In this document: one piece after another, positions 1 to 64,000 of the stretch
Layout: every line of letters starts with the position of its first letter
How positions within the stretch are numbered: the stretch's first letter is position 1
Assembly (NCBI GenBank): GCA_036556695.1
Contig: DATBIY010000013.1
Span: 18,946-82,945, forward strand
Reading direction: 5' to 3'
DNA from: Candidatus Limnocylindria bacterium
GTDB lineage: Bacteria; Chloroflexota; Limnocylindria; QHBO01
DNA: 64,000 nt
Made by a program: the position numbers and the translations under genes
Notes under the pieces: generated by a model
What the model was told of the DNA's origin: nothing
Databases searched by the model: none
Seen by the model: the letters and a program-made list of their open reading frames with translations, nothing else

Positions 1-1
1 C

Positions 2-1792
2 GCTGCCGACCTGCTGGATGCCGGCGCCCACGACCGGCTCGACACCATGCGTCATTCGGCGGCGCACATCATGGCCGCGGCGGTGCTGGAGCTGTTCCCG
101 GAGGCCAAGCTGGGCATCGGCCCGGCGATTCGGGACGGCTTCTACTACGACTTCGACCTGCCCCGCGCGCTGACCCCGGCCGACCTCGAGGCCATCGAGG
201 AGCGGATGCGCGCCCAGGTGGGGGCCAACCTGCCGTTCGAACGTTCCGAGCTCGACCGCGAGGCCGCACTGAACCAGCTGGAGAACGAGGGACAGGACTA
301 CAAGGTCGAGATCGTCCGCGAGCTCCCCGAGGCCAACGCCCAGATCGTCAGCTTTTACCGCCATGGCTCGTTCAACGACCTGTGCCGCGGGCCGCACGTC
401 GCGACCACCGGCGACCTTGGCCCGTTCAAGCTGCTGAACTCGGCCGGCGCCTACTGGCGCGGCGACGAGAAGCGGCCAATGCTGCAGCGCATCTACGGCA
501 CGGTCTGGGAGTCGCAGGCCGACCTGGACCGCTACCTGTGGCGCCTGGAAGAGGCGAAGAAGCGCGACCACCGCAAGCTCGGCCGCGACCTGGAGCTGTT
601 CACCTTCCATCCCGAGTCGCCGGCGGCGCCGTTCTTCCATCCGCGCGGCATGGCCATGTGGCGCGCACTGGAGGACTGGTCGCGCGAGGTGCGACGTTCC
701 GGCGGCTTCGTCGAGGTGCGCACGCCAAGCCTGGTCCGCAAGGAGATGTGGGAGACCTCCGGCCACTGGGAGCTCTACCAGGACAACATGTTCGTGCTGG
801 ACGACTACGGCCACCTGTCGGGCTTGAAGCCGATGAACTGCCCCCAGGAGATCCTGGTCTACAAGACCCGCGCGCACTCGTACCGCGAGCTGCCCATCCG
901 CTTCGCCGACTACTCCGTCCTGTTCCGCAAGGAGCTGACCGGCGCGCTGTCTGGCATGTTCCGGGTGCGACAGCTGGTCCAGGACGACTCGCACGTCTTC
1001 TGCCGCGACGACCAGGTCATCGAGGAGATCAACCTGGCGCTGGACCTGGTGCGCAGGCAGTTCGCGCCGTTCGGCATCACGCCCACCTTCAAGCTCGCCA
1101 CCCGGCCCGAGAAGCGGCTCGGCTCCGACGAGTTCTGGGACATGGCCGAGGGCAAGCTGAAGACGGCGCTCGAGGAGTCCGGCACGCCGTACACCCTAGA
1201 CCCGGGCGGCGCGGCCTTCTCCGCGCCGAAGATCGACATCTTCTTCGAGGACGCGCTCGGGCGAGAGTGGCAGAACGCGACCGTGCAGCTGGACTACCAG
1301 CTGCCCCAGCGCTTCGACCTGGAGTACCGCGCGGCCGACGGCGGCTTCGAGCGGCCGGCGATCATCCACTACGCCATCTACGGTTCGTTCGAGCGGTTCA
1401 TGGCGGTGATCACCGAGCACTTCGCCGGCGCCTTCCCGCTGTGGATGGCGCCCGTGCAGGTGATGGTCATCCCCATCGCCGACCGTCACCTGGAGTACGC
1501 CGCTCGCGTGCGACAGGCCCTGGCCGATGCGGGGCTGCGGGTCGAGGTGGACGACCGCTCGGAGCGCATGCAGGCCAAGGTCCGCGACGCGCAGGAGCAG
1601 AAGATCCCGGTGATGCTGGTGGTGGGGGATCGGGATGCCGAGGCCGGGGCCGTCTCCCCACGGCTGCGCACCGGCGAGTCGTCGCAGGGCGTGCCGCTGG
1701 ACGAGTTCGTGTCCGACATCGCCGGTCGCGCGCAGCGACGTGAGCTGTGGCCCTACGCCGAGGACGCCGGGGAGGCGGCTGCCAGCGCATGA
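2..1792 (+). CDS. thrS: threonine--tRNA ligase; N-terminal part lies upstream of the window
   Basis: ORF 47..1792 stays open to the window edge in the same frame. Class II aaRS core and anticodon-binding domain are recognisable (RHSAAHIMA, FRVRQLVQDDSHVF, PLWMAPVQV). Classical thrS-infC-rpmI-rplT-pheST context. Confidence 0.95.
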   Translation, partial: AADLLDAGAHDRLDTMRHSAAHIMAAAVLELFPEAKLGIGPAIRDGFYYDFDLPRALTPADLEAIEERMRAQVGANLPFERSELDREAALNQLENEGQDYKVEIVRELPEANAQIVSFYRHGSFNDLCRGPHVATTGDLGPFKLLNSAGAYWRGDEKRPMLQRIYGTVWESQADLDRYLWRLEEAKKRDHRKLGRDLELFTFHPESPAAPFFHPRGMAMWRALEDWSREVRRSGGFVEVRTPSLVRKEMWETSGHWELYQDNMFVLDDYGHLSGLKPMNCPQEILVYKTRAHSYRELPIRFADYSVLFRKELTGALSGMFRVRQLVQDDSHVFCRDDQVIEEINLALDLVRRQFAPFGITPTFKLATRPEKRLGSDEFWDMAEGKLKTALEESGTPYTLDPGGAAFSAPKIDIFFEDALGREWQNATVQLDYQLPQRFDLEYRAADGGFERPAIIHYAIYGSFERFMAVITEHFAGAFPLWMAPVQVMVIPIADRHLEYAARVRQALADAGLRVEVDDRSERMQAKVRDAQEQKIPVMLVVGDRDAEAGAVSPRLRTGESSQGVPLDEFVSDIAGRAQRRELWPYAEDAGEAAASA

Positions 1793-2154
1793 GGAAGATG
1801 CGGGGGGTGGGGCAGCTGGCCCTGGCATCGGGTGATCCACATCGCGCCGCCGAGTTCTACGAGTCGGCGTTCGGCTTCGTGCGCCGCGCCGCCGACGAGT
1901 CAGGTGTGGACCTGGAGCTGGCCGGCTTCGAGCTGAGCTTCCGCCGTTCCGAGCGACCGAGCCGCGAGGGGCTGCAGATCGGCTTCCGGCTAGAGACGGC
2001 CGGCGAGGTGGATGCCTGGGCGCAGGAGCTGGCCCAGCGCGGCTTCGCGCTGGCCGCACCGCCCTCCGGAGACAGGTGGGAAGGGATGCGCTCATTCCGC
2101 CTGGCCGATCCCGAAGGACGGCAGGTCGCGGTCTTCTACGCGTATCCGGACTGA
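1789..2154 (+). CDS. VOC (glyoxalase/bleomycin-resistance fold) family protein
   Basis: ATG at 1789 overlaps the thrS stop (ATGA). GGAGG lies ~13 nt upstream. The ~121 aa sequence has a VOC-like pattern (AEFYESAFGF ... LADPEGRQVAVF). Confidence 0.65.
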   Translation: MRKMRGVGQLALASGDPHRAAEFYESAFGFVRRAADESGVDLELAGFELSFRRSERPSREGLQIGFRLETAGEVDAWAQELAQRGFALAAPPSGDRWEGMRSFRLADPEGRQVAVFYAYPD

Positions 2155-2175
2155 CCACGCGACGGTCCACGCTCG

Positions 2176-2204
2176 TTGACCGGCCCTCCCGGAGCGGGTA
2201 GAAT
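2176..2204 (+). promoter_or_regulatory. sigma-70-type promoter, TTGACC - 17 nt - TAGAAT, upstream of infC
   Basis: TTGACC at 2176-2181, exactly 17 nt spacer, TAGAAT at 2199-2204, in the 125-nt gap before infC. Confidence 0.55.
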
Positions 2205-2227
2205 CCTGCGGCGTTTGCGTGGAAGTC

Positions 2228-2265
2228 GGCCACCCGTCTGTATCGGCTCGGGTGGCCTGTTTGTT
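2228..2265 (+). promoter_or_regulatory. leader hairpin with T-rich tail (attenuator / L20-leader-like element) in the infC 5' UTR
   Basis: Perfect 9-bp stem GGCCACCCG (2228-2236) / CGGGTGGCC (2249-2257), 12-nt loop, followed by TGTTTGTTG. The SD GAAGGAG (2266-2272) comes immediately after. Confidence 0.4.
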
Positions 2266-2279
2266 GAAGGAGTCGCGGC

Positions 2280-2975
2280 ATAGCAAGGGACCTGCGAGTC
2301 AACGAAATGATCCGGATCCGCGAGGTGCGGGTCATCGATGACGAAAACCAGCAGCTGGGTGTGATGCCCACCTTCAGGGCACTCGCGCTGGCGCAGGAGA
2401 AGGGGCTCGATCTCGTCGAGGTCGCGCCCACCGCGGTCCCGCCGGTGTGCCGCATCCTCGACTACGGCCAGTACAAGTACGAGCTGCAGAAGCGCGAGCG
2501 CGAGGCCAAGAAGAAGCAGAAGTCGCAGACCTTCAAGGAGATCCGGCTTCGGGTCAAGATCGACGTCAACGATCTGCGGACCAAGCTTCGACGGGCGGGG
2601 CAGTTCCTGGACGAGGGAGACCGCGTCAAGGTGACCGTCCAGTTCCGAGGCCGCGAGATGAGCCACGCCAATTTGGGGCGTGACCTCCTCGACCGGGCCG
2701 CCGAGCTCCTGACGGAGCACGGCACGGTGGAGCGACCGCCGCTCCTGGAGGGCCGGAACATGTACATCGTGATGGCCCCGCTGGAGAAGCGGGCGGAGAA
2801 GCAACCGAAGAGCGAGGGCGAGGCGGCGCAGGCGCCGGCCGCCCAGGCCGCGGCCCCGGCGAACGGGGGAGAGACGATCGGCGACGCGCTCGCCGCCAAG
2901 GGCAAGGCACCGGCCGCCACGGCCGAGCCACCGGCCCCGGCAGACGAAGCGCAGCAGCCGGCAGAACAGGGATAG
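2280..2975 (+). CDS. infC: translation initiation factor IF-3, predicted non-canonical ATA start
   Basis: The ORF track starts at ATG 2307, but the frame is open from 2268. The upstream codons read IARDLRVNE-MIRIREVRVID, matching the conserved IF-3 N-terminus (..L.(R/V)NE.IR..EVR.I). ATA at 2280 sits 7 nt after SD GAAGGAG. An unusual IF-3 start codon is a known autoregulatory feature. Confidence 0.88.
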   Translation: MARDLRVNEMIRIREVRVIDDENQQLGVMPTFRALALAQEKGLDLVEVAPTAVPPVCRILDYGQYKYELQKREREAKKKQKSQTFKEIRLRVKIDVNDLRTKLRRAGQFLDEGDRVKVTVQFRGREMSHANLGRDLLDRAAELLTEHGTVERPPLLEGRNMYIVMAPLEKRAEKQPKSEGEAAQAPAAQAAAPANGGETIGDALAAKGKAPAATAEPPAPADEAQQPAEQG

Positions 2976-2977
2976 CA

Positions 2978-3175
2978 GTGCCGAAGATCAAGACCCACAA
3001 GGGGACAGCCAAGCGCTACAAGAAGACCGGATCCGGGAAGTGGGTCCGGCCGAAGGCGTGGCGTGGCCATCACCTGGAGATCAAGTCCAGCCGCCGCACG
3101 CGCCGCTACGCGGGCAAGGCGGTCGTCTCCAAGGCGCACAAGGAGCAGCTCGAGCGGCTGCTCCCGTACGCGTAG
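2978..3175 (+). CDS. rpmI: 50S ribosomal protein L35
   Basis: MPKIKTHKGTAKRYKKTGSGK..., 65 aa, between infC and rplT. Confidence 0.95.
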   Translation: MPKIKTHKGTAKRYKKTGSGKWVRPKAWRGHHLEIKSSRRTRRYAGKAVVSKAHKEQLERLLPYA

Positions 3176-3184
3176 GGCCGGCTG

Positions 3185-3544
3185 ATGGCACGCGTCAAGC
3201 GCGGCGTCGCCGCTCACCGTCGCCACAAGCGCCTGCTGGCACAGGCCTCCGGCCGCCGTGGCACCCGCTCCACGCTGGTGCGCCCCGCGCGCGAGGCCCT
3301 GTTCCACGCGCTGGTCTACGCCTACCGCGACCGCAAGGCACGGAAGCGCGACATGCGCCGCCTGTGGATCGAGCGCATCAATGCCGCCTCCCGGCAGCAC
3401 GGCCTGCCGTACGGGCGCTTCATCGCCGGCCTGAAGCAGGCCGGCGTGGAAGTGGATCGCAAGGTGCTGGCCGACCTGGCGGTCCGCGAGCCGGCGGCAT
3501 TCGCCACCATGGTCGAAACCGCAAAGTCCTCGTTTACCAGCTAG
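3185..3544 (+). CDS. rplT: 50S ribosomal protein L20
   Basis: [18 protein letters not shown]... typical L20, 119 aa. Confidence 0.95.
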
Positions 3545-3571
3545 CCGGCGTCGCGCACGCCGGCACCACGG

Positions 3572-3605
3572 CCCTGCTCCGAATGCGGAGCGGGGTCGTT
3601 CGTTT
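3572..3605 (+). terminator. GC-rich hairpin plus T-rich tail between rplT and pheS
   Basis: 10-bp stem CCCTGCTCCG (3572-3581) / CGGAGCGGGG (3586-3595, one G-U pair), 4-nt loop AATG, then TCGTTCGTTTA running into the pheS ATG. Confidence 0.4.
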
Positions 3606-4703
3606 ATGGCCGATGATCCACATGGACCGATGAACGACCTTCAGCAGCGGCTCGAACAGCTCAGGACCGATGCCACCGCCCGCCTCTCGGCAGCCGCCGA
3701 TGCCGCGGCGGTGGAGGAGGTGCGCCACGAACTGCTCGGCCGCTCCGGCGAGCTGACGGGCCTGATGCGCAGCCTGGGCCAGGCACCGCCAGATGTGCGG
3801 CCCGCGCTGGGCCGGCTGGCCAACGAGGTGCGCGGCCAGCTCGACGAGGCGATCCGTCGACGGCTGGCTGACGTATCGGCCGGTGCGCTGGAGGCTCGCC
3901 TGGAGGCCGAGCGGCTGGATATGAGCGCGCCGGGCCGCCCGGTCCGCATCGGCCACCTGCATCCCACGCTCACCGCGGAGCGCGACTTCCGCGAGATCTT
4001 CCACGCCTTCGGCTTCGAGGTGTTCGAAGGGCCGGAGATCGAGACCGACTGGTGGAACTTCGAGGCGCTCAACATCCCGCCCGACCACCCGGCCCGCGAC
4101 CTGTGGGACACGCTGTACGTGGCGGAGCCGGGAAGCGATCCGCCGCGCCCCGCCGAGGACGGCACCATCCTGCGCACCCACACCTCGCCGGGGCAGGTGC
4201 GCGCGATGCGGACGCTGACCCCGCCCATCCGGGTGATCATCCCCGGGCGCTGCTTCCGCTACGAGAACGTGGCCGCCGACCGCAACTTCGAGTTCTTCCA
4301 GATCGAGGGGCTGGTCATCGACCATGACACCAGCCTGGCCGATCTGAAGGGCCTGCTTGAGGAGTTCGCCCGCGCGCTGTACGGGAACGAGACGCGGACC
4401 CGCTTCCGCCCGGGCTACTACCCCTTCACCGAGCCGAGCGTGGCGTTCGACATCAGCTGCCAGGTGTGCGGCGGCGTGGGATGCCCGGTCTGCAAGAAGA
4501 CCGGCTGGGTGACGATCCTGGGCGCCGGCATGGTGCATCCCACGGTGATCCGCCACGGCGGACTGGATCCCGACGAGTACCAGGGCTACGCCATCGGCTT
4601 CGGCCTGGACCGGGTCGCCATGAACCGCCACGGCATCCGCGACATGCGCCAGCTGATGCGTGCCGACCTGCGCTTCATCGAGCAGTTCCCGGGAGGCCGC
4701 TAG
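3606..4703 (+). CDS. pheS: phenylalanine--tRNA ligase alpha subunit
   Basis: Typical PheS core (HPARDLWDT, ILRTHTSPGQVR, FRYENVAADRNFEFFQIEG, AFGLDRVAM). The start may instead be a downstream ATG (3621/3630). Confidence 0.93.
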   Translation: MADDPHGPMNDLQQRLEQLRTDATARLSAAADAAAVEEVRHELLGRSGELTGLMRSLGQAPPDVRPALGRLANEVRGQLDEAIRRRLADVSAGALEARLEAERLDMSAPGRPVRIGHLHPTLTAERDFREIFHAFGFEVFEGPEIETDWWNFEALNIPPDHPARDLWDTLYVAEPGSDPPRPAEDGTILRTHTSPGQVRAMRTLTPPIRVIIPGRCFRYENVAADRNFEFFQIEGLVIDHDTSLADLKGLLEEFARALYGNETRTRFRPGYYPFTEPSVAFDISCQVCGGVGCPVCKKTGWVTILGAGMVHPTVIRHGGLDPDEYQGYAIGFGLDRVAMNRHGIRDMRQLMRADLRFIEQFPGGR

Positions 4704-7136
4704 GTGCTGGTTCCGCTTTCGTGGCTGCGCGAGTACGTCGACGTCGAGCTCACCCCCGAGCAGCTCGCCGAGCAGCTGACCCTGCGCGGCATGGAGGTGC
4801 AGGGCATCAGCGTCAGCGGCGCGGACTGGACCGATGTGGTCGTCGGGCGGCTGCTCAGCGTCGAGCGGCATCCGAACGCGGACAAGCTGTGGCTGACCAC
4901 GGTCGACGTCGGGGCCGATGCGCCGCTGCAGGTGGTGTGCGGCGCGGACAACATCTCGCCCGGCGACCTGGTACCGGTGGCGAAGGTCGGCGCTGTGCTG
5001 CCCGGCGATCGGCGCATCGAGCGCTCGAAGATTCGCGGCGTCGAGTCGCAGGGCATGCTGTGCTCGGCCATCGAGCTGGGGCTGGGCGACGACGCCGATG
5101 GCATCCACCTGCTCGGCGGAACGCAGGACGAGCTGCCGCTGGGGGCCGACCTGGGGCCGATCGTGGGCGAGGTGGTGCTGGACGTGGACGTGAAGCCCAA
5201 CCGCGGCGACGCGCTGTCGATGGTCGGGCTGGCGCGCGAAGTGGCGGCCATCACGGGTGGCCCGCTACGGCTGCCGGATGCCACCGTTCACGAGGACGAG
5301 GGACTGCAGACGGCCGATCACGTCAGCGTCGAGATCGCCGACGAGGCCTGCACGCGCTTCACCGCGCGCTGGTTCTCCGACGTGCACAACGGCCCGTCGC
5401 CGGCCTGGATGCAGCAGCGCCTGCTGGCGGCCGGCATGCGGCCGATCTCGGCCGTGGTGGACGTCACCAACTACGTCATGCACGAGCTGGGACAGCCGAT
5501 GCACGCGTATGACGCCGACACGCTGCCCGGCGGCCGGATCGTGGTGCGCCGCGGCCGAGCGGGCGAGCAGCTGGAGACGATCGACCACGAGACCCGACAG
5601 CTCGACGAGCGGATGCTGCTGATCGCCGATGAAGCGAAGCCCATCGGCCTGGCCGGCATCATGGGCGGGGCCGGCACGGAGGTCACCGAGATGACGAACC
5701 GCGTCATCCTGGAGTCGGCCATCTTCCACGGCCCCACCATCCGTAACACCGCTCGGCGGCTGGCCCTGCGCTCCGAGGCGAGCATGCGCCACGAGAAGGG
5801 GATTGGCCACGACCTGCCGCGCTTCGCCGCTGACCGCGCTGCGGGGCTGATCGCGGAGATCACTGGCGCGCGCGTGGCATCGGGCATCGTCGACAACGAC
5901 CCCCAGCCCAAGCCGCCGCGCGTGGTGCCGCTCGACCTGGCGCGCGCCGAGCGCCTGCTGGGCATTCCGCTGGACGAGGGCACCGTCCGCGATTTGCTGG
6001 CGCCACTGGGCTTCGAGGTGCGAGGCGGCAGCCCGCCGGAGGTGGTCGTGCCGAGCCACCGGCTCGACGTGCTCGCGGCAGAGGACGTGGCTGAGGAGAT
6101 CGCCCGCAGCCACGGCTATGACCGCATCCCTGGCACTCTGCCGCGTCCCGCGCTGCCGCCCTACCGGTCCGATCCGTCGGATGCGCGGCACCGGGTGCGG
6201 CGCATCCTGGCCGGACTGGGGATGGACGAGGTGGTCACGCACGCGCTCATCGGCCCCGACGACCTCCAGCGCTCGGGCTTCGACCCGCAGGACGCCGCGC
6301 TGGTCAGGCTGGCGAACCCAATGGGCGAGCAGCACAGCATCCTGCGGCCGGCCATGTACCCCTCGCTGCTCGCCGCGCTGGCCGAGAATGTCCGCCAGCG
6401 CCGCGGCGACCCGTGGCTGTTCGAAGTGGGAAAGACCTACTGGATGTCGTCCGGCAAGGGCCCGGCCGGCGCCGAGACGGCGGGCAGCGGGCGCTGGGAG
6501 GCGTGGCACATCGGCATCGCGCTGCTGGGACCGGAGCTGCCGCCGCTGCCCGGCGCCAGCATGCCGCCGGCCGACGTGGCCACGCTGAAGGGCCTGGTGG
6601 ACGCCCTGCACGAGGCTTTGGGCGCGCGCCCACCCTCCTACCGTGAGGAAACCCCTGAGGAGCTGCACCCGCACCTGCATCCCGGCCGTGCGGCACGCAT
6701 GACCGACGGCAGCGGCCACGCCTACGGCAGCGTCGGCGAGGTGCACCCGCGCGTGGCCGAAGCGTGGGGCCTGCCCGGCCGGCCGGTCGTCGCGGCCATC
6801 AACCTGCCGCAGCTGCTGGCCCTGATCCCGGCCGAGGTGACGGTGCAGGCGGTGCCCGCCGCGCAACCGGTCGACCGCGACCTGGCCGTCTCGGTGGGCG
6901 AGGAGACGCCGCTGGGCGAGCTGCTGCGCGTGCTGCGGGCGAGCGCCGGACCGGGCCTGGTGCGCGCACACGTGTTCGACGTGTATCGCGGCGAGCAGAT
7001 AGGCGAGGGGCGCGTGTCGTACGCCATCGCGCTGCGCTTCCAGCCCGAGGCCGCGGGCGACGAGAAGGCCGTCGAGCGCGCCATGAATCGGGTGCGTGGC
7101 AGCCTGCAGCATCACCTGGGCGCGCAGATCCGCTGA
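4704..7136 (+). CDS. pheT: phenylalanine--tRNA ligase beta subunit
   Basis: GTG start directly after the pheS stop. Has the tRNA-binding domain (VVVGRLLSVERHPNADKLWL), B3/4, B5 and FDX-ACB regions. 810 aa. Confidence 0.95.
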   Translation: MLVPLSWLREYVDVELTPEQLAEQLTLRGMEVQGISVSGADWTDVVVGRLLSVERHPNADKLWLTTVDVGADAPLQVVCGADNISPGDLVPVAKVGAVLPGDRRIERSKIRGVESQGMLCSAIELGLGDDADGIHLLGGTQDELPLGADLGPIVGEVVLDVDVKPNRGDALSMVGLAREVAAITGGPLRLPDATVHEDEGLQTADHVSVEIADEACTRFTARWFSDVHNGPSPAWMQQRLLAAGMRPISAVVDVTNYVMHELGQPMHAYDADTLPGGRIVVRRGRAGEQLETIDHETRQLDERMLLIADEAKPIGLAGIMGGAGTEVTEMTNRVILESAIFHGPTIRNTARRLALRSEASMRHEKGIGHDLPRFAADRAAGLIAEITGARVASGIVDNDPQPKPPRVVPLDLARAERLLGIPLDEGTVRDLLAPLGFEVRGGSPPEVVVPSHRLDVLAAEDVAEEIARSHGYDRIPGTLPRPALPPYRSDPSDARHRVRRILAGLGMDEVVTHALIGPDDLQRSGFDPQDAALVRLANPMGEQHSILRPAMYPSLLAALAENVRQRRGDPWLFEVGKTYWMSSGKGPAGAETAGSGRWEAWHIGIALLGPELPPLPGASMPPADVATLKGLVDALHEALGARPPSYREETPEELHPHLHPGRAARMTDGSGHAYGSVGEVHPRVAEAWGLPGRPVVAAINLPQLLALIPAEVTVQAVPAAQPVDRDLAVSVGEETPLGELLRVLRASAGPGLVRAHVFDVYRGEQIGEGRVSYAIALRFQPEAAGDEKAVERAMNRVRGSLQHHLGAQIR

Positions 7137-7239
7137 GCGCGCCGTTGCCTTGTGCCGCGTTCTGCGCGGCTGCTACCCTTCGCCAGCCCGTGCCGGGGCT
7201 GCCTCGGCCGGCCAAGAGGCACAACAGGAGGAAGCGGTC

Positions 7240-7809
7240 GTGGAGTTCTTCTCCCGCCTGAGCCCGATCGACCTGTTCATCGTCGCCTGCCTGGCGGGCG
7301 GCGTGTTCGCCGGCTTCACGCAGGGCCTGATCCGCTACGCGCTGAACGCTTTGGTGGTGGTCATCGCCTTCATCATCGCCTCGCAGCTCCGCGGACCTAT
7401 GTTCGAGCTGCTCAGCTTCTGGAACGCGTTCACCCCGGATGGCCGTGAGCTGCTCATCTTCCTGGTGCTGTTCGTGGGGCTGGTGGTGGCGGGCTGGTTC
7501 ATCGTGCGGACGTTCTATCGGCGCACCAGGCTGCCCATCATCAAGCAGCTCGACGAGCTTGGCGGCGCTGTCGTCGGCCTGCTGTTCGCCGCCCTGTCGA
7601 TCACCTTCCTGCTGCTGGTGCTGGACAGCTTCTTCCTGAACGTTTCCGACGCCGATGCCTCGAACGCCGGCTTCCTCAACGGCTTCTACCAGGCCATGGA
7701 TCGCTCCGTGCTGGTCGAGTTCTTCCGCTCGACCCTGATCCCGACGTTCGGCCTGCTGGCCAGGCCATTCGTGCCGAGCGAGATCGCCCAGCTGCTCGAA
7801 CCGCGATGA
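7240..7809 (+). CDS. cvpA: CvpA family membrane protein
   Basis: GTG 7240 preceded by GGAGG at 8 nt. Four hydrophobic segments with a CvpA-like N-terminus (IDLFIVACLAGGVFAGFTQGLIR). The longer ORF from 7096 overlaps pheT and was rejected. Confidence 0.7.
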   Translation: MEFFSRLSPIDLFIVACLAGGVFAGFTQGLIRYALNALVVVIAFIIASQLRGPMFELLSFWNAFTPDGRELLIFLVLFVGLVVAGWFIVRTFYRRTRLPIIKQLDELGGAVVGLLFAALSITFLLLVLDSFFLNVSDADASNAGFLNGFYQAMDRSVLVEFFRSTLIPTFGLLARPFVPSEIAQLLEPR

Positions 7810-8429
7810 CCGCAGCCGCGGGCCGCATCCCGACCCCCGGCCCGCGCCGCATCCGCGACCGCGCCTGGTTCGACCGTCCGTCGGCAGAGGTGGCGCCGGA
7901 CCTGCTGGGCAGGGTGCTGGTCCACGACGGCCCGCAGGGTCGCGTCGCCGGTCGCATCGTGGAGGTGGAGGCCTACCAGGGGCCGGAGGACCTGGCCGCG
8001 CACTCGTCGCGCGGGCGGACGCCGCGCAACGCGGTGATGTTCGGCCCGGCGGGCCACCTGTACGTGTACCTCGTCTACGGCCTCCACCACTGCGCCAACG
8101 TGGTCTGCGGGCCGGGCGACAAGCCGGAAGCCGTCCTGTTGCGGGCGGCGGAGGTGACCGACGGGCTGGCGCTGGCCCGCCAGCGCCGCGGCCCGGTGCC
8201 CGACGAGCGACTGGCCGCCGGACCCGGCAACCTGGGCGCCGCCTTCGGCTTCGACCGCCGGCACAACGGCCTGGACCTGCTTCACGGGCCGGCCTGGATT
8301 GCCGATGGGCCGAGGCCGCTGGCCGCCATCGAGCGTTCACCGCGCATCGGGGTCGCCTATGCCGGCAGCTGGGCGGCCGAGCCGCTGCGCTTCTCGATCG
8401 CGAATGACCCGTACCGCTCCGGCCGCTGA
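7806..8429 (+). CDS. mpg: DNA-3-methyladenine glycosylase (Mpg/AAG family)
   Basis: Motifs LLGRVLV, GRIVEVEAYQGPEDLAAHS, GHLYVYLVYGLHHCANVV. ATGA overlap with the cvpA stop. Confidence 0.85.
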   Translation: MTAAAGRIPTPGPRRIRDRAWFDRPSAEVAPDLLGRVLVHDGPQGRVAGRIVEVEAYQGPEDLAAHSSRGRTPRNAVMFGPAGHLYVYLVYGLHHCANVVCGPGDKPEAVLLRAAEVTDGLALARQRRGPVPDERLAAGPGNLGAAFGFDRRHNGLDLLHGPAWIADGPRPLAAIERSPRIGVAYAGSWAAEPLRFSIANDPYRSGR

Positions 8430-10863
8430 GGGCGACCAGGGCCAGCCGCTGGCCGGCAGCGCGGCCGATGCCGGGACGCTCCGCGCGCTGGAGTTCGGCA
8501 CCGTCATCGAACAGCTGGCAGAGCTGACCTCCTTCGCACCGTCGCGCGAGCTGGCGCTCGACCTGCAGCCCGTGGCCAACGGCGAGCACGTGAGCCTGCT
8601 CCAGGACCAGACCGACGAGGCGGCCCAGCTGTTGCGCGAGCAGGCACAGACCAGCATCGGCGGAGCGCGCGACATCCGCGAGGCGCTGGGCCGGGCGCGG
8701 CGCGGAGGCCGCCTCACCGCCCAGGAGCTGCTGGACGTGGCCGAGACGGCGCGCGCCGCCGGTCTCTTCGCCGAGCGCCTCTCGGGCTGGGAGGGTGAAC
8801 AGCTCGGGGCGGTGCGCGCGGAGCTCGACGCGGCGCCGGAGCTGCGGGCGCGGATCGAGCGCAGCGTGGACGAGAGCGGCGAGGTGCTCGATTCCGCCTC
8901 ACCGGCGCTGGCCGCCATCCGCAAGCGGCTGCGCACCGCACAGGACCGGGTGCGCGAGCGGCTCAACGCCATGCTCCACTCCGCCGACCTGGCCGGGATC
9001 ATCGGCGAGCCGATCGTCACCGTCCGCAGCGGCCGCTACGTGATCCCGGTGCGCGCAGAAGCCAAGGGACGGCTGAAGGGCATCGTCCACGACCAGAGCG
9101 CGTCCGGCGCCACCCTGTTCATCGAGCCGATGGGGGTCGTCGAGCTGAACAACACCTGGACCCAGGCGACCATCGAGGCCGCGCGCGAGGAGGAGCGCAT
9201 CCTGGACGAGCTGTCGCGCGCGGTCGAGGCGCGCGCCGAGAGCCTGGCTGCCTCACTGCAGGCGCTGGCCCGTGCCGACCTGTGGCTGGCCCGGGCCCGC
9301 CTGGGCGAGCAGCAGGACGCCGTTCGCCCGCGGCTGGCCGATGACGCCATCGAGCTGCTGAGCGCCCGTCACCCGCTGCTGGGTCCGAAGGCGGTGCCCA
9401 TCGACGTGCGCCTGGGCGAGCGCTTCGGGTACCGGGCGCTGGTGGTCACCGGGCCGAACACCGGCGGCAAGACGGTGTCGCTGAAGACCATCGGCCTGCT
9501 GGCCCTCATGTACCAGGCCGGCCTGCGGGTGCCGGCCGCCGGAGGAGCCCGCCTGCCGGTCTTCAGCCGGGTGATGGCCGACATCGGCGACGAACAGAGC
9601 ATCGCGCAGTCGCTATCCACCTTCTCCAGCCACCTGCGCAACGTGGTGCGCTTCGCCGGCGCAGCCGGTCCGGGGACGCTGGTGCTCCTCGACGAGATCG
9701 GTGCCGGCACCGATCCAACGGAGGGATCGGCTTTGGCCATGGCGGTGGTCGAGGCGCTGCTGGCGTCCGGCGCCACCGTGGCCGCCACCACGCACTACGC
9801 CGAGCTCAAGACGTTCGCGCAGGACCACCCGATGGTTTCCAACGCATCCGTGGCCTTCGACGTGAAGACGCTGCGGCCCACGTATCGGCTGGAGATCGGC
9901 CTGCCGGGCAAGTCACAGGCCTTTGCCATCGCCGAGCGGCTGGGCCTGCCTCCCGAGATCCTGGCCGATGCGCGCTCGCGCCTGGCCGCAGAGCACGTGA
10001 CCATGGAGGAGACGCTGGCCGCCATTGCCCGAGCGCGCGAGGAGCGCGAGCGCGAGCTGGCCGAGGCCGAAACCGAGCGTGCCGCCGCCAGCCGCGAGCG
10101 CGAGCGCGCACGCAGCGGGGTCGGGCGGGCCCGGCAGGAGGCGGCCGCCATCCTGGGCGACGCACGGCGCGCGGCCGACGAGCTGCTGGCCCGCGCCGAG
10201 CGCGAGGTTGCCGAGGTGCGGCGCGAGCTGGTCCGGCAGCGCAACCTGGCGCGCGGACGCAGCGCTGCCGAGCGCTCGGCAGCCGCCGAATCGTTCGATC
10301 GCCTGGCGAGTCGCACTACGGAAGCGCGCAAGGCGGCACAGCGCGCTGCTCCGGCGTCGGAAGGTGAGGCAGGGAAGCCTGACGCCGCCACGGCAGAGGA
10401 AACCGTCCAGCCGCGCGTCGGGCTGCACGGGCGCAGTCGCACGCTGGGCAGCGTGGGACGCATCATCGAGGTCAGCGGCCGCACCGGCCGCGTCACGTTG
10501 CAGACTGACGACGCACGGGTCGTGATACCGGCCGACGACGTGGAAATCGTCCCGGAGCCGATCCGCGGACCTGCACCGCGCGACCTCGAGGCGGAGGATC
10601 TGCGTCGCCGGGCGGCGAGCCGCATCAGCCCGCAGCTCGACCTGCGCGGCGAGCGCGTCGAGGCGGCGCTCGAGCAGCTGGCTCAATACCTGGACGAGGC
10701 GCTGCTGGCCGGCCTGGACCAGGCGATCATCGTCCACGGCGCGGGAACGGGCGCACTGCGCCGCTCAATCCGGGAGTTCCTTGCCGAGCACCCGCGCGTG
10801 CGCTCGACGCGCAGCGGGCGGCGCGAGGAGGGCGGCGACGGGGCGACCGTCGCCGAGCTCTAG
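8404..10863 (+). CDS. mutS2: endonuclease MutS2 (MutS ATPase plus C-terminal Smr domain)
   Basis: Walker A GPNTGGKTV, MutS signature STFSSHL, C-terminal Smr (LDLRGERVEAAL ... IVHGAGTGALR). The ATG 8404 start overlaps the mpg end by 26 nt. The upstream part of ORF 8299 lies inside mpg. Confidence 0.9.
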   Translation: MTRTAPAAEGDQGQPLAGSAADAGTLRALEFGTVIEQLAELTSFAPSRELALDLQPVANGEHVSLLQDQTDEAAQLLREQAQTSIGGARDIREALGRARRGGRLTAQELLDVAETARAAGLFAERLSGWEGEQLGAVRAELDAAPELRARIERSVDESGEVLDSASPALAAIRKRLRTAQDRVRERLNAMLHSADLAGIIGEPIVTVRSGRYVIPVRAEAKGRLKGIVHDQSASGATLFIEPMGVVELNNTWTQATIEAAREEERILDELSRAVEARAESLAASLQALARADLWLARARLGEQQDAVRPRLADDAIELLSARHPLLGPKAVPIDVRLGERFGYRALVVTGPNTGGKTVSLKTIGLLALMYQAGLRVPAAGGARLPVFSRVMADIGDEQSIAQSLSTFSSHLRNVVRFAGAAGPGTLVLLDEIGAGTDPTEGSALAMAVVEALLASGATVAATTHYAELKTFAQDHPMVSNASVAFDVKTLRPTYRLEIGLPGKSQAFAIAERLGLPPEILADARSRLAAEHVTMEETLAAIARAREERERELAEAETERAAASRERERARSGVGRARQEAAAILGDARRAADELLARAEREVAEVRRELVRQRNLARGRSAAERSAAAESFDRLASRTTEARKAAQRAAPASEGEAGKPDAATAEETVQPRVGLHGRSRTLGSVGRIIEVSGRTGRVTLQTDDARVVIPADDVEIVPEPIRGPAPRDLEAEDLRRRAASRISPQLDLRGERVEAALEQLAQYLDEALLAGLDQAIIVHGAGTGALRRSIREFLAEHPRVRSTRSGRREEGGDGATVAEL

Positions 10864-10872
10864 CGCGGGACG

Positions 10873-13590
10873 CTAGCCGCCATTCCGACCGTCCTGAGCT
10901 CCCTCAGGGGTGGGGCTCGACGTCGGTCCCGGCGTGCCCGGGCCACCCGACGGGGTCGCCGGAGGCGGCGTGGGTATCGGCGTCGCCTCGGGCGTGGCGG
11001 ACGGCGTTGGGGTGGGGGATGGAGACGGCGTGGACGTGGGGATCTCGCCAGGCGTGCACCGCTCGGTGGGCGCCAGCGGATAGCGCATCGAGGGCGCCGG
11101 AGCGCGCCTCAAGCCGCTTTCCCGGCCTCTCCACTCGGCGATCCACTCATGGTTGGCCTGTTCCCACGTTTCGTGATGTGACTCCCAGCCGGCCAGGTCG
11201 ATGTAGATCCGTCCCTGGTTCGTGCTGTTCGGGTCGCCGCAGCCCTCCTGCCAGATCTTCCCGGTCTCCGCCTCGAGGCGCATGCGCTGATGCACCGTGT
11301 CCTCGTCATTCGGCACGTTGGACTCGGCGAAGATCTCGTTCACCGTCTGGTCGGTCAGCGGCCCGGGCAGCATGCCGCTGATGGCGTCCACCTCCCGCTC
11401 CACGATGCCGTCCGGTCGCGGGAATTCGCGTACCGGGAGGTCCAGGGTATCGGTCACCTCGGCCATGTAGTCGTGCCAGATGAACGTCGGACCGTCGGCA
11501 GCGAAGACATCGGCGATGCGGGAGAAGTCGCTGTTGCCGACCCACACGCCTGTCACCAGGGCGCCCTCCGCCTGCGTGGGGTCAGAGTCAGGTGCCAGGT
11601 AGCCGAACGCCTGGAGGTCGCGGAAGTCGTTGGTGGTGCCGGTCTTCAGCGTGGCCGGTCGGCGACCATCGGAGGTCAGCAGCTGGAAGCGCTGGCCCCA
11701 GATCGAGTTCTGGGCGGGATCCGTGTTGTCGGCCAGGATGTCGGTGACCAGGTAGGCGGCCTGCTCCGACATCACGCGCTGCGGCTGCGGCGCGTCCTGG
11801 CTGTGGTCGTAGATCACCGTTCCGCTGCGGTCGGTGATCTTTTCGATCAGATACGTGGGCGCCAGCACGCCGCCGTTGGCAAGGGCGCCATAGGCAGCAG
11901 CCAGGTCCAGCTGGTGCACGCCGATCGTCCCGAGCGTGAGGGACGGCACCGCCACGCCGCCCGCCTGCCTTTCCTGGCGCGGGTCCCATTCCAGGCCCAG
12001 GCGCTCGGCCATCTCGACCACGTTCTCAGTCCCGATGAGCTGCTGCGCCTTCGCAACCGGGATGTTCCACGAGTACTTCAGGGCGTCGCGCACCCGGACC
12101 GGGCCACGCTCGCCGCCGTCGGCGTTGGGCACGGAGTAGCCGTCCACGATCTCGCCGCGCACGTCCATGAACATGGTGGCCGGCGTGATGACCCCGCGCT
12201 CGAATCCGGTGGCATACGTGATGGGCTTGAAGGCCGAGCCGGACTGGCGGTAGCCCTGCCCTACGACGTCGAACGCCGGCTGGTGCGCGTCGGTCGAGCG
12301 ACCGTAGTAGTTCGACGAGCCAACATAGGCCACCACCGCGCCGCTGCGGTAGTTCAGCGTCACCAGGGCGTCGTTGTTGATGTTGCGGCCCTGCAGCTGC
12401 TTGATCCAGCCCAGCGCGGCGGGTCCGTACTTGTCGGCCAGCCGCTCGTCGCTCAGGCGATCCATGTCGTACGCGACGCCGGCCCACTTCTCGGCCGAGC
12501 GCTGAAAGTCGCGATATTGCAGCGTGGTGTCGATCACCAGCCCGCCGCGGTCGAGCAGGTCTTCGTTGCCCAGCAGCTCGGCTGCCTCACGTCGCACGGC
12601 GTAGACGAAATGCGGGGCCCGATAGCGTCGCTCGCGCTGTGGCGCCAGGACGATCTCCTCGCGCGCCGCCTCGTCCGCCTCCTGCTGGGTGACGTAGTCG
12701 GCGTCGACCATGTTGCGCAGCACCAGTCCCTGGGTCAGCTTCGCGCCTGCGCTGTCCGGCACGACCAGCACCATGCGGCCATTTCGCCGCTCCTCCGCGG
12801 CCTCCTTCGTCGGGTCCAGCCGCGATGGCGCGCGGACGAGGGACACGAGCATGGAGGCCTCGCCCAAAGTGAGCTCGTCGTCCGGGTCGTCGGAGGTGAT
12901 GTCCTTGCCGAAGTAGGCTCGCGCGGCGGCCTTGATGCCGTACGCGTTGTTGCCGTAGTAGACCTGGTTCATGTACATCGCCAGGATCTGTTCCTTGCCC
13001 TCCTGGCCGGCGTAGTGGTCGCCGACCCGCAGAGCCAGGATCGCCTCCTTGATCTTCCGTTCCAAGATCCGGTCCGGATCGGCCATGAGGTCGGCGTCGA
13101 AGAGGCGGATGCGCACCAGCTGCTGGCAGATGGTCGATGCGCCCGACACGATGTCGTCGGCGGTGAAGTTCTGGTAGGCAGCGCGCAGGATGCCGCGGAA
13201 GTCGATGCACGGGTTGGTCCAGAAGGTCTTGTCTTCGGCCGCAACCTGCGCGTCGATCAGAAGCTGCGGGATCTGGTCGAAGTCGACGGACTCGCGCTGC
13301 TCGGCGGCGAAGCTGGCGAGCTCCACGCCATCGGCCGACATGACCCGGGAGCCCTCGTCGAGGTTGAAGGTCTCGAGATCGGTGACTTGCGGCAGGCCGG
13401 TGGTGTAGGCGGCGTAGACGCCCAGCAGGCCGATGAACAGGGCCGCACCCATGGCAGCGAACGCCGCCAGGATGACGGCCGGCAGCACGGCGAACCCACC
13501 GGAGCCTGCGCGGGCACCCGGAGACGATCGGGCGGCGGGTCGGGAGGGGTAGGCGCCACGCGGCGCGCGACGGGACGTGGGTCGGGGCAT
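10873..13590 (-). CDS. class A penicillin-binding protein (glycosyltransferase + transpeptidase) with Pro/Thr-rich C-terminal tail
   Basis: N-terminal TM segment. GT51 motifs (AAEDKTFW, GASTICQQLVR, KEQILAMYMNQVYYG) and transpeptidase SxxK (SGSAFKP). 905 aa. Confidence 0.88.
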   Translation of the reverse strand: MPRPTSRRAPRGAYPSRPAARSSPGARAGSGGFAVLPAVILAAFAAMGAALFIGLLGVYAAYTTGLPQVTDLETFNLDEGSRVMSADGVELASFAAEQRESVDFDQIPQLLIDAQVAAEDKTFWTNPCIDFRGILRAAYQNFTADDIVSGASTICQQLVRIRLFDADLMADPDRILERKIKEAILALRVGDHYAGQEGKEQILAMYMNQVYYGNNAYGIKAAARAYFGKDITSDDPDDELTLGEASMLVSLVRAPSRLDPTKEAAEERRNGRMVLVVPDSAGAKLTQGLVLRNMVDADYVTQQEADEAAREEIVLAPQRERRYRAPHFVYAVRREAAELLGNEDLLDRGGLVIDTTLQYRDFQRSAEKWAGVAYDMDRLSDERLADKYGPAALGWIKQLQGRNINNDALVTLNYRSGAVVAYVGSSNYYGRSTDAHQPAFDVVGQGYRQSGSAFKPITYATGFERGVITPATMFMDVRGEIVDGYSVPNADGGERGPVRVRDALKYSWNIPVAKAQQLIGTENVVEMAERLGLEWDPRQERQAGGVAVPSLTLGTIGVHQLDLAAAYGALANGGVLAPTYLIEKITDRSGTVIYDHSQDAPQPQRVMSEQAAYLVTDILADNTDPAQNSIWGQRFQLLTSDGRRPATLKTGTTNDFRDLQAFGYLAPDSDPTQAEGALVTGVWVGNSDFSRIADVFAADGPTFIWHDYMAEVTDTLDLPVREFPRPDGIVEREVDAISGMLPGPLTDQTVNEIFAESNVPNDEDTVHQRMRLEAETGKIWQEGCGDPNSTNQGRIYIDLAGWESHHETWEQANHEWIAEWRGRESGLRRAPAPSMRYPLAPTERCTPGEIPTSTPSPSPTPTPSATPEATPIPTPPPATPSGGPGTPGPTSSPTPEGAQDGRNGG

Positions 13591-13599
13591 CGGTTGGCG

Positions 13600-13608
13600 A
13601 CGATAGCA
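13600..13608 (-). promoter_or_regulatory. extended -10 (TGCTATCGT on the minus strand), 9 nt upstream of the PBP ATG
   Basis: Minus strand reads TGCTATCGT-cgccaaccg-ATG. No SD in between. Confidence 0.4.
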
Positions 13609-13625
13609 CGGACCGTGCCCGCCCC

Positions 13626-13631
13626 TATACT
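13626..13631 (+). promoter_or_regulatory. -10 box TATACT, 9 nt upstream of the tyrS ATG (leaderless or near-leaderless)
   Basis: TATACT-cgcaagccc-ATG. No SD. Only 50 bp separate the divergent PBP and tyrS starts. Confidence 0.45.
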
Positions 13632-13640
13632 CGCAAGCCC

Positions 13641-14909
13641 ATGACTGCCGCCATCCTGGAGGACCTCCGCTGGCGCGGATTGCTGGCCCTCACCACCGAC
13701 GAGGCTGCCCTGGACGCCGCCCTGTCCTCCGGGCCGATCACCTTCTACTGCGGCTTCGACCCCACGGCTGAATCGCTCCATTTCGGCAACCTGGTGCAGC
13801 TCGTCACCATGCGCCGGTTCCAGGAGGCAGGCCACCACCCCATTGCCGTGGTCGGAGGGGCGACCGGGCTGGTCGGCGACCCGAGCGGCAAGTCGGCCGA
13901 GCGCGTGCTGAACGAGGTCGACGTGGTCGAGGCCTGGGTGGAGCGCATCCGCTCGCAGATCGTGCACCTGCTGCCCATGGAGGGCGACAACCCGGTCCGC
14001 GTGGTGAACAACCTGGACTGGACCGGAGGGATGACCGCGCTGGGTTTCCTGCGCGACATCGGCAAGCACTTCAGCGTGGCGCGGATGCTGTCCAAGGAGG
14101 CGGTCAGCGCCCGCATGAGCGACGAGGGCATCAGCTACACCGAGTTCAGTTACCAGATCCTGCAGGCGCTCGACTACCTCGAGCTCTACCGACGCCACGG
14201 CACCACCCTCCAGACCGGCGGCTCGGACCAATGGGGCAACCTGACGGCCGGGGTGGATCTCATCCGGCGGGTTGAGGGCGCATCGGTCCATGCGCTGGCG
14301 ACGCCGCTGATCACGCGTGCCGATGGCACGAAGTACGGCAAGACGGAGACGGATGCCATCTGGCTGGACCCGGCCATGACCTCGCCGTACGCCTTCTACC
14401 AGTACTTCCTCAACCAGGCCGATGACGACGTCGGCTCACTGTTGCGCACCTTCAGCTTCCGCTCACGCGAGGAGATCCTGTCGCTCGAGACGGCCGCCCG
14501 GGAGCGCCCCCAGGCGCGGGAGGCGCAGCAGGTCCTGGCCCAGGATCTAACCGCGCTGTTGCACGGGGAGGAGGAGGCCCGACGCGCGATCGCCGCCAGC
14601 CAAGCGATCTTCGGCCAGGGCGAGCTGCGCGACCTGGACGCGGCGACCCTGTCCGGCGTGGCCGAGTCGCTGCCACGCGGGACCGTGGACGCCGGCGCTT
14701 CGGTCATCGACCTGCTGCTCGCCACCGGGCAGGTACGGAGCCGCTCCGACGCGCGCCGCCTGGCGGCCGACGGCGGGGTCTACGTCAACAACCAGCGCGT
14801 GACCGATCCCGAGGCGCGGGTGGCGGCGTCAGACCTCCTGCACGGCCGCTGGGTGGTGATTCGTCGCGGCCGGCGCAGCGTGGCGGTGGCCGAGGTGGCC
14901 GGCGCCTAG
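13641..14909 (+). CDS. tyrS: tyrosine--tRNA ligase
   Basis: Class I motifs (FYCGFDPTAESLHFGNL = HIGH region; KYGKTE = KMSKS-like region) and a C-terminal S4-like domain. Confidence 0.95.
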   Translation: MTAAILEDLRWRGLLALTTDEAALDAALSSGPITFYCGFDPTAESLHFGNLVQLVTMRRFQEAGHHPIAVVGGATGLVGDPSGKSAERVLNEVDVVEAWVERIRSQIVHLLPMEGDNPVRVVNNLDWTGGMTALGFLRDIGKHFSVARMLSKEAVSARMSDEGISYTEFSYQILQALDYLELYRRHGTTLQTGGSDQWGNLTAGVDLIRRVEGASVHALATPLITRADGTKYGKTETDAIWLDPAMTSPYAFYQYFLNQADDDVGSLLRTFSFRSREEILSLETAARERPQAREAQQVLAQDLTALLHGEEEARRAIAASQAIFGQGELRDLDAATLSGVAESLPRGTVDAGASVIDLLLATGQVRSRSDARRLAADGGVYVNNQRVTDPEARVAASDLLHGRWVVIRRGRRSVAVAEVAGA

Positions 14910-16981
14910 TGCTTCTCGCCGGCCCCCACCTTGCTGGCGTGCTCGGCGATCACCTTCTCCGCCACGTTGTGCGGAACCTCCGCGTAGTGGTCCAGCGTCC
15001 AGCTGAAGCGGCCGCGGCCCTGGGTGATGGACCGCAGCTCGGTGGCGTAGTGGAACATCTCCGCCTGCGGGACCTGCGCACGCAGCTGCTGCATCCCGTT
15101 GTTCGAGTCCATGCCCAGCACGTGGCCGCGCTTGGCGGTGATCTGGCCCATCACGTCGCCCATGTACTCGTCCGGGACGGTGACCTCCACCTCCAGGATC
15201 GGCTCCAGCAGGACGGGGTTGGCCTCGGGGAACGCACGCTTCAGCGCCTGCGAGGCGGCCACCTTGAAGGCCATCTCCGACGAGTCGACAGTGTGGTAGC
15301 TGCCGTCAACCAGCGTGGCCTTCATGTCGACCACAGGGAAGCCGGCCAGCACGCCCTCGGCCATCGCCTCGCGCAGGCCCTTCTCCACGGCCGGGATGTA
15401 CTGCTTCGGAACTACGCCGCCCACGATTCGGTCGCCGAACTGGAAGCCGGAGCCTGATTCGAGCGGCTCGAACTCGATGACCACGTGCCCGAACTGGCCA
15501 TGGCCGCCGGTCTGGCGCTTGAAGCGGTTGTCGATCTTGGTGGGCTTGCGAATGGTCTCCCGATACGGCACCCGCGGCGTGCCGGTCTTCACCGCCGCAC
15601 CGAACTTGCGCTTCAGCCGCTCGATGATGACGTCGACATGGGCGTCGCCCATGGCGGTCAGGATCGTCTCGCCGGTGCTCTCCTCGCGGTGCACGCGCAT
15701 CATCGGCTCCTCCTCGAGCATGCGCTGCAGCGCCTGGCCCAGCTTGTCGAGATCGGCCTTCGACTCCGGCTCGATGCTGACCTGCAGCGTCGGCTCCGGG
15801 AAGCTGAGCTTGGGGAGCTCGAGCGCGTGGGCGCGGTCGGAGACCAGGGTGTCGCCGATCTGGGTGCTGGCCAGCTTGGCGACCGCAGCGATGTCGCCCG
15901 GTCCTGCGCTGGGCATGTTCGTCTGCTCCTTGCCCAGCAGCCCCAGGATGTTGCCGATGCGCTCCTCTTCCCTGCGCGTGGCGTTCCACAGGTGGTCCTG
16001 CGGGCGCAGCGTGCCGGAGACCACGCGGAAGTAGGTGAGCCGTCCGACGAACGGGTCGGCAATGGTCTTGAAGACCTGCGCCACGAGCGGCTGTGACGGA
16101 TCGGGCGTGAGCTCCTTGCCGTCGGCGGTGGCGCGCGCGCCGACTTCGGCGGCCGACGGCACGTGCTTGGCGATCATGTTCGTCAGCTCGCGCACGCCAA
16201 TGTTCTTCAGCGCGCTGCCCACGAAGACCGGCACCACGCTGCCCTCGCGCGTGCCTTTGTGCAGCGCCGCCTCGATCTCCTCGTCGGAGATCTCCTCGCC
16301 CTCGAGGTACTTGTTCATCAGCTCGTCCGACGCCTCGGCCGCCGCCTCGACCAGGGCCTCGCGCCGCTGCTCCTCGCCCGACTGCATTTCGTCGGGGATC
16401 GGCGCCTCCTTCGGCGTGCCGCCCTCGTAGACGTTGGCGTGCTGCTCGATGACGTCCACGTAGCCGCGAAAACTCTCGGCGGAGCCGATGGGCAGGTACA
16501 CCGGCGCGATCTTCGGGCCGAAGCGCGCCTTCAGTTGATCCAGGACCGCGTCGAAGTTCGCGTTCTCGCGATCCATCTTGTTGATGAAGATGAAGCGCGG
16601 CAGCTTCCGCTCCTCGGCCATGCGCCACACGGCCTCGGTGCCGACCTCGACGCCAGCGCTGGCGTCGATGACCACGATCGCGGCATCAACCGCGGCCAGC
16701 GCCTCGATGACATCGGCCTGAAAGTCGGCGTAGCCCGGTGTGTCGACCAGGGTGATGCGGGCGTTGCCGGCCTCGAGCGTGCCAACGGCCAGGTTGATGC
16801 TCTGCTTGCGCTTCTCCTCGTCAGGGTCGTGGTCCAGCGTGGCCGTGCCGGCGTCCACGCTGCCGAGTCGCTGGATGGCGCCGGCATCGAAGAGCATCGC
16901 CTCTGCGAGGCTGGTCTTGCCGGCGCCACCGTGGGAGATGAGGGCGACGTTCCGAATCCTGTCAGGGGTGGTCGGCTTCAT
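14906..16981 (-). CDS. elongation factor G family GTPase (EF-G paralog outside the str operon)
   Basis: G-domain motifs (ISHGGAGKTSLAEAM, LVDTPGYADF, NKMD) and domains II-V. AAGGAG SD 5 nt before the ATG. The 3' end overlaps the tyrS stop by 4 nt (convergent). Confidence 0.9.
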   Translation of the reverse strand: MKPTTPDRIRNVALISHGGAGKTSLAEAMLFDAGAIQRLGSVDAGTATLDHDPDEEKRKQSINLAVGTLEAGNARITLVDTPGYADFQADVIEALAAVDAAIVVIDASAGVEVGTEAVWRMAEERKLPRFIFINKMDRENANFDAVLDQLKARFGPKIAPVYLPIGSAESFRGYVDVIEQHANVYEGGTPKEAPIPDEMQSGEEQRREALVEAAAEASDELMNKYLEGEEISDEEIEAALHKGTREGSVVPVFVGSALKNIGVRELTNMIAKHVPSAAEVGARATADGKELTPDPSQPLVAQVFKTIADPFVGRLTYFRVVSGTLRPQDHLWNATRREEERIGNILGLLGKEQTNMPSAGPGDIAAVAKLASTQIGDTLVSDRAHALELPKLSFPEPTLQVSIEPESKADLDKLGQALQRMLEEEPMMRVHREESTGETILTAMGDAHVDVIIERLKRKFGAAVKTGTPRVPYRETIRKPTKIDNRFKRQTGGHGQFGHVVIEFEPLESGSGFQFGDRIVGGVVPKQYIPAVEKGLREAMAEGVLAGFPVVDMKATLVDGSYHTVDSSEMAFKVAASQALKRAFPEANPVLLEPILEVEVTVPDEYMGDVMGQITAKRGHVLGMDSNNGMQQLRAQVPQAEMFHYATELRSITQGRGRFSWTLDHYAEVPHNVAEKVIAEHASKVGAGEKH

Positions 16982-17161
16982 CGGAGCTCCTTATCGCGCG
17001 CTGGAACGCAGCGAGACGCCGAGGCCGATCCGCCTCGAGCGGTCACGGGCCAATTCAGGGAGCGCCATTATAGGGAGCCTCCGCCGGCCTTTCGACCACG
17101 CGAACCAGGCCTTGCCCGAGGTCTGGCCAAGGGGCCGGTCGGCGATGCATCATCACCGCCC

Positions 17162-17560
17162 ATGGCCCAGCATCCGATCGAGCTGATCCTCACCCGCCAG
17201 CTGGCGAGCTACCTCGCCACGCCCATGTTCCTGGTGGGCCCGGAGGGGGAGCTGCTCTTCTACAACGAGCCGGCGGAGGCGCTGCTGGGCTTCAGCTTCG
17301 ACGAGGCGCTCGAGATTCCGCTTGACGAGTGGGCCACTGCCTACGAGCTGTACGACACCCAAACCGGCGAGCCGCTGGGGCAGGATCGCTTCCCGGTGGT
17401 AACGGCGCTGCGCGAGCGGCGGCCGCACCACACCTCGCTGATCTACGGCCGCCCGGACGGCGGCCGGGTGCCCATCGTGGTGACCAGCACGCCGCTCATC
17501 GGCGGCGGCGGCGAGCTGCTGGGGGCGCTCGCCCTCTTCTGGCAGGACGGGCCGGCGTGA
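17162..17560 (+). CDS. stand-alone PAS domain protein
   Basis: 132 aa with a PAS-like pattern (MFLVGPEGELLFYNEPAEALLGFSFDEA ... PIVVTSTPL). The upstream part of ORF 16163..17560 is antisense to EF-G and was rejected. Confidence 0.65.
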   Translation: MAQHPIELILTRQLASYLATPMFLVGPEGELLFYNEPAEALLGFSFDEALEIPLDEWATAYELYDTQTGEPLGQDRFPVVTALRERRPHHTSLIYGRPDGGRVPIVVTSTPLIGGGGELLGALALFWQDGPA

Positions 17561-18399
17561 GGGTCGCGGTGTGGGGCACGCGCGGGTCCCTGGCCGCGCC
17601 CGGCACCGAGACGATTCGGTATGGCGGCAACACCTCGTCGGTGCTGGTGGTCGGCTCGGAGGGCGAGCACGTCATCCTGGACGCCGGCACCGGCATCCGA
17701 CCGCTGGGACTGGCGCTGCCTGAAGACGTGACGCGCATCGACGTCCTGGTCACCCACCTGCACATGGACCACGTACAGGGCCTCGGCTTCTTCGGGCCGC
17801 TCTTCAATCCAGACGTGGAGATTCACATCTGGGGCCCACCCTCCACCACCATGTCGCTTCACAGCCGCCTGAGCCGATACCTGTCGCCGCCGCTCTTCCC
17901 GGTGAGACTGCGCGACATGCCACGGCTGCCCGAGCTGCACGACGCGCGGCACTACTTCCGCATCGGCAGCCTGCGGGTGCGGGCGGACCGGATCTGCCAT
18001 CCGGGCTCGACGATCGGCTACCGGGTCACGGATCCCAACGGCTCGTGCCTGGCCTATCTGCCCGACCACGAGCCGGCACTCGGACACCGGCACTTTCCGG
18101 GGTCGGGCGACTGGACGTCGGGCTTCGACCTGGTGCGGCACGCCGACCTGCTGATCCACGACGCGCAGTACACCGATGCGGAGTACCCCGACCACGTGGG
18201 GTGGGGCCACTCGTCGCTGAGCCATCTCGCGGCGCTGGCATCGCTGGCGGGCGTGCGCCAGCTCATGCCCTTCCACCACGACCCCAGTCACGGCGACGAA
18301 CAGCTGGACGCCATGCTGGCCGAGGTGGGCGAGCGGGCGTCGACCGTGGAGGTCGTGGCGGGACGCGAGGGCGCGAGCTTCGAGGTGGCGCGAGGTTAG
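17557..18399 (+). CDS. MBL-fold metallo-hydrolase (Lactamase_B_2 type, candidate phosphodiesterase)
   Basis: GTG 17557 overlaps the PAS gene stop (GTGA). Motifs WGTRGS, YGGNTSS, ILDAGTG, HLHMDHVQG (HxHxDH). Confidence 0.8.
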   Translation: MRVAVWGTRGSLAAPGTETIRYGGNTSSVLVVGSEGEHVILDAGTGIRPLGLALPEDVTRIDVLVTHLHMDHVQGLGFFGPLFNPDVEIHIWGPPSTTMSLHSRLSRYLSPPLFPVRLRDMPRLPELHDARHYFRIGSLRVRADRICHPGSTIGYRVTDPNGSCLAYLPDHEPALGHRHFPGSGDWTSGFDLVRHADLLIHDAQYTDAEYPDHVGWGHSSLSHLAALASLAGVRQLMPFHHDPSHGDEQLDAMLAEVGERASTVEVVAGREGASFEVARG

Positions 18400-19055
18400 G
18401 CCTGGCGGCGACGCAGCTCCGTACCCAGCCAGATGTAGAACGCCGGGCTCAGAACCAGGCCCGTCAGGCCGGCCGCCGCGGCGACCACCGGATTGGTGGG
18501 CGTCAGGATGATGAGCCGTCCCAGGTAGACGACCAGCAGCATCAGCCCGACCACCATGCCCAGCGTCGCAAGGTTACGCGGCAGGATCCCGTTGCCACGC
18601 GCCAGCCCGGAGAGCACCATCAGTCCCAGGCCGCTGGCGCCGAAGGTCATCAGGCCGCGGGGGTCGACGGGGTTGGGGAGGCCGGCATCGCCCAACACGT
18701 CCGCTGTCGGCGGGTGCAGCAGGTTGGCGAGGTCGTAGCCACCGTGTGCCATGGCGCCGGCAGCGCCGATGACCACCAGCACCAGGCCGACCATCCCCAC
18801 CACCCGGGCATCACCGGCAAGGCGCTGGTAGACGGCGATCAGCACGGCGATGCTGAACAAAGCCCCGAAGATGAGCGCAATCGACGCCACGGCGAGCCCG
18901 AAGCCCGGCGCCCAGCCGAGAACCACGCCGCCAAGGAAGGCGATCGAATACACGATCCCCAGCAGGCCGGCAACGATGGCGGTGCTGCCAGCGTCGCGCT
19001 CGTAGGTGCGTGGGGGCGTCGCGGACGGCTCGGACGTCTGCATCGGCGGGAGCAT
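18396..19055 (-). CDS. integral membrane protein, unknown function
   Basis: 219 aa with about 6 hydrophobic helices. Convergent with the MBL gene (4-nt overlap). Confidence 0.55.
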   Translation of the reverse strand: MLPPMQTSEPSATPPRTYERDAGSTAIVAGLLGIVYSIAFLGGVVLGWAPGFGLAVASIALIFGALFSIAVLIAVYQRLAGDARVVGMVGLVLVVIGAAGAMAHGGYDLANLLHPPTADVLGDAGLPNPVDPRGLMTFGASGLGLMVLSGLARGNGILPRNLATLGMVVGLMLLVVYLGRLIILTPTNPVVAAAAGLTGLVLSPAFYIWLGTELRRRQA

Positions 19056-19116
19056 GCCACGGACGGCATCGGCTCCACAAGACTCTTTGTTGAACCCCGG
19101 TCCATGGGCCGGCCGT

Positions 19117-19125
19117 TGCTACAAT
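19117..19125 (+). promoter_or_regulatory. extended -10 TGCTACAAT upstream of yebC
   Basis: TGnTACAAT lies 29 nt before the ATG. SD GGGGAG lies in between. Confidence 0.5.
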
Positions 19126-19154
19126 CGGCGCCGCACAAATCCAGGGGAGTTCCT

Positions 19155-19913
<759 letters not shown>

Positions 19914-20108
19914 CTCGTGGGGTGCTGGCCATCGACGCGGTATCACTCACCAGTCATAGAAGCGACCGGATTCGCCCCAAATGCGCTGCTGGCAAGCCCC
20001 CGGGTCATAGGCACGACGCAATACCGGCGGGATCGGTCATTTCCATAACGGCGCAGTAATAGTCAGCCCAGACAGCGGGGATCGGAGATTCAGGCACAGG
20101 CCGGCCGG

Positions 20109-20114
20109 TACGAT
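20109..20114 (+). promoter_or_regulatory. -10-like TACGAT, 6 nt upstream of the ruvC GTG (leaderless geometry)
   Basis: TACGAT-acgtcg-GTG. No SD. Confidence 0.4.
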
Positions 20115-20120
20115 ACGTCG

Positions 20121-20624
20121 GTGATCGCGCTGGGCATCGATCCGGGCACCGCCACCTGCGGCTTCGGGCTGGTCGAGCTGGAGGGCGGCCGTCTGCGGAT
20201 GGTTGACGCCGGCGTGATCCGCACCTCGCCGGACGAGACCGATGCCTTCCGCCTGCGGCAGCTGCACGCCGCGCTGGCGGCGCTGGTGGCCGAGCATCGG
20301 CCCCAGCGGGTCGGGGTGGAGCGGCTCTTCTTCCAGCGGAACGTGCAGACCGCCATGGCCGTTGGCCAGGCACGCGGCGTGGCGCTGCTGGTTGCCGCCG
20401 CGGCGGAGCTGCCAGTCGACGAGCCCACGCCCAACGAGGTGAAGCAGGTGGTCTGCGGCAACGGGGCCGCCGACAAGCAGCAGGTGGCCGCCATGGTCGC
20501 GCGGCTGTTGGCCGTCTCGCTGGAGGGCGTGCCGGACGACGCGACCGATGCGCTGGCCGTGGCCATCGGCTGTGCCTATGGTGCCGCGACGCAACAACGG
20601 GTCGCCGAGGCCTCCGCTCGATGA
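20121..20624 (+). CDS. ruvC: crossover junction endodeoxyribonuclease RuvC
   Basis: IALGIDPGTATCGFGLVE, NEVKQVVCGNGAADKQQV, DATDALAVAI. Confidence 0.92.
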   Translation: MIALGIDPGTATCGFGLVELEGGRLRMVDAGVIRTSPDETDAFRLRQLHAALAALVAEHRPQRVGVERLFFQRNVQTAMAVGQARGVALLVAAAAELPVDEPTPNEVKQVVCGNGAADKQQVAAMVARLLAVSLEGVPDDATDALAVAIGCAYGAATQQRVAEASAR

Positions 20625-21196
20625 TCGGCACCCTGCGCGGTCCGGTAACGCATATCGGCACCGACTACGTCGTGGTCGAGCTGGGTGGCGTCGGCTACCG
20701 CGTGCAGGTGGCGCCCAAGATCATGGCCCGCATGCGCCCCGAGCGCGAGGCGCACTTCTTCATCCATCACCTGGTGCGCGAGGACCAGCAGGCGCTGTTC
20801 GGCTTCACCTCGCCGGAGGAACTGGCCTTCTTCGAGCTGCTGATGACGGTCAGCGGGGTCGGGCCGCGGCTGGCGCTGGCGATCGTTGGCGCGCACGCCG
20901 TCACACGGCTGCAGCTGGCGATCGTGACGGGCGACCTGGACCTGCTGACCAGCGTCAGCGGCGTGGGGCGCAAGACCGCCCAACGCATCGCACTGGAGCT
21001 CAAGGAGAAGATCCACTCCGCCGGCGTGGCGGTAGGCCCGGGCGACTCCAGCGACTCGGACGTGGTGGCCGCGCTCGAGTCGCTGGGGTACACGCAGACC
21101 GAGGCGCGCCGGGCAGCGGGCAGCGTGGCGGGAGCGGATGGTGGCCTCGACTCGCGGATCAAGGCCGCGCTCCAGGAGCTGGCCCGCTCGCGATAA
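20621..21196 (+). CDS. ruvA: Holliday junction branch migration protein RuvA
   Basis: MIGTLRG... VGYRVQV ... LFGF ... LMTVSGVGPRLALAI ... VSGVGRKTAQRI. ATGA overlap with ruvC. Confidence 0.92.
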   Translation: MIGTLRGPVTHIGTDYVVVELGGVGYRVQVAPKIMARMRPEREAHFFIHHLVREDQQALFGFTSPEELAFFELLMTVSGVGPRLALAIVGAHAVTRLQLAIVTGDLDLLTSVSGVGRKTAQRIALELKEKIHSAGVAVGPGDSSDSDVVAALESLGYTQTEARRAAGSVAGADGGLDSRIKAALQELARSR

Positions 21197-21208
21197 GCGG
21201 CTCACCGT

Positions 21209-21214
21209 CACAAT
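21209..21214 (+). promoter_or_regulatory. -10-like CACAAT, 6 nt upstream of GTG 21221 (leaderless geometry)
   Basis: CACAAT-ggcgcc-GTG. Confidence 0.35.
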
Positions 21215-21220
21215 GGCGCC

Positions 21221-21667
21221 GTGCTGGAGCAACGCGAGCGCTGGTCGGACGCCGAGGTGGCGCGTCGGATTCTGACTGAGTTCCACGTCTGGGCGGTGGT
21301 GGGCTGTTCGCCTGACCCGATGCGCGCCAGCCACGGCGTGTCGCGCACGCTGATGCGCCACGGCTACGAGATGATCCCGATCTACCCGCGCGACGTCGAG
21401 ATCCACGGCATCCGGACCGTGCCGGACCTGGCGACCGCAGCTGCGCAGCGCCCTACCGACAGCCCGATCGAGGTGGTCGACATCTTCCGCGCCTCGCACC
21501 GCGCCGGCGCGCACGTCGACGAGGCCATCGCCATCGGGGCAAAGGCAGTCTGGATGCAGCTCGCCGTCTGGGACGAGGCCGCCGCCCAGCGCGCGGCCGC
21601 CGCCGGGCTGCTGGTTGTCATGGACCGCTGCCCGGCCATCGACCTGCCGATGCTGCTGGCCGGTTAG
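21221..21667 (+). CDS. CoA-binding domain protein (YccU-like)
   Basis: 148 aa with a CoA_binding_2-like pattern (WAVVGCSPDPMRASHGV ... VDIFR ... AKAVWMQ). Confidence 0.7.
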   Translation: MLEQRERWSDAEVARRILTEFHVWAVVGCSPDPMRASHGVSRTLMRHGYEMIPIYPRDVEIHGIRTVPDLATAAAQRPTDSPIEVVDIFRASHRAGAHVDEAIAIGAKAVWMQLAVWDEAAAQRAAAAGLLVVMDRCPAIDLPMLLAG

Positions 21668-21670
21668 CCC

Positions 21671-21705
21671 GGCCGCGCCAAGCAGGCCGCGCCAAGCAGG
21701 CCGCG
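21671..21705. repeat. 14-bp tandem repeat GGCCGCGCCAAGCA x2.5 in a convergent intergenic gap
   Basis: Exact copies at 21671-21684 and 21685-21698, partial copy at 21699-21705. The last copy forms a GCCGCG/CGCGGC hairpin across the MTase stop. Confidence 0.85.
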
Positions 21706-22467
21706 TCAGCGCGGCAGCCGGAAGACGTAGATCCCGAAGCCCAGCTGGTCGCGGCCGCCGCCCAGGAAGCGATCCCTGCCCGCCCGCGCACGCTCCAGAA
21801 AGACCTCGCGCTGCGGGTCGGCGGGATGCTCATCCGCCCAGCGCTCGACGGTCGCCGCGTAGCGCCATTCGTAGCGGTCCCAGTCGCGCGTGGTCGCGGT
21901 CGCCGCCCACAGCGGGGTGAGCCCGAAGTGGATGGCCGCCTGCAGGTTCTGGGTGTGGGTGCCCATCTCGTCGCGGGCGACGCCCAGCAGGGCCATGTAC
22001 TCGTCGGTCGGATCGGTGCGCCAGCAGGCGTCGGCCACCATCATCAGCCCGCCTGGCACGACCAGGCCGTACAGCTGGCGGACGAGGGTGGCGAAGCTGT
22101 CGTGCTCCCAGCCAGGACCCAGCGCCATGACCAGGTCGAACGGCTCGTCGGCGCGAAACTCGAGCGCATCGCCCTCGAGCAACTCCAATGTCCCGTGCCG
22201 CAGCTCCATGGACGAGGCGCGGGCGAGCGCCACTGCGTAGGGTGAGATGTCCACCCCCACGCCGTGCGCGTCGTAGCGCTCCACCACGCGGCGCAGCGCC
22301 TCGGCCCTGCCGCACCCCAGGTCCAGCACGCGCGCGCCGGACGGCAGCCGCAGCTCGCCGATGGCCTCATTCAGCGTCGAGCCAGACAGCGGGTTCCAGA
22401 TGACCATCTCCCCGTGGGCGATGGCCGAGAAGCGAAAGCGCTGCTCCTCCTCGAGTGAGAGCGGCAT
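21706..22467 (-). CDS. class I SAM-dependent methyltransferase
   Basis: Motif I VLDLGCGRAE and post-I GVDIS. The ATG at 22467 shares one base with the uricase stop (TGATG). The upstream 33 codons of the ORF overlap uricase and were rejected. Confidence 0.75.
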   Translation of the reverse strand: MPLSLEEEQRFRFSAIAHGEMVIWNPLSGSTLNEAIGELRLPSGARVLDLGCGRAEALRRVVERYDAHGVGVDISPYAVALARASSMELRHGTLELLEGDALEFRADEPFDLVMALGPGWEHDSFATLVRQLYGLVVPGGLMMVADACWRTDPTDEYMALLGVARDEMGTHTQNLQAAIHFGLTPLWAATATTRDWDRYEWRYAATVERWADEHPADPQREVFLERARAGRDRFLGGGRDQLGFGIYVFRLPR

Positions 22468-23414
22468 CAGCGGCGCATCAGCAGGCCGATGCGGCCGAAC
22501 GGCGGCCGCGGATCGGCGTAGGTCTTGATCCGCTCGTCCTCCGCGCTGGTCGCACCGCTGTCCCACAGCCGGTTCGTGGCCTCGAAGCTCACCTCACCGA
22601 GCTGCGGCCAGCGCTCCAGCATGCGGCCGCCGATCTCATGGACCAGGTGCTGGATCGAGAGGCTGACGAACTGGTGGAAGACGGACGCCGCCAGGTCGGC
22701 CACCTGGTCGCCGTCCACGTAGCGCGCCGGATCGGCGCCCAGCGCATCGGCATCGTCGGTATAGCGCCAGCCGATGTCGGTCCAGATGTAGAGCGGCCGG
22801 TCGCGGCGCTCGGGGAGGGTGGTGTGCTCGTCGCGCGCGAAATCGGCGAAGGCGCTGCCGGTGATCTTGATGAGCTGGATCTCCTCCCGTCCGCTGGCGT
22901 GGCCGGTGATCAGCACGCCGCCCCCGCCATCGCGCTCCAGGTCCAGCCGCGCCGTCGAGCGGTCGTTGCGATCGCGCGCGAACAGCCGATCGGACGCGGC
23001 AAAGCCATCGCCGTCGTCGGCTGGCACCACGGCGGCGGGGAAGGGGAGCCATCGGCCGATCATGGTCAACCGCTCCATGTGCGGGTACGTCTCCAGAAAG
23101 CGGCTGCCGACGTGGTGCAGCCAGCCTTCAAGAGTCGCGGACTGGCAGTCCAGCGACGCGGCATGGATGAAGTTCTTCATCGTGTCGGTGGCCACCACCA
23201 GCCGGTTGTCCCCCCGGGTGTAGGCATCCAGGAAGACCTCGCCCCGCACCACCACCTCGATCTCGGCCGCCATCAGCGTGTTCTCGCGGCCCCCGAAGGG
23301 CGATTCGGGAATGGGCGTGATGCCGGTCAGTGGCGTGCCGTAGGTGCGGTAGACCTTGACGTCCGCCTTGCCGTAGTGGATCTCGTAGTCCATGGAACCC
23401 TCCGTGTCGCCCAT
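22467..23414 (-). CDS. uox: urate oxidase (cofactor-independent uricase)
   Basis: YGKADVKVYR, VVATDTMKNFIH and the two-T-fold domain layout. 315 aa. Confidence 0.9.
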   Translation of the reverse strand: MGDTEGSMDYEIHYGKADVKVYRTYGTPLTGITPIPESPFGGRENTLMAAEIEVVVRGEVFLDAYTRGDNRLVVATDTMKNFIHAASLDCQSATLEGWLHHVGSRFLETYPHMERLTMIGRWLPFPAAVVPADDGDGFAASDRLFARDRNDRSTARLDLERDGGGGVLITGHASGREEIQLIKITGSAFADFARDEHTTLPERRDRPLYIWTDIGWRYTDDADALGADPARYVDGDQVADLAASVFHQFVSLSIQHLVHEIGGRMLERWPQLGEVSFEATNRLWDSGATSAEDERIKTYADPRPPFGRIGLLMRR

Positions 23415-23420
23415 TCTCAG

Positions 23421-23440
23421 AGCTCGTTACAGCTCGTTGC
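23421..23440. repeat. 10-bp tandem duplication AGCTCGTT(A/G)C x2 across the uraD stop codon
   Basis: agctcgttac (23421-23430) + agctcgttgc (23431-23440). The TAA stop (23427-23429, minus strand) lies in the first copy, at the junction with the second. Confidence 0.8.
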
Positions 23441-24488
23441 CCAGGCCACGCAGGCGGCGCAGCCGATCACCAGCGATGTAGATCGCGTCGTCCACCGCGC
23501 GCCGCAGCTCCGCCTCGCGATCGTTGCGCAGCGCGCGCTCCAGCAGCGGCACAATCTCCGTCTTGGGGCGGCCGGCCACGAAGATCACGTACCGAAAACC
23601 GAAACGCTGCTCGTACAGCTCGTTGAGCATGGCCAGCTCCTCGTAGGCAAGCTGCGTGCGGCGTACCTCCTCGGCAGCCGCATCCTCGGCCTCTTCGGCG
23701 TCGTATCCCTGCTCGACGAACGACATGACCGATACCGTCGCCGGATCCGCACCGATCGGCGGGTGCGCCTGCACCAGCTCTACCTTCGCCTCCTCGTCCA
23801 GGCCGTGTGCCGCCTCGAAGGCGGCGGACAGCATGGCCTCCTCCGTCTCGAAGGGGCGCAGCTCCGCCAGGTGCTGCAGGAATGCCTCGCCGCCCTCGAA
23901 CAGCGGCGCCATCTCGTGCACGAATGTCTCGATCGGCAGGCGATCCAGGTCCTCCACCAGCGGGAAGCCGCGGGTCTGCAGTGGCTGCTGGAGATCGTCG
24001 CCAGCCAGCTCGAACTCGAGCAGGTCGCGGATGGGCAGTCCGTTGCCGGGGTTGCGCTCGGGGATCAGCGGCTTCAGCGCCCGATCGGCGGCCACCGCGT
24101 CATGGTGGATGCGTGCCAGCCGCAGGCCGCGCCGCAGGTAGAAATGGATGGCGTCCAGGTTGTCGTTGGTGGTCACCAGCCAGAGCCGATGGTGGCCACT
24201 GGCCGCGGCCACCTGCCGCACCGTTTCGAGCAGCGCGCTGCCAGCTCCGGCACCCCGCGGCTCGGCGAACAGCCCCACTACCTCCAGTCCCGAGCCGGGG
24301 GTCTCCTGCACCGCGGCCACGCCCGCCGGTGTGCCGTCCAGCTCGGCCACCAGGCCGTCGAGCTGCAGCGGGTCCAGCTTTTCGCCCAGGCGGGCGAGCT
24401 CGTGCGTGCCGCCCTGTGCGCCGGCGATCATCTCGCGCTCCCACTGGCGGTCGTCGGGCCGCAGATCGCGGACGCGGACCTCAGGCAC
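23427..24488 (-). CDS. uraD: fusion protein: N-terminal GNAT acetyltransferase domain + C-terminal OHCU decarboxylase
   Basis: The C-terminal ~170 aa carries OHCU decarboxylase signatures (HPPIG, SFVEQ, LNELYEQRFGFRYVIFVAGRPKTEIVPLLERALRND). The N-terminal ~165 aa has the GNAT motif A region (VVGLFAEPRGAGAGSALL). The frame is continuous. The start is uncertain: GTG 24488 (8-nt overlap with the upstream gene) or ATG 24575 (95-nt overlap). Confidence 0.8.
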   Translation of the reverse strand: MPEVRVRDLRPDDRQWEREMIAGAQGGTHELARLGEKLDPLQLDGLVAELDGTPAGVAAVQETPGSGLEVVGLFAEPRGAGAGSALLETVRQVAAASGHHRLWLVTTNDNLDAIHFYLRRGLRLARIHHDAVAADRALKPLIPERNPGNGLPIRDLLEFELAGDDLQQPLQTRGFPLVEDLDRLPIETFVHEMAPLFEGGEAFLQHLAELRPFETEEAMLSAAFEAAHGLDEEAKVELVQAHPPIGADPATVSVMSFVEQGYDAEEAEDAAAEEVRRTQLAYEELAMLNELYEQRFGFRYVIFVAGRPKTEIVPLLERALRNDREAELRRAVDDAIYIAGDRLRRLRGLGNEL

Positions 24489-24927
24489 GGGCGTAGCGGA
24501 ACTCGTCACCGGTTTCGCGCGGCTGAGCGGCCGTCTCGAACCAGGCGTACAGCTCGCCGGACGGCTGGAGCTCATAGACCATCCAGCGCTCCTCGCCGCG
24601 CTTCAGGAAGGTGACGCGGCGTTCATCGACCGCCACGAGGTCGAGGGTCACCGCCTCGTCCTTCTCCTCCCAGCCCTTCAGCCCCGGCGCGAAGTGCTTG
24701 ATGCGGAAGACAATGTGATCGCCCTCGGGCTCCATCGAGCACAGCTCATAGAAGCGCGGCTGGCCGTCGCGATGCCAGCGGAACATGCCCAGCATCATTC
24801 CGGCGTAGGGCTCGCTCCACCATTCCTCGATGCGGTCAGCGGCGTGCTCGCCGACCCAGCGGCCCGCCATCCAGGCCACCTGGTCCACGGTGGCGGCCAG
24901 CGGCTGCGTGGGGTGCATCGGTGCCAA
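24481..24927 (-). CDS. hypothetical protein, DUF6265-like by eye
   Basis: 148 aa (WMAGRWVGE...IEEWWSEP...MLGMFRW). Packed between uraH (2 nt gap) and GNAT::uraD. Start is TTG 24927 or ATG 24918. Confidence 0.6.
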   Translation of the reverse strand: MAPMHPTQPLAATVDQVAWMAGRWVGEHAADRIEEWWSEPYAGMMLGMFRWHRDGQPRFYELCSMEPEGDHIVFRIKHFAPGLKGWEEKDEAVTLDLVAVDERRVTFLKRGEERWMVYELQPSGELYAWFETAAQPRETGDEFRYARA

Positions 24928-24929
24928 CC

Positions 24930-25271
24930 CTAGCTGCCGCGGTACGTCGCCAGGCTGAACGGCGAGAGCAGCAGCGGCACGTGGTAGCCGCGCTCGGCGT
25001 CGTCGATGTGGAAGCCAATGGCCACGTTCTCGAAGAACTCGGCGTCTTCCTGCAGGTAGGCACCCACGTCGAAGACCAGCTGGTAGCTGCCGACCTCCAG
25101 CGGTGAGGTGAGCAGCGACCGGATGCGGCCGTCGTCGTCGGTCTCCATCTCGGCCAGCAGCTCGGGTTTGCCGTCGGGCTCGAGCCGGAAGAGCGCCACC
25201 GGCACGCCAATCGCCGGGTCGCCGGTTCCGAGGTCAAGGACGTGGGTGCTGATCGTCGGGGGTCCGACCAC
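24930..25271 (-). CDS. uraH: 5-hydroxyisourate hydrolase (transthyretin-like)
   Basis: ISTHVLD N-terminus, HVPLLLSPF, diagnostic C-terminal YRGS. GTG start with GGAGGA 6 nt upstream. Confidence 0.92.
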
Positions 25272-25272
25272 T

Positions 25273-25281
25273 TGCTATCCT
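25273..25281 (+). promoter_or_regulatory. extended -10-like TGCTATCCT, 6 nt upstream of ATG 25288 (leaderless geometry)
   Basis: TGCTATCCT-ccgcgc-ATG. It overlaps the SD of the divergent uraH on the other strand. Confidence 0.4.
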
Positions 25282-25287
25282 CCGCGC

Positions 25288-25710
25288 ATGGGTGACCTAC
25301 GCATCAGCGTCGGCGATCTGCACTTTACCGCCCGCTGGCATCCGGACGCCCCTGCCACGCGGCGGGCGCTGGAGGCATGGCTGCCGATCGACTCGAAGCT
25401 GATCCACTGCCGCTGGAGCGGCGAGTCGACCTGGATCCCGTTCGGCGACTCCCGTCCGACGGTGGGCTACGAGAACGCGACGTCGCATCCGGCGCCAGGC
25501 GACCTGCTCATCTACGTCGGCGACATCTCCGAGTGCGAGATCCTGTTCCCGTACGGCGCCTGCTCCTTCTCGTCGAAGGTGGGACAGCTGGCCGGGAATC
25601 ACTTCGCCACGCTGGAGCCGGACGATGGGTGGCGCGACAGGCTGCGCGAGGTCGGCCGCCGGGTGCTGTGGGAGGGCGCCCAGCCGATCCGCATCGAGCC
25701 AACGTCGTGA
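25288..25710 (+). CDS. DUF3830 family (cyclophilin-like fold) protein
   Basis: 140 aa (FTARW...[17 protein letters not shown]...[15 protein letters not shown]...[14 protein letters not shown]...[11 protein letters not shown]), matching my recollection of DUF3830 sequences. Confidence 0.7.
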
Positions 25711-26009
25711 TCCCGCTCGCGCTGATCGCGTTGGTGGTCGTGGCCTTCGTGCTGGCCGGCAACGGCATCGTCCCGCTGTGGGTGGCCATCGCGGCCATCC
25801 TGGCGGGGCTGCTGGTCGCTGCCTGGCAACTGGACCGCAAGGCGGGTCCGGGCGGCCACAGAACCATGCCCAAGCGCAAGTACGCCGCCCTGCTGGGCAT
25901 CGGCGCTGCGGAGCCGAGCAACCACCCGGTCATCGTCATCGACCGCGGCGACCGCGCCGGCGAGCCGCCCGGGGTGAACCGCGGCGACGATTCGCAGCCC
26001 CGCCGCTAG
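25707..26009 (+). CDS. small two-TM membrane protein, unknown function
   Basis: GTG 25707 overlaps the DUF3830 stop (GTGA). Two hydrophobic helices followed by a charged tail. 100 aa. Confidence 0.45.
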
Positions 26010-26024
26010 CCGGCCTGCGCGGCC

Positions 26025-27419
26025 ATGAGCGATCTGGTGATCCGCGGCGGCACGGTGGTCACCGCCCAGCGCTCGTTCGGCGCCGACGTGGCGATCACTC
26101 ACGGTCGCATCACGGCCGTGGGACCGGATCTCGCGACGCAGCACCCGAACGCGGAAAAGCTGGACGCCAGCGGCCTATTGGTGCTGCCGGGCTGCGTGGA
26201 CGTGCATACCCACACCCGCCTGCCGATCGACGAGGAGCCGGATCGCTTCTTCCAGGACTCGGTGGCCGCAGCCTTCGGCGGCACGACCACCTTCCTGGCC
26301 TTCAACAACCCCGGGACCGGGATCAGCCAGCAGGGGAGCGCCTCGCTGCTGGCCGGGCTGGACGAGTTCAGGCAGCGGACCGAGGGGGAGGCGGCGGTCG
26401 ATTTCGGCCTGGCGGCGGTGATCACCGGGCAGCAGGACGGCGCGCTGGACGAGCTGCCGGAGCTGATCCGGCGCGGCGTGCCGACCGTCAAGGCCTTCAT
26501 GGTCTACGAGTTCCGCCTGCCCGATGAGCAGCTCTTTGCGGCCTTGCAGGTCATGAGCCGCCACGGCGGGATGCTGCAGGTCCACTGCGAGAACGCCACG
26601 ATCATCGACGCGCTGGTGTCCGGGGCGGTGGACGCCGGCCACACCACGTGCCGTCACCACGCGGCCTGCCGCCCGACCTACGCCGAGGCGGAGGCCACGC
26701 ACCGGGCCATCGCGCTGGCGCGCGCCGCGGACGCATCGGTCTATGTCGTCCACCTTTCGTGCGCCGATGCACTGGCCGAGGTGGTCGCCGCCAAGGCGCG
26801 CGGCTGGCCGGTGTACGCCGAGACTTGCCCCCACTACCTGACCCGCACCGAGGCGGCCTACGAGGCCGATGACGAGGCCGAGGTCATCAAGTCGGTCATC
26901 TCGCCCCCGCTGCGTGCCGAGAGCGACCGCCAGGCCCTGTGGCTGGGTCTGGCGCGCGGCGGCCTGGACCTCGTGGCCACCGACCACGTGCCGGACCGCC
27001 TGGCGGTCGAGAAGACGGTGCCGGCCCCGCCCTTCCCGCAGATCAGCAATGGGGCACCTGGCATCGAGACCCTGCTGAGCGTGGTCTATTCGGCGGGCGT
27101 GGGGGCAGGGCATCTCTCGCTGGAGCGCATGGTCGATGTGCTGGCCACCACGCCGGCGCGCCTCTTCGGGATGTCGAGCAAGGGCGCGATCGAGGTGGGA
27201 CGCGACGCCGACGTGGTGCTGTTCGACACCGCCGCGCGGCGCACCCTGCGCCAGGCTGACCTGCATCACACCAGCGATTTCACGCCGTACGAGGGCATGG
27301 GTCTGCGCGGCGCGGTGCACTCCGTGTTCCTGCGCGGTGAGCCAGTCATCAAGGATGGGGCGTTCGTTGGCCGGCGCGGGGCGGGACGCTTCGTGGAGCG
27401 CGCGCTCGAGGAGGCCTGA
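26025..27419 (+). CDS. dihydropyrimidinase/hydantoinase-type cyclic amidohydrolase (allantoinase candidate by context)
   Basis: GGTVV, PGCVDVHTH, VKAFMVY (carboxylated-Lys region), LQVHCEN, VATDH. 464 aa. Confidence 0.85.
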   Translation: MSDLVIRGGTVVTAQRSFGADVAITHGRITAVGPDLATQHPNAEKLDASGLLVLPGCVDVHTHTRLPIDEEPDRFFQDSVAAAFGGTTTFLAFNNPGTGISQQGSASLLAGLDEFRQRTEGEAAVDFGLAAVITGQQDGALDELPELIRRGVPTVKAFMVYEFRLPDEQLFAALQVMSRHGGMLQVHCENATIIDALVSGAVDAGHTTCRHHAACRPTYAEAEATHRAIALARAADASVYVVHLSCADALAEVVAAKARGWPVYAETCPHYLTRTEAAYEADDEAEVIKSVISPPLRAESDRQALWLGLARGGLDLVATDHVPDRLAVEKTVPAPPFPQISNGAPGIETLLSVVYSAGVGAGHLSLERMVDVLATTPARLFGMSSKGAIEVGRDADVVLFDTAARRTLRQADLHHTSDFTPYEGMGLRGAVHSVFLRGEPVIKDGAFVGRRGAGRFVERALEEA

Positions 27420-27441
27420 GCGCGCGCTCGAGGAGGCCTGA
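27398..27441. repeat. exact 22-bp tandem duplication GCGCGCGCTCGAGGAGGCCTGA x2, including the stop codon
   Basis: 27398-27419 and 27420-27441 are identical. The first copy encodes the last residues (RALEEA*) of the amidohydrolase. Confidence 0.9.
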
Positions 27442-27461
27442 GCGCTCGCCATCGGTCCGGT

Positions 27462-27470
27462 TGCTAGGAT
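27462..27470 (+). promoter_or_regulatory. extended -10 TGCTAGGAT, 6 nt upstream of ATG 27477 (leaderless geometry)
   Basis: TGCTAGGAT-gcccgc-ATG. Confidence 0.45.
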
Positions 27471-27476
27471 GCCCGC

Positions 27477-28811
27477 ATGGCCGCGCTGATCGCCGTCGCC
27501 GTTGCCTTGAGCACGACCCTCAGCGTGCCCAGCGGCACGCCGCTGCCCGCATCGCCGGCGACCACCACGCACCTGGCGACCACGTACGTGCTGAACGCCT
27601 CGCTCGACGTCAGCGCGGGGCGGCTGCGAGTCGGCGAGCGGGTGACCATCACCAACCGGGCGTCATACCCCATCGACCATGTCAACCTCTCCGTGCTGCC
27701 ACGCGCGTTCGGGTACTTCAGGTTCGCCGGGCAGGTTCGCGTCGACGGGGAGGAGGCGGACATCAGCTGGACCAGCGGCACCAACCTGCGCGTCGCGCTG
27801 GGGCGCTGGCTGCAGCCCGGTGTGCAGGTGGCCATCCGCATCCCGTTTCGCCTGCGCGTCGGGTCCAGCGGCGGCGCCTTCACGGCACGCACCAGCCGCG
27901 ACCGCGGGGTGCTGAGCCTGGGCGAGTGGTTCCCGATCATCTCGCGCAAGCACGACAGCTACGCGGTGGGCGATCCACAGGTCACGCGCACCGCTGACTT
28001 GATCACGCTCAACCTGACCACCGACGTGCGCTTGCTGCGCCAGGCGGTTGCCTGCGCGGGCCTGCAGCAGGCACCGGCCGTTCGCGGGCGCCATTGGACC
28101 TGCGTGGCCCGGAACGTTCGCGACTTCTCGGTGGTGGTGAATCCCCGGTTCCACGTCATGACCCGCACCACCGACGGCGTCACCGTTCGCGTCTACACGG
28201 AGACGGTCGATGGCTCGACCACGATGAGGAAGGCGAGGTTCGCGCTGCGCTCGCTGAACGACCTCTACGGTCGCTATCCGTGGACCGACCTGGTGCTGGC
28301 CGAGGTCGGCGCCGATGGCGGCTTCAGCATGGAATATCCGCGCACCATCCACCTGACGCGCACGAAGGTGACCGATACCTACGTGCTCTACCACGAGGTC
28401 GCGCACCAGTGGTTCTACGCGCAGCTGGGCAACGACCAGATGCGCGTGCCGTGGCTGGACGAGGCCTTCGCCGACTTCACCGCACGCTGGCTGATGGGCA
28501 TCGGCCGCAGCCAGTGCTCGACCCGCGACGTGGACAGCTCGGTCTTCGCCTGGCCGGCCGGCAAGACGAGCGGCGGGGACTGGCTGAGCTGCGACGGCTA
28601 CTTCCACGCGGTGTTCTACAAGGGAAGCGAATTCTTGACCAGGGTCCGCCAGTCGATGGGCACGACGCGGTTCTTCGCAAGCCTGCGCACCTTCATCGCC
28701 GACAACCGCTATGGCATGACCACGACGCGTGGGCTACTGGACTTCCTGCAGTCGCGCAGCCAGACGAACCTCCTGCCGATCTATCGGCGCTACCTGCACG
28801 CTTACGACTGA
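27477..28811 (+). CDS. M1-family (gluzincin) metallopeptidase with N-terminal signal/anchor
   Basis: GFSMEYP (GxMEN-like), HEVAH followed 18 residues later by E (WLDEAFADF). Hydrophobic N-terminus MAALIAVAVAL. Confidence 0.8.
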   Translation: MAALIAVAVALSTTLSVPSGTPLPASPATTTHLATTYVLNASLDVSAGRLRVGERVTITNRASYPIDHVNLSVLPRAFGYFRFAGQVRVDGEEADISWTSGTNLRVALGRWLQPGVQVAIRIPFRLRVGSSGGAFTARTSRDRGVLSLGEWFPIISRKHDSYAVGDPQVTRTADLITLNLTTDVRLLRQAVACAGLQQAPAVRGRHWTCVARNVRDFSVVVNPRFHVMTRTTDGVTVRVYTETVDGSTTMRKARFALRSLNDLYGRYPWTDLVLAEVGADGGFSMEYPRTIHLTRTKVTDTYVLYHEVAHQWFYAQLGNDQMRVPWLDEAFADFTARWLMGIGRSQCSTRDVDSSVFAWPAGKTSGGDWLSCDGYFHAVFYKGSEFLTRVRQSMGTTRFFASLRTFIADNRYGMTTTRGLLDFLQSRSQTNLLPIYRRYLHAYD

Positions 28812-28936
28812 TACGGTGCCAGCCGGTGCGCCGACCACGGCGGCGGCAACAGGCAACGTCGCCCTCCTGGTGACCCGCGTGGGCCTATTGGGCAGTTGCG
28901 TTTGGGACCGGTACTGTCGCTAGCCTGTAGAGCGCC

Positions 28937-29443
28937 GTGTCAGATGCAGAACAGCGCGACCCGTACGCGATCCTGCAGGTGCACACCAACGCCGTGCCCG
29001 AGGTCATCGACGCCGCGTATCGAGCACTGGCGCTTATCCATCATCCGGATCGCAGTGGCGAGCCGACTGCGGACGCGATCATGGCGGATCTCAACTGGGC
29101 CTATGCCGTCTTGCGCGAGCCCGATCTGCGCGCCTCGTATGACAGCAGTCAGGTGGCAATCGAGGTCGAGCCGCCCGCCGCCGACGTCACGAACGCCACC
29201 CTGCGCGAGCGGGTCGCCGTAGCCGCGGACGCGGCGGTGGAGCGCGACACCTCGAATCCGGCGAACACCGTAATCGACTTCGGCCGCTTTGCCGGCATGA
29301 CGCTTCGGCAGATCGCGCGCACTGACCCGACCTACCTGGAATGGCTGCGCCGTCACTCGTCGGGGATTCGGTACCGCGCGCAGATCGACGCCGTGCTGAG
29401 CGCGATGGCAGGCAGTCGCTCGGCTCAGCCCAGCAGCGGGTAG
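28937..29443 (+). CDS. J-domain protein with DUF3820-like C-terminal region
   Basis: DPYAILQV ... [12 protein letters not shown] (HPD motif). C-terminal [23 protein letters not shown] resembles DUF3820. GTG start. Confidence 0.72.
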
Positions 29444-31005
29444 GCGTCCAGCGTCAGGAACTCGGCGAACTCGTCGGAAAGGACGAGTGCGTCGAGCAGG
29501 GCGGAGGCATCGGCCCAGCGGTGGTCCGGCGCCGACGACTGCAGCCGGCTGAGCTCATCGTCGCGAATCACGCCGTACAGCTCGGGAGTCATCGGCCTTC
29601 CGTCCGCCATTGTCGCGCGGTGGATCCGCCACTGCCACAGCTGCGAGCGGCTGATCTCGGCGGTGGCCGCGTCCTCCATCAGGTTGTTGATGGCCGCCGC
29701 CCCGTTGCCGGCCAGCCAGGAGGCCAGGTACTGGAGCGCCACCGACACGTTGGTGCGCACGCCCGCCTCGGTGATGGCGCCGCCCGGCACGCTCACGTCC
29801 AGCAGTTGAGCGGCCGAGGGCGCGACGTCCGGGGAGCGGTCCTTCTGGTTGGGACGCTCGCCCAGCGCCACGTCGAAGATCTCGCCGGCCACCGGCACCA
29901 GGTCAGGGTGCGCCACCCAGGTGCCGTCCGACCCGTCGCCGGCCTCGCGCTGCTTGTCCTCGCGCACTGCGGCCAGCGCGCGCTCGGTAACCTCCGGCTC
30001 GCGGCGGTTGGGGATGAAGGCGCTCATGCCCCCGATGGCGTGCGCCTCGCGGCGGTGGCAGGTCGCGACCAGGAGCTGCTGGTAGGCGCGCATGAAGGGC
30101 ACCGCCATGGTGACCTGGGCACGGTCCGGCAGGACGCGATCGGGCCGGCTGCGCAGCTTCTTGATGAAGCTGAAGATGTAGTCCCAGCGCCCCGCGTTCA
30201 GGCCGGCGGCGTGCTCACGCAGCTCGTAGAGGATCTCCTCCATCTCGAAGGCCGCCAGAATGGTCTCGATCAACACGGTGGCGCGGATGGTGCCGCGCGG
30301 CACGTCCAGCGCCTCCTGGGCGGCCAGGAAGACGTCGTTCCAGAGCTGCGCCTCGAGGTGCGACTCCAGCTTCGGCAGGTAGAAGTACGGGCCCGAGGCG
30401 CGGGCCAACTGCTCGCGGGCGTTGTGGAAGAAGGTCAGCCCGAAATCGAAGAGGCTGGCCGAGATGGGGGAGCCGTCCACCAGCACGTGCGCCTCGTCCA
30501 GGTGCCAGCCGCGTGGCCGCACCACCAGCGTGGCCAGCTGTCCGGACCCGAGCTCGTAGGTCTTCTCCTCGGTGCGATGCGTGAGCGTGCGCCGCACGGC
30601 GTGCTGCATCGCCCATTGACCGGTGACCGCGTTCTGCCAGGTGGGGGAGAGCGCGTCCTCGAAATCGGCCATGAACACGCGCGCGCCGGAGTTCAACGCG
30701 TTGATCATCATCTTCGGCTCGGCGGGGCCGGTGATCTCGACCCGGCGATCGTCCAGGTCCGGCGGGGCGGGCGCCACCCGCCACTCGGGGTCGTCGCGGA
30801 CCGGATGCGTATTCGGCAGGAAGTCCGGCAGCTCGCCGGCGTCGAAGCGCGCCTGGCGTTCGCGCCGCTCCCCGAGCAACCGCAGCCTCCGCTGGTTGAA
30901 GGACCGATGCAGCTGCGCGACGAAGCCGAGCGCCTCGGGGGTCAGGACCTCGTCGGCATGTTCGGCGGATGCGGTGACGTCGACGCCGGGCGCGGTGACC
31001 GACAT
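29425..31005 (-). CDS. aceB: malate synthase A
   Basis: 526 aa ([58 protein letters not shown]). The 3' end overlaps the J-domain gene by 19 nt (convergent). Confidence 0.92.
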
Positions 31006-31009
31006 GCGC

Positions 31010-31480
31010 TCAGTACCCGAACCGCATGAGGATCATGCAGGTGAAGATGACGAAGAACAGCGCCAAGTCGATTCGCGTCACGACGTTCAGCCGTGCGACC
31101 GCGGCACCGAAGTCGGGAGCGTCCTTGACCGCCGTGTATGCGGGGCCGATGTTGATCGCGCCGTTCACGAACAGGCCGATGGTCGCCACCAGGGCCAGCA
31201 GCCACGTCAGGCCGTAGGCCGTGGTGAAGACGTACTCGAACGAGTTGATGGGACCCAGCAGCGTTCCGCGGACGATGCCCAGCAGCAGGACCAGGATGCC
31301 CACCACCGGAAACACGCGCTGCCCCGTGGCCGACAGTCGGCCGTACATCTCGCGCAGCGTTCCCTCCGGCATCGTCCGCAGCGGCGGCGCGATGAGGAAG
31401 TAGGCCGACAACGCGTATCCGAACCACAGGATGCCGAGCAGGACGTGGACCCATTGGACGGCGAACTGCAGCCAGTTCAC
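31010..31480 (-). CDS. four-TM membrane protein, CopD/HemJ/PuuD-N-terminal-like
   Basis: GTG start with AGGAG 9 nt upstream. TM1 is [15 protein letters not shown] (conserved-looking His/Trp). The stop is 4 nt before the malate synthase ATG. Confidence 0.62.
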
Positions 31481-31514
31481 GTGGGTGGACTCCTGAGTGC
31501 AGATTGGTCCGCCG

Positions 31515-31523
31515 ATTGTGGCA
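31515..31523 (-). promoter_or_regulatory. extended -10 TGCCACAAT (minus strand) upstream of the membrane-protein/malate synthase pair
   Basis: Minus strand reads TGCCACAATCGGCGG...AGGAGtccacccacGTG. It lies in the 60-nt gap after the YdeI-like gene. Confidence 0.4.
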
Positions 31524-31540
31524 GACCCTACCAGCCGATC

Positions 31541-32149
31541 CTAGCGCTCGCCTCGCTCGACGATGAAGGCCTTCGGCCGCGTGCCGGCGCGCAACGTGGC
31601 CAGCAGCTCGGCGAAGCGACGCTCCCGGGTCTCGGGCCGCTTGGCGGAGGCCACCCAGTAGGACGCGGTGCGACGGAATGACGGCTGTTCTGCCGTCCAG
31701 CGGGCTGCGGCGGCGGAATCGGCCTCCAGGCGGGCGAGCATCTCCGGCTCCAGCTCCAGCTGCGGCCGTTCGTACGAGTAGCTGGCGTCCCTGCGGTGGT
31801 CACGCTCCTCGAAGACTCGCAGCCCAGCGGGGTGCATCCGTCCGGCGGCCTTCAGCTCGGCGACCTTGGCGAGGTTGATGGCGCTCCAATTGCTGCCACT
31901 GCGCCGGGGTGTGAAGCGGGTGGCCGTCACCTCGTCGTCGATGCGGAAGGTGATGCCGTCGATCCAGCCGTGGCACAGCGCCTCCTCGACGGCCTGCGGG
32001 TAGGTCATCGCGACCTTGCCGGCGCCCTTCTTGTAGAAGCCCACGAACAGGGCCGTCCCGGTCGCGTGGTGCTCCTGCAGCCAATCACGGAAGGCAGCCT
32101 GGTCGGTGAAGATGCGGACCTCGTCTCGCGTTGGCCTGCTGATGGGCAC
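31541..32149 (-). CDS. YdeI/OmpD-associated family protein
   Basis: 202 aa (FRDWLQEHH...GFYKKG...ALCHGWIDG...RFTPRR..SNWS..N). The start is 3 nt after the XDH FAD-subunit stop. Confidence 0.72.
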   Translation of the reverse strand: MPISRPTRDEVRIFTDQAAFRDWLQEHHATGTALFVGFYKKGAGKVAMTYPQAVEEALCHGWIDGITFRIDDEVTATRFTPRRSGSNWSAINLAKVAELKAAGRMHPAGLRVFEERDHRRDASYSYERPQLELEPEMLARLEADSAAAARWTAEQPSFRRTASYWVASAKRPETRERRFAELLATLRAGTRPKAFIVERGER

Positions 32150-32152
32150 GGG

Positions 32153-33010
32153 CTACCAGTCGCCCTCGTCACGGATGAGCCGATGGAGGACGCGCCCGGC
32201 CACCGCGCGACGATAGTCGGCGGTCGATCGCACGTCGTCGATGGGGGTCAGCTCCTCCGCCAGGGCCGCCACCGCCGCGTCGGCCACCTCCGGCGACGGA
32301 TCGTGGCCTTCGAGCGTTGCCTCGGTGCGGAGAGCGCGCACGGGAGTCGCGGCCATTGAACCCAGCGCCAGGCGAACGTTGCGCCACGCCGCGCTGCCAT
32401 CGCTCTGCTCCCAAGCCAGGGCCATCACCACCTTGGAGATGGCCTGCGCGCAGCGCGTGCCCACTTTGCGGAAGCGCACCTGGCGAGCGTCGACCAGGGG
32501 GAAGCGAATGCGCACGATCAGCTCGTCGGGTGCCAGGGCGGTGCGCCGATAGGCCGGCCAGAACTCACTGGCCGGCACGGTTCGCTCGCCGCGCGGCCCG
32601 CCCAGCACCAGCTCCGCGTCCGTGGCCAGCAGGATGGGCAGCGTGTCGCCGGCGGGCGAAGCGTTCGCCGCGTTGCCGCCAAGCGTGCCGCGATTCTGGA
32701 TCTGCGCGGCGCCGATCGTGGCTGCGGCATCCGCCAGCGCGGGCAGGTGCGTCTGGACCTCCGGCGCGCGCCGAATCTGGGTGTACGTGGTCAGGGCGCC
32801 GATCACCAGCGCGCCGTCCTGCAGGCTGATGCCCCGCAGCTCATCGAGGCCCCAGATGTCGATGACGCGCTCCGGCGGCTCGCCGATCTCGCCGGTGATC
32901 TGCACCAGCAGGTCAGTGCCGCCGGCCACGGGGCGGTGCGGCGCCTCGGCCAGGGCGGCAAAGGCCTCGTCCAGGGTGCGCGGGCTGACGACCGGCGGCT
33001 CGACGGGCAT
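32153..33010 (-). CDS. xanthine dehydrogenase family FAD-binding subunit (CoxM/XdhB-like)
   Basis: FAD_binding_5 pattern (AGGTDLLV, IQNRGTLGGNAANASPAGD) plus a CO-dehydrogenase flavoprotein C-terminal domain. Confidence 0.85.
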   Translation of the reverse strand: MPVEPPVVSPRTLDEAFAALAEAPHRPVAGGTDLLVQITGEIGEPPERVIDIWGLDELRGISLQDGALVIGALTTYTQIRRAPEVQTHLPALADAAATIGAAQIQNRGTLGGNAANASPAGDTLPILLATDAELVLGGPRGERTVPASEFWPAYRRTALAPDELIVRIRFPLVDARQVRFRKVGTRCAQAISKVVMALAWEQSDGSAAWRNVRLALGSMAATPVRALRTEATLEGHDPSPEVADAAVAALAEELTPIDDVRSTADYRRAVAGRVLHRLIRDEGDW

Positions 33011-33014
33011 CGGC

Positions 33015-33490
<476 letters not shown>

Positions 33491-33494
<4 letters not shown>

Positions 33495-35875
33495 GGCTTG
33501 AGGTCCTGCGGCGGATCAGTGGGAGCTCGGAAGGGCATCTCGTCGCCGCCGGCGGGCAGATCCTCGACCGGCGGGGTCCGCGGCTCGGGCGCCTCGAGCG
33601 AGACGCCGGGAGCGGGCGGCATCGGTCCATTGGTCATGGCGGCCAGGATGCGCTCCGGCGTGGCGGGCAGGTCGTGGATCCAGGCACCGGTGGCGTCGTG
33701 GATGGCCGCCACCACCGCCGGCGCCCCGACGTCCATGGGCAGCTCGCCCACGCCCTTGGCGCCGTGTGGCGCGCCGGAGTACGGCTTCTCGACCAAGATG
33801 CTGCGAATCGTCGGCGCATCAAGCGCGGTGGGGATGAGGTAGGTGGCCAGGCGGTCGTTCTGGTAGCGGCCGTCCAGCAGCTTCATCTCCTCGATGGTGG
33901 CGTAGCCGATGGCCTGCAGCGAGCCGCCCTCCACCTGTCCCTCGGCCAGCACCGGGTGGATGACATGACCGATATCGTCGGCGGCCACGAAGTCGCGCAC
34001 CGCGACCTCACAGGTGTCCAGGTCGACCTCCACGCGGGCCACGGCGGCCGCCCAGCCGAACGCCGGATAGGCGTCGCCGGTGTAGTTCCTGTCGTCGAAC
34101 GGCACGCCCGGGTACGGCGTGAACTGCTCGTCGACGCGGCGTGGCCGGGCCGCGCGGTACGAGTCGGCGAACGGGCGGCCCGTCTCGTCCTCCACCAGCG
34201 CCCTCAGGTTCCTTGCCGCGCGGATGAGCAGGCCGCCGACCACCATGGCCGTGCGGCTGGCGACCGTGGGGCCGGAGTCCGGGACGATGGAGGTGTCCTG
34301 TGGCGCGATCTCGACCTCGTCGTACTCGACGCCCAGCGCATCGGCCACCAGCTGCGGGAAGATCGTCTTGGTGCCCTGGCCCATCTCGGTCGAGGCGGTC
34401 AGGATGCGGATGCGGTGGTCGTCGGTGAGCTCGACGCTCGCGACCGACGCCAGTTTCACCTCGCCCGAGCCGGTGAAGCCGGCCCCGTGCCAGGCCAGCG
34501 CCAGCCCCACGCCGGACGCGATGCGCGCGCCGGATCCGCGCCGCTGACGCGCCTCCCGGGTTCGCTGGCGATGGGTCTCGAACGCCGATGCCTCCGCCGC
34601 CGCCTCCAGCACCGCCTCGCCGCCGACGCTCTCGCGCAGCACCTGGCCGGTGGGTGTCACATCGCCCTCTCGATACACCCAGCGACGCCGGAGCTCGAGC
34701 GGCGACTCGCCGAGCGCATCGGCAATGCGGTTGACCTGCATCTCGGCAGCGAACTCGGTCTGCGGCGCTCCGAAGCCGCGGAAGGCGCCGTTGGGCGGCG
34801 TGTTGGTGGCCATGGCGCGCCCCACGATGCGCACGTTCTCGCAGCGGTACGGGCCGCCGGCGTGCAGCGTTCCGCGGCTGAGCACCACCGGCGTCAGGGT
34901 GCAGTACGCGCCGCCGTCCATTATGACCTCGATCTCCTGCGCCACCAGGTCGCCGTCATGCGTCACGCCGGAGCGGTAGCGGATCACTGCCGGGTGGCGC
35001 TTGGTGGTGGCGCTGATGTCCTCGTGGCGGTCGTAGATCATGCGTACCGGCTTCTCGCACTTCCTGGCGAGCAGCGCGGCATGCAGCGCGATCATGGAGG
35101 GATATTCCTCCTTGCCGCCGAAGCCGCCGCCGGTCTCTGCCTGGACCACGACCGCCAGCTCGTCGCCCATGTCCAGCGCCCGCTTCATGGCCTTGTGGAT
35201 GTAGTACGGGCACTGCAGCGAGCCATGGACCGTCATGCCACCGTCTTCGCGTGGCACGGCGATCATCGCCTGGTTCTCGATGTAGAGCTGCTCCTGGTGC
35301 CCGACCCGGTACGTGCCCTCGATCACCCGGTCGGCCTTCGCCATGGCGGCCGCCGCGTCGCCGCGCTCGACCACGTAGCGGGCGAACTGCCGGTCGCTCT
35401 CCAGGGGGTCGAAGACAGCCGACAGGCGCTCGGTGCGCAGCCGGACGTGCTTCCGCGCCTCACGCACGGTGGAGCGATCCGCCGCCGCGACCAGCGCCAC
35501 CGGCTCGGCCTGATGGCGAATCTCGCCGCCAACGGGCACCAGCACCGGCTGGTCGTCGTCGATGAGGCTCACGATGTTCTCGCCGGGGATGTCGTCGGCG
35601 GTGACGACCACCACGCGGCTCCAGTCGAACGCGTCGTCCAGCTCGATGCCCAGCAGCCGCGCATGTGGCTCGGTGGAGCGGATGGTGGAGCCGTACCAGG
35701 CGCCGGGGAACACCAGGTCATCGGCGTACTTCGCCAGCCCGGTGAGCTTCTCCGGCCCCTCGCGGCGTGGGGGCGCGGTCCGGATGCGGCCACGCGCGGG
35801 CGCATCGGCCGGAATGACCACCGCCGAGGAGGCAGTCGGTGGGGGCATCCGGGTCATGCGAGTCCGGGGCTCCAT
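33491..35875 (-). CDS. xanthine dehydrogenase family molybdopterin-binding large subunit
   Basis: 794 aa (GGGFGGKE, AFRGFGAPQ as in XDH-type enzymes). 4-nt overlap with the small subunit gene. Confidence 0.9.
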
Positions 35876-35897
35876 CGGCGCATGCTAGCGCGACGGC

Positions 35898-36302
35898 TTA
35901 CTGGCGCGCCTCCGAGATTTCGAGCAGGTGCCCATCCGGGTCGCGGAAGAAGGCGCGCACCTCCCACTCGGAGCTGAGCGGCGGGGCGAGGAAGGTTGCG
36001 CCGCGAGCCCGCAGCTCCTGGTACGCGGCCTGGCAGTCGGCAACGCGCATGGTGAACGCATGGTCCACACGGCTGGGATCGGTGGCCGGCGCAAAAGTGA
36101 CGTCCGGCTTGTCCTCGGTCGGCGGCCCGCCCGTCACCAGCAGGATCCAGGCTCCGGCCAGGCGCAGCACGCACGACGTGCCGCCGTATTCGCGGTACAC
36201 CTCGGCGCCAACCACGTCGCGCCAGAAGTCGCGCGCCCGATCGACGTCGGTCACGACCAGGATGGTGGTCAGCTCGACCTCGGGACCGGGGAAGCCGCCC
36301 AT
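35898..36302 (-). CDS. VOC (glyoxalase fold) family protein
   Basis: ATG 36302 with GGAGGA 7 nt upstream. 134 aa (FWRDVVGAEV ... FFRDPDGHLLEI). The upstream 24 codons of the ORF were rejected. Confidence 0.7.
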   Translation of the reverse strand: MGGFPGPEVELTTILVVTDVDRARDFWRDVVGAEVYREYGGTSCVLRLAGAWILLVTGGPPTEDKPDVTFAPATDPSRVDHAFTMRVADCQAAYQELRARGATFLAPPLSSEWEVRAFFRDPDGHLLEISEARQ

Positions 36303-36315
36303 GCCGCAGTCCTCC

Positions 36316-37947
36316 TCAGTCCCGAGCGTGCCGCATCGCGCGGCCCGGTGTCGCACCGGTGTGCGAGCCGCCATCCACCACCAGCGTGCCGTTCACCAGC
36401 ACGTGCTCGATGCCATCCGGGAATTGTCGCGGCTCGTCATACGTGGCGTTGGCGCGCACGCGCTGCGCGTCGAAGACGACCACGTCCGCTGCGTATCCGT
36501 CGCGCAGCAGCCCGCGGCTCCTGAGGCCAAGCCGCGCGGCCGGCGCGCCGGTCATGCGGTGCACGGCTTCCTCCAGGCTGAGCAGCGCCTCCTCGCGCAC
36601 GAACTGCCCCAGGATCCGCGGGAAGGAGCCGTAGGTGCGCGGCGACGGCTTCTCGCCCAGGAACGTCGAGTCGGTGCCGATCATGGCCGAGGGGTGCTGC
36701 AGGAAGCGGCGCAGTCCGTCGGTGTGCGGCCCGCTGGTGACCTGCGCCACCCGCAGGTCCTCGGACAGCAGCAGGTCGCAGATCACGTCGACCGCGTCAC
36801 GGCCGGTGTCATCCATCACGTCCGCCAGGCTTCGCGACTCCCAAGGAACGTTCTCCGGTCGCGTGAAGGCGCCCAGGCGCACGTCCGCCCAACCTGCCGC
36901 GCCGGCGTAGGCCGCCCCGCGGGCGGCCAGCTCCTGGCGAATCCGGTCACGCATTCCGGCGTCCGCCAGGCGTTCTTTCAGCGGCGCGGGGCCCCCGGCC
37001 TGGACCCACTGCGGCAGCTGGATGAGCAGCCGGGTCGACGCCCACTCGTAGGGGTAGGTGTCGAAGCTGACGTCCTGCCCGGCGGCCTGCGCATCGTCGA
37101 CCAGCGCCAGCAGCTGCTCCGGCGTCCCCGGATAGGTGAGGCGGTGATAGAAGTGGGTGATGTGCGCCGGCCCTTCGCCACGGCGCCCGATCTCGACCGC
37201 CTCGCGAAACGGGTCCATGAAGCGATCGCCAAGCGGGTAGCGGACGTGGGTGTGGTAGATGCCGCCGTGGCGCGCCGCCTCCGCCGTCAGCGCGGCCAGC
37301 TCATCGGTCGAGGCATACGAGCCCGGCGGGTAGTCCAGGCCGCTGGAGATGCCGAAGGCGCCTTCCTCCATGGCCTCGCGCAGCATGGCGCGCATGCTGG
37401 CCAGCGCCCGCTCATCGGCCGGTGCATCGTCCCAGCCGATGGCGCCGATGCGCAGCGCGCTGTTCCCGACCAGCACCCCGACGTTGATGGCCTGCCCGCG
37501 GTCGTATCGGTCCAGGTAGGAAGCGACCGTGTCCCAGTCGTAGTCAAGCGGCGGGTCGCCGTCCAGGCCGGCGTTCAGGCGGACGAAGGCCTCCAGGTCG
37601 TCGCGATGGGCGAAGGGCGCGTAGCCGTTGCCGTCGACGCCGATGATCTCCGTGGTGACACCCTGGCGCACCTTCGGCTCATGCCGCGGATCGGCCAGGA
37701 TCACCAGCCCGCCGTGCGAGTGCAGGTCGATGAACCCCGGCGCCACCACCATGCCCGTCGCGTCAAGGACGCGTCGCGCCTCCGGCTGCCACCCAGCCGG
37801 TCCCAGCTGCAGGCGACCGTCCCGCACGCCAACTGTTCCCGGCGCAGTGGCTGCGCCACTGCCATCCACCAGGCTGCCACCGCTGATGAGCAGCTCGACC
37901 CGCTGAGGGAGAGCCTTGTCGTGCTCGTCGCGACCGGCCATCTCCAC
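36316..37947 (-). CDS. N-acyl-D-amino-acid deacylase (COG3653-type) family amidohydrolase
   Basis: LLISGGSLVDGSG, PGFIDLHSHG, KVRQGVTTEIIG. The start is GTG 37947 (TATACT-N6-GTG) or ATG 37941. The remaining 190 codons of ORF 36316..38514 are antisense to the mocA-like gene and were rejected. Confidence 0.8.
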   Translation of the reverse strand: MEMAGRDEHDKALPQRVELLISGGSLVDGSGAATAPGTVGVRDGRLQLGPAGWQPEARRVLDATGMVVAPGFIDLHSHGGLVILADPRHEPKVRQGVTTEIIGVDGNGYAPFAHRDDLEAFVRLNAGLDGDPPLDYDWDTVASYLDRYDRGQAINVGVLVGNSALRIGAIGWDDAPADERALASMRAMLREAMEEGAFGISSGLDYPPGSYASTDELAALTAEAARHGGIYHTHVRYPLGDRFMDPFREAVEIGRRGEGPAHITHFYHRLTYPGTPEQLLALVDDAQAAGQDVSFDTYPYEWASTRLLIQLPQWVQAGGPAPLKERLADAGMRDRIRQELAARGAAYAGAAGWADVRLGAFTRPENVPWESRSLADVMDDTGRDAVDVICDLLLSEDLRVAQVTSGPHTDGLRRFLQHPSAMIGTDSTFLGEKPSPRTYGSFPRILGQFVREEALLSLEEAVHRMTGAPAARLGLRSRGLLRDGYAADVVVFDAQRVRANATYDEPRQFPDGIEHVLVNGTLVVDGGSHTGATPGRAMRHARD

Positions 37948-37953
37948 GGGCGC

Positions 37954-37961
37954 AGTATATG
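37954..37961. promoter_or_regulatory. overlapping back-to-back -10 boxes in a 19-25 bp divergent gap
   Basis: Minus strand: TATACT-gcgccc-GTG (amidohydrolase). Plus strand: (G)TATAT(G)-N5/6-ATG 37967 (mocA-like). Confidence 0.4.
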
Positions 37962-37966
37962 GACCG

Positions 37967-38575
37967 ATGGAGAGGCCGCAGCACGTCGCGGCGGTGGTCC
38001 TGGCGGCGGGCGAGTCCCGCCGCTTCGGGTCGCCGAAGCAGCTCGCCCAGCTGGATGGACGCACGTTGCTGGAGCACGTCCTGGAGCTGGCGCGGGCTGC
38101 CGAGCTCGACCCGGTGGTGGCGGTCGTGCCGGTATGGCTCAGCCGCCCCGCCTCGATGGACGACGAGCGGCTGCGCTGGGTGCGCAACCCGCACCCGGAG
38201 CGAGGGATGAGCCACTCGCTGCGGCTCGGCTTCGCCGCGCTGCCACGGGACGTCGAGGCGGCGGTGATCCTGCTCGGCGACCAGCCGAGCGTTGGCCTGG
38301 CGACCATCGGCAGGCTGCTGCTGGCACGTGGCGAGCGCCCGCTGATTGCCACGCGAGCGGAGGGACGGATGGCGGCGCCTGTCCTGGTCGATCGCAGCCA
38401 TTTCGGCGTGGTGGAGCAGCCGAGCGGTGACATCGGCCTGCGGGAGGTGCTTGCAAGCCATCCCGAATGGGTTTTGGCAGTGGATGTCGAGCGCGCGCCG
38501 TCGGACGTCGACACGCCCGATGACCTCGCTAGAATCGGTCACATGTTCGATTCCGAGGCTGGCAAGCGGCGCTGA
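37967..38575 (+). CDS. MobA/MocA-like nucleotidyltransferase (molybdenum cofactor cytidylyltransferase candidate)
   Basis: AAVVLAAGESRRFGSPKQL..L.G..LL. ~202 aa. The stop shares one base with the ruvB ATG (TGATG). Confidence 0.75.
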   Translation: MERPQHVAAVVLAAGESRRFGSPKQLAQLDGRTLLEHVLELARAAELDPVVAVVPVWLSRPASMDDERLRWVRNPHPERGMSHSLRLGFAALPRDVEAAVILLGDQPSVGLATIGRLLLARGERPLIATRAEGRMAAPVLVDRSHFGVVEQPSGDIGLREVLASHPEWVLAVDVERAPSDVDTPDDLARIGHMFDSEAGKRR

Positions 38576-39615
38576 TGACCATCGAGCGGGTGACCAGCCC
38601 GGAGATCGCCGAGGACGAGCTGGTCCTGGAGGCCAGCGTCCGGCCGCGACGGCTGGATGAGTTCGCCGGGCAGGATCGGGTCAAGCAGAACCTGGCGATC
38701 CTGATCGACGCGGCGCGGCAGCGCGATGAGCCGGTCGACCACGTCCTGCTCTACGGCCCGCCGGGGCTGGGCAAGACGACGCTGGCCAACATCGTGGCCG
38801 CCGAGATGGGGGCGCAGATCCGCACCACCTCCGGTCCGGCCATCGAGCGCGCCGGCGACCTGGCCGCGGTGCTCACCGCACTGGGCAAGGGCGACGTGCT
38901 GTTCATCGACGAGATCCACCGGCTGAGCCACGCGGTGGAGGAGATCCTGTACCCGGCCATGGAGGACTTCGCGCTGGACGTGGTGCTGGGCAAGGGTCCC
39001 GGCGCGCGCACGGTGCGGCTGCAGATCGAGCACGTGACGGTGATCGGCGCCACGACCCGGGTGGGGAGCATCACCGGCCCCCTGCGCGACCGGTTCGGCG
39101 CGACCTACCGGCTGGACTACTACTCGCAGGAGGACCTGGAGCGGATCCTGCGCCGCAGCGCCGACATCCTGGAGGTTTCCCTGCCCGATGACGCCGCTCG
39201 CCTGGTCGCCGGTCGCTCCCGCGGCACGCCGCGCATCGCCAACCGGCTGCTCAAGCGGGTAAGAGACTACGCGCAGGTGCGCGGCGATGGCGACGTGACC
39301 GAGGCGCTGGCGGCCGATGCGCTCGCCCTGCTGGACATCGACGAACGCGGCCTGGATGCCATGGATCGCCAGCTGCTGACCGCCATGGCCGAGCATCACG
39401 CCGGCGGGCCGGTGGGGCTGGCCACCATGGCGGCCACCGTCTCGGAGCCGATCGAGACCATCGAGGACGTGGTGGAGCCGTACCTGATGCAGATCGGCCT
39501 GCTGGCTCGCACGTCGCGCGGCCGGTTGCTGACGGAGTCCGGCTGGCGCCACCTGGGCCTGATACCGCCGGCGGGGGCATCGGCTCCGAACCAGCAACCC
39601 GGGCTGTTCGACTAG
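38575..39615 (+). CDS. ruvB: Holliday junction branch migration DNA helicase RuvB
   Basis: LRPRRLDEFAGQDRVKQNL, Walker A GPPGLGKTTLA, DEIHRL, RGTPRIANRLLKRVRD. Confidence 0.95.
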   Translation: MTIERVTSPEIAEDELVLEASVRPRRLDEFAGQDRVKQNLAILIDAARQRDEPVDHVLLYGPPGLGKTTLANIVAAEMGAQIRTTSGPAIERAGDLAAVLTALGKGDVLFIDEIHRLSHAVEEILYPAMEDFALDVVLGKGPGARTVRLQIEHVTVIGATTRVGSITGPLRDRFGATYRLDYYSQEDLERILRRSADILEVSLPDDAARLVAGRSRGTPRIANRLLKRVRDYAQVRGDGDVTEALAADALALLDIDERGLDAMDRQLLTAMAEHHAGGPVGLATMAATVSEPIETIEDVVEPYLMQIGLLARTSRGRLLTESGWRHLGLIPPAGASAPNQQPGLFD

Positions 39616-39619
39616 CCCG

Positions 39620-40333
39620 GTGTCCGTCCGCGACGCCTGGGAAGAGGAGGCCGCCAACTGGCTGGCCTGGGCACGGACTCCCGGGCACGACAGCTATTGG
39701 CGATTCCACCGCGACCGCTTCCTGGCGCTGCTGTCGCCGCCACCGACGCGACTCCTGGACGTCGGCTGTGGCGAGGGTCGCCTGCCGCGCGACCTGAAGA
39801 GCGCCGGCTACGAGGTGGTCGGCATCGACGGCTCGTCGACGTTGGTCCAGCACGCACTGGCCGCGGACCCGGGCGGCGACTACAGGGTGGCCGATGCGGC
39901 CGCGCTGCCCTTCGAGGACGGCACGTTCCCGCTCGTCACGGCCTTCATGTCGCTGCATGACATCGATGACGCCGCGGGAGCGCTCGCCGAGATGGCGCGT
40001 GTCCTGCAACCGGGCGGCAGCCTGTGCATGGCGATGGTGCACCCCATCAACTCAGCGGGCGCCTTTGAGGACGACGAAGCGGATGCGCCATTCGTCATCC
40101 GTGACTCGTACTTCGAGGAGCGCCGGTATGCCGATTCGGTCGAGCGCGACGGCCTGCAGATGACCTTCACCAGCTACCACCGACCGCTGCAGGCTTACAC
40201 CGCCTGGCTGGAAGCGGCCGGCATGACCATCCGACAGATCGTGGAGGTCGAGGACAGCACCGCGCCAGCCGGTTCGCGGTGGCAGCGCATTCCGCTCTTC
40301 ATCCACCTGCGAGCAACGAAGGACGCGGGGTGA
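39620..40333 (+). CDS. class I SAM-dependent methyltransferase
   Basis: LLDVGCGEGRL, VVGIDGS, LQPGGSLCMAMVHP. GTG start 4 nt after the ruvB stop. Confidence 0.8.
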   Translation: MSVRDAWEEEAANWLAWARTPGHDSYWRFHRDRFLALLSPPPTRLLDVGCGEGRLPRDLKSAGYEVVGIDGSSTLVQHALAADPGGDYRVADAAALPFEDGTFPLVTAFMSLHDIDDAAGALAEMARVLQPGGSLCMAMVHPINSAGAFEDDEADAPFVIRDSYFEERRYADSVERDGLQMTFTSYHRPLQAYTAWLEAAGMTIRQIVEVEDSTAPAGSRWQRIPLFIHLRATKDAG

Positions 40334-40545
40334 GCCCGGAGATCGGGCGGGTGCTGCTGCTCATCGGCGTCGTGCTGGTGGTCGTCGGCGGCCTGGCCGC
40401 GCTGGGGGTGAAGCTGCCGTTCGGGCGGCTGCCTGGCGACATCGCCATTGAAGGCGAGCGCGGCGGCATCTACATCCCGCTGGGCACGATGCTCGTCATC
40501 TCGCTCGTGCTGACCATCCTGGCCAACTTCTTCCTGCGACGCTGA
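40330..40545 (+). CDS. DUF2905 family small membrane protein
   Basis: GTG 40330 overlaps the upstream stop (GTGA). FGRLPGDIAIEGERGGIYIPLGTMLVISLVLT is typical of DUF2905. Confidence 0.65.
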   Translation: MSPEIGRVLLLIGVVLVVVGGLAALGVKLPFGRLPGDIAIEGERGGIYIPLGTMLVISLVLTILANFFLRR

Positions 40546-40857
40546 CGCGCCCGGCGAGCCTTTCCTGACGAAGATTCCCGCCCTACGGGACTACCGACGA
40601 AGAAGGGCCGAATTCGGGCCTAAGACGGCTGCAACCTGGTCGAATTTCCCGTCCCGCGAGAATCGGCAATGAGAAGGGCCGGCTTCCTGTTCGTTGCTTC
40701 CACCCCACGGGAATCGGCGGCAGCGAAGCGGGCACGAGAGCCCCGCGCGCGAAAGACCTAGCCCAGCGCGTCTTCTCCGGGGTAGGATCGCGCCGACCGC
40801 GTCCCCCCAAGGCATAGGCGCGGGGGACGGGTCCGGAGGATGGAGGGCTTGTCAATC
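40546..40857 (+). promoter_or_regulatory. 312-nt non-coding, lower-GC, repeat- and hairpin-rich region upstream of the purine permease (candidate operator array and/or cis-regulatory RNA)
   Basis: No credible ORF. Three related hairpin-prone motifs (40575-40590, 40645-40661, 40698-40712). AGAAGGGCCG occurs twice and G(A/G)GAATCGGC twice. TAGGAT at 40783-40788 is followed by a 12-bp bulged hairpin (40795-40833) abutting the SD. Confidence 0.35.
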
Positions 40858-42174
40858 GTGGAGGAATTCTTCCACCTGCGCGAACGGGGGACGACCGTCG
40901 GCACCGAGATCAAGGCCGGCGTAACCACCTTCATGGTGATGGTCTACATCGTCGCCGTGAACCCGCTGATCCTGAGCGCCGCGGGGATCGACGTCGGCGC
41001 TGCCGCTGCGGCCACCGCCCTGACCGCGGGCGTGATGACCATCCTGATGGGAGTGATCGGCAACGTGCCGATCGCCATCGCCGCGGGGCTGGGCATCAAC
41101 GGCATCGTCGCCTTCGGCCTGGTGATCGGGGCGGGGCTGACGCCGGCTGGTGCCATGGCCGTCATCGTGATGGAAGGCGTGGTCATCACCCTGCTGGTCC
41201 TGATCGGCCTGCGGGAGGCGGTGATGAACGCGGTGCCGCTCAGCCTGAAACGAGCCATCGCCGTCGGCATCGGCCTGTTCATCCTGTTCATCGGCTTCTT
41301 CGATGGCAGCCTGATCACCGCCGGCCAGGGGACGCCGGTCCAGTTCGTATTCCCGAATTCGCCAGAGGCTTCGGTCACGATCATCGGCCTGGCGATCACC
41401 ATCATCCTGTTCGTGCGCAAGGTGCCGGCGGCGCTGCTGATCAGCATCGTGCTGACCAGCGTGGTTGCCTTCATCCTGGGCGTCGGCAAGTTCCCCGAGC
41501 AGGGGCTGTCGGTCGCGCCGGACTTCAGCACCATCGGCAACCTGGACTTCTCGAACGTCTTCAGCCACCTCGGCCTGGTGGCCGCGCTGCTGACGATCTT
41601 CACCATCATGCTGGCCGACTTCTTCGACACGATGGGCACGGCCACGGCCATCACCGAGCAGGCCGGGCTGACAACCGAGAAGGGCGAGGTGCCGGGCATC
41701 GGCCGCATCCTGTTGGTCGACTCGGTCGCTGCCGTGGCCGGCGGAGCAGCCGGCATCAGCTCGAACACCAGCTACATCGAGAGCGCCGCCGGCGTCGCGG
41801 AGGGCGGCCGCACCGGCCTGACTTCGGTCGTCGTGGGCCTGCTCTTCCTGGTGATGGTGTTCCTGTCACCGCTGGTCGAGCTCATCCCGCTGCAGGCCAC
41901 GGCCCCGGTGCTCATCGTGGTCGGCTACCTCATGGCCACCCTGATCAAGGACATCGACTTCACCGACGTCGAGGAAGGCCTGCCGGCACTCTTCGGCGTG
42001 ATCCTGATGCCGATCACCTTCAGCATCACGGTGGGCATCGGCGCCGCCTTCATCAGCTACGTGCTCATCAAGGTAGTGCGCGGCAAGATCGATGAGATCC
42101 ACCTGCTGATGTGGGTCACCGCCATCGCCTTTGCCGTGTATTTCGCGCAGACCTGGCTGAACCAGGTCCTGTAG
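40858..42174 (+). CDS. NCS2 family purine permease (AzgA/PbuG-type adenine/guanine/hypoxanthine transporter)
   Basis: FFHLRERGTTVGTEIKAGVTTFMVMVYIVAVNP plus multiple TM helices. GTG 40858 has GGAGGG ~9 nt upstream. ATG 40840 (ORF track start) sits directly on the SD and is less likely. Confidence 0.9.
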   Translation: MEEFFHLRERGTTVGTEIKAGVTTFMVMVYIVAVNPLILSAAGIDVGAAAAATALTAGVMTILMGVIGNVPIAIAAGLGINGIVAFGLVIGAGLTPAGAMAVIVMEGVVITLLVLIGLREAVMNAVPLSLKRAIAVGIGLFILFIGFFDGSLITAGQGTPVQFVFPNSPEASVTIIGLAITIILFVRKVPAALLISIVLTSVVAFILGVGKFPEQGLSVAPDFSTIGNLDFSNVFSHLGLVAALLTIFTIMLADFFDTMGTATAITEQAGLTTEKGEVPGIGRILLVDSVAAVAGGAAGISSNTSYIESAAGVAEGGRTGLTSVVVGLLFLVMVFLSPLVELIPLQATAPVLIVVGYLMATLIKDIDFTDVEEGLPALFGVILMPITFSITVGIGAAFISYVLIKVVRGKIDEIHLLMWVTAIAFAVYFAQTWLNQVL

Positions 42175-42191
42175 CGCCGATATCTCTCATG

Positions 42192-42229
42192 GCGCCCGGC
42201 CGGATCCGTCCGGCCGGGCGCTAGTCTTG
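42192..42229 (+). terminator. intrinsic-terminator-like hairpin after the permease
   Basis: Perfect 12-bp GC stem GCGCCCGGCCGG (42192-42203) / CCGGCCGGGCGC (42210-42221), 6-nt loop, weak T tail TAGTCTTG. Confidence 0.6.
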
Positions 42230-42238
42230 CCGGCATCC

Positions 42239-43321
42239 ATGAGCGATCCACCGTCCTCGCCGCGCCTGCGCGTCGGCGACTTCGACTACCGGCTGCCGGA
42301 ATCTGCCATTGCCCAGGTCCCCGCCGAGCCGCGGGATGCCTCGCGCCTGCTGGTGCTCGATCGGGCACGCTCACGTCCGGGCAGGCCGCACCTGACGCAC
42401 CGCATCTTCCGGGAGCTGGGGGAGGAGCTGCGCAGCGGCGACCTGCTGGTCACGAACGACTCGAAGGTCATCGCCGCGCGGCTGCCGGCGCGACGCGATA
42501 CCGGCGGGACCGCCGAGGTGCTGGTCCTGCGCCCGACGGCCCAGGACGCCGGCCGCTGGGAGGCGCTGCTGCGGCCATCGCGACGGATCGAGGTGGGCGA
42601 CCGGCTGACCCTGCGCTCCGGCGACGTGCTCGAGGTGGGGGAGCGGCTGGGCTCCGGCACCCGCGCGGTGCGCTTCGCCCGCGACCCGCTGGCCGTGATC
42701 GCGGCGGCGGGCGAGATGCCGCTGCCGCCCTACATCCGCAGCCGATCCAGCGCCGCCGAGCGCTACCAGACCGTCTATGCCGAGCCGCCGGGCTCCGCCG
42801 CCGCGCCGACTGCCGGGCTGCACTTCACCCCGGAGCTGCTCCACGCGCTCCTGCAGCAGGGCGTGCGCCGCGCGGCGGTCACCCTGCACGTCGGGCTCGA
42901 CACCTTCCGTCCGCTGGAAGGCGAGTTCGTCGAGGAGCACGCGATCCACCGCGAGTGGTACGACATCCCGTTGTCGACGCGTCGCGCCATGGCGTCGACG
43001 CGCCGGCGTGGCGGCCGGGTGGTGGCCGTCGGCACGACGACGGTGCGCACCCTCGAGACCCGAGCGCACGGCGGTCCGGCGGCTGGCTGGAGCGGCCTGT
43101 ACATCACGCCGCCGTACCCATTCGCGGCCATCGATGCGCTGGTGACCAACTTCCACCTGCCGCGCAGCTCATTGCTGCTGCTGGTCACCGCCTGGGTGCA
43201 GCACGGCATGCGCGGCGCGGACGCGTACGCGGCGCGCGACACGCTGCTGGCCGCGTACCGCACGGCGTTGGACGAGGGCTATCGGTTCTTCAGCTTCGGC
43301 GACGCGATGCTGATCGTCTGA
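42239..43321 (+). CDS. queA: tRNA preQ1(34) S-adenosylmethionine ribosyltransferase-isomerase
   Basis: FDYRLPESAIAQVPAEPRDASRLLVL, PLPPYI, GSAAAPTAGLHFT, VGTTTVRTLE, FFSFGDAMLI. The ORF track start TTG 42227 is also possible. Confidence 0.9.
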   Translation: MSDPPSSPRLRVGDFDYRLPESAIAQVPAEPRDASRLLVLDRARSRPGRPHLTHRIFRELGEELRSGDLLVTNDSKVIAARLPARRDTGGTAEVLVLRPTAQDAGRWEALLRPSRRIEVGDRLTLRSGDVLEVGERLGSGTRAVRFARDPLAVIAAAGEMPLPPYIRSRSSAAERYQTVYAEPPGSAAAPTAGLHFTPELLHALLQQGVRRAAVTLHVGLDTFRPLEGEFVEEHAIHREWYDIPLSTRRAMASTRRRGGRVVAVGTTTVRTLETRAHGGPAAGWSGLYITPPYPFAAIDALVTNFHLPRSSLLLLVTAWVQHGMRGADAYAARDTLLAAYRTALDEGYRFFSFGDAMLIV

Positions 43322-43341
43322 GCCGGCTCAGGCGGATGGGC

Positions 43342-44055
43342 TCAGGCTTCCGGCTCGCGGAGGCCAAGCCGCCGTTCCACCGCGGCGAGCGTCTCCTCGG
43401 GTCGGCGGCCGACCGGCGCCGGCTGGCGTGGCTCGACGGGAGGCGCATCGCTGTTGGTGCCGGAGGTGGCCGGTGCCGTGGGCTGAGCCGGCGGCGCAGG
43501 CTGCGGCGGTCGCGCCACCGGGCGGTTGGCACGGGCTGCCTCGGCCGCCGCGGAGGAGCGTCCCAGGAACGCCGGAACCGGGTCGTCGGACTGGTGCTGC
43601 GCCTGGGCGGCCGCGGAGGGCTCGGCCATCACCGAGCAGGCGGCGGCGAACTCGGCCAGCGCACGGCCCAGTTCGGGGGTATCGGCCATGGTATCCAGTG
43701 CGGGACGAGCGAGGCGGAGGCGCCATCGGCTCTGGTGCTCATGCGCCCACAGGCGGAAGGTCTCGCCGCGCAGATCCACGCCGCGAACCGAGGTCCAGGG
43801 GTAGAGCCGCACGCTCAGCGAGAAGCGGGCCGTGGAGCCGTGCGGGGCGTACCAGGAGTCGAGCAGCCCGACCTCGCTGGCCACCAGGATGCGGCGCTCG
43901 TCGTCCTGGCCACTGGCCGCCATGGCGTAGACCGCGAAGTCGTCTGCACCCAGCGTCTCGAGGTGCAGACGCACCCACTCGCGGACCTCGTCATTGAGAT
44001 AGGGGTTTCGCGGCCAGTCCGCCAGTCGCAATGCCGGTCCTCCTCCGTGCAGCAC
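43342..44055 (-). CDS. hypothetical protein with Pro/Ala-rich C-terminal half
   Basis: GTG 44055 is the first start that does not overlap tgt. The ~130-aa N-terminal region looks globular and the remainder is low complexity. No family recognised. Confidence 0.45.
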   Translation of the reverse strand: MLHGGGPALRLADWPRNPYLNDEVREWVRLHLETLGADDFAVYAMAASGQDDERRILVASEVGLLDSWYAPHGSTARFSLSVRLYPWTSVRGVDLRGETFRLWAHEHQSRWRLRLARPALDTMADTPELGRALAEFAAACSVMAEPSAAAQAQHQSDDPVPAFLGRSSAAAEAARANRPVARPPQPAPPAQPTAPATSGTNSDAPPVEPRQPAPVGRRPEETLAAVERRLGLREPEA

Positions 44056-44103
44056 TGCGTAGCCTATCCTCTCGCGATGCCGACGGCCAGAGGGCGCTAG
44101 AAA

Positions 44104-45255
44104 TTGGGCGCAATCTCGTTCACCGCGCGCGCCACGCGGATCGGCTCCGCGCGGCTGGGGCGGCTGGAGACCCCGCACGGACCGGTCGACACGCCGCAGT
44201 TCATGCCGGTCGGCACCCAGGCCACGGTCAAGTCGCTGACCCCCGGCGACCTGCGCGCGGCGGGCACGCAGATGATCCTGGGCAACACCTACCATCTCTC
44301 CCTGCGGCCCGGGCACGAGCGCATCGCGCGGCTGGGCGGGCTGCACCGCTTCATGGCCTGGGATGGACCGATCCTGACCGATTCCGGCGGCTTCCAGGTC
44401 TTCAGCCTGGCCCACATGACCCGTGTCGACGATGACGGCGTGACCTTCGCCAGTCACCTGGACGGCTCACCGCAGCGCTTGACACCGGAGCGCTCGATGG
44501 AGATTCAGGCCGCGCTGGGCAGCGACGTGGCCATGGCGTTCGACCAGCTCGTGGATCCCACCCTGCCCGCCGAGAAGGTCCGCGAGGCGATGGAGCGCAC
44601 CCACCTGTGGGCCGAGCGCTCGCTGGCCGCTCACCGTGGCAGCGGCCAGGCTGGGAGTCAGGCGCTGTTCGGCATCATCCAGGGCGGGATCGACCCCGAG
44701 CTGCGCCGCGAGAGCACGACCCGCATCGTTGGCCTCGGCTTCGACGGCATCGCGGTCGGGGGCCTGTCGGTGGGGGAGTCGAAGGCCGAGATGGCGGCCA
44801 CCCTGGACGTCGTCGCGGAGGCGCTGGGCGATGATCCGCGGCCGCGTTACCTGATGGGCGTCGGCTCGCCGCTTGACTTCTTCACGGCGGTGGAGCGCGG
44901 AATCGACCTGTTCGACTGCGTCCTGCCCACCCGCGTGGCCCGCAACGGCCAGGTCTGGACCGATGAGGGGCGCCTCAACCTGCGCAACGCGCGCTTTCTG
45001 GACGACCCTGCGCCGCTCGACGCCCGGTGCCACTGCGAGACCTGCCAGAACCATTCGCGCGCCTACCTGGCTCACCTGTTTCGGGCGGAGGAGCTGCTGG
45101 CGTATCGGCTCTCCTCACTGCACAACGTCACCTATACTCTGGACCTGATGGCGCGCATCCGCGGCGCCCTTGCCGACGGGTCGTTTGCGTCGCTGCGGGA
45201 GGTCGTCGCGGCACAGTTCTCAACGCCGGTCGCCGGTCCGATAAGCCACAGCTAA
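44104..45255 (+). CDS. tgt: queuine tRNA-ribosyltransferase
   Basis: GRLETPHGPVDTPQFMPVGTQATVK, DSGGFQV, Zn motif CHCETC...H. TTG start. Confidence 0.92.
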   Translation: MGAISFTARATRIGSARLGRLETPHGPVDTPQFMPVGTQATVKSLTPGDLRAAGTQMILGNTYHLSLRPGHERIARLGGLHRFMAWDGPILTDSGGFQVFSLAHMTRVDDDGVTFASHLDGSPQRLTPERSMEIQAALGSDVAMAFDQLVDPTLPAEKVREAMERTHLWAERSLAAHRGSGQAGSQALFGIIQGGIDPELRRESTTRIVGLGFDGIAVGGLSVGESKAEMAATLDVVAEALGDDPRPRYLMGVGSPLDFFTAVERGIDLFDCVLPTRVARNGQVWTDEGRLNLRNARFLDDPAPLDARCHCETCQNHSRAYLAHLFRAEELLAYRLSSLHNVTYTLDLMARIRGALADGSFASLREVVAAQFSTPVAGPISHS

Positions 45256-45328
45256 TGAGCCGATAAGGCCCAGTTCGGCAGGCTTGCGGAGACCACCCAC
45301 GACCGGCCGGATTGGAGGTCAGCTCGAG

Positions 45329-45487
45329 ATGGCGAAGGGCAGAGACCGTCCACGCCACCAGGAGAAGCGAAAGCCGAAGGCCAAGGCGCCCAAGGTTCCG
45401 CCTGTTTCGGCCTTCGAGCCGCCGGCATCGGTCGAGGTGATCAAGCCAAGGCGCAAGCCGCGCACCGAACCCGGCGACGAGGAGTGA
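45329..45487 (+). CDS. small basic Lys/Pro/Arg-rich protein (52 aa), hypothetical
   Basis: ATG 45329 with GGAGGT 9 nt upstream. It ends 44 nt before the recA ATG. Confidence 0.35.
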
Positions 45488-45531
45488 CCCGCACCGCCGC
45501 CGGGCACCAAGCACAAGGAGCCGAGCAGACC

Positions 45532-46599
45532 ATGGACGCCCCGGTGGCCCCAGCCCAGGCCCAGACCACTCCGGAGAAGAATGGCGAGCGCAGCCGCGCC
45601 GTCGATGCTGCGATCCTGCAGATCGAGAAGCAGTTCGGTCGCGGCGCCATCATGCGCCTCGGCGACCGCGGCGCCCAGCAGGTGGAGGTCATCCCCACCG
45701 GCTCGGTGGCCCTGGACCTCGCCCTCGGCGTCGGTGGCGTGCCGCGCGGCCGCATCACCGAGATCTTCGGCCCGGAGTCCAGTGGCAAGACGACGCTCTG
45801 CTACCACGTGGTCGCGAACGCGCAGCGCGCGGGCGGCGTGGCCGCCTTCATCGATGCCGAGCACGCGCTCGATCCCAGCTATGCGCGCAACGTGGGCGTC
45901 AACGTCGACGAGCTGCTGGTCAGCCAGCCGGACACCGGCGAGCAGGCGCTGGAGATCGCCGAGACCCTGATCCGCAGCAACGGCGTGGACGTGGTGGTCA
46001 TCGACTCGGTGGCGGCGCTTGTGCCGCGCGCCGAGATCGAGGGCGAGATGGGCGACAGCTTCGTCGGCCTGCAGGCCCGTCTGATGAGCCAGGCGCTTCG
46101 CAAGCTCACCGGCGCAATCAACCGCAGCAAGACCGCCCTCGTCTTCACGAACCAGCTGCGCGAGAAGATCGGCGTCATGTTCGGCAACCCGGAGACCACT
46201 CCCGGCGGCCGAGCGCTGAAGTTCTACTCCAGCGTGCGCCTGGACATCCGTCGCATCGAGACGCTGAAGACCGGGACCGACGCGGTCGGCTCGCGGACGC
46301 GCGTCAAGGTGGTGAAGAACAAGGTCGCCTCGCCCTTCAGGCTGGCAGAGTTCGACATCATGTACAACGAGGGCATCAGCCGCGAGGGCGGGCTGCTGGA
46401 CGTGGGCATCGCGGCCGGCGTGCTCACAAAGACCGGCGCCTGGTTCAACTACGGCGACACGCGCCTCGGCCAGGGCCGTGAGAACGCGCGGGACTTCCTC
46501 AAGGCCAACCCGGAGATCGCCGGCAAGATCGAGGACGACATCCGCGCCAAGGTGGCGTCAATCGACGTCGGCGTGGAGGGCATCAGCGAAGCGGAGTAG
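45532..46599 (+). CDS. recA: recombinase RecA
   Basis: [61 protein letters not shown] lies upstream of ATG 45532. Confidence 0.96.
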
Positions 46600-47161
46600 G
46601 CAGCCACGCGCCGAGCGAGCGCCGCTCGACGCCGAAGCCGCCCTGGACGTCGCCGCCCGCTACCTGGCCACCCGGCCGCGAACGCGCTGGGAGCTGTCCA
46701 GACGCCTCCAGCGCGCCGGGGCAGACGAGGCCCTCGTCGCCGCCACGCTCGAGCGCCTGACCAGCCTTGGCCTTGCCGATGACGTGGCGTTTGCCCGCTG
46801 GTGGGCGGAACAGCGCGACCGCCACTCGCCCCGCGGCCGCCGCATGGTCGAGGCCGAGCTGCGCCAGCGGGGCGTGCCGCGCGAGGTCATCGAGGAGCTA
46901 CGCGGCGAGGAGATCGCCGAGCCGGCGTTCCCGGAAGAGCACCTTCCCCAGACGGAGGCGGATCGGGCGCGAATCGCACTCGATCGTCACCTGCGCGGCC
47001 GGCCCCTGACGGACGATAGCCGCGCGCTGCAGCGGCTGGGCATGTTCCTGGTGCGCCGTGGCTTCGATCCCGAGACGGTGCGGTCCACCTTGCGAGAGGC
47101 TGCCGAACGCCAGGCGGATGCCGCCAGCCTGCCGGATGACGACGCCTCGGGCGAGCCCTAG
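46478..47161 (+). CDS. recX: recombination regulator RecX (start codon unresolved)
   Basis: RecX three-helix repeats from about 46640 onward ([23 protein letters not shown]; FARWWAEQR). The only ATG/GTG/TTG in frame is 46478, 122 nt inside recA. CTG at 46643 would give a typical N-terminus. Confidence 0.75.
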
Positions 47162-47171
47162 GCCGCTCCGC

Positions 47172-47177
47172 TAAGGT
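47172..47177 (+). promoter_or_regulatory. -10-like TAAGGT, 7 nt upstream of ATG 47185 (leaderless geometry)
   Basis: TAAGGT-tcgctcc-ATG. No SD. Confidence 0.35.
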
Positions 47178-47184
47178 TCGCTCC

Positions 47185-47661
47185 ATGGCACGCAGCAACG
47201 CTTCCACACCCGATGAGTACCTGGCCGAGCTGCCACCCGATCGCCGCGAGGCCATCAGCGCGGTGCGCGAGGTAATTCTCCGCAACCTGCCCTTGGGCTA
47301 CGAGGAGGGCATGGCGTTCGGCATGATCGGCTACTACGTTCCGCTGGAACGCTTCCCCGACACCTACAACCGGCAGCCGCTGGGTCTCGCCGCGCTGGCC
47401 AGCCAGAAGAACTACATGGCCCTGTATTTGAACAACGTGTACGGCGATCCGGAAGCCAGGGCCTGGTTCCGCGCGCGCTACAAGGCCAGTGGCAAGAAGC
47501 TCGATATGGGCAAGAGCTGCGTGATCTTCCGGCGCCTCGAGGACCTCCCCCTGGATCTCATCGGCGAGACCATCGCCCGCACGGACGTGGACAGCTACCT
47601 GGAGCGTTACCGCGCCGCTCGCGGCTCGTCGCGCCGCACGCGCAGCGCCGCCGGCAACTGA
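47185..47661 (+). CDS. DUF1801 (YdhG-like) domain protein
   Basis: TPDEYLAELPPDRREAISAVREVI ... KSCVIF pattern. 158 aa. Confidence 0.72.
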   Translation: MARSNASTPDEYLAELPPDRREAISAVREVILRNLPLGYEEGMAFGMIGYYVPLERFPDTYNRQPLGLAALASQKNYMALYLNNVYGDPEARAWFRARYKASGKKLDMGKSCVIFRRLEDLPLDLIGETIARTDVDSYLERYRAARGSSRRTRSAAGN

Positions 47662-47666
47662 GCGTC

Positions 47667-48620
47667 ATGCGCCTCGCGCTGATGACCGAGCCCCAGCAGG
47701 GGCTCTCCTACGACGAGGTCCTGGCATGCGCACGAACCGCCGAGCACGCAGGGCTCGAGGCGTACTTCCGCTCCGATCACTACGCCAGCTTCCCTGGCCC
47801 CGACGGCGAACCGACTACCGACGCGTGGGCCACCCTGGCCGGCCTGGCGCGCGACACGACGCGCATTCACATCGGCACCCTGGTGTCGCCGGTCACGTTC
47901 CGGCTGCCCGGACCCTTCGCCAAGCTAGTCACCACCGTCGACGAGATGAGCGGTGGCCGCGTCGAGGTCGGGCTGGGCGCCGGCTGGCACGACGCCGAGC
48001 ACGCACAGCTGGGCATCCCGTTCCCCGAGCTCGGCGAGCGCTATGCCATGCTCGAGGAGTCGGTCGAGATCCTGCACGGGTTGTGGACCCAGCCCGATGG
48101 ATGGACCTTCAGCGGCCGGCACTGGCGCGTGGACGGCAGCCACTTCCATGCGCGTCCCTCGGCCTGGCGAACCGATGGCAGCCATCCGAACATCATCCTC
48201 GGCGGTCGCGGCGGCCCGCGCCAGGCCCGGCTGGTGGCGCGCTTCGCCGATGAGTTCAACCTGACGTCCGCCTCGCCGCAGGGCGCCCGCGCGGCGTACC
48301 GGCGCATCGACGACGCCTGCCGGGACGCCGGCCGCGATCCGGGCAGTGTCTGCCACTCGGCCATGACCGGCGTGCTCATCGCCGAGACGCAGGAGGAGCT
48401 GCGCGACCGCATCCGACAGCTTCTGGACGTCACCGCGGCTGGCTCGTCCGACGCCGAGGCGTGGCTGGCGCAGCGCCGCACGCGCTGGGTGATCGGCACG
48501 CTCGACGAGGCGGGGGAGCGGCTGCATGAGTTCGCCGCCGCCGGCGTCGAGCGCGTGATGCTGCAGGACTTCATTCCCCTCGACCTGGACATGATCCGCC
48601 TGATGGGTCGCCTTGCCTGA
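47667..48620 (+). CDS. LLM-class (luciferase-like) F420-dependent oxidoreductase
   Basis: AGLEAYFRSDH, SGGRVEVGLGAGW...E. 317 aa. Confidence 0.82.
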   Translation: MRLALMTEPQQGLSYDEVLACARTAEHAGLEAYFRSDHYASFPGPDGEPTTDAWATLAGLARDTTRIHIGTLVSPVTFRLPGPFAKLVTTVDEMSGGRVEVGLGAGWHDAEHAQLGIPFPELGERYAMLEESVEILHGLWTQPDGWTFSGRHWRVDGSHFHARPSAWRTDGSHPNIILGGRGGPRQARLVARFADEFNLTSASPQGARAAYRRIDDACRDAGRDPGSVCHSAMTGVLIAETQEELRDRIRQLLDVTAAGSSDAEAWLAQRRTRWVIGTLDEAGERLHEFAAAGVERVMLQDFIPLDLDMIRLMGRLA

Positions 48621-48812
48621 CCTGCCGAGCCGGACCCGCCGGGCCTGACCCGCGCAGCGAGCCCGAACGCGGCTTACGCTACACTCCCGAGATCGGTCGC
48701 CGGCGGCGCCACTGTCAAACGCCGGCGCTGTGAATGCGAAACCTTGACCGGCGTCCGCGTTTGGCGGACGCGAAACCTGCCCACTACCGGGCTCCGCGTG
48801 TTGGAGGAGCCG

Positions 48813-50341
<1,529 letters not shown>

Positions 50342-50345
<4 letters not shown>

Positions 50346-51151
50346 CCGATCGCGCCGCCGTTGCGCGGTGCATGGTCATCGGCGACATCATCGGCAAGCC
50401 CGGGCGCCAGGCGGTGGTGCACGAGCTGCCGAGCCTGCGCACCGAGCTCGACCTGGACCTGGTGATCGCCAACGGCGAGAACCTGGCGGCCGGCGCGGGA
50501 CTGACGCCCAGCCTGGCGGAGGAGCTGCTGGCCAACGGGGTGGACATCATCACCAGCGGCAACCACATCTGGGACAAGCGCGAGATCTACGACTACCTCG
50601 ACTCGGACCGCCCGGTGCTGCGCCCGATGAACTACCCCGACGATGCTCCCGGTCGCGGCTGGCTGGTGCACCACCTGGCCGATGGCGACCAGGTGGCCGT
50701 CATCAACGCCATGGGGCGGGTGTTCATGAACCAGCTCGATTCGCCGTTCACGGCCATGGACGCGCTGCTCGATGGCGCCGCCGAGCCGCTGCCGCCGATG
50801 CGCATCCTGGACTTCCACTGCGAGATCACCTCCGAGAAGAACGCCATGGGTTGGTTCCTGGACGGACGCGTGAGCGCGGTGGTGGGCACGCACACCCACG
50901 TGCCGACCGCCGATGCGCGGGTGCTGCCCGGCGGCACGGCCTACATCAGCGACATCGGCATGACCGGCCCGCGCGACTCGATCATCGGCTTCAGCCTGGA
51001 CACCGTGCTGCCGCGCTTCCTGCGCCACCTGCCCACGCGCTTCCAGGTGGCCGAGGGGCCGGTCAACCTCAACGCCGTGGTCATCGACATCGAGCGCGCC
51101 AGCGGACGCGCCACCGGCATCGAGCAGGTGCAGCGCCTGATCGAGGTCTGA
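50342..51151 (+). CDS. ymdB: YmdB-type (TIGR00282) metallophosphoesterase
   Basis: [44 protein letters not shown] overlap with rny. Confidence 0.88.
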
Positions 51152-51163
51152 CAGGCAGAGCCG

Positions 51164-52114
51164 ATGACCGCGCAGGGTCGTCGACGTGAGTCGCCTCCGC
51201 CGATCGCGGCCGTGGTCGGCGCGACCGCATCGGGCAAGTCCGAGCTGGCGATGGCCATAGCGCGGCGCCTGCCGGTGGAAATCCTGGCCGCCGACTCACG
51301 GCAGGTGTACCGCGGCATGGACATCGGCACTGCCAAGCCCACCACCGCCGAGCAGCGCAGCGTCCCGCATCACCTGCTGGACCTGGCCGATCCGGACGAG
51401 GCCTTCTCGGTGGCCGATTGGCTGGCTGCGGCACGCGAGCTGGTGCCGGCGATCTGGGCCCGCGGCCGCCTGCCGCTGCTGGTCGGCGGTACTGGTCTCT
51501 ACGTCAGCGCCCTGGTGGACGGCTACCAGCTGGCCGCGCAGCCGCCCTCGCGTGAGCTGCGGCACGAGCTGACCGCCGAGGTGGAGCAGGTTGGCCTGGA
51601 GCCGCTGGCCGCTCGCCTGCGGGAGCTGGATGCCGCCACAGCGGCGCGCACCGACCTGCGCAACCCGCGCCGCGTGCTGCGTGCGCTGGAGCGGGTGCTG
51701 CTGGCCGGCGGCGCGCTCGAGCCACCCGTGGCCGCGCCGTGGCCCGGCCGCCTGGCGCTCATCGGCGTGGAGCGGCCGCGTGCCGTGCTGGGAGACCGCA
51801 TCTCGCGCCGCGCCGAGCGAATGTTCGCCGGCGGCCTGCTCGAGGAAGTCGCGTGGCTGCGCGACGCCGGCTACGGTCCGGAACTGCCGCCGCTGAGCGG
51901 GCACGGATACCGCGAGGCATTCCGCGTCCTGGCGGGGGAGTGGCCGATCGAGCGCGCCGTCGCCGAGACGGCACGCCGCTCACGGCAGTACGCCAAGCGG
52001 CAGCTGACCTGGTTCCGGCGCGACCGGCGGATCAGTTGGCTGCCAGCCCGTTCAGAACCGGTAACCGAGCTGGCGACGCGGGCGGTGGACCTGCTGCAGC
52101 GGATGACGGGGTAG
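51164..52114 (+). CDS. miaA: tRNA dimethylallyltransferase
   Basis: VVGATASGKSELA, DSRQVYRGMDIGTAKPT, PHHLLD, GGTGLY, YAKRQLTWFR. Confidence 0.92.
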   Translation: MTAQGRRRESPPPIAAVVGATASGKSELAMAIARRLPVEILAADSRQVYRGMDIGTAKPTTAEQRSVPHHLLDLADPDEAFSVADWLAAARELVPAIWARGRLPLLVGGTGLYVSALVDGYQLAAQPPSRELRHELTAEVEQVGLEPLAARLRELDAATAARTDLRNPRRVLRALERVLLAGGALEPPVAAPWPGRLALIGVERPRAVLGDRISRRAERMFAGGLLEEVAWLRDAGYGPELPPLSGHGYREAFRVLAGEWPIERAVAETARRSRQYAKRQLTWFRRDRRISWLPARSEPVTELATRAVDLLQRMTG

Positions 52115-52145
52115 GGGAGCGGGGCCGCCTCAGCGGACCGCTCTC

Positions 52146-53855
52146 TCAGCTGACAGGCAGGCCGATCGACTGGCGCCAGGCCGACATCGAGCTGGCAGCC
52201 GGCGAGGGGGTCTCGACGCTGACCGAGGCCGAGGCGACGACGGCCGGCGCCGGCGCCTCCAGGTCGGCGCCCGGCAGCGAGCCGGGACGGCCGAGCAGGA
52301 AGCCCTGCCCCACCGAGACGCCCAGCCGATCCAGCTGCTCCAGCTGCTGGGGGAACTCGACACCCTCGGCGACCACCATCGCGCCGGTGCGCCCGGCCAG
52401 GGCCACCACCGACTCGATCACCGCGCTGGACGAGGCGCTCGACGCGCTGCGCTGCACCAGCCCCAGGTCGACCTTGATGAGGTCGAAGGCCATCTCCGAC
52501 AGGAGCCGCAGCCCGGCGTTGCCGGCGCCCACGTCATCGGCCGCCAGGCGGATGCCAGCACCACGACAGGTGTCCAGCTTCAGCCGCACCCGCTCGAGGT
52601 CGGTGATCGGTTGCTGCTCGGTGAGTTCGATGACCAGCCGCTCCGGCGGGAAGCCGTGGCGCGCCAGGATGCTCAGCAGGGCGGCGGTGCTGAACTCCGG
52701 CGCCTCGACCGTGGCCGGCGAAAGGTTGACCGTCAGGAAAACGCCTGCCGGCAGGGATCCGGCGCCGGCCACGATGGATTCCACGCAGTTGAGGTCCAGC
52801 TCGACCAGGTGGCCGCTGGCGGCAGCGGCCGCGAACAGCGTGCCGGGGTTGTCGAAGCGGGCCGGAGGCACCGGACGGATGAGCCCCTCGTAGCCCAGGG
52901 TCAGGCGGCTCTTGAGTTCGACGATCGGCTGGAAGACCGGACGCAGCAGGCTGCGAGCGATGACCTCGGCCACCGCCACGCCGGCGCCCCCTGGATCATC
53001 GACCGGCTGCTCGGCCGGATCGAAGACCTGCACATCGGTGCGACCCGCGCGCTTGGCGGCGTACAGGGCGGTATCCGCCTGGGAGTAGAGCTGCGCACGG
53101 CTGCTGGCGAGCTCCGGCAGCGCCGAGATGCCCGCCGAGAAAGAGATGCTGGCCGGGGCGTCCTCCGCGCGCAGCGGCGGCTGCAGCGCCATGGCCAGCA
53201 GCCGGCGCGCCACGATGCGCGCGCCCTCGGCATCGGTGTGCGGCAGCAGGACGGCGAACTCGTCGCCGCCGATGCGGAACGGACGGTCGGCGCGACGCAG
53301 CCCGCCGGCGACCACCCGCCCGAAGTGCGCCAGGGCGCGATCGCCGGCGGCGTGGCCCTGTCCGTCATTGATGGCCTTGAACTCGTCGAGATCGATGATC
53401 ACCAGCGACAGCGGCACGCCATAGCGGAGCGACCCCTCGACCTGGCGATCCAGCTCCTCCTGGAAGGCGCGGTGGTTGCCCAGGCCGGTCAGCGGGTCCT
53501 GCAGCGCGTCGGCCAGCGCCGCCTGGTAGCGGACCGAGAGGTCCTCGCGCGAGCGCGCCAGCGGAGAGACGACCAGGTGGTACAGCGCGAAACCGACCAG
53601 GCTGACCGCCAGCAACGCGCTGAGCAGGCCGCGCAACGGAGCCTCGCGCACGACGCCCGCCAGGAGCTGGTCGGCCACGATCGCCGCCAGCGAACTGGCC
53701 CCCAGCGCCACCGCCAGGCGCAGGGCGAGACCCGCCCGCGATTCGCGGGCGCTGCGCTCAGCCGCTCCGTTGGCAGTCGTCGCCTCGTTCACTCCGTTCT
53801 CCCGAGGCCCCCGGTGTTGTTGGCGCACGGTCGCACAGGTGCGGGGGGACCTCAA
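52146..53855 (-). CDS. membrane-anchored GGDEF-EAL protein
   Basis: Two N-terminal TM helices. GGDEF domain (RIGGDEFAVLL). EAL domain with YEGLIRP in place of EALxR, DDVGAGNAG and EGVE. An alternative GTG start lies at 53792. Confidence 0.85.
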   Translation of the reverse strand: MRSPRTCATVRQQHRGPRENGVNEATTANGAAERSARESRAGLALRLAVALGASSLAAIVADQLLAGVVREAPLRGLLSALLAVSLVGFALYHLVVSPLARSREDLSVRYQAALADALQDPLTGLGNHRAFQEELDRQVEGSLRYGVPLSLVIIDLDEFKAINDGQGHAAGDRALAHFGRVVAGGLRRADRPFRIGGDEFAVLLPHTDAEGARIVARRLLAMALQPPLRAEDAPASISFSAGISALPELASSRAQLYSQADTALYAAKRAGRTDVQVFDPAEQPVDDPGGAGVAVAEVIARSLLRPVFQPIVELKSRLTLGYEGLIRPVPPARFDNPGTLFAAAAASGHLVELDLNCVESIVAGAGSLPAGVFLTVNLSPATVEAPEFSTAALLSILARHGFPPERLVIELTEQQPITDLERVRLKLDTCRGAGIRLAADDVGAGNAGLRLLSEMAFDLIKVDLGLVQRSASSASSSAVIESVVALAGRTGAMVVAEGVEFPQQLEQLDRLGVSVGQGFLLGRPGSLPGADLEAPAPAVVASASVSVETPSPAASSMSAWRQSIGLPVS

Positions 53856-53963
53856 CTAGCCGGAAAGTACCGAACCGGACTGCACGGCACCGAATTGCAG
53901 CGTCGTCCGAGGTTCTCGCGCGTCGGCGCGAAGCGGGGGATCGGCTAGGATGGGAGCGAACAG

Positions 53964-55265
53964 ATGTCCGATCGCAGCCGCATGGTCGATCTCACGGCGC
54001 CCACCGAGCGCGCTTTCCTGATCGGCATGGAAGACCCTTCCAATGGCCGCTGGCCGATCTCCCGCAGCCTCGCCGAGCTCGGCGCGCTGGCGGAGACGGC
54101 CGGTGCCACCGTGGTCGGCAGCGCCTTCCAGCGGCGCGCCATGCCGGACCCGGTGTGGTACTTCGGCAAGGGCCGCGCGGCCGAGCTGGTCGACGAGAAG
54201 AACGCCAGCGGCTTCAACCTGCTGATCGTCGATGACGAGCTGGCCCCGAATCAGCAGCGCAGCCTGGAGAAGCTCCTCGACTGCAAGGTGCTCGACCGCT
54301 CGGCGCTGATCATCGACATCTTCGCCCGCCACGCCCGCACCCGCGAGGGCCGGCTGCAGGTGGAGCTGGCCGCGCTCGAGTACCACCTGCCGCGGCTGAC
54401 GCGCCTGTGGACGCACCTGTCACGCACCGCCGGCGGCATCGGCACCCGCGGACCCGGCGAGAGCCAGCTGGAGACCGACCGCCGGCTGATTCGCGAGAAG
54501 ATCCAGAAGGTGCGCCGCGAGCTGGCGGACGTGAAGCGCCATCGGGCGACCGCCGGTCGCCAGCGTGACCGTGCCGAAGTCGCCAGCGTGGCGCTGGTGG
54601 GCTACACCAACGCCGGCAAGAGCACGCTGCTCAACGCGCTGGCCGGAGCGGACGTGTTTGCCGCCGACATGCTGTTCGCCACCCTGGATCCCACCAGCCG
54701 GGCGATGATTCTGCCGGGCGGGCAGCGGGTGGTCATCAGCGACACCGTGGGATTCATCAACAAGCTGCCGCACGACCTGGTCGAGGCATTCCGCGCCACG
54801 CTGGAGGAGGTGATCCGCGCCGATCTGCTTCTGGAGGTGGTGGATGCGGCCGATCCGAACTTCATCGGCCAGCAGCAGGCGGTGCAGGCAGTGCTCGACG
54901 AGCTGGGCGCCGGCGACAAGCCACGGATCACCGTCTTCAACAAGATCGACCTGCTTGACGCTGACCTGCGCACGGAGCCGATGCCCGCCAGCCCGGACTC
55001 CGCCTTCGTCTCGGCAGCCAGCGGTGAGGGCCTGGACGGCCTGCGCCAGCAGATCGCCGATGCGCTGCGCGCCCAGATGGAGCAGGTCGACAACGTGGTG
55101 CCATACGCCCGGGGCGAGCTGGTGGCCCGCGCCCGCGCCTCCGGCGAGGTCGACGAGGCCTACACCGACGCCGGCATCCGGCTGTCAGGCCACCTGCCAC
55201 CGTCCATCGCCGCCGAGGTGCGCAACGCGGCCGCCCTCAACGGGCGCCGGAGCAGCCGGCGCTGA
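53964..55265 (+). CDS. hflX: GTPase HflX
   Basis: HflX N-domain (IFARHARTREGRLQVELAALEY), G-domain (GYTNAGKST, DTVGF, NKID). Confidence 0.92.
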   Translation: MSDRSRMVDLTAPTERAFLIGMEDPSNGRWPISRSLAELGALAETAGATVVGSAFQRRAMPDPVWYFGKGRAAELVDEKNASGFNLLIVDDELAPNQQRSLEKLLDCKVLDRSALIIDIFARHARTREGRLQVELAALEYHLPRLTRLWTHLSRTAGGIGTRGPGESQLETDRRLIREKIQKVRRELADVKRHRATAGRQRDRAEVASVALVGYTNAGKSTLLNALAGADVFAADMLFATLDPTSRAMILPGGQRVVISDTVGFINKLPHDLVEAFRATLEEVIRADLLLEVVDAADPNFIGQQQAVQAVLDELGAGDKPRITVFNKIDLLDADLRTEPMPASPDSAFVSAASGEGLDGLRQQIADALRAQMEQVDNVVPYARGELVARARASGEVDEAYTDAGIRLSGHLPPSIAAEVRNAAALNGRRSSRR

Positions 55266-55348
55266 GCGATCCGATCGCGGTCACGGCCGACGCCATCCGT
55301 GCGGCGGTCGGGGACATCCCGCCCGCCTTTCGCGACAGCCCGCAGTTC

Positions 55349-56224
55349 GTGTCCGAGCCGCTCAGCGCGTGGCTCGGCCGTCCGGTGGTCGTGAAGGTCG
55401 AGACCGTCAACCCGGTCGGCTGCTTCAAGGGCCGCGGGACCTGGCTGTCGGTCCGTCATCTCGTCGCCGCCGGGGTGGTGGGGGAGTCGCGCGGCCTGGT
55501 GGTGGCGTCCGCCGGCAACTTCGGACAGGGCGTGGCCTATGCCGCGCGGGCCATGAACGTGCCGGTCAGCGTCGTTGCCGCGCGTTCCGCCAATCCGGCG
55601 AAGGTCGAGGCCATGCGCCGCCTGGGCGCCGACGTGCAGCTGGTCGGCGAAGACTTCGACGCCGCGCGAGCTGCAGCCGCCGAGAACGCCGACCGCCAGG
55701 GCTGGCAGCTGCTGGTGGACGGCCAAGATCCGTGGATCACCATTGGTGCCGGTACGATGGCCGTCGAGCTGACCGATGCGGTCTCGCGCAGCGATCTGCC
55801 CGCGCTGCAGGCGCTCTACGTGCCGGTTGGCAACGGGGCGCTGATCGGCGGGGTCGGGACCTGGCTGAAGGCCGCCTCACCGGCCACGCGCGTCATCGGC
55901 GTTCAGGCGGAGCGCGCACCTGCGATGACGCTCTCGTGGCAGCAGCAGCGCACCGTGGCGACGGAGACAGCCGATACCGTGGCTGACGGCATCGCGGTGC
56001 GCGTCCCGGTGGCGGAAGCCCTGACGGTGATGCGCGGCAGCGTGGACGACATGGTGCTCGTATCCGAGGAAGCGATCATCGCAGCGCAGAACGAGCTCAG
56101 CGCGGCGCTGCCGCTGGCGATCGAAGCCTCGGGTGCAGCTGCCTGGGCGGCGATGCGCACAGCTCCGGCGAGTGCCGGCGCTGTGGCCTTCGTCCTGACC
56201 GGCGGAAACGTGCCGCCGGGCTGA
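55349..56224 (+). CDS. PLP-dependent serine/threonine dehydratase family enzyme (true start probably upstream)
   Basis: VKVETVNPVGCFKGRG (PLP-Lys motif), SAGNFGQG. The conserved-looking N-terminal stretch (IAVTADAIRAAVGDIPPAF...) lies in frame upstream of GTG 55349 with no ATG/GTG/TTG. CTG 55262 overlaps the hflX stop. Confidence 0.78.
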   Translation: MSEPLSAWLGRPVVVKVETVNPVGCFKGRGTWLSVRHLVAAGVVGESRGLVVASAGNFGQGVAYAARAMNVPVSVVAARSANPAKVEAMRRLGADVQLVGEDFDAARAAAAENADRQGWQLLVDGQDPWITIGAGTMAVELTDAVSRSDLPALQALYVPVGNGALIGGVGTWLKAASPATRVIGVQAERAPAMTLSWQQQRTVATETADTVADGIAVRVPVAEALTVMRGSVDDMVLVSEEAIIAAQNELSAALPLAIEASGAAAWAAMRTAPASAGAVAFVLTGGNVPPG

Positions 56225-56225
56225 T

Positions 56226-56474
56226 TCAGGAGTGGCTGTCCGCGGTTGCGATGTGCGGTGCGGGAGCGGCAGCCGGTCGAGTGCGGCGCACGATCCGCTC
56301 GCGCAGCTTCAGGCCCGCGAGCAGATACACGGCGCAGCCGATCATCATCAGGCCGTAGCCGCCTGCCATCCGGGCAACATCGGCTGGATAGGTCATGCCG
56401 ACGATGACCAGCAAGGACCCGGTGAACGCGCCGGCCCAGCCTGCGCCCCAGAACGCGGGATGCGTCTTCTTCAT
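56226..56474 (-). CDS. small two-TM membrane protein, hypothetical
   Basis: 82 aa, MKKTHPAFWGAGWAGAF... with two hydrophobic helices. Confidence 0.45.
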   Translation of the reverse strand: MKKTHPAFWGAGWAGAFTGSLLVIVGMTYPADVARMAGGYGLMMIGCAVYLLAGLKLRERIVRRTRPAAAPAPHIATADSHS

Positions 56475-56598
56475 GATGCGAGCGTAGGGAATGGCGCGGC
56501 GACCAGCGATGATCCAAGGGTCCCGTTGGCGCCCACCAGAAGTCCCGGCACGGCCCGCCTATGCACTTCCCCAAAGATATGTTATGTGACGTGGCGGC

Positions 56599-58044
56599 TC
56601 AGGACGGCGAAAGCGGATCCCCGACATGGTAGACCGGCCCTGCGCCGACCTTGTCAGCAGCGGCACATACCGGTCCCACCAGTGGTGAGCCAAGGCGCAC
56701 CACGCCAATCGCAGTCTGACCGGCGTCGGCCTGCGCCTGGCCGATAATGCTGATCCAGTGCGGCGGCGGCTCACCGGCTGTTATGTCGAGCGTTGCAGCC
56801 ACACGGCGCACCTGCTGCCAGGTGTGTGGCGCATCGACGGCGATCATCGCGAAACCGGTGAATGCAACAGCCTGGTTGTCGAAGCGGAGCCGATACACGC
56901 CGGCGCCGCCGTGGTTAGCTGCCTCTGCCAAGCAGCGGGTGCCGTCCCAGGAGGCGCGAACCTCTCCGTCAAGCGCAAACGGCTCACCCCTGGGATCGCC
57001 CGCTGTCAGCGCTTCGAGGAACGCCCCCACGGCCAGTGCCGGCTCCGTGCCCGTGCTCACCCGGGCCGTGGGACCGGCGCTCACGCGCGCAAGGTGGCCC
57101 GCACCCGCGCCCTCCTGCACGATCGACAGCGCAACGTCCTCCCAGGTCACCAGGTCAGGATCGAGCAGCGCCAGCGCCGCGAGCTCGTCCCACAGGAACG
57201 TGCCGCCCTGCCATAGGTACGGATTCAAAGTCAGCAGCTCATACGCCAGGTTCGCAGCCGCCGAACCATTGCTCGCGTCCAGTTCCTGGTAGATCTCACC
57301 GCTGAGCGGCACCTGGTCGGTCGCGTCCAGGGTCACCAGGCGCACCGGCACGCCCAGCGGCAGTACCTGCGCCACTGCGGCTGGATCGGCGGCGAAGTTC
57401 CATTCCAGCGATGGCTCGACCGGCGTGCTCCCGTCCAGCATCACGTTCCCGGGTGCGTCCAGGGTGCCTCCCATGGCGTGGATGGCCGCCACTCGACCAA
57501 CGACGTCCGTCCGCGTCGCGAACAGGTCCTGCAGGTTGGTCCATGGTCCCAACTCGACGATGGTGACCGGCGATTGGGCCGTCACTAGCGCATCGGCCAG
57601 CACGTTGACCGCGCCGCCTGGCGTACCGACCGAGGCGTCCGGCAGGCCGAGGCCATATCCGCCGTCTGCCGCCGCGCGCCATTCTTCAGGAAAGGCGCGT
57701 GCACCGGCCCCTGGCTGCTCGCGGCCACAGCCGATGGGGATGTCTCCCCCACCAAGCTCGTGCAGCAGTCCATGCAGCACGCGCACGCCACCGCTGCAAT
57801 GGGCCAAACCGGTGCCAGCCACCGTGACCGCCCGGACGTCAACGTCACCACTGGAAAGCAGCACGGCGAGGGCAAGGATGTCATCGGCGCCCATGTCGGT
57901 GTCGACCACAACCTGGCGCGGTCCTTCGCTCGTCGAGGCCGTCGGTGTCGCGGATTGACTGCCAGAACCGCCACAGGCCGCCAGCGCCGCGGCAACGGCG
58001 AGGACGCCCGCCTTGCATGCACTGGGACGCGAACGGCGCCTCAT
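56599..58044 (-). CDS. lipoprotein nucleoside hydrolase (IUNH family) with extra ~150-aa C-terminal domain
   Basis: Lipobox-like signal (AAALAAC-GGSG). IUNH motif VVVDTDMGADDILAL. 481 aa versus about 310 for typical IUNH enzymes. Confidence 0.8.
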   Translation of the reverse strand: MRRRSRPSACKAGVLAVAAALAACGGSGSQSATPTASTSEGPRQVVVDTDMGADDILALAVLLSSGDVDVRAVTVAGTGLAHCSGGVRVLHGLLHELGGGDIPIGCGREQPGAGARAFPEEWRAAADGGYGLGLPDASVGTPGGAVNVLADALVTAQSPVTIVELGPWTNLQDLFATRTDVVGRVAAIHAMGGTLDAPGNVMLDGSTPVEPSLEWNFAADPAAVAQVLPLGVPVRLVTLDATDQVPLSGEIYQELDASNGSAAANLAYELLTLNPYLWQGGTFLWDELAALALLDPDLVTWEDVALSIVQEGAGAGHLARVSAGPTARVSTGTEPALAVGAFLEALTAGDPRGEPFALDGEVRASWDGTRCLAEAANHGGAGVYRLRFDNQAVAFTGFAMIAVDAPHTWQQVRRVAATLDITAGEPPPHWISIIGQAQADAGQTAIGVVRLGSPLVGPVCAAADKVGAGPVYHVGDPLSPS

Positions 58045-58122
58045 GCACTCCAGTTCACGCTCCAGGGCGCTAATCGGAAAGGGCCGAATGCCCTGCCGGC
58101 CATATGCCCGAGCCGCCCGAAC

Positions 58123-59316
58123 CTAGCTCGATCCGGCCACCAGCTCACGCGCGAGCGGCGTGGCGAAGCGCGGCACCACCTGCGTCGCGCGCAGCCACTC
58201 GGTAAGCCGCGCGGCGTCCGCAGCAACCGCATCCGAAGCCTCCGCGCCGATGTCCTCCAGCAGCCGCGTCACGACCTCGCCGGAGGGCAGGACGGCCCAG
58301 CCGCCGACAATGCGGCCGTCGCACCAGATCGTCGGCCCCGCATTGCCGGCGGTGTCGAACAGCTGCGCGCGGTGCGGGCCGAGGTACCAGTCGCGGACCT
58401 TCCAGCCCATGGTCGTCGGATCCAGCGCCGGCAGCAGCGCCACCCAGGGATCGACGGGCGGCGATGGTTTGGCATCATCCGGCAGCACGTAGGCCGGGCC
58501 AGCATCGGTCATGAGGCGGATCGCGCCGCTCCTGGCGATGGCTGCGCGCCCGTCGCGGGCGGACCAGCCCGTCCACCAGCGCACGTCCGCCTCCGTGACG
58601 GGGCCGAAGCGCCCGATGTACCGGCCGACGAGATCCGCCTGGGCCTCTGCCTCCGAAATGGCCGGCAGCGGCGCTCCGAGCCAGCGGGCCATGGTCGTCC
58701 AGCGATACTGGCTGCTGAGCCACGTTCCGCGCGGCCGGGCGCGGACCAGGCGTCCCTCGACTGCCAGGGTGAGCAGCATCCGGCTGGCCATGCTGACCTC
58801 GCCCTCCAGGCGCTGTCCAGGGTTGAGCAGCGCCCGTGCAGCGAGCATCGGGACGGTCTCAGTGAGCTCCCGCGCGCTCATCTCGCCACGCTCCTCGAAT
58901 GCGGCCAGGACTGCCGTCTCCGCGTGCGCCAGCCAGGCGTCGACGTCAGCCACGCCGAGCTGCGCTACGAGCGCCCTCGTGCGCCGCCGTTCGTTTCGCG
59001 CAACGCCGCCCGCCGCCGCTGCCTGGACGATCGACGCGTCCTCGGTCGGCACCACGAATACGGTCCGCCGCATGGCCAGCAGCCGAACCAGCGTCCGCCG
59101 CTCGTACAGCGCGTCGTCGATGGACTGCACCGACGGCTCCTTCATCCGCGCCCACGCCGAAAGATAAACGCTCGACGCGTCGGTCCCGTGCAGGCACACC
59201 ACCGATTGGGCCGCATCCTTCGGCGCGTCCGCCCGGGCCCAGGGCGCGAGGCAGTGCCGCACCGCCAGCCGACGCCTGCGCTCCCCGACGTCGATCTGCG
59301 CGTGGGTACCGGTCAT
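58123..59316 (-). CDS. winged-helix DNA-binding domain protein, YcaQ/AlkZ-like (DUF1006) DNA glycosylase family
   Basis: 397 aa (LHGTDASSVYLSAWAR, YERRTLVRLLAMRRTVFVVP). The ATG overlaps the metF-like stop (ATGA). Confidence 0.75.
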   Translation of the reverse strand: MTGTHAQIDVGERRRRLAVRHCLAPWARADAPKDAAQSVVCLHGTDASSVYLSAWARMKEPSVQSIDDALYERRTLVRLLAMRRTVFVVPTEDASIVQAAAAGGVARNERRRTRALVAQLGVADVDAWLAHAETAVLAAFEERGEMSARELTETVPMLAARALLNPGQRLEGEVSMASRMLLTLAVEGRLVRARPRGTWLSSQYRWTTMARWLGAPLPAISEAEAQADLVGRYIGRFGPVTEADVRWWTGWSARDGRAAIARSGAIRLMTDAGPAYVLPDDAKPSPPVDPWVALLPALDPTTMGWKVRDWYLGPHRAQLFDTAGNAGPTIWCDGRIVGGWAVLPSGEVVTRLLEDIGAEASDAVAADAARLTEWLRATQVVPRFATPLARELVAGSS

Positions 59317-60176
59317 CCGCCGTCGGTCGTCAGCGACGCCAGCAGGCGGCGGCGCCAGGCCTCCGTCTGCCGCACCTGGTTGAAGGTGAAGACGTGGAGC
59401 CCGCGCACGCCGGCTTCCGCGTCCGCCAGGGTGGGCGCCAGGTCAGTCAGCAGGCCATCGGGCCGATATCCCCCGGGCCTCAGCAGCCGGGTGACCAAGC
59501 TGCCCTGCTTGGCGACGAAGCGGGCGGCATCGGCCACGCCGATGCGCGTGCTGATGCGCAGGAGACGCGTGGCCTCGACGTCGCCGGGGATGCCCACGTC
59601 GATGGGCAGCGTGATGCCCGCCTCGCGCGTCCGCCACAGCCAGGCCGTCAGCCCATCGGCGTCGAAGCACAGCTGCGTGGTCATGTAGTCGGCATATGGC
59701 GCCTTGGCGGCCAGCGCGGCCGCCAGGGATGCGTCGGGGATGCTCGGATGCCCCTGCGGGTAGGCGGCGATGCCGATCTCGCGCAGGTGGTGGCCGGCCT
59801 CGGCCATGTCGCGCAGCAGGGCCAGCGCATCCGGGTAGACGCCCGCGTCGCGCTCGTCACCGCCGACTACGAAGGCGCGGTCCAGGCCCGCGTCGCGCAT
59901 GCGTGCCAGCAGCGCCCGCCGATGCGGCCGGTCGCGCACCATGCGCGCCGCCAGGTGGATCACCACCTGGAAGCCCCGCTCCCGAAGTCGCTTCCCCACC
60001 TCTATGCTGGCTTCGAGCCCTTTCCCAGGTGAGGCCGTTACCGCCAGCAGGGCGCCCGCCGGCAGCGCATCGAGCTGCTCGTCCAGGCTGCCCAGCGGCA
60101 GGACCTCCAGCTTGGCCGCGCCCAGCAGGCGCCCCAGCGTTTCGCGCACGGCGGGTTCGAGCCGGCGGCGGCCCAC
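59313..60176 (-). CDS. metF: methylenetetrahydrofolate reductase family protein
   Basis: GDERDAGVYPDALALL, IGIAAYPQGHP, MTTQLCFD. GTG 60176 lies 1 nt after the upstream TAA. The longer ORF overlaps the upstream gene. Confidence 0.8.
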   Translation of the reverse strand: MGRRRLEPAVRETLGRLLGAAKLEVLPLGSLDEQLDALPAGALLAVTASPGKGLEASIEVGKRLRERGFQVVIHLAARMVRDRPHRRALLARMRDAGLDRAFVVGGDERDAGVYPDALALLRDMAEAGHHLREIGIAAYPQGHPSIPDASLAAALAAKAPYADYMTTQLCFDADGLTAWLWRTREAGITLPIDVGIPGDVEATRLLRISTRIGVADAARFVAKQGSLVTRLLRPGGYRPDGLLTDLAPTLADAEAGVRGLHVFTFNQVRQTEAWRRRLLASLTTDGG

Positions 60177-60177
60177 G

Positions 60178-61365
60178 TTACGAGACCGGAATGCGCTTCT
60201 CCGGGTCGACGAACGGCATCGGCACGACCGTGGCGGAGCGCCCACCCCATTCGGTCTCGACGTGGAGCTGCGTGCCCTCGACAGCAAGCTCGACCGGCAC
60301 CCAGCAGTAGCCGATGTTGCGCGCCAGGCGCGGCGAGTAGATGGCCGAGGTCATCTTGCCGATGCGCTCTGCGTCGCCGGACGCGCGGTACGCCGGCCAC
60401 TTCTCGAAGTTCAGGGCAGGGAACGGCTCACCGTCGAGCTCGACTCCCACGATTCGCCGTGACACGCCGGCCTCCTTGATGCGCCGCAGCGCCGGCAGTG
60501 AGAGGCAGGCCGCGTCGTCCAGGCCCCACGCCACAAGGCGCTCGAGCCCCATTTCCAGCGGGTTGTTCTCGTAGGTCATGTCCGCGCCCCAGTTGAAGAT
60601 GCCGCCCTCGATGCGGCGGATGTCCGAGGGACCGGTGGGCCGCACGTTGTACGGGCGACCCGCCTCCATGACGGCGTCCCACAGATCGGCACCGCGCGCC
60701 ATGTCGAGCAGGTAGATCTCGTAGCCGACCTCGGACGTCCAGCCAGTGCGAGTGATGACCACCGGGATGCCGCGCACCTCCGCGCGCCGCCACCAGTAGT
60801 ACTTCAGATCGAGAATCCCCTCCCCCACCAGGTCGCGCATGAGGTCACGCGACTTCGGGCCCTGGATCTGCATCGGCGCCACCTCCGCCTCGCGGATGGT
60901 GACGTCAAGGTCCGGGTAGGCGTGGCGCAGGCCGCGGGCGAAGAGCAGCGCGTCGGACGAGGCCAGCGCGAACCAGAACGTGTTCTCGTCCATGCGGGTC
61001 ATGACCGGGTCGTTGATGATCCCGCCGTCCCCGTCGCAGATCAGCACGTACTTCGCCTGGCCCACGGCGCATTTCGAGAGGTCCCGCGGGGTGAGCAGCT
61101 GCGCGAAGCGCGCGCCGTCCGGCCCGGAGATCTCCAGGCAGCGCTCCACCGACACGTCCCAGACGGTCACGTCATTGAGCAGCGCCTCGAACTCGGCCTC
61201 GAACGATTCGAAGCGGATGGGAAACAGCATGTGGTTGTAGACCGTGAAGCCCTGCGGCCCGAGGCGCTGGGTGGCCTGGTAGTAGGGGCTGCGGCGCAGG
61301 CGTGCGCCGCGCTGCACGAGCGCCATGTCGAAGCCGGTCTCGGCGGCTCGCTGGGTGACGGTCAT
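60178..61365 (-). CDS. GcvT-family aminomethyltransferase, DmdA-like THF-dependent demethylase
   Basis: RRSPYY, FTVYNHMLFP, WDVSVERCLEISGPDG, GGIINDPV, QIQGPKS. GAGGAAG SD. Confidence 0.82.
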   Translation of the reverse strand: MTVTQRAAETGFDMALVQRGARLRRSPYYQATQRLGPQGFTVYNHMLFPIRFESFEAEFEALLNDVTVWDVSVERCLEISGPDGARFAQLLTPRDLSKCAVGQAKYVLICDGDGGIINDPVMTRMDENTFWFALASSDALLFARGLRHAYPDLDVTIREAEVAPMQIQGPKSRDLMRDLVGEGILDLKYYWWRRAEVRGIPVVITRTGWTSEVGYEIYLLDMARGADLWDAVMEAGRPYNVRPTGPSDIRRIEGGIFNWGADMTYENNPLEMGLERLVAWGLDDAACLSLPALRRIKEAGVSRRIVGVELDGEPFPALNFEKWPAYRASGDAERIGKMTSAIYSPRLARNIGYCWVPVELAVEGTQLHVETEWGGRSATVVPMPFVDPEKRIPVS

Positions 61366-61568
61366 TGGCGTTGCTTCCTCGTCGGCTGGCGGGTTGTCGA
61401 ACCGCTACACAGTACGGCACGCGCGTGGCGTCGAGTGATGCAACACACCGTGCTCTTCGTACCTCGTGAGGGGGAGCCGCTGGTGCCGCCTTGCCGCCCG
61501 ATCCGGCAGGCGTTGGCGGCCCGAGCCGGCGTCGCCGGCTCGAGTTGGCACGCTTCAGCAGTCAGGCG

Positions 61569-61943
61569 TCAGCGGTCGCGCTGCACCCCAAGCGTGACGG
61601 CGGCCGCGACCACTGCCACGGCCAGCGCGAACGCCTCAGCGCCGTTGAGCGCCGGCCCTCCGGCGAAGGCTGCAGTGGCCTGGCTCGGCACCGCGCCCAG
61701 CACCACCGGCACCACGACCCAGCCCAGCACCAGCGCGGTCGGTGCCATGGCGCCGGGCAGCGTGAGCGAGCGCGTCAGGACAGCGGTCAGCAGTCCCAGG
61801 AAGGCGGACAGCAGCAGCACCAGCACCACTGCCGGCTGGTCGCGTGCCCCCGATGCCTCGACCAGCCGCACGAGCCCCTGCTCCAGCAACGCCACGGCAA
61901 CGGCCAGGATGATGGTCAGCACGACGGTGCGGGTGGGATTCAT
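61569..61943 (-). CDS. hydrophobic membrane protein, hypothetical
   Basis: 124 aa with about 4 hydrophobic segments. The start is 4 nt after the murC-type stop. Confidence 0.5.
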   Translation of the reverse strand: MNPTRTVVLTIILAVAVALLEQGLVRLVEASGARDQPAVVLVLLLSAFLGLLTAVLTRSLTLPGAMAPTALVLGWVVVPVVLGAVPSQATAAFAGGPALNGAEAFALAVAVVAAAVTLGVQRDR

Positions 61944-61947
61944 CGGC

Positions 61948-63378
61948 CTACAGATCCGGCGCCATCGAGCGCGGAGCCGATATCACGCCAGCCTCCAGCG
62001 CCCCCTTCAGGTGCTGGGCGATGCGATACGACTTGCCGGCGCCCATCACCAGCACCGCGTCGCCGGCGGCCAGGTGATCGGCCACGTAGGCGGCAGTGGC
62101 CGCCGCATCCCCCACCGCGATGGCCGGTACGGCGGAGACGCGCTCAACCGCATCGGCCAGGGCAGCCGCGGAGGTCGAACGCAGCGCCTCGTCCGTGTCG
62201 CGCGAGGCAAAGATGTCGCAGATCACCACCTCGTCGGCCTCGCGGAAGGCGGCGGCGAAGTCGTCGAACAGCAGCGCGGTGCGCGAGTACATGTGCGGCT
62301 CGAAGACGGCCCACAGCCTTCGCTCCCCCACCTTCTGGCGCATCGCCGACAGCGTCGCGCGAATCTCGGTCGGATGGTGGCCGTAGTCGTCGTAGACCAG
62401 CACGCCGGCAGTATCCGCGATCAGCTCCAGCCGCCGCCCGGCTCCCGCGAACGTCCTCAGGCCCTCCGCCAACCTTTCGAGTGACGCTCCCAACTCGCGC
62501 GCCAGCGTCAGCGCCGCCGTCGCGTTCAGCACATTGTGCTCCCCTGCGAGCGTCATTTCGAACGGATGTGCGAATAGGCGGAAGCGCGTTCCCCCGCTGC
62601 TGTAGGCCACGTCGCCGGCCACCACGTCGCCGCCAGGACCGTAGGTCAGCACACGGCCATCCCATTCGCCCAGGCGAGCCAGGAGGTCACGTGCACCGGG
62701 GTCCGCTGCCGTGGTCAGCAGCAGGCTGCCACCCAGCGACGGATGAGGGCGCATGCCGCGAACGAAGCGCTCCATGGACGCGAGGACGGCCTGGCGATCG
62801 GCGAAATAGTCCGGGTGGTCCATTTCCACGTTCGTCACGATCGCACCGGCCGGGTGATAGTTGAGGAAGTTGTCGCCGAACTCATCGGCCTCGACCACGA
62901 ACGGCACGCCGGCGCCGGGTCGGACGGTGGCGCCCCACTCCGCCATGAACGCACCGACTTCGACGGTTGGGTCCATGCCCGCCGCGATCAGCAGGTGGCC
63001 CAGCAGGGCGGTTGTGGTCGACTTTCCGTGCGTGCCAGTGACCGCCAGGCCGATGCGGCCTTCGGCCGCCATCAGCTCCCCCAGGACGTGCTGCCAGCTC
63101 ACGACCGGCAGCCCCTGCTCGTGCGCAGCGACCAGCTCCGGCAGGTCGGGCACGGCTCGCAGGGCGGGCGTGACGACGACCCGCTCAACGCCCGCGAGAT
63201 GGGCCGGATCGTGCCCCAGCTGGATGCGGATGCCGGCAGCCTCGAGGGGCGGCGTGTAGGGCGACGGCGTGTCGGCGTCGCAGCCGTCGACCGCCATGCC
63301 GGCGTGGTGCATCAACAGCGCGACGCCGGCAGCTCCCGATCCGGCGATGCCGATGACGTGGGCTCGCTCGCCGCGCAC
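61948..63378 (-). CDS. murC: Mur ligase family, UDP-N-acetylmuramate--L-alanine ligase type (MurC/Mpl)
   Basis: HVIGIAGSGAAGVA, GTHGKSTTTALL, EADEFGDNF, NVEMDHPDY. GTG 63378 was chosen because the longer ORF overlaps cinA. Confidence 0.82.
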   Translation of the reverse strand: MRGERAHVIGIAGSGAAGVALLMHHAGMAVDGCDADTPSPYTPPLEAAGIRIQLGHDPAHLAGVERVVVTPALRAVPDLPELVAAHEQGLPVVSWQHVLGELMAAEGRIGLAVTGTHGKSTTTALLGHLLIAAGMDPTVEVGAFMAEWGATVRPGAGVPFVVEADEFGDNFLNYHPAGAIVTNVEMDHPDYFADRQAVLASMERFVRGMRPHPSLGGSLLLTTAADPGARDLLARLGEWDGRVLTYGPGGDVVAGDVAYSSGGTRFRLFAHPFEMTLAGEHNVLNATAALTLARELGASLERLAEGLRTFAGAGRRLELIADTAGVLVYDDYGHHPTEIRATLSAMRQKVGERRLWAVFEPHMYSRTALLFDDFAAAFREADEVVICDIFASRDTDEALRSTSAAALADAVERVSAVPAIAVGDAAATAAYVADHLAAGDAVLVMGAGKSYRIAQHLKGALEAGVISAPRSMAPDL

Positions 63379-63391
63379 GGAGGGCGGCCCG

Positions 63392-63910
63392 TCAGCCTGC
63401 CGGGGACGCAGCGAGGACCTCGGCCAGGCCCAGCTCAAGGGCGTCGAGCGCGGCCGCGGCCTTGTTGCCGTCGCGATCGTGGGCATACAGCCGGTGCTCG
63501 GCACGCGCCGGGTGGCCCCGCAGCGCCACGCCGATCCAGTGCGAGCCCACCGGCTTCCTCTCGCTGCCGCCCTCCGGGCCGGCCACGCCGGTGACGGAGA
63601 TGCCCAGCTCGGTGCCGAAGCGCGCCCGCACGCCCTCTGCCATGGCGGCGGCAACCTCCGCCGAGACGGCGCCATGCAGCTCCAACATCTCCGCCGGCAC
63701 GCCCAGCTCCACCTCCTTGGCAAGGTTCGAGTAGCTGATCACACCGCCCGGGTAGTAGTCCGACGAGCCGGGGATCATCGTGATCGAGTGGCCGATGAGC
63801 CCACCCGTCGACGACTCGGCCGTGGCCAGACGCCAATCGGCGGCGCGCAGCGCCTGGCCCAGGCGACGTGCGGCGTCGGCCAGCTGCGCCTCGGATGGGC
63901 CACCGCTCAT
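63392..63910 (-). CDS. cinA: CinA C-terminal domain / nicotinamide-nucleotide amidohydrolase PncC type
   Basis: ATAESSTGGLIG, SYSNLAKEVELGV, GISVTGVAGP. Confidence 0.85.
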   Translation of the reverse strand: MSGGPSEAQLADAARRLGQALRAADWRLATAESSTGGLIGHSITMIPGSSDYYPGGVISYSNLAKEVELGVPAEMLELHGAVSAEVAAAMAEGVRARFGTELGISVTGVAGPEGGSERKPVGSHWIGVALRGHPARAEHRLYAHDRDGNKAAAALDALELGLAEVLAASPAG

Positions 63911-64000
63911 CGGTAGTTCTCGAACTGCAATGCCACGGCGTAGTCCAGGCTGCGCAGGTGCTGGATCACCGCCTGCAGCTCGTCCTTGCTATTGCCGCTG
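63907..64000 (-). CDS. 3' end of an unidentified CDS (continues beyond the window)
   Basis: The minus-strand frame reads ...SKDELQAVIQHLRSLDYAVALQFENYR*, with the TGA overlapping the cinA ATG (ATGA). Confidence 0.4.
   Translation of the reverse strand, partial: SGNSKDELQAVIQHLRSLDYAVALQFENYR

Follow-up and report, generated by a model that had tools for sequence, protein, structure and literature searches.

The purine-breakdown island at positions 21706-37947 of the window (the whole 64,000-nucleotide stretch analysed, from a soil Candidatus Limnocylindria bacterium of the Chloroflexota) may lead from purines to malate through a non-canonical lower pathway consisting of a hydantoinase-type amidohydrolase, a COG3653 amidohydrolase, a DUF3830 protein and malate synthase A; we give this reading about an even chance. 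DUF3830 and the two re-purposed amidohydrolases are likely to replace the standard enzymes between allantoin and glyoxylate. All four lower-pathway steps are proposed from comparative genomics. The observation behind the original prediction was confirmed. Its interpretation is supported in part, namely for DUF3830 and COG3653, and lost support for the VOC protein, DUF6265, the methyltransferase and the 100-aa protein.

Layout of the island and the upper pathway

The island is inserted between ruvCA and ruvB. Genes were called with Pfam and NCBIfam profiles over the surveyed 64 kb of the genome. The three tightly packed units that had been described are indeed three packed operons, and every gene named earlier was recovered in its place. 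One operon contains uraH, DUF6265, GNAT-uraD, uox and a methyltransferase; another contains DUF3830, a 100-aa membrane protein, the hydantoinase-type amidohydrolase and an M1-like protein; the remaining one contains the COG3653 amidohydrolase, VOC, xanthine dehydrogenase (XDH), OmdA and malate synthase A. The clustering is not a matter of chance: the same gene set surrounds DUF3830 in dozens of species-level genomes. Four genes in the range had been overlooked: those for the M1-peptidase-like protein, a DnaJ/ExoX-C protein (28937-29443, plus strand), an OmdA/YdeI protein and a 156-aa membrane protein.

Family membership and active-site residues show a canonical upper pathway: XDH would convert hypoxanthine and xanthine to urate, and uricase, 5-hydroxyisourate (HIU) hydrolase and OHCU decarboxylase would carry urate to (S)-allantoin. 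The three XDH subunits (32153-35875, minus strand; Pfam and NCBIfam) are the FAD subunit (32153-33010), the 2Fe-2S subunit (33015-33494) and the Mo subunit (33491-35875). Their top PDB match is R. capsulatus XdhB, and the purine-specific residues E232, R310, F344, F459, T460 and E730 are all kept in the alignment. Among the 80 closest species-level genomes, XDH is found near DUF3830 in 34-39. The MocA-like molybdenum-cofactor cytidylyltransferase (37916-38575; PF12804, with TIGR03310 at a score of 113, under its cutoff), which had been assigned to the XDH unit, is present; however, it lies on the plus strand, divergent from that operon, and all except its first 32 nt fall outside the island. 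It occupies an equivalent position in the related loci L090 and L092.

The cofactor-independent urate oxidase (uox; 22467-23414, minus strand; TIGR03383 score 194, cutoff 168) occurs in 49 of the 80 DUF3830 loci from the same genomes. HIU hydrolase (uraH; 24930-25271, minus strand; TIGR02962 score 110, cutoff 87; C-terminal YRGS) occurs in 76 of the 80, typically divergent from DUF3830 at a distance of about 15 bp. The fusion of a GNAT domain with OHCU decarboxylase (uraD; 23427-24488, minus strand; PF00583 and PF09349) is restricted to the closest relatives; in others the decarboxylase stands alone.

Candidates for the lower pathway

The original prediction placed in this locus a route from purines to allantoin and a glyoxylate sink, with no canonical enzyme from allantoate to glyoxylate, and within the window this holds. 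None of AllC, UGlyAH, AllA, AllD and allantoicase was found in the 64 kb. A six-frame tblastn search of the window with E. coli AllA, AllC, AllD, AllE, Gcl, Hyi, GlxR and GlxK (E<=1) returned only short matches at chance level (E 0.1-0.8); the one real match in that search joined AllB and the hydantoinase (30% identity). AllE, AllA and AllD gave no phmmer match at E<=10, and Pfam detected no allantoicase or ureidoglycolate lyase domain in the coding-like ORFs (selected by third-position GC) of the rest of the window. UGlyAH (AllE), AllA and AllD are found in 0 of 164 loci, including those that carry both AllB and AllC, and the recurrent neighbour families of DUF3830 loci include no allantoicase or lyase.

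Malate synthase A (29425-31005, minus strand; TIGR01344 score 736, cutoff 594) would condense glyoxylate with acetyl-CoA in the final step. It is present in 41 of the 80 DUF3830 loci, accompanied by isocitrate lyase only in those of Gemmatimonadales. Isocitrate lyase was found neither in the window nor in the hydantoinase-type loci, 33 of 51 of which carry malate synthase; the presence of the synthase without the lyase implies another source of glyoxylate.

The cyclic amidohydrolase (26025-27419, plus strand) belongs to the D-hydantoinase clade. With the D-hydantoinase/dihydropyrimidinase model TIGR02033 it scores 428, above the cutoff of 393, and with TIGR03178, the model for AllB allantoinases, it scores 289, below the cutoff of 358. 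Its PDB matches are 3SFW/1YNY at about E-100, with allantoinases following at E-51 to E-56. The enzyme keeps its metal ligands, whereas all three substrate-gate loops are remodelled, being conserved inside its own clade and unlike those of both D-hydantoinase and AllB. A cyclic amidohydrolase is found in 71 of the 80 loci. The slot directly after DUF3830, usually at 9-30 bp, is filled by the hydantoinase type in the clade of the window and by bona fide AllB in other lineages (about 54 versus about 20 loci). The latter include Gemmatimonadales, Actinomycetota, Dormibacterota and some Limnocylindria, and all seven AllB-type proteins scanned with NCBIfam pass TIGR03178 (scores 424-541). Considering this shared slot, the hydantoinase is most likely an allantoinase that displaced AllB and would open allantoin to allantoate. 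The ring-opening enzyme of the original prediction is present, and we read it more specifically as a replacement for AllB.

For allantoate decarbamoylation, the candidate within the cluster is the D-aminoacylase-family COG3653 amidohydrolase (36316-37947, minus strand; Amidohydro_3; PDB 9G5M, 1M7J and 3GIP at E-66 to E-70, 1M7J and 3GIP being the nearest solved structures). At the Cys ligand position of the GNCG motif, 120 of 120 close homologs have Asp. The gene, which always heads the XDH operon, occurs in at least 13 loci, all of the hydantoinase type, and never together with AllC; the three long contigs that carry it all contain the island of the window. The link to uricolysis proposed earlier for this protein is thereby strengthened. 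About 20 loci carry the AllC-type M20 enzyme, not one of which is hydantoinase-type, and all three long Limnocylindria contigs with AllC have the arrangement DUF3830-AllB-AllC. Such a complementary distribution fits COG3653 as a candidate allantoate amidohydrolase, one that appears only where AllC is missing. It is statistically weak, since the split between AllB/AllC and hydantoinase/COG3653 coincides with two clades, and it probably reflects a single evolutionary event. In relatives, genes resembling adenosine or guanine deaminases adjoin COG3653; given these neighbours and the XDH operon, the enzyme could equally well act on a purine base. A D-type deacylase is expected to yield the ureidoglycine enantiomer opposite to that of AllC, yet DUF3830 has identical conserved residues in both types of cluster.

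The DUF3830 cyclophilin-like protein (25288-25710, plus strand; PF12903) is, by its distribution, the key conserved element of these clusters, and the literature searched contains no mention of it. In all 49 related genomes where it is flanked by 3 kb or more on both sides, ureide genes lie within 3 kb of it. The original prediction listed it among several unknowns; its link to uricolysis stands, but it is not merely one unknown among them. A more distant branch adjoins AllC and an unrelated PuuE-type allantoinase; DUF3830 therefore follows the pathway and not one protein partner. In that branch 17 of 25 well-flanked loci, including archaeal-like contigs, lack ureide genes and the conserved residues are identical, so the function of the family may exceed ureide catabolism.

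Considering that UGlyAH and AllA are missing from all 164 loci, no candidate for the final step or steps to glyoxylate is better than DUF3830. Conservation exceeds 95% at about a dozen polar residues, those conserved being S44, E46, E62, T65, S81, E82, E84, Y89, S96, N104, H105 and Q132. With the AlphaFold2 model (pLDDT 95), Foldseek retrieved 3KOP first and then the Pictet-Spenglerases KslB and McbB, the nearest enzymatic relatives of the fold. These two enzymes bind alpha-amino acids and create C=N bonds by reaction with aldehydes or keto acids; reversed, such chemistry resembles glyoxylate release from ureidoglycine or ureidoglycolate. We presume that the conserved polar pocket of the cyclophilin fold could convert ureidoglycine and/or ureidoglycolate to glyoxylate, the protein acting as a ureidoglycine aminohydrolase analogue or a urea-releasing C-N lyase. 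In a variant, its substrate would be allantoate itself, as for an allantoicase.

Alternative explanations

The pathway may instead be split, with the island making allantoin (perhaps also allantoate, via a promiscuous hydantoinase) and the canonical enzymes that finish the route (AllC with UGlyAH and AllA, or allantoicase) lying elsewhere in the genome, so that DUF3830 and COG3653 would be accessory or unrelated. We consider this unlikely, though it deserves attention: such enzymes could lie beyond the 64 kb of the genome seen, most of the unknowns listed earlier are not conserved, and a ureide context is lacking for some DUF3830 homologs. However, in this class AllC was seen only within DUF3830-AllB clusters (about 20 loci and 3 of 3 long contigs) and never near the approximately 54 hydantoinase-type clusters, UGlyAH and AllA do not appear in any of the 164 loci, even beside AllB and AllC, and translational coupling links DUF3830 to the allantoinase. 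It is improbable that the hydantoinase and DUF3830 serve another cyclic ureide (dihydropyrimidines, 5-hydroxyhydantoin or other oxidised-purine hydantoins), with uricolysis stopping at allantoin and malate synthase belonging to general C2 metabolism. The dihydropyrimidinase model, the closeness of D-hydantoinase structures and the DUF3830 homologs outside any ureide context would suit this proposal; nevertheless, dihydropyrimidine dehydrogenase and beta-ureidopropionase were not found in the window or in hydantoinase-type loci, the hydantoinase sits exactly in the AllB slot with gate loops unlike those of D-hydantoinases, and malate synthase is retained without isocitrate lyase.

The route originally proposed, in which COG3653 and the adjacent VOC protein turn allantoate or ureidoglycine into glyoxylate and DUF3830 is incidental, now seems highly improbable. 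COG3653 does recur in hydantoinase-type clusters in complement to AllC, and the VOC gene (35898-36374, minus strand; PF00903; start uncertain, with a 59-nt overlap with the upstream gene) abuts it in the window, L090 and L092. Still, L091 has no VOC, the pairing is confined to some of the closest relatives, the VOC of the window is matched in 0-1 of the 80 related loci, and the VOC genes from other families that occur in the vicinity have no fixed position. The neighbourhood comparison thus bore out the co-occurrence of DUF3830 and COG3653 with ureide genes but not that of VOC, and the pathway linkage of DUF3830 is far tighter and wider. Least probable, in our opinion, is a non-enzymatic DUF3830 (a ligand-binding, regulatory or maturation factor) combined with spontaneous decay to glyoxylate of ureidoglycine and ureidoglycolate, which are chemically unstable. 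Its small size (140 aa) and the lack of a recognised catalytic motif would suit this view; on the other hand, the partners of the protein comprise three allantoinase types and AllC, which speaks against a dedicated protein partner, many of its Ser, Glu, His, Asn and Tyr residues are invariant, and its fold relatives include true enzymes.

Lineage-restricted and other neighbours

Judged by their occurrence, the VOC and M1-like proteins, DUF6265, the methyltransferase, the GNAT domain and the two small membrane proteins are passengers or accessories confined to certain lineages. DUF6265 (24481-24918, minus strand; PF19780, E 4e-33) and the SAM-dependent methyltransferase that ends the uraH operon (21706-22467, minus strand; Pfam Methyltransf_25/31) had been listed among the proteins with no assigned role in uricolysis, and each proved to be present in only 2 of the 80 loci. 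The 100-aa protein (25707-26009, plus strand; two predicted membrane helices, no Pfam or NCBIfam match), listed there too, is translationally coupled to DUF3830, the stop of the latter and the GTG start of the former overlapping in GTGA; only the nearest relatives (L013, L017, L021, L090 and L092) have a comparable ORF.

The 156-aa membrane protein (31010-31480, minus strand; sub-threshold similarity to CopD and to the PuuD N-terminus) is found in 0 of the 80 loci and is missing from L090 and L092. The M1-peptidase-domain protein downstream of the hydantoinase (27477-28811, plus strand; PF01433 E 2e-11; PDB 3CIA E 2.5e-5) is specific to a sub-clade, with homologs in 2 of the 80 loci and in L090. 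The OmdA/YdeI-family protein (31541-32149, minus strand; PF13376), whose gene separates XDH from malate synthase, occurs in 7 of the 80 loci and also in L090 and L092.

Gene content and placement of the island

The region 21706-37947 of the window (G+C about 70%) consists of three compact gene strings, most genes of which overlap or are closely spaced; genes were called by third-position GC and then scanned with Pfam and NCBIfam. Unit A, on the minus strand, includes uraH (24930-25271; TIGR02962 score 110, cutoff 87; C-terminal YRGS), a DUF6265 gene, a GNAT-OHCU decarboxylase fusion (PF09349, E 4e-29 for the decarboxylase domain), a cofactor-independent uricase (TIGR03383 score 194, cutoff 168) and a SAM methyltransferase. 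Unit B, on the plus strand, includes DUF3830 (PF12903; 25288-25710), a 100-aa open reading frame with two membrane helices whose GTG start overlaps the DUF3830 stop, a cyclic amidohydrolase of 464 aa and an M1-peptidase-like protein; a DnaJ/ExoX-C gene 125 nt past the latter is a possible further member of the unit. Unit C, on the minus strand, includes a D-aminoacylase-type amidohydrolase (COG3653; 36316-37947; 541-543 aa), a VOC protein, the Mo, FeS and FAD components of XDH, an OmdA/YdeI protein, a 156-aa membrane protein and malate synthase A (TIGR01344, 736 bits), with a MocA-like gene divergent from it.

The trio leading from urate to allantoin (uricase, HIU hydrolase and OHCU decarboxylase) is complete by family models. 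The Mo subunit of XDH keeps all purine-specific residues of R. capsulatus XdhB (E232, R310, F344, F459, T460 and E730); the FAD, 2Fe-2S and Mo-cofactor domains are present, and every NCBIfam equivalog score of XDH is below its cutoff. The upper pathway, to allantoin, is canonical. The original prediction of a uricolytic locus is thus borne out by Pfam, NCBIfam and the XDH active-site residues; the genes it named are present, with the MocA gene misplaced and four genes overlooked. The uricolytic island is genuine and conserved, and its lower half is non-standard, which makes it a variation on a known pathway.

The island (17 kb) splits the ruv genes, with ruvC, ruvA and a CoA-binding protein gene (20121-21667) on one side and ruvB (38575-39615) on the other; RNase Y, YmdB and MutS2 are further housekeeping genes in its flanks and are consistent with a Chloroflexota bacterium. 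The ruv-flanked placement recurs in about eight related genomes (DUF3830-centred loci L010, L015, L021, L032, L037, L038, L046 and L048) and in all three long contigs with COG3653 homologs (L090-L092), which carry the same island beside ruvB. In other Limnocylindria the cluster adjoins Ku/LigD and an S8 peptidase; since the neighbours differ, the cluster has moved within the class. A protein identical to the DUF3830 of the window is found on JGI metagenome contigs with the gene order unchanged, and its close homologs are assigned by annotation to Candidatus Limnocylindria MAGs. Outside the island, a xanthine/uracil permease gene (40840-42174) lies just past ruvB and a methyltransferase gene, and a gene for an inosine-uridine-preferring nucleoside hydrolase (56599-58044) lies downstream. 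Upstream of ruvC, the open reading frames 18396-19118(-) and 19172-20059(+) are coding-like and have no Pfam match.

The genes uraH and DUF3830 are divergent, and their start codons are 16 bp apart (25271-25288; about 14-30 bp in relatives). Given this gap, either the promoters extend into the adjoining coding regions or DUF3830 is transcribed without a leader. A GGAGGA Shine-Dalgarno sequence is present for uraH, and none is evident for DUF3830. The 156-aa membrane protein (31010-31480) resembles CopD and the N-terminal domain of PuuD, a membrane urate oxidase, at scores below threshold; a true PuuD stands in for uricase in five related loci (fam31; e.g., L061, L063, L069 and L074).

Conservation of DUF3830 with the ureide pathway

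A pattern scan based on an alignment of 7 DUF3830 sequences, with one genome per GTDB species, yielded more than 596 loci, and the 80 most similar (55-82% identity) were analysed by counting genes within 10 kb of DUF3830. They belong mostly to Limnocylindria and other Chloroflexota, and also to Gemmatimonadales, Solirubrobacteraceae and other Actinomycetota, and Dormibacterota. HIU hydrolase is found in 76 of these loci, a cyclic amidohydrolase in 71, uricase in 49, malate synthase in 41 and XDH subunits in 34-39. COG3653 is counted in 10-13 loci, which is a lower bound because the gene, where placed as in the window, is 11-12.6 kb from DUF3830, beyond the flank fetched. Ureide genes lie within 3 kb of DUF3830 in 49/49 loci that have at least 3 kb of flank on each side, and the amidohydrolase usually starts 9-30 bp past the DUF3830 stop.

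The adjoining cyclic amidohydrolase is of two types. The hydantoinase type, to which the enzyme of the window belongs, is found in about 54 loci, in Chloroflexota only; the AllB type is found in about 20, and all seven of those scanned with NCBIfam pass TIGR03178 (424-541 bits, cutoff 358). In AllB-type loci an M20 enzyme stands before or after, and these M20 enzymes pass the NCBI allantoate amidohydrolase models. In a more distant branch, DUF3830 directly follows AllC, beside an unrelated PuuE-type allantoinase; this arrangement was seen on the high-GC metagenome contigs L109, L121, L134, L136, L137, L157, L170 and L172, where PuuE was called by eye from sequence motifs. DUF3830 therefore tracks a pathway segment rather than one protein partner, and we count its pathway-wide association among the best-supported new points. 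The residues looked for as separating ureide-associated from other DUF3830 proteins were not found: in the distant branch 17 of the 25 well-flanked loci have no ureide genes and keep identical conserved residues, so the chemistry of the family may be more general than ureide catabolism. Such loci include the metagenome contigs L093-L100 (35-45% GC, archaeal-looking), on which DUF3830 lies between the alanyl- and glycyl-tRNA synthetase genes (alaS and glyS), with no ureide genes within 8 kb.

The canonical enzymes of the lower pathway were sought in several ways. E. coli AllA, AllC, AllD, AllE, Gcl, Hyi, GlxR and GlxK, compared with the window by tblastn in six frames, gave only short chance matches (E 0.1-0.8; that of AllA has E 0.71, and AllE and AllD had none), the sole real match in this search being that of AllB to the cyclic amidohydrolase (30% identity). 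Within the 64-kb window AllC had no six-frame match at E<=1, and neither it nor AllE, AllA or AllD was found by phmmer at E<=10. The Pfam domains of allantoicase, ureidoglycolate lyase, M20 and PuuE-type (polysaccharide-deacetylase) enzymes did not occur among the coding-like open reading frames scanned in the window.

The main alternative to a non-standard lower pathway is that the canonical genes sit elsewhere in the genome, and the searches just described concern the window. What bears on it more widely is that UGlyAH (AllE), AllA and AllD were found in none of the 164 related loci, even those with AllB and AllC; the set takes in 80 genome loci and 80 metagenome loci, and the long contigs with AllC and with COG3653 were searched too. 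Recurrent unannotated neighbours were also clustered and scanned with Pfam for a hidden allantoicase, lyase or cupin, and none of pathway type was found; they proved to be MurJ, META, PadR, TPR/cyclase regulators, Ku/LigD, permeases, ABC transporters, DUF6498 and PAP2, and the sole cupin among them is Cupin_5/DUF985, restricted to Gemmatimonadales.

Candidate enzymes from allantoin to glyoxylate

The cyclic amidohydrolase of the window passes the D-hydantoinase/dihydropyrimidinase model TIGR02033 (428, cutoff 393) and falls below the cutoff of the AllB model TIGR03178 (289, cutoff 358), i.e., it is not an AllB equivalog; in the structure databank it is closest to D-hydantoinases. The ligands of the binuclear metal centre are kept (H58, H60, K150, H183, H239 and D315 in 1YNY numbering). 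From the hydrophobic substrate pocket of D-hydantoinases, which we take to be M63, F65, F152, Y155 and F159, the hydantoinase type retains F152 and Y155. Gate loop 1 lacks 2 residues, and the clade does not conserve its hydrophobic pair; loop 2 has 6 additional residues (NNPGTG), and loop 3 is shortened. The three remodelled loops are conserved in the clade and are unlike those of both D-hydantoinases and AllB. The hydantoinase type occupies the slot of AllB; it is as tightly coupled to DUF3830 and has the neighbours that AllB has. Hydantoinase-type loci showed no further allantoinase, and neither dihydropyrimidine dehydrogenase nor beta-ureidopropionase was found in these loci or in the window. 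By our own CIP analysis, (S)-allantoin corresponds in spatial configuration to a D-5-substituted hydantoin, so the D-hydantoinase scaffold is stereochemically suited to allantoin. This enzyme is probably the allantoinase of the island; as a prediction from sequence, a hydantoinase-clade allantoinase is also among the best-supported new points.

For the next step the candidate is COG3653, which aligns over its full length with solved D-aminoacylases (1M7J, E 3e-68; 3GIP, E 6e-66). Among its metal ligands, the HxH motif and two His are invariant in 120 homologs, and the Asp is aligned with that of the solved structures. In the window protein and all 120 close homologs, Asp (GVDG) takes the place of the metal-binding Cys in the D-aminoacylase motif GNCG (presumably Cys96 in 1M7J). 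About 20 loci have AllC-type M20 enzymes, and no hydantoinase-type locus is among them; COG3653 is in at least 13, all hydantoinase-type. All three long contigs with close AllC homologs have the arrangement uox-uraD-uraH / DUF3830-AllB-AllC-amidohydrolase-XDH. The split between AllC and COG3653 coincides with two clades and may reflect one evolutionary event. COG3653 as the allantoate amidohydrolase is a plausible but weak proposal; from such a D-type deacylase one would expect the ureidoglycine enantiomer opposite to that of AllC. A purine base is equally possible as its substrate, because the gene always stands first in the XDH operon, beside purine deaminase-like genes.

The original prediction had paired this deacylase with the VOC protein on the way to glyoxylate. 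The VOC of the window matches only 0-1 of the 80 related loci, which speaks against it as a pathway enzyme; a VOC adjoins COG3653 in two of the three close contigs, and an accessory role is possible. The M1-like protein, DUF6265 and the methyltransferase were rejected as enzymes of the missing step, each being present in about 2 of the 80 loci. The 156-aa membrane protein, with 0 of 80, and the 100-aa one, confined to nearest relatives, were rejected as well. Such confinement holds for the VOC, M1-like, DUF6265, methyltransferase and GNAT fusion proteins and for both small membrane proteins; all are unlikely to be core pathway enzymes.

DUF3830 scores 84.5 with Pfam (gathering threshold 26), and its AlphaFold2 model has pLDDT 95. 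The best Foldseek match of the model is 3KOP, a DUF3830 protein of Arthrobacter (TM about 0.8, E 7.5e-9), followed by the cyclophilin-fold Pictet-Spenglerases KslB and McbB (TM 0.65-0.78, E about 5e-6), so that Pfam, AlphaFold2 and Foldseek together confirm a cyclophilin-like fold for the model. Sequence identity to these three is 16-21%, KslB and McbB are twice as long, and a sequence search scarcely picks up 3KOP (E 0.67). KslB and McbB, which bind an alpha-amino acid, form C=N bonds with aldehydes or keto acids; the shared fold is thus able to host amino-acid/carbonyl C-N chemistry. Polar residues conserved above 95% in DUF3830 are S44, E46, E62, T65, S81, E82, E84, Y89, S96, N104, H105 and Q132.

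We propose DUF3830 for the missing step because UGlyAH, AllA and AllD are absent, the family tracks the pathway, its fold resembles KslB and McbB, and its polar residues are conserved. It would convert ureidoglycine and/or ureidoglycolate to glyoxylate; alternatively, it would split allantoate in the manner of allantoicase. The chief evidence against this proposal is the distant branch, in which most well-flanked loci have no ureide genes. A dedicated subunit of allantoinase was rejected, as DUF3830 pairs with the AllB, hydantoinase and PuuE types, and sometimes with AllC alone. An allantoin racemase is unlikely, since the cluster itself makes (S)-allantoin, which has the D-hydantoin configuration and needs no racemisation.

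Relation to known systems

The logic of the E. coli all regulon and of B. subtilis puc (urate to allantoin to allantoate to glyoxylate) is shared by the island, and the window encodes homologs of the canonical uricase, HIU hydrolase and OHCU decarboxylase. Bona fide AllB and AllC are present in relatives of the cluster, whereas the window is without an AllB equivalog, AllC, UGlyAH, AllA or AllD. The glyoxylate would go to malate synthase in the window, in contrast to the glyoxylate carboligase route, for which no Gcl, Hyi, GlxR or GlxK was found. DUF3830 is coupled to the putative allantoinase of the window and is absent from the stretch of the E. coli all regulon compared.

The genome of Rubrobacter xylanophilus is without any canonical allantoate-to-glyoxylate enzyme, and its uricolytic cluster has a ureidoglycine carbamoyltransferase (a pseudo-ATCase) and carbamate kinase beside a canonical allantoinase (Barba et al. 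2013, PMC4016543); this is a high-GC soil precedent for a non-canonical replacement within a uricolytic cluster. The island differs from this UGTCase route: in the window no carbamoyltransferase domain was found with Pfam, carbamate kinase (YbcF) had no match, and the candidate proteins are others.

The island also resembles the pairs of the ‘hydantoinase process’, in which a D-hydantoinase works with an amidohydrolase of carbamoyl- or acyl-amino acids: it combines a ring opener of the D-hydantoinase clade with a D-amino-acid deacylase-type amidohydrolase. Chemically, allantoin belongs to the 5-substituted hydantoins and allantoate to the N-carbamoyl amino acids. Unlike hydantoin-utilisation pairs, the two genes are in separate operons within a uricolysis island, the gate loops are remodelled, the deacylase has Asp for Cys, and a hydantoin racemase or permease was not found. 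The allantoin cluster of Streptomyces coelicolor includes allB, alc and the malate synthase gene aceB1; Streptomyces has canonical AllB and allantoicase, neither of which is in the window; the link of allantoin genes to a dedicated malate synthase as a glyoxylate sink is common to both. A literature search on the Streptomyces allantoin/malate synthase cluster found nothing, and another found no paper in the library searched that names DUF3830, PF12903, 3KOP or a cyclophilin-like protein with allantoinase.

The widest reading, to which we give a low probability, is that the lower pathway is wholly non-orthologous in soil Limnocylindria and relatives: an allantoinase of the D-hydantoinase clade, an Asp-ligand allantoate amidohydrolase of D-aminoacylase type and a glyoxylate-releasing DUF3830 (acting on ureidoglycine, ureidoglycolate or allantoate), which would also replace the cupin UGlyAH and AllA in the AllB/AllC- and PuuE-type clusters of Gemmatimonadota, Actinomycetota, Dormibacterota and other unassigned high-GC soil lineages. 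Ureide catabolism gives many soil bacteria access to four nitrogen atoms from each purine. To our knowledge, its enzymology is regarded as virtually complete, and several steps have known alternative enzymes. DUF3830 is tied to allantoin degradation in several abundant, poorly cultivated soil phyla, and in the loci examined its clusters never include UGlyAH or ureidoglycolate lyase. If it is the missing enzyme, a DUF gains a function, the ureide pathway a further non-orthologous displacement, and the annotations ‘dihydropyrimidinase’, ‘D-aminoacylase’ and ‘DUF3830 family protein’ could be corrected in many genomes, as could metagenome-based inferences on nitrogen cycling. The proposals are directly testable with three recombinant proteins and established ureide assays.

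Two observations concern individual loci. In the Gemmatimonadales loci L060, L065, L066, L073 and L076, a Cupin_5 (DUF985) gene is convergent with DUF3830-AllB-AllC, and genes for isocitrate lyase and an aldehyde dehydrogenase come after malate synthase; in this phylum DUF985 may be a further uncharacterised component of the ureide pathway. The locus L072 (DATLEG010000295.1) is labelled Candidatus Saccharimonadales, yet it has 71% GC and a Chloroflexota-like uricolysis cluster, and is probably mis-binned.
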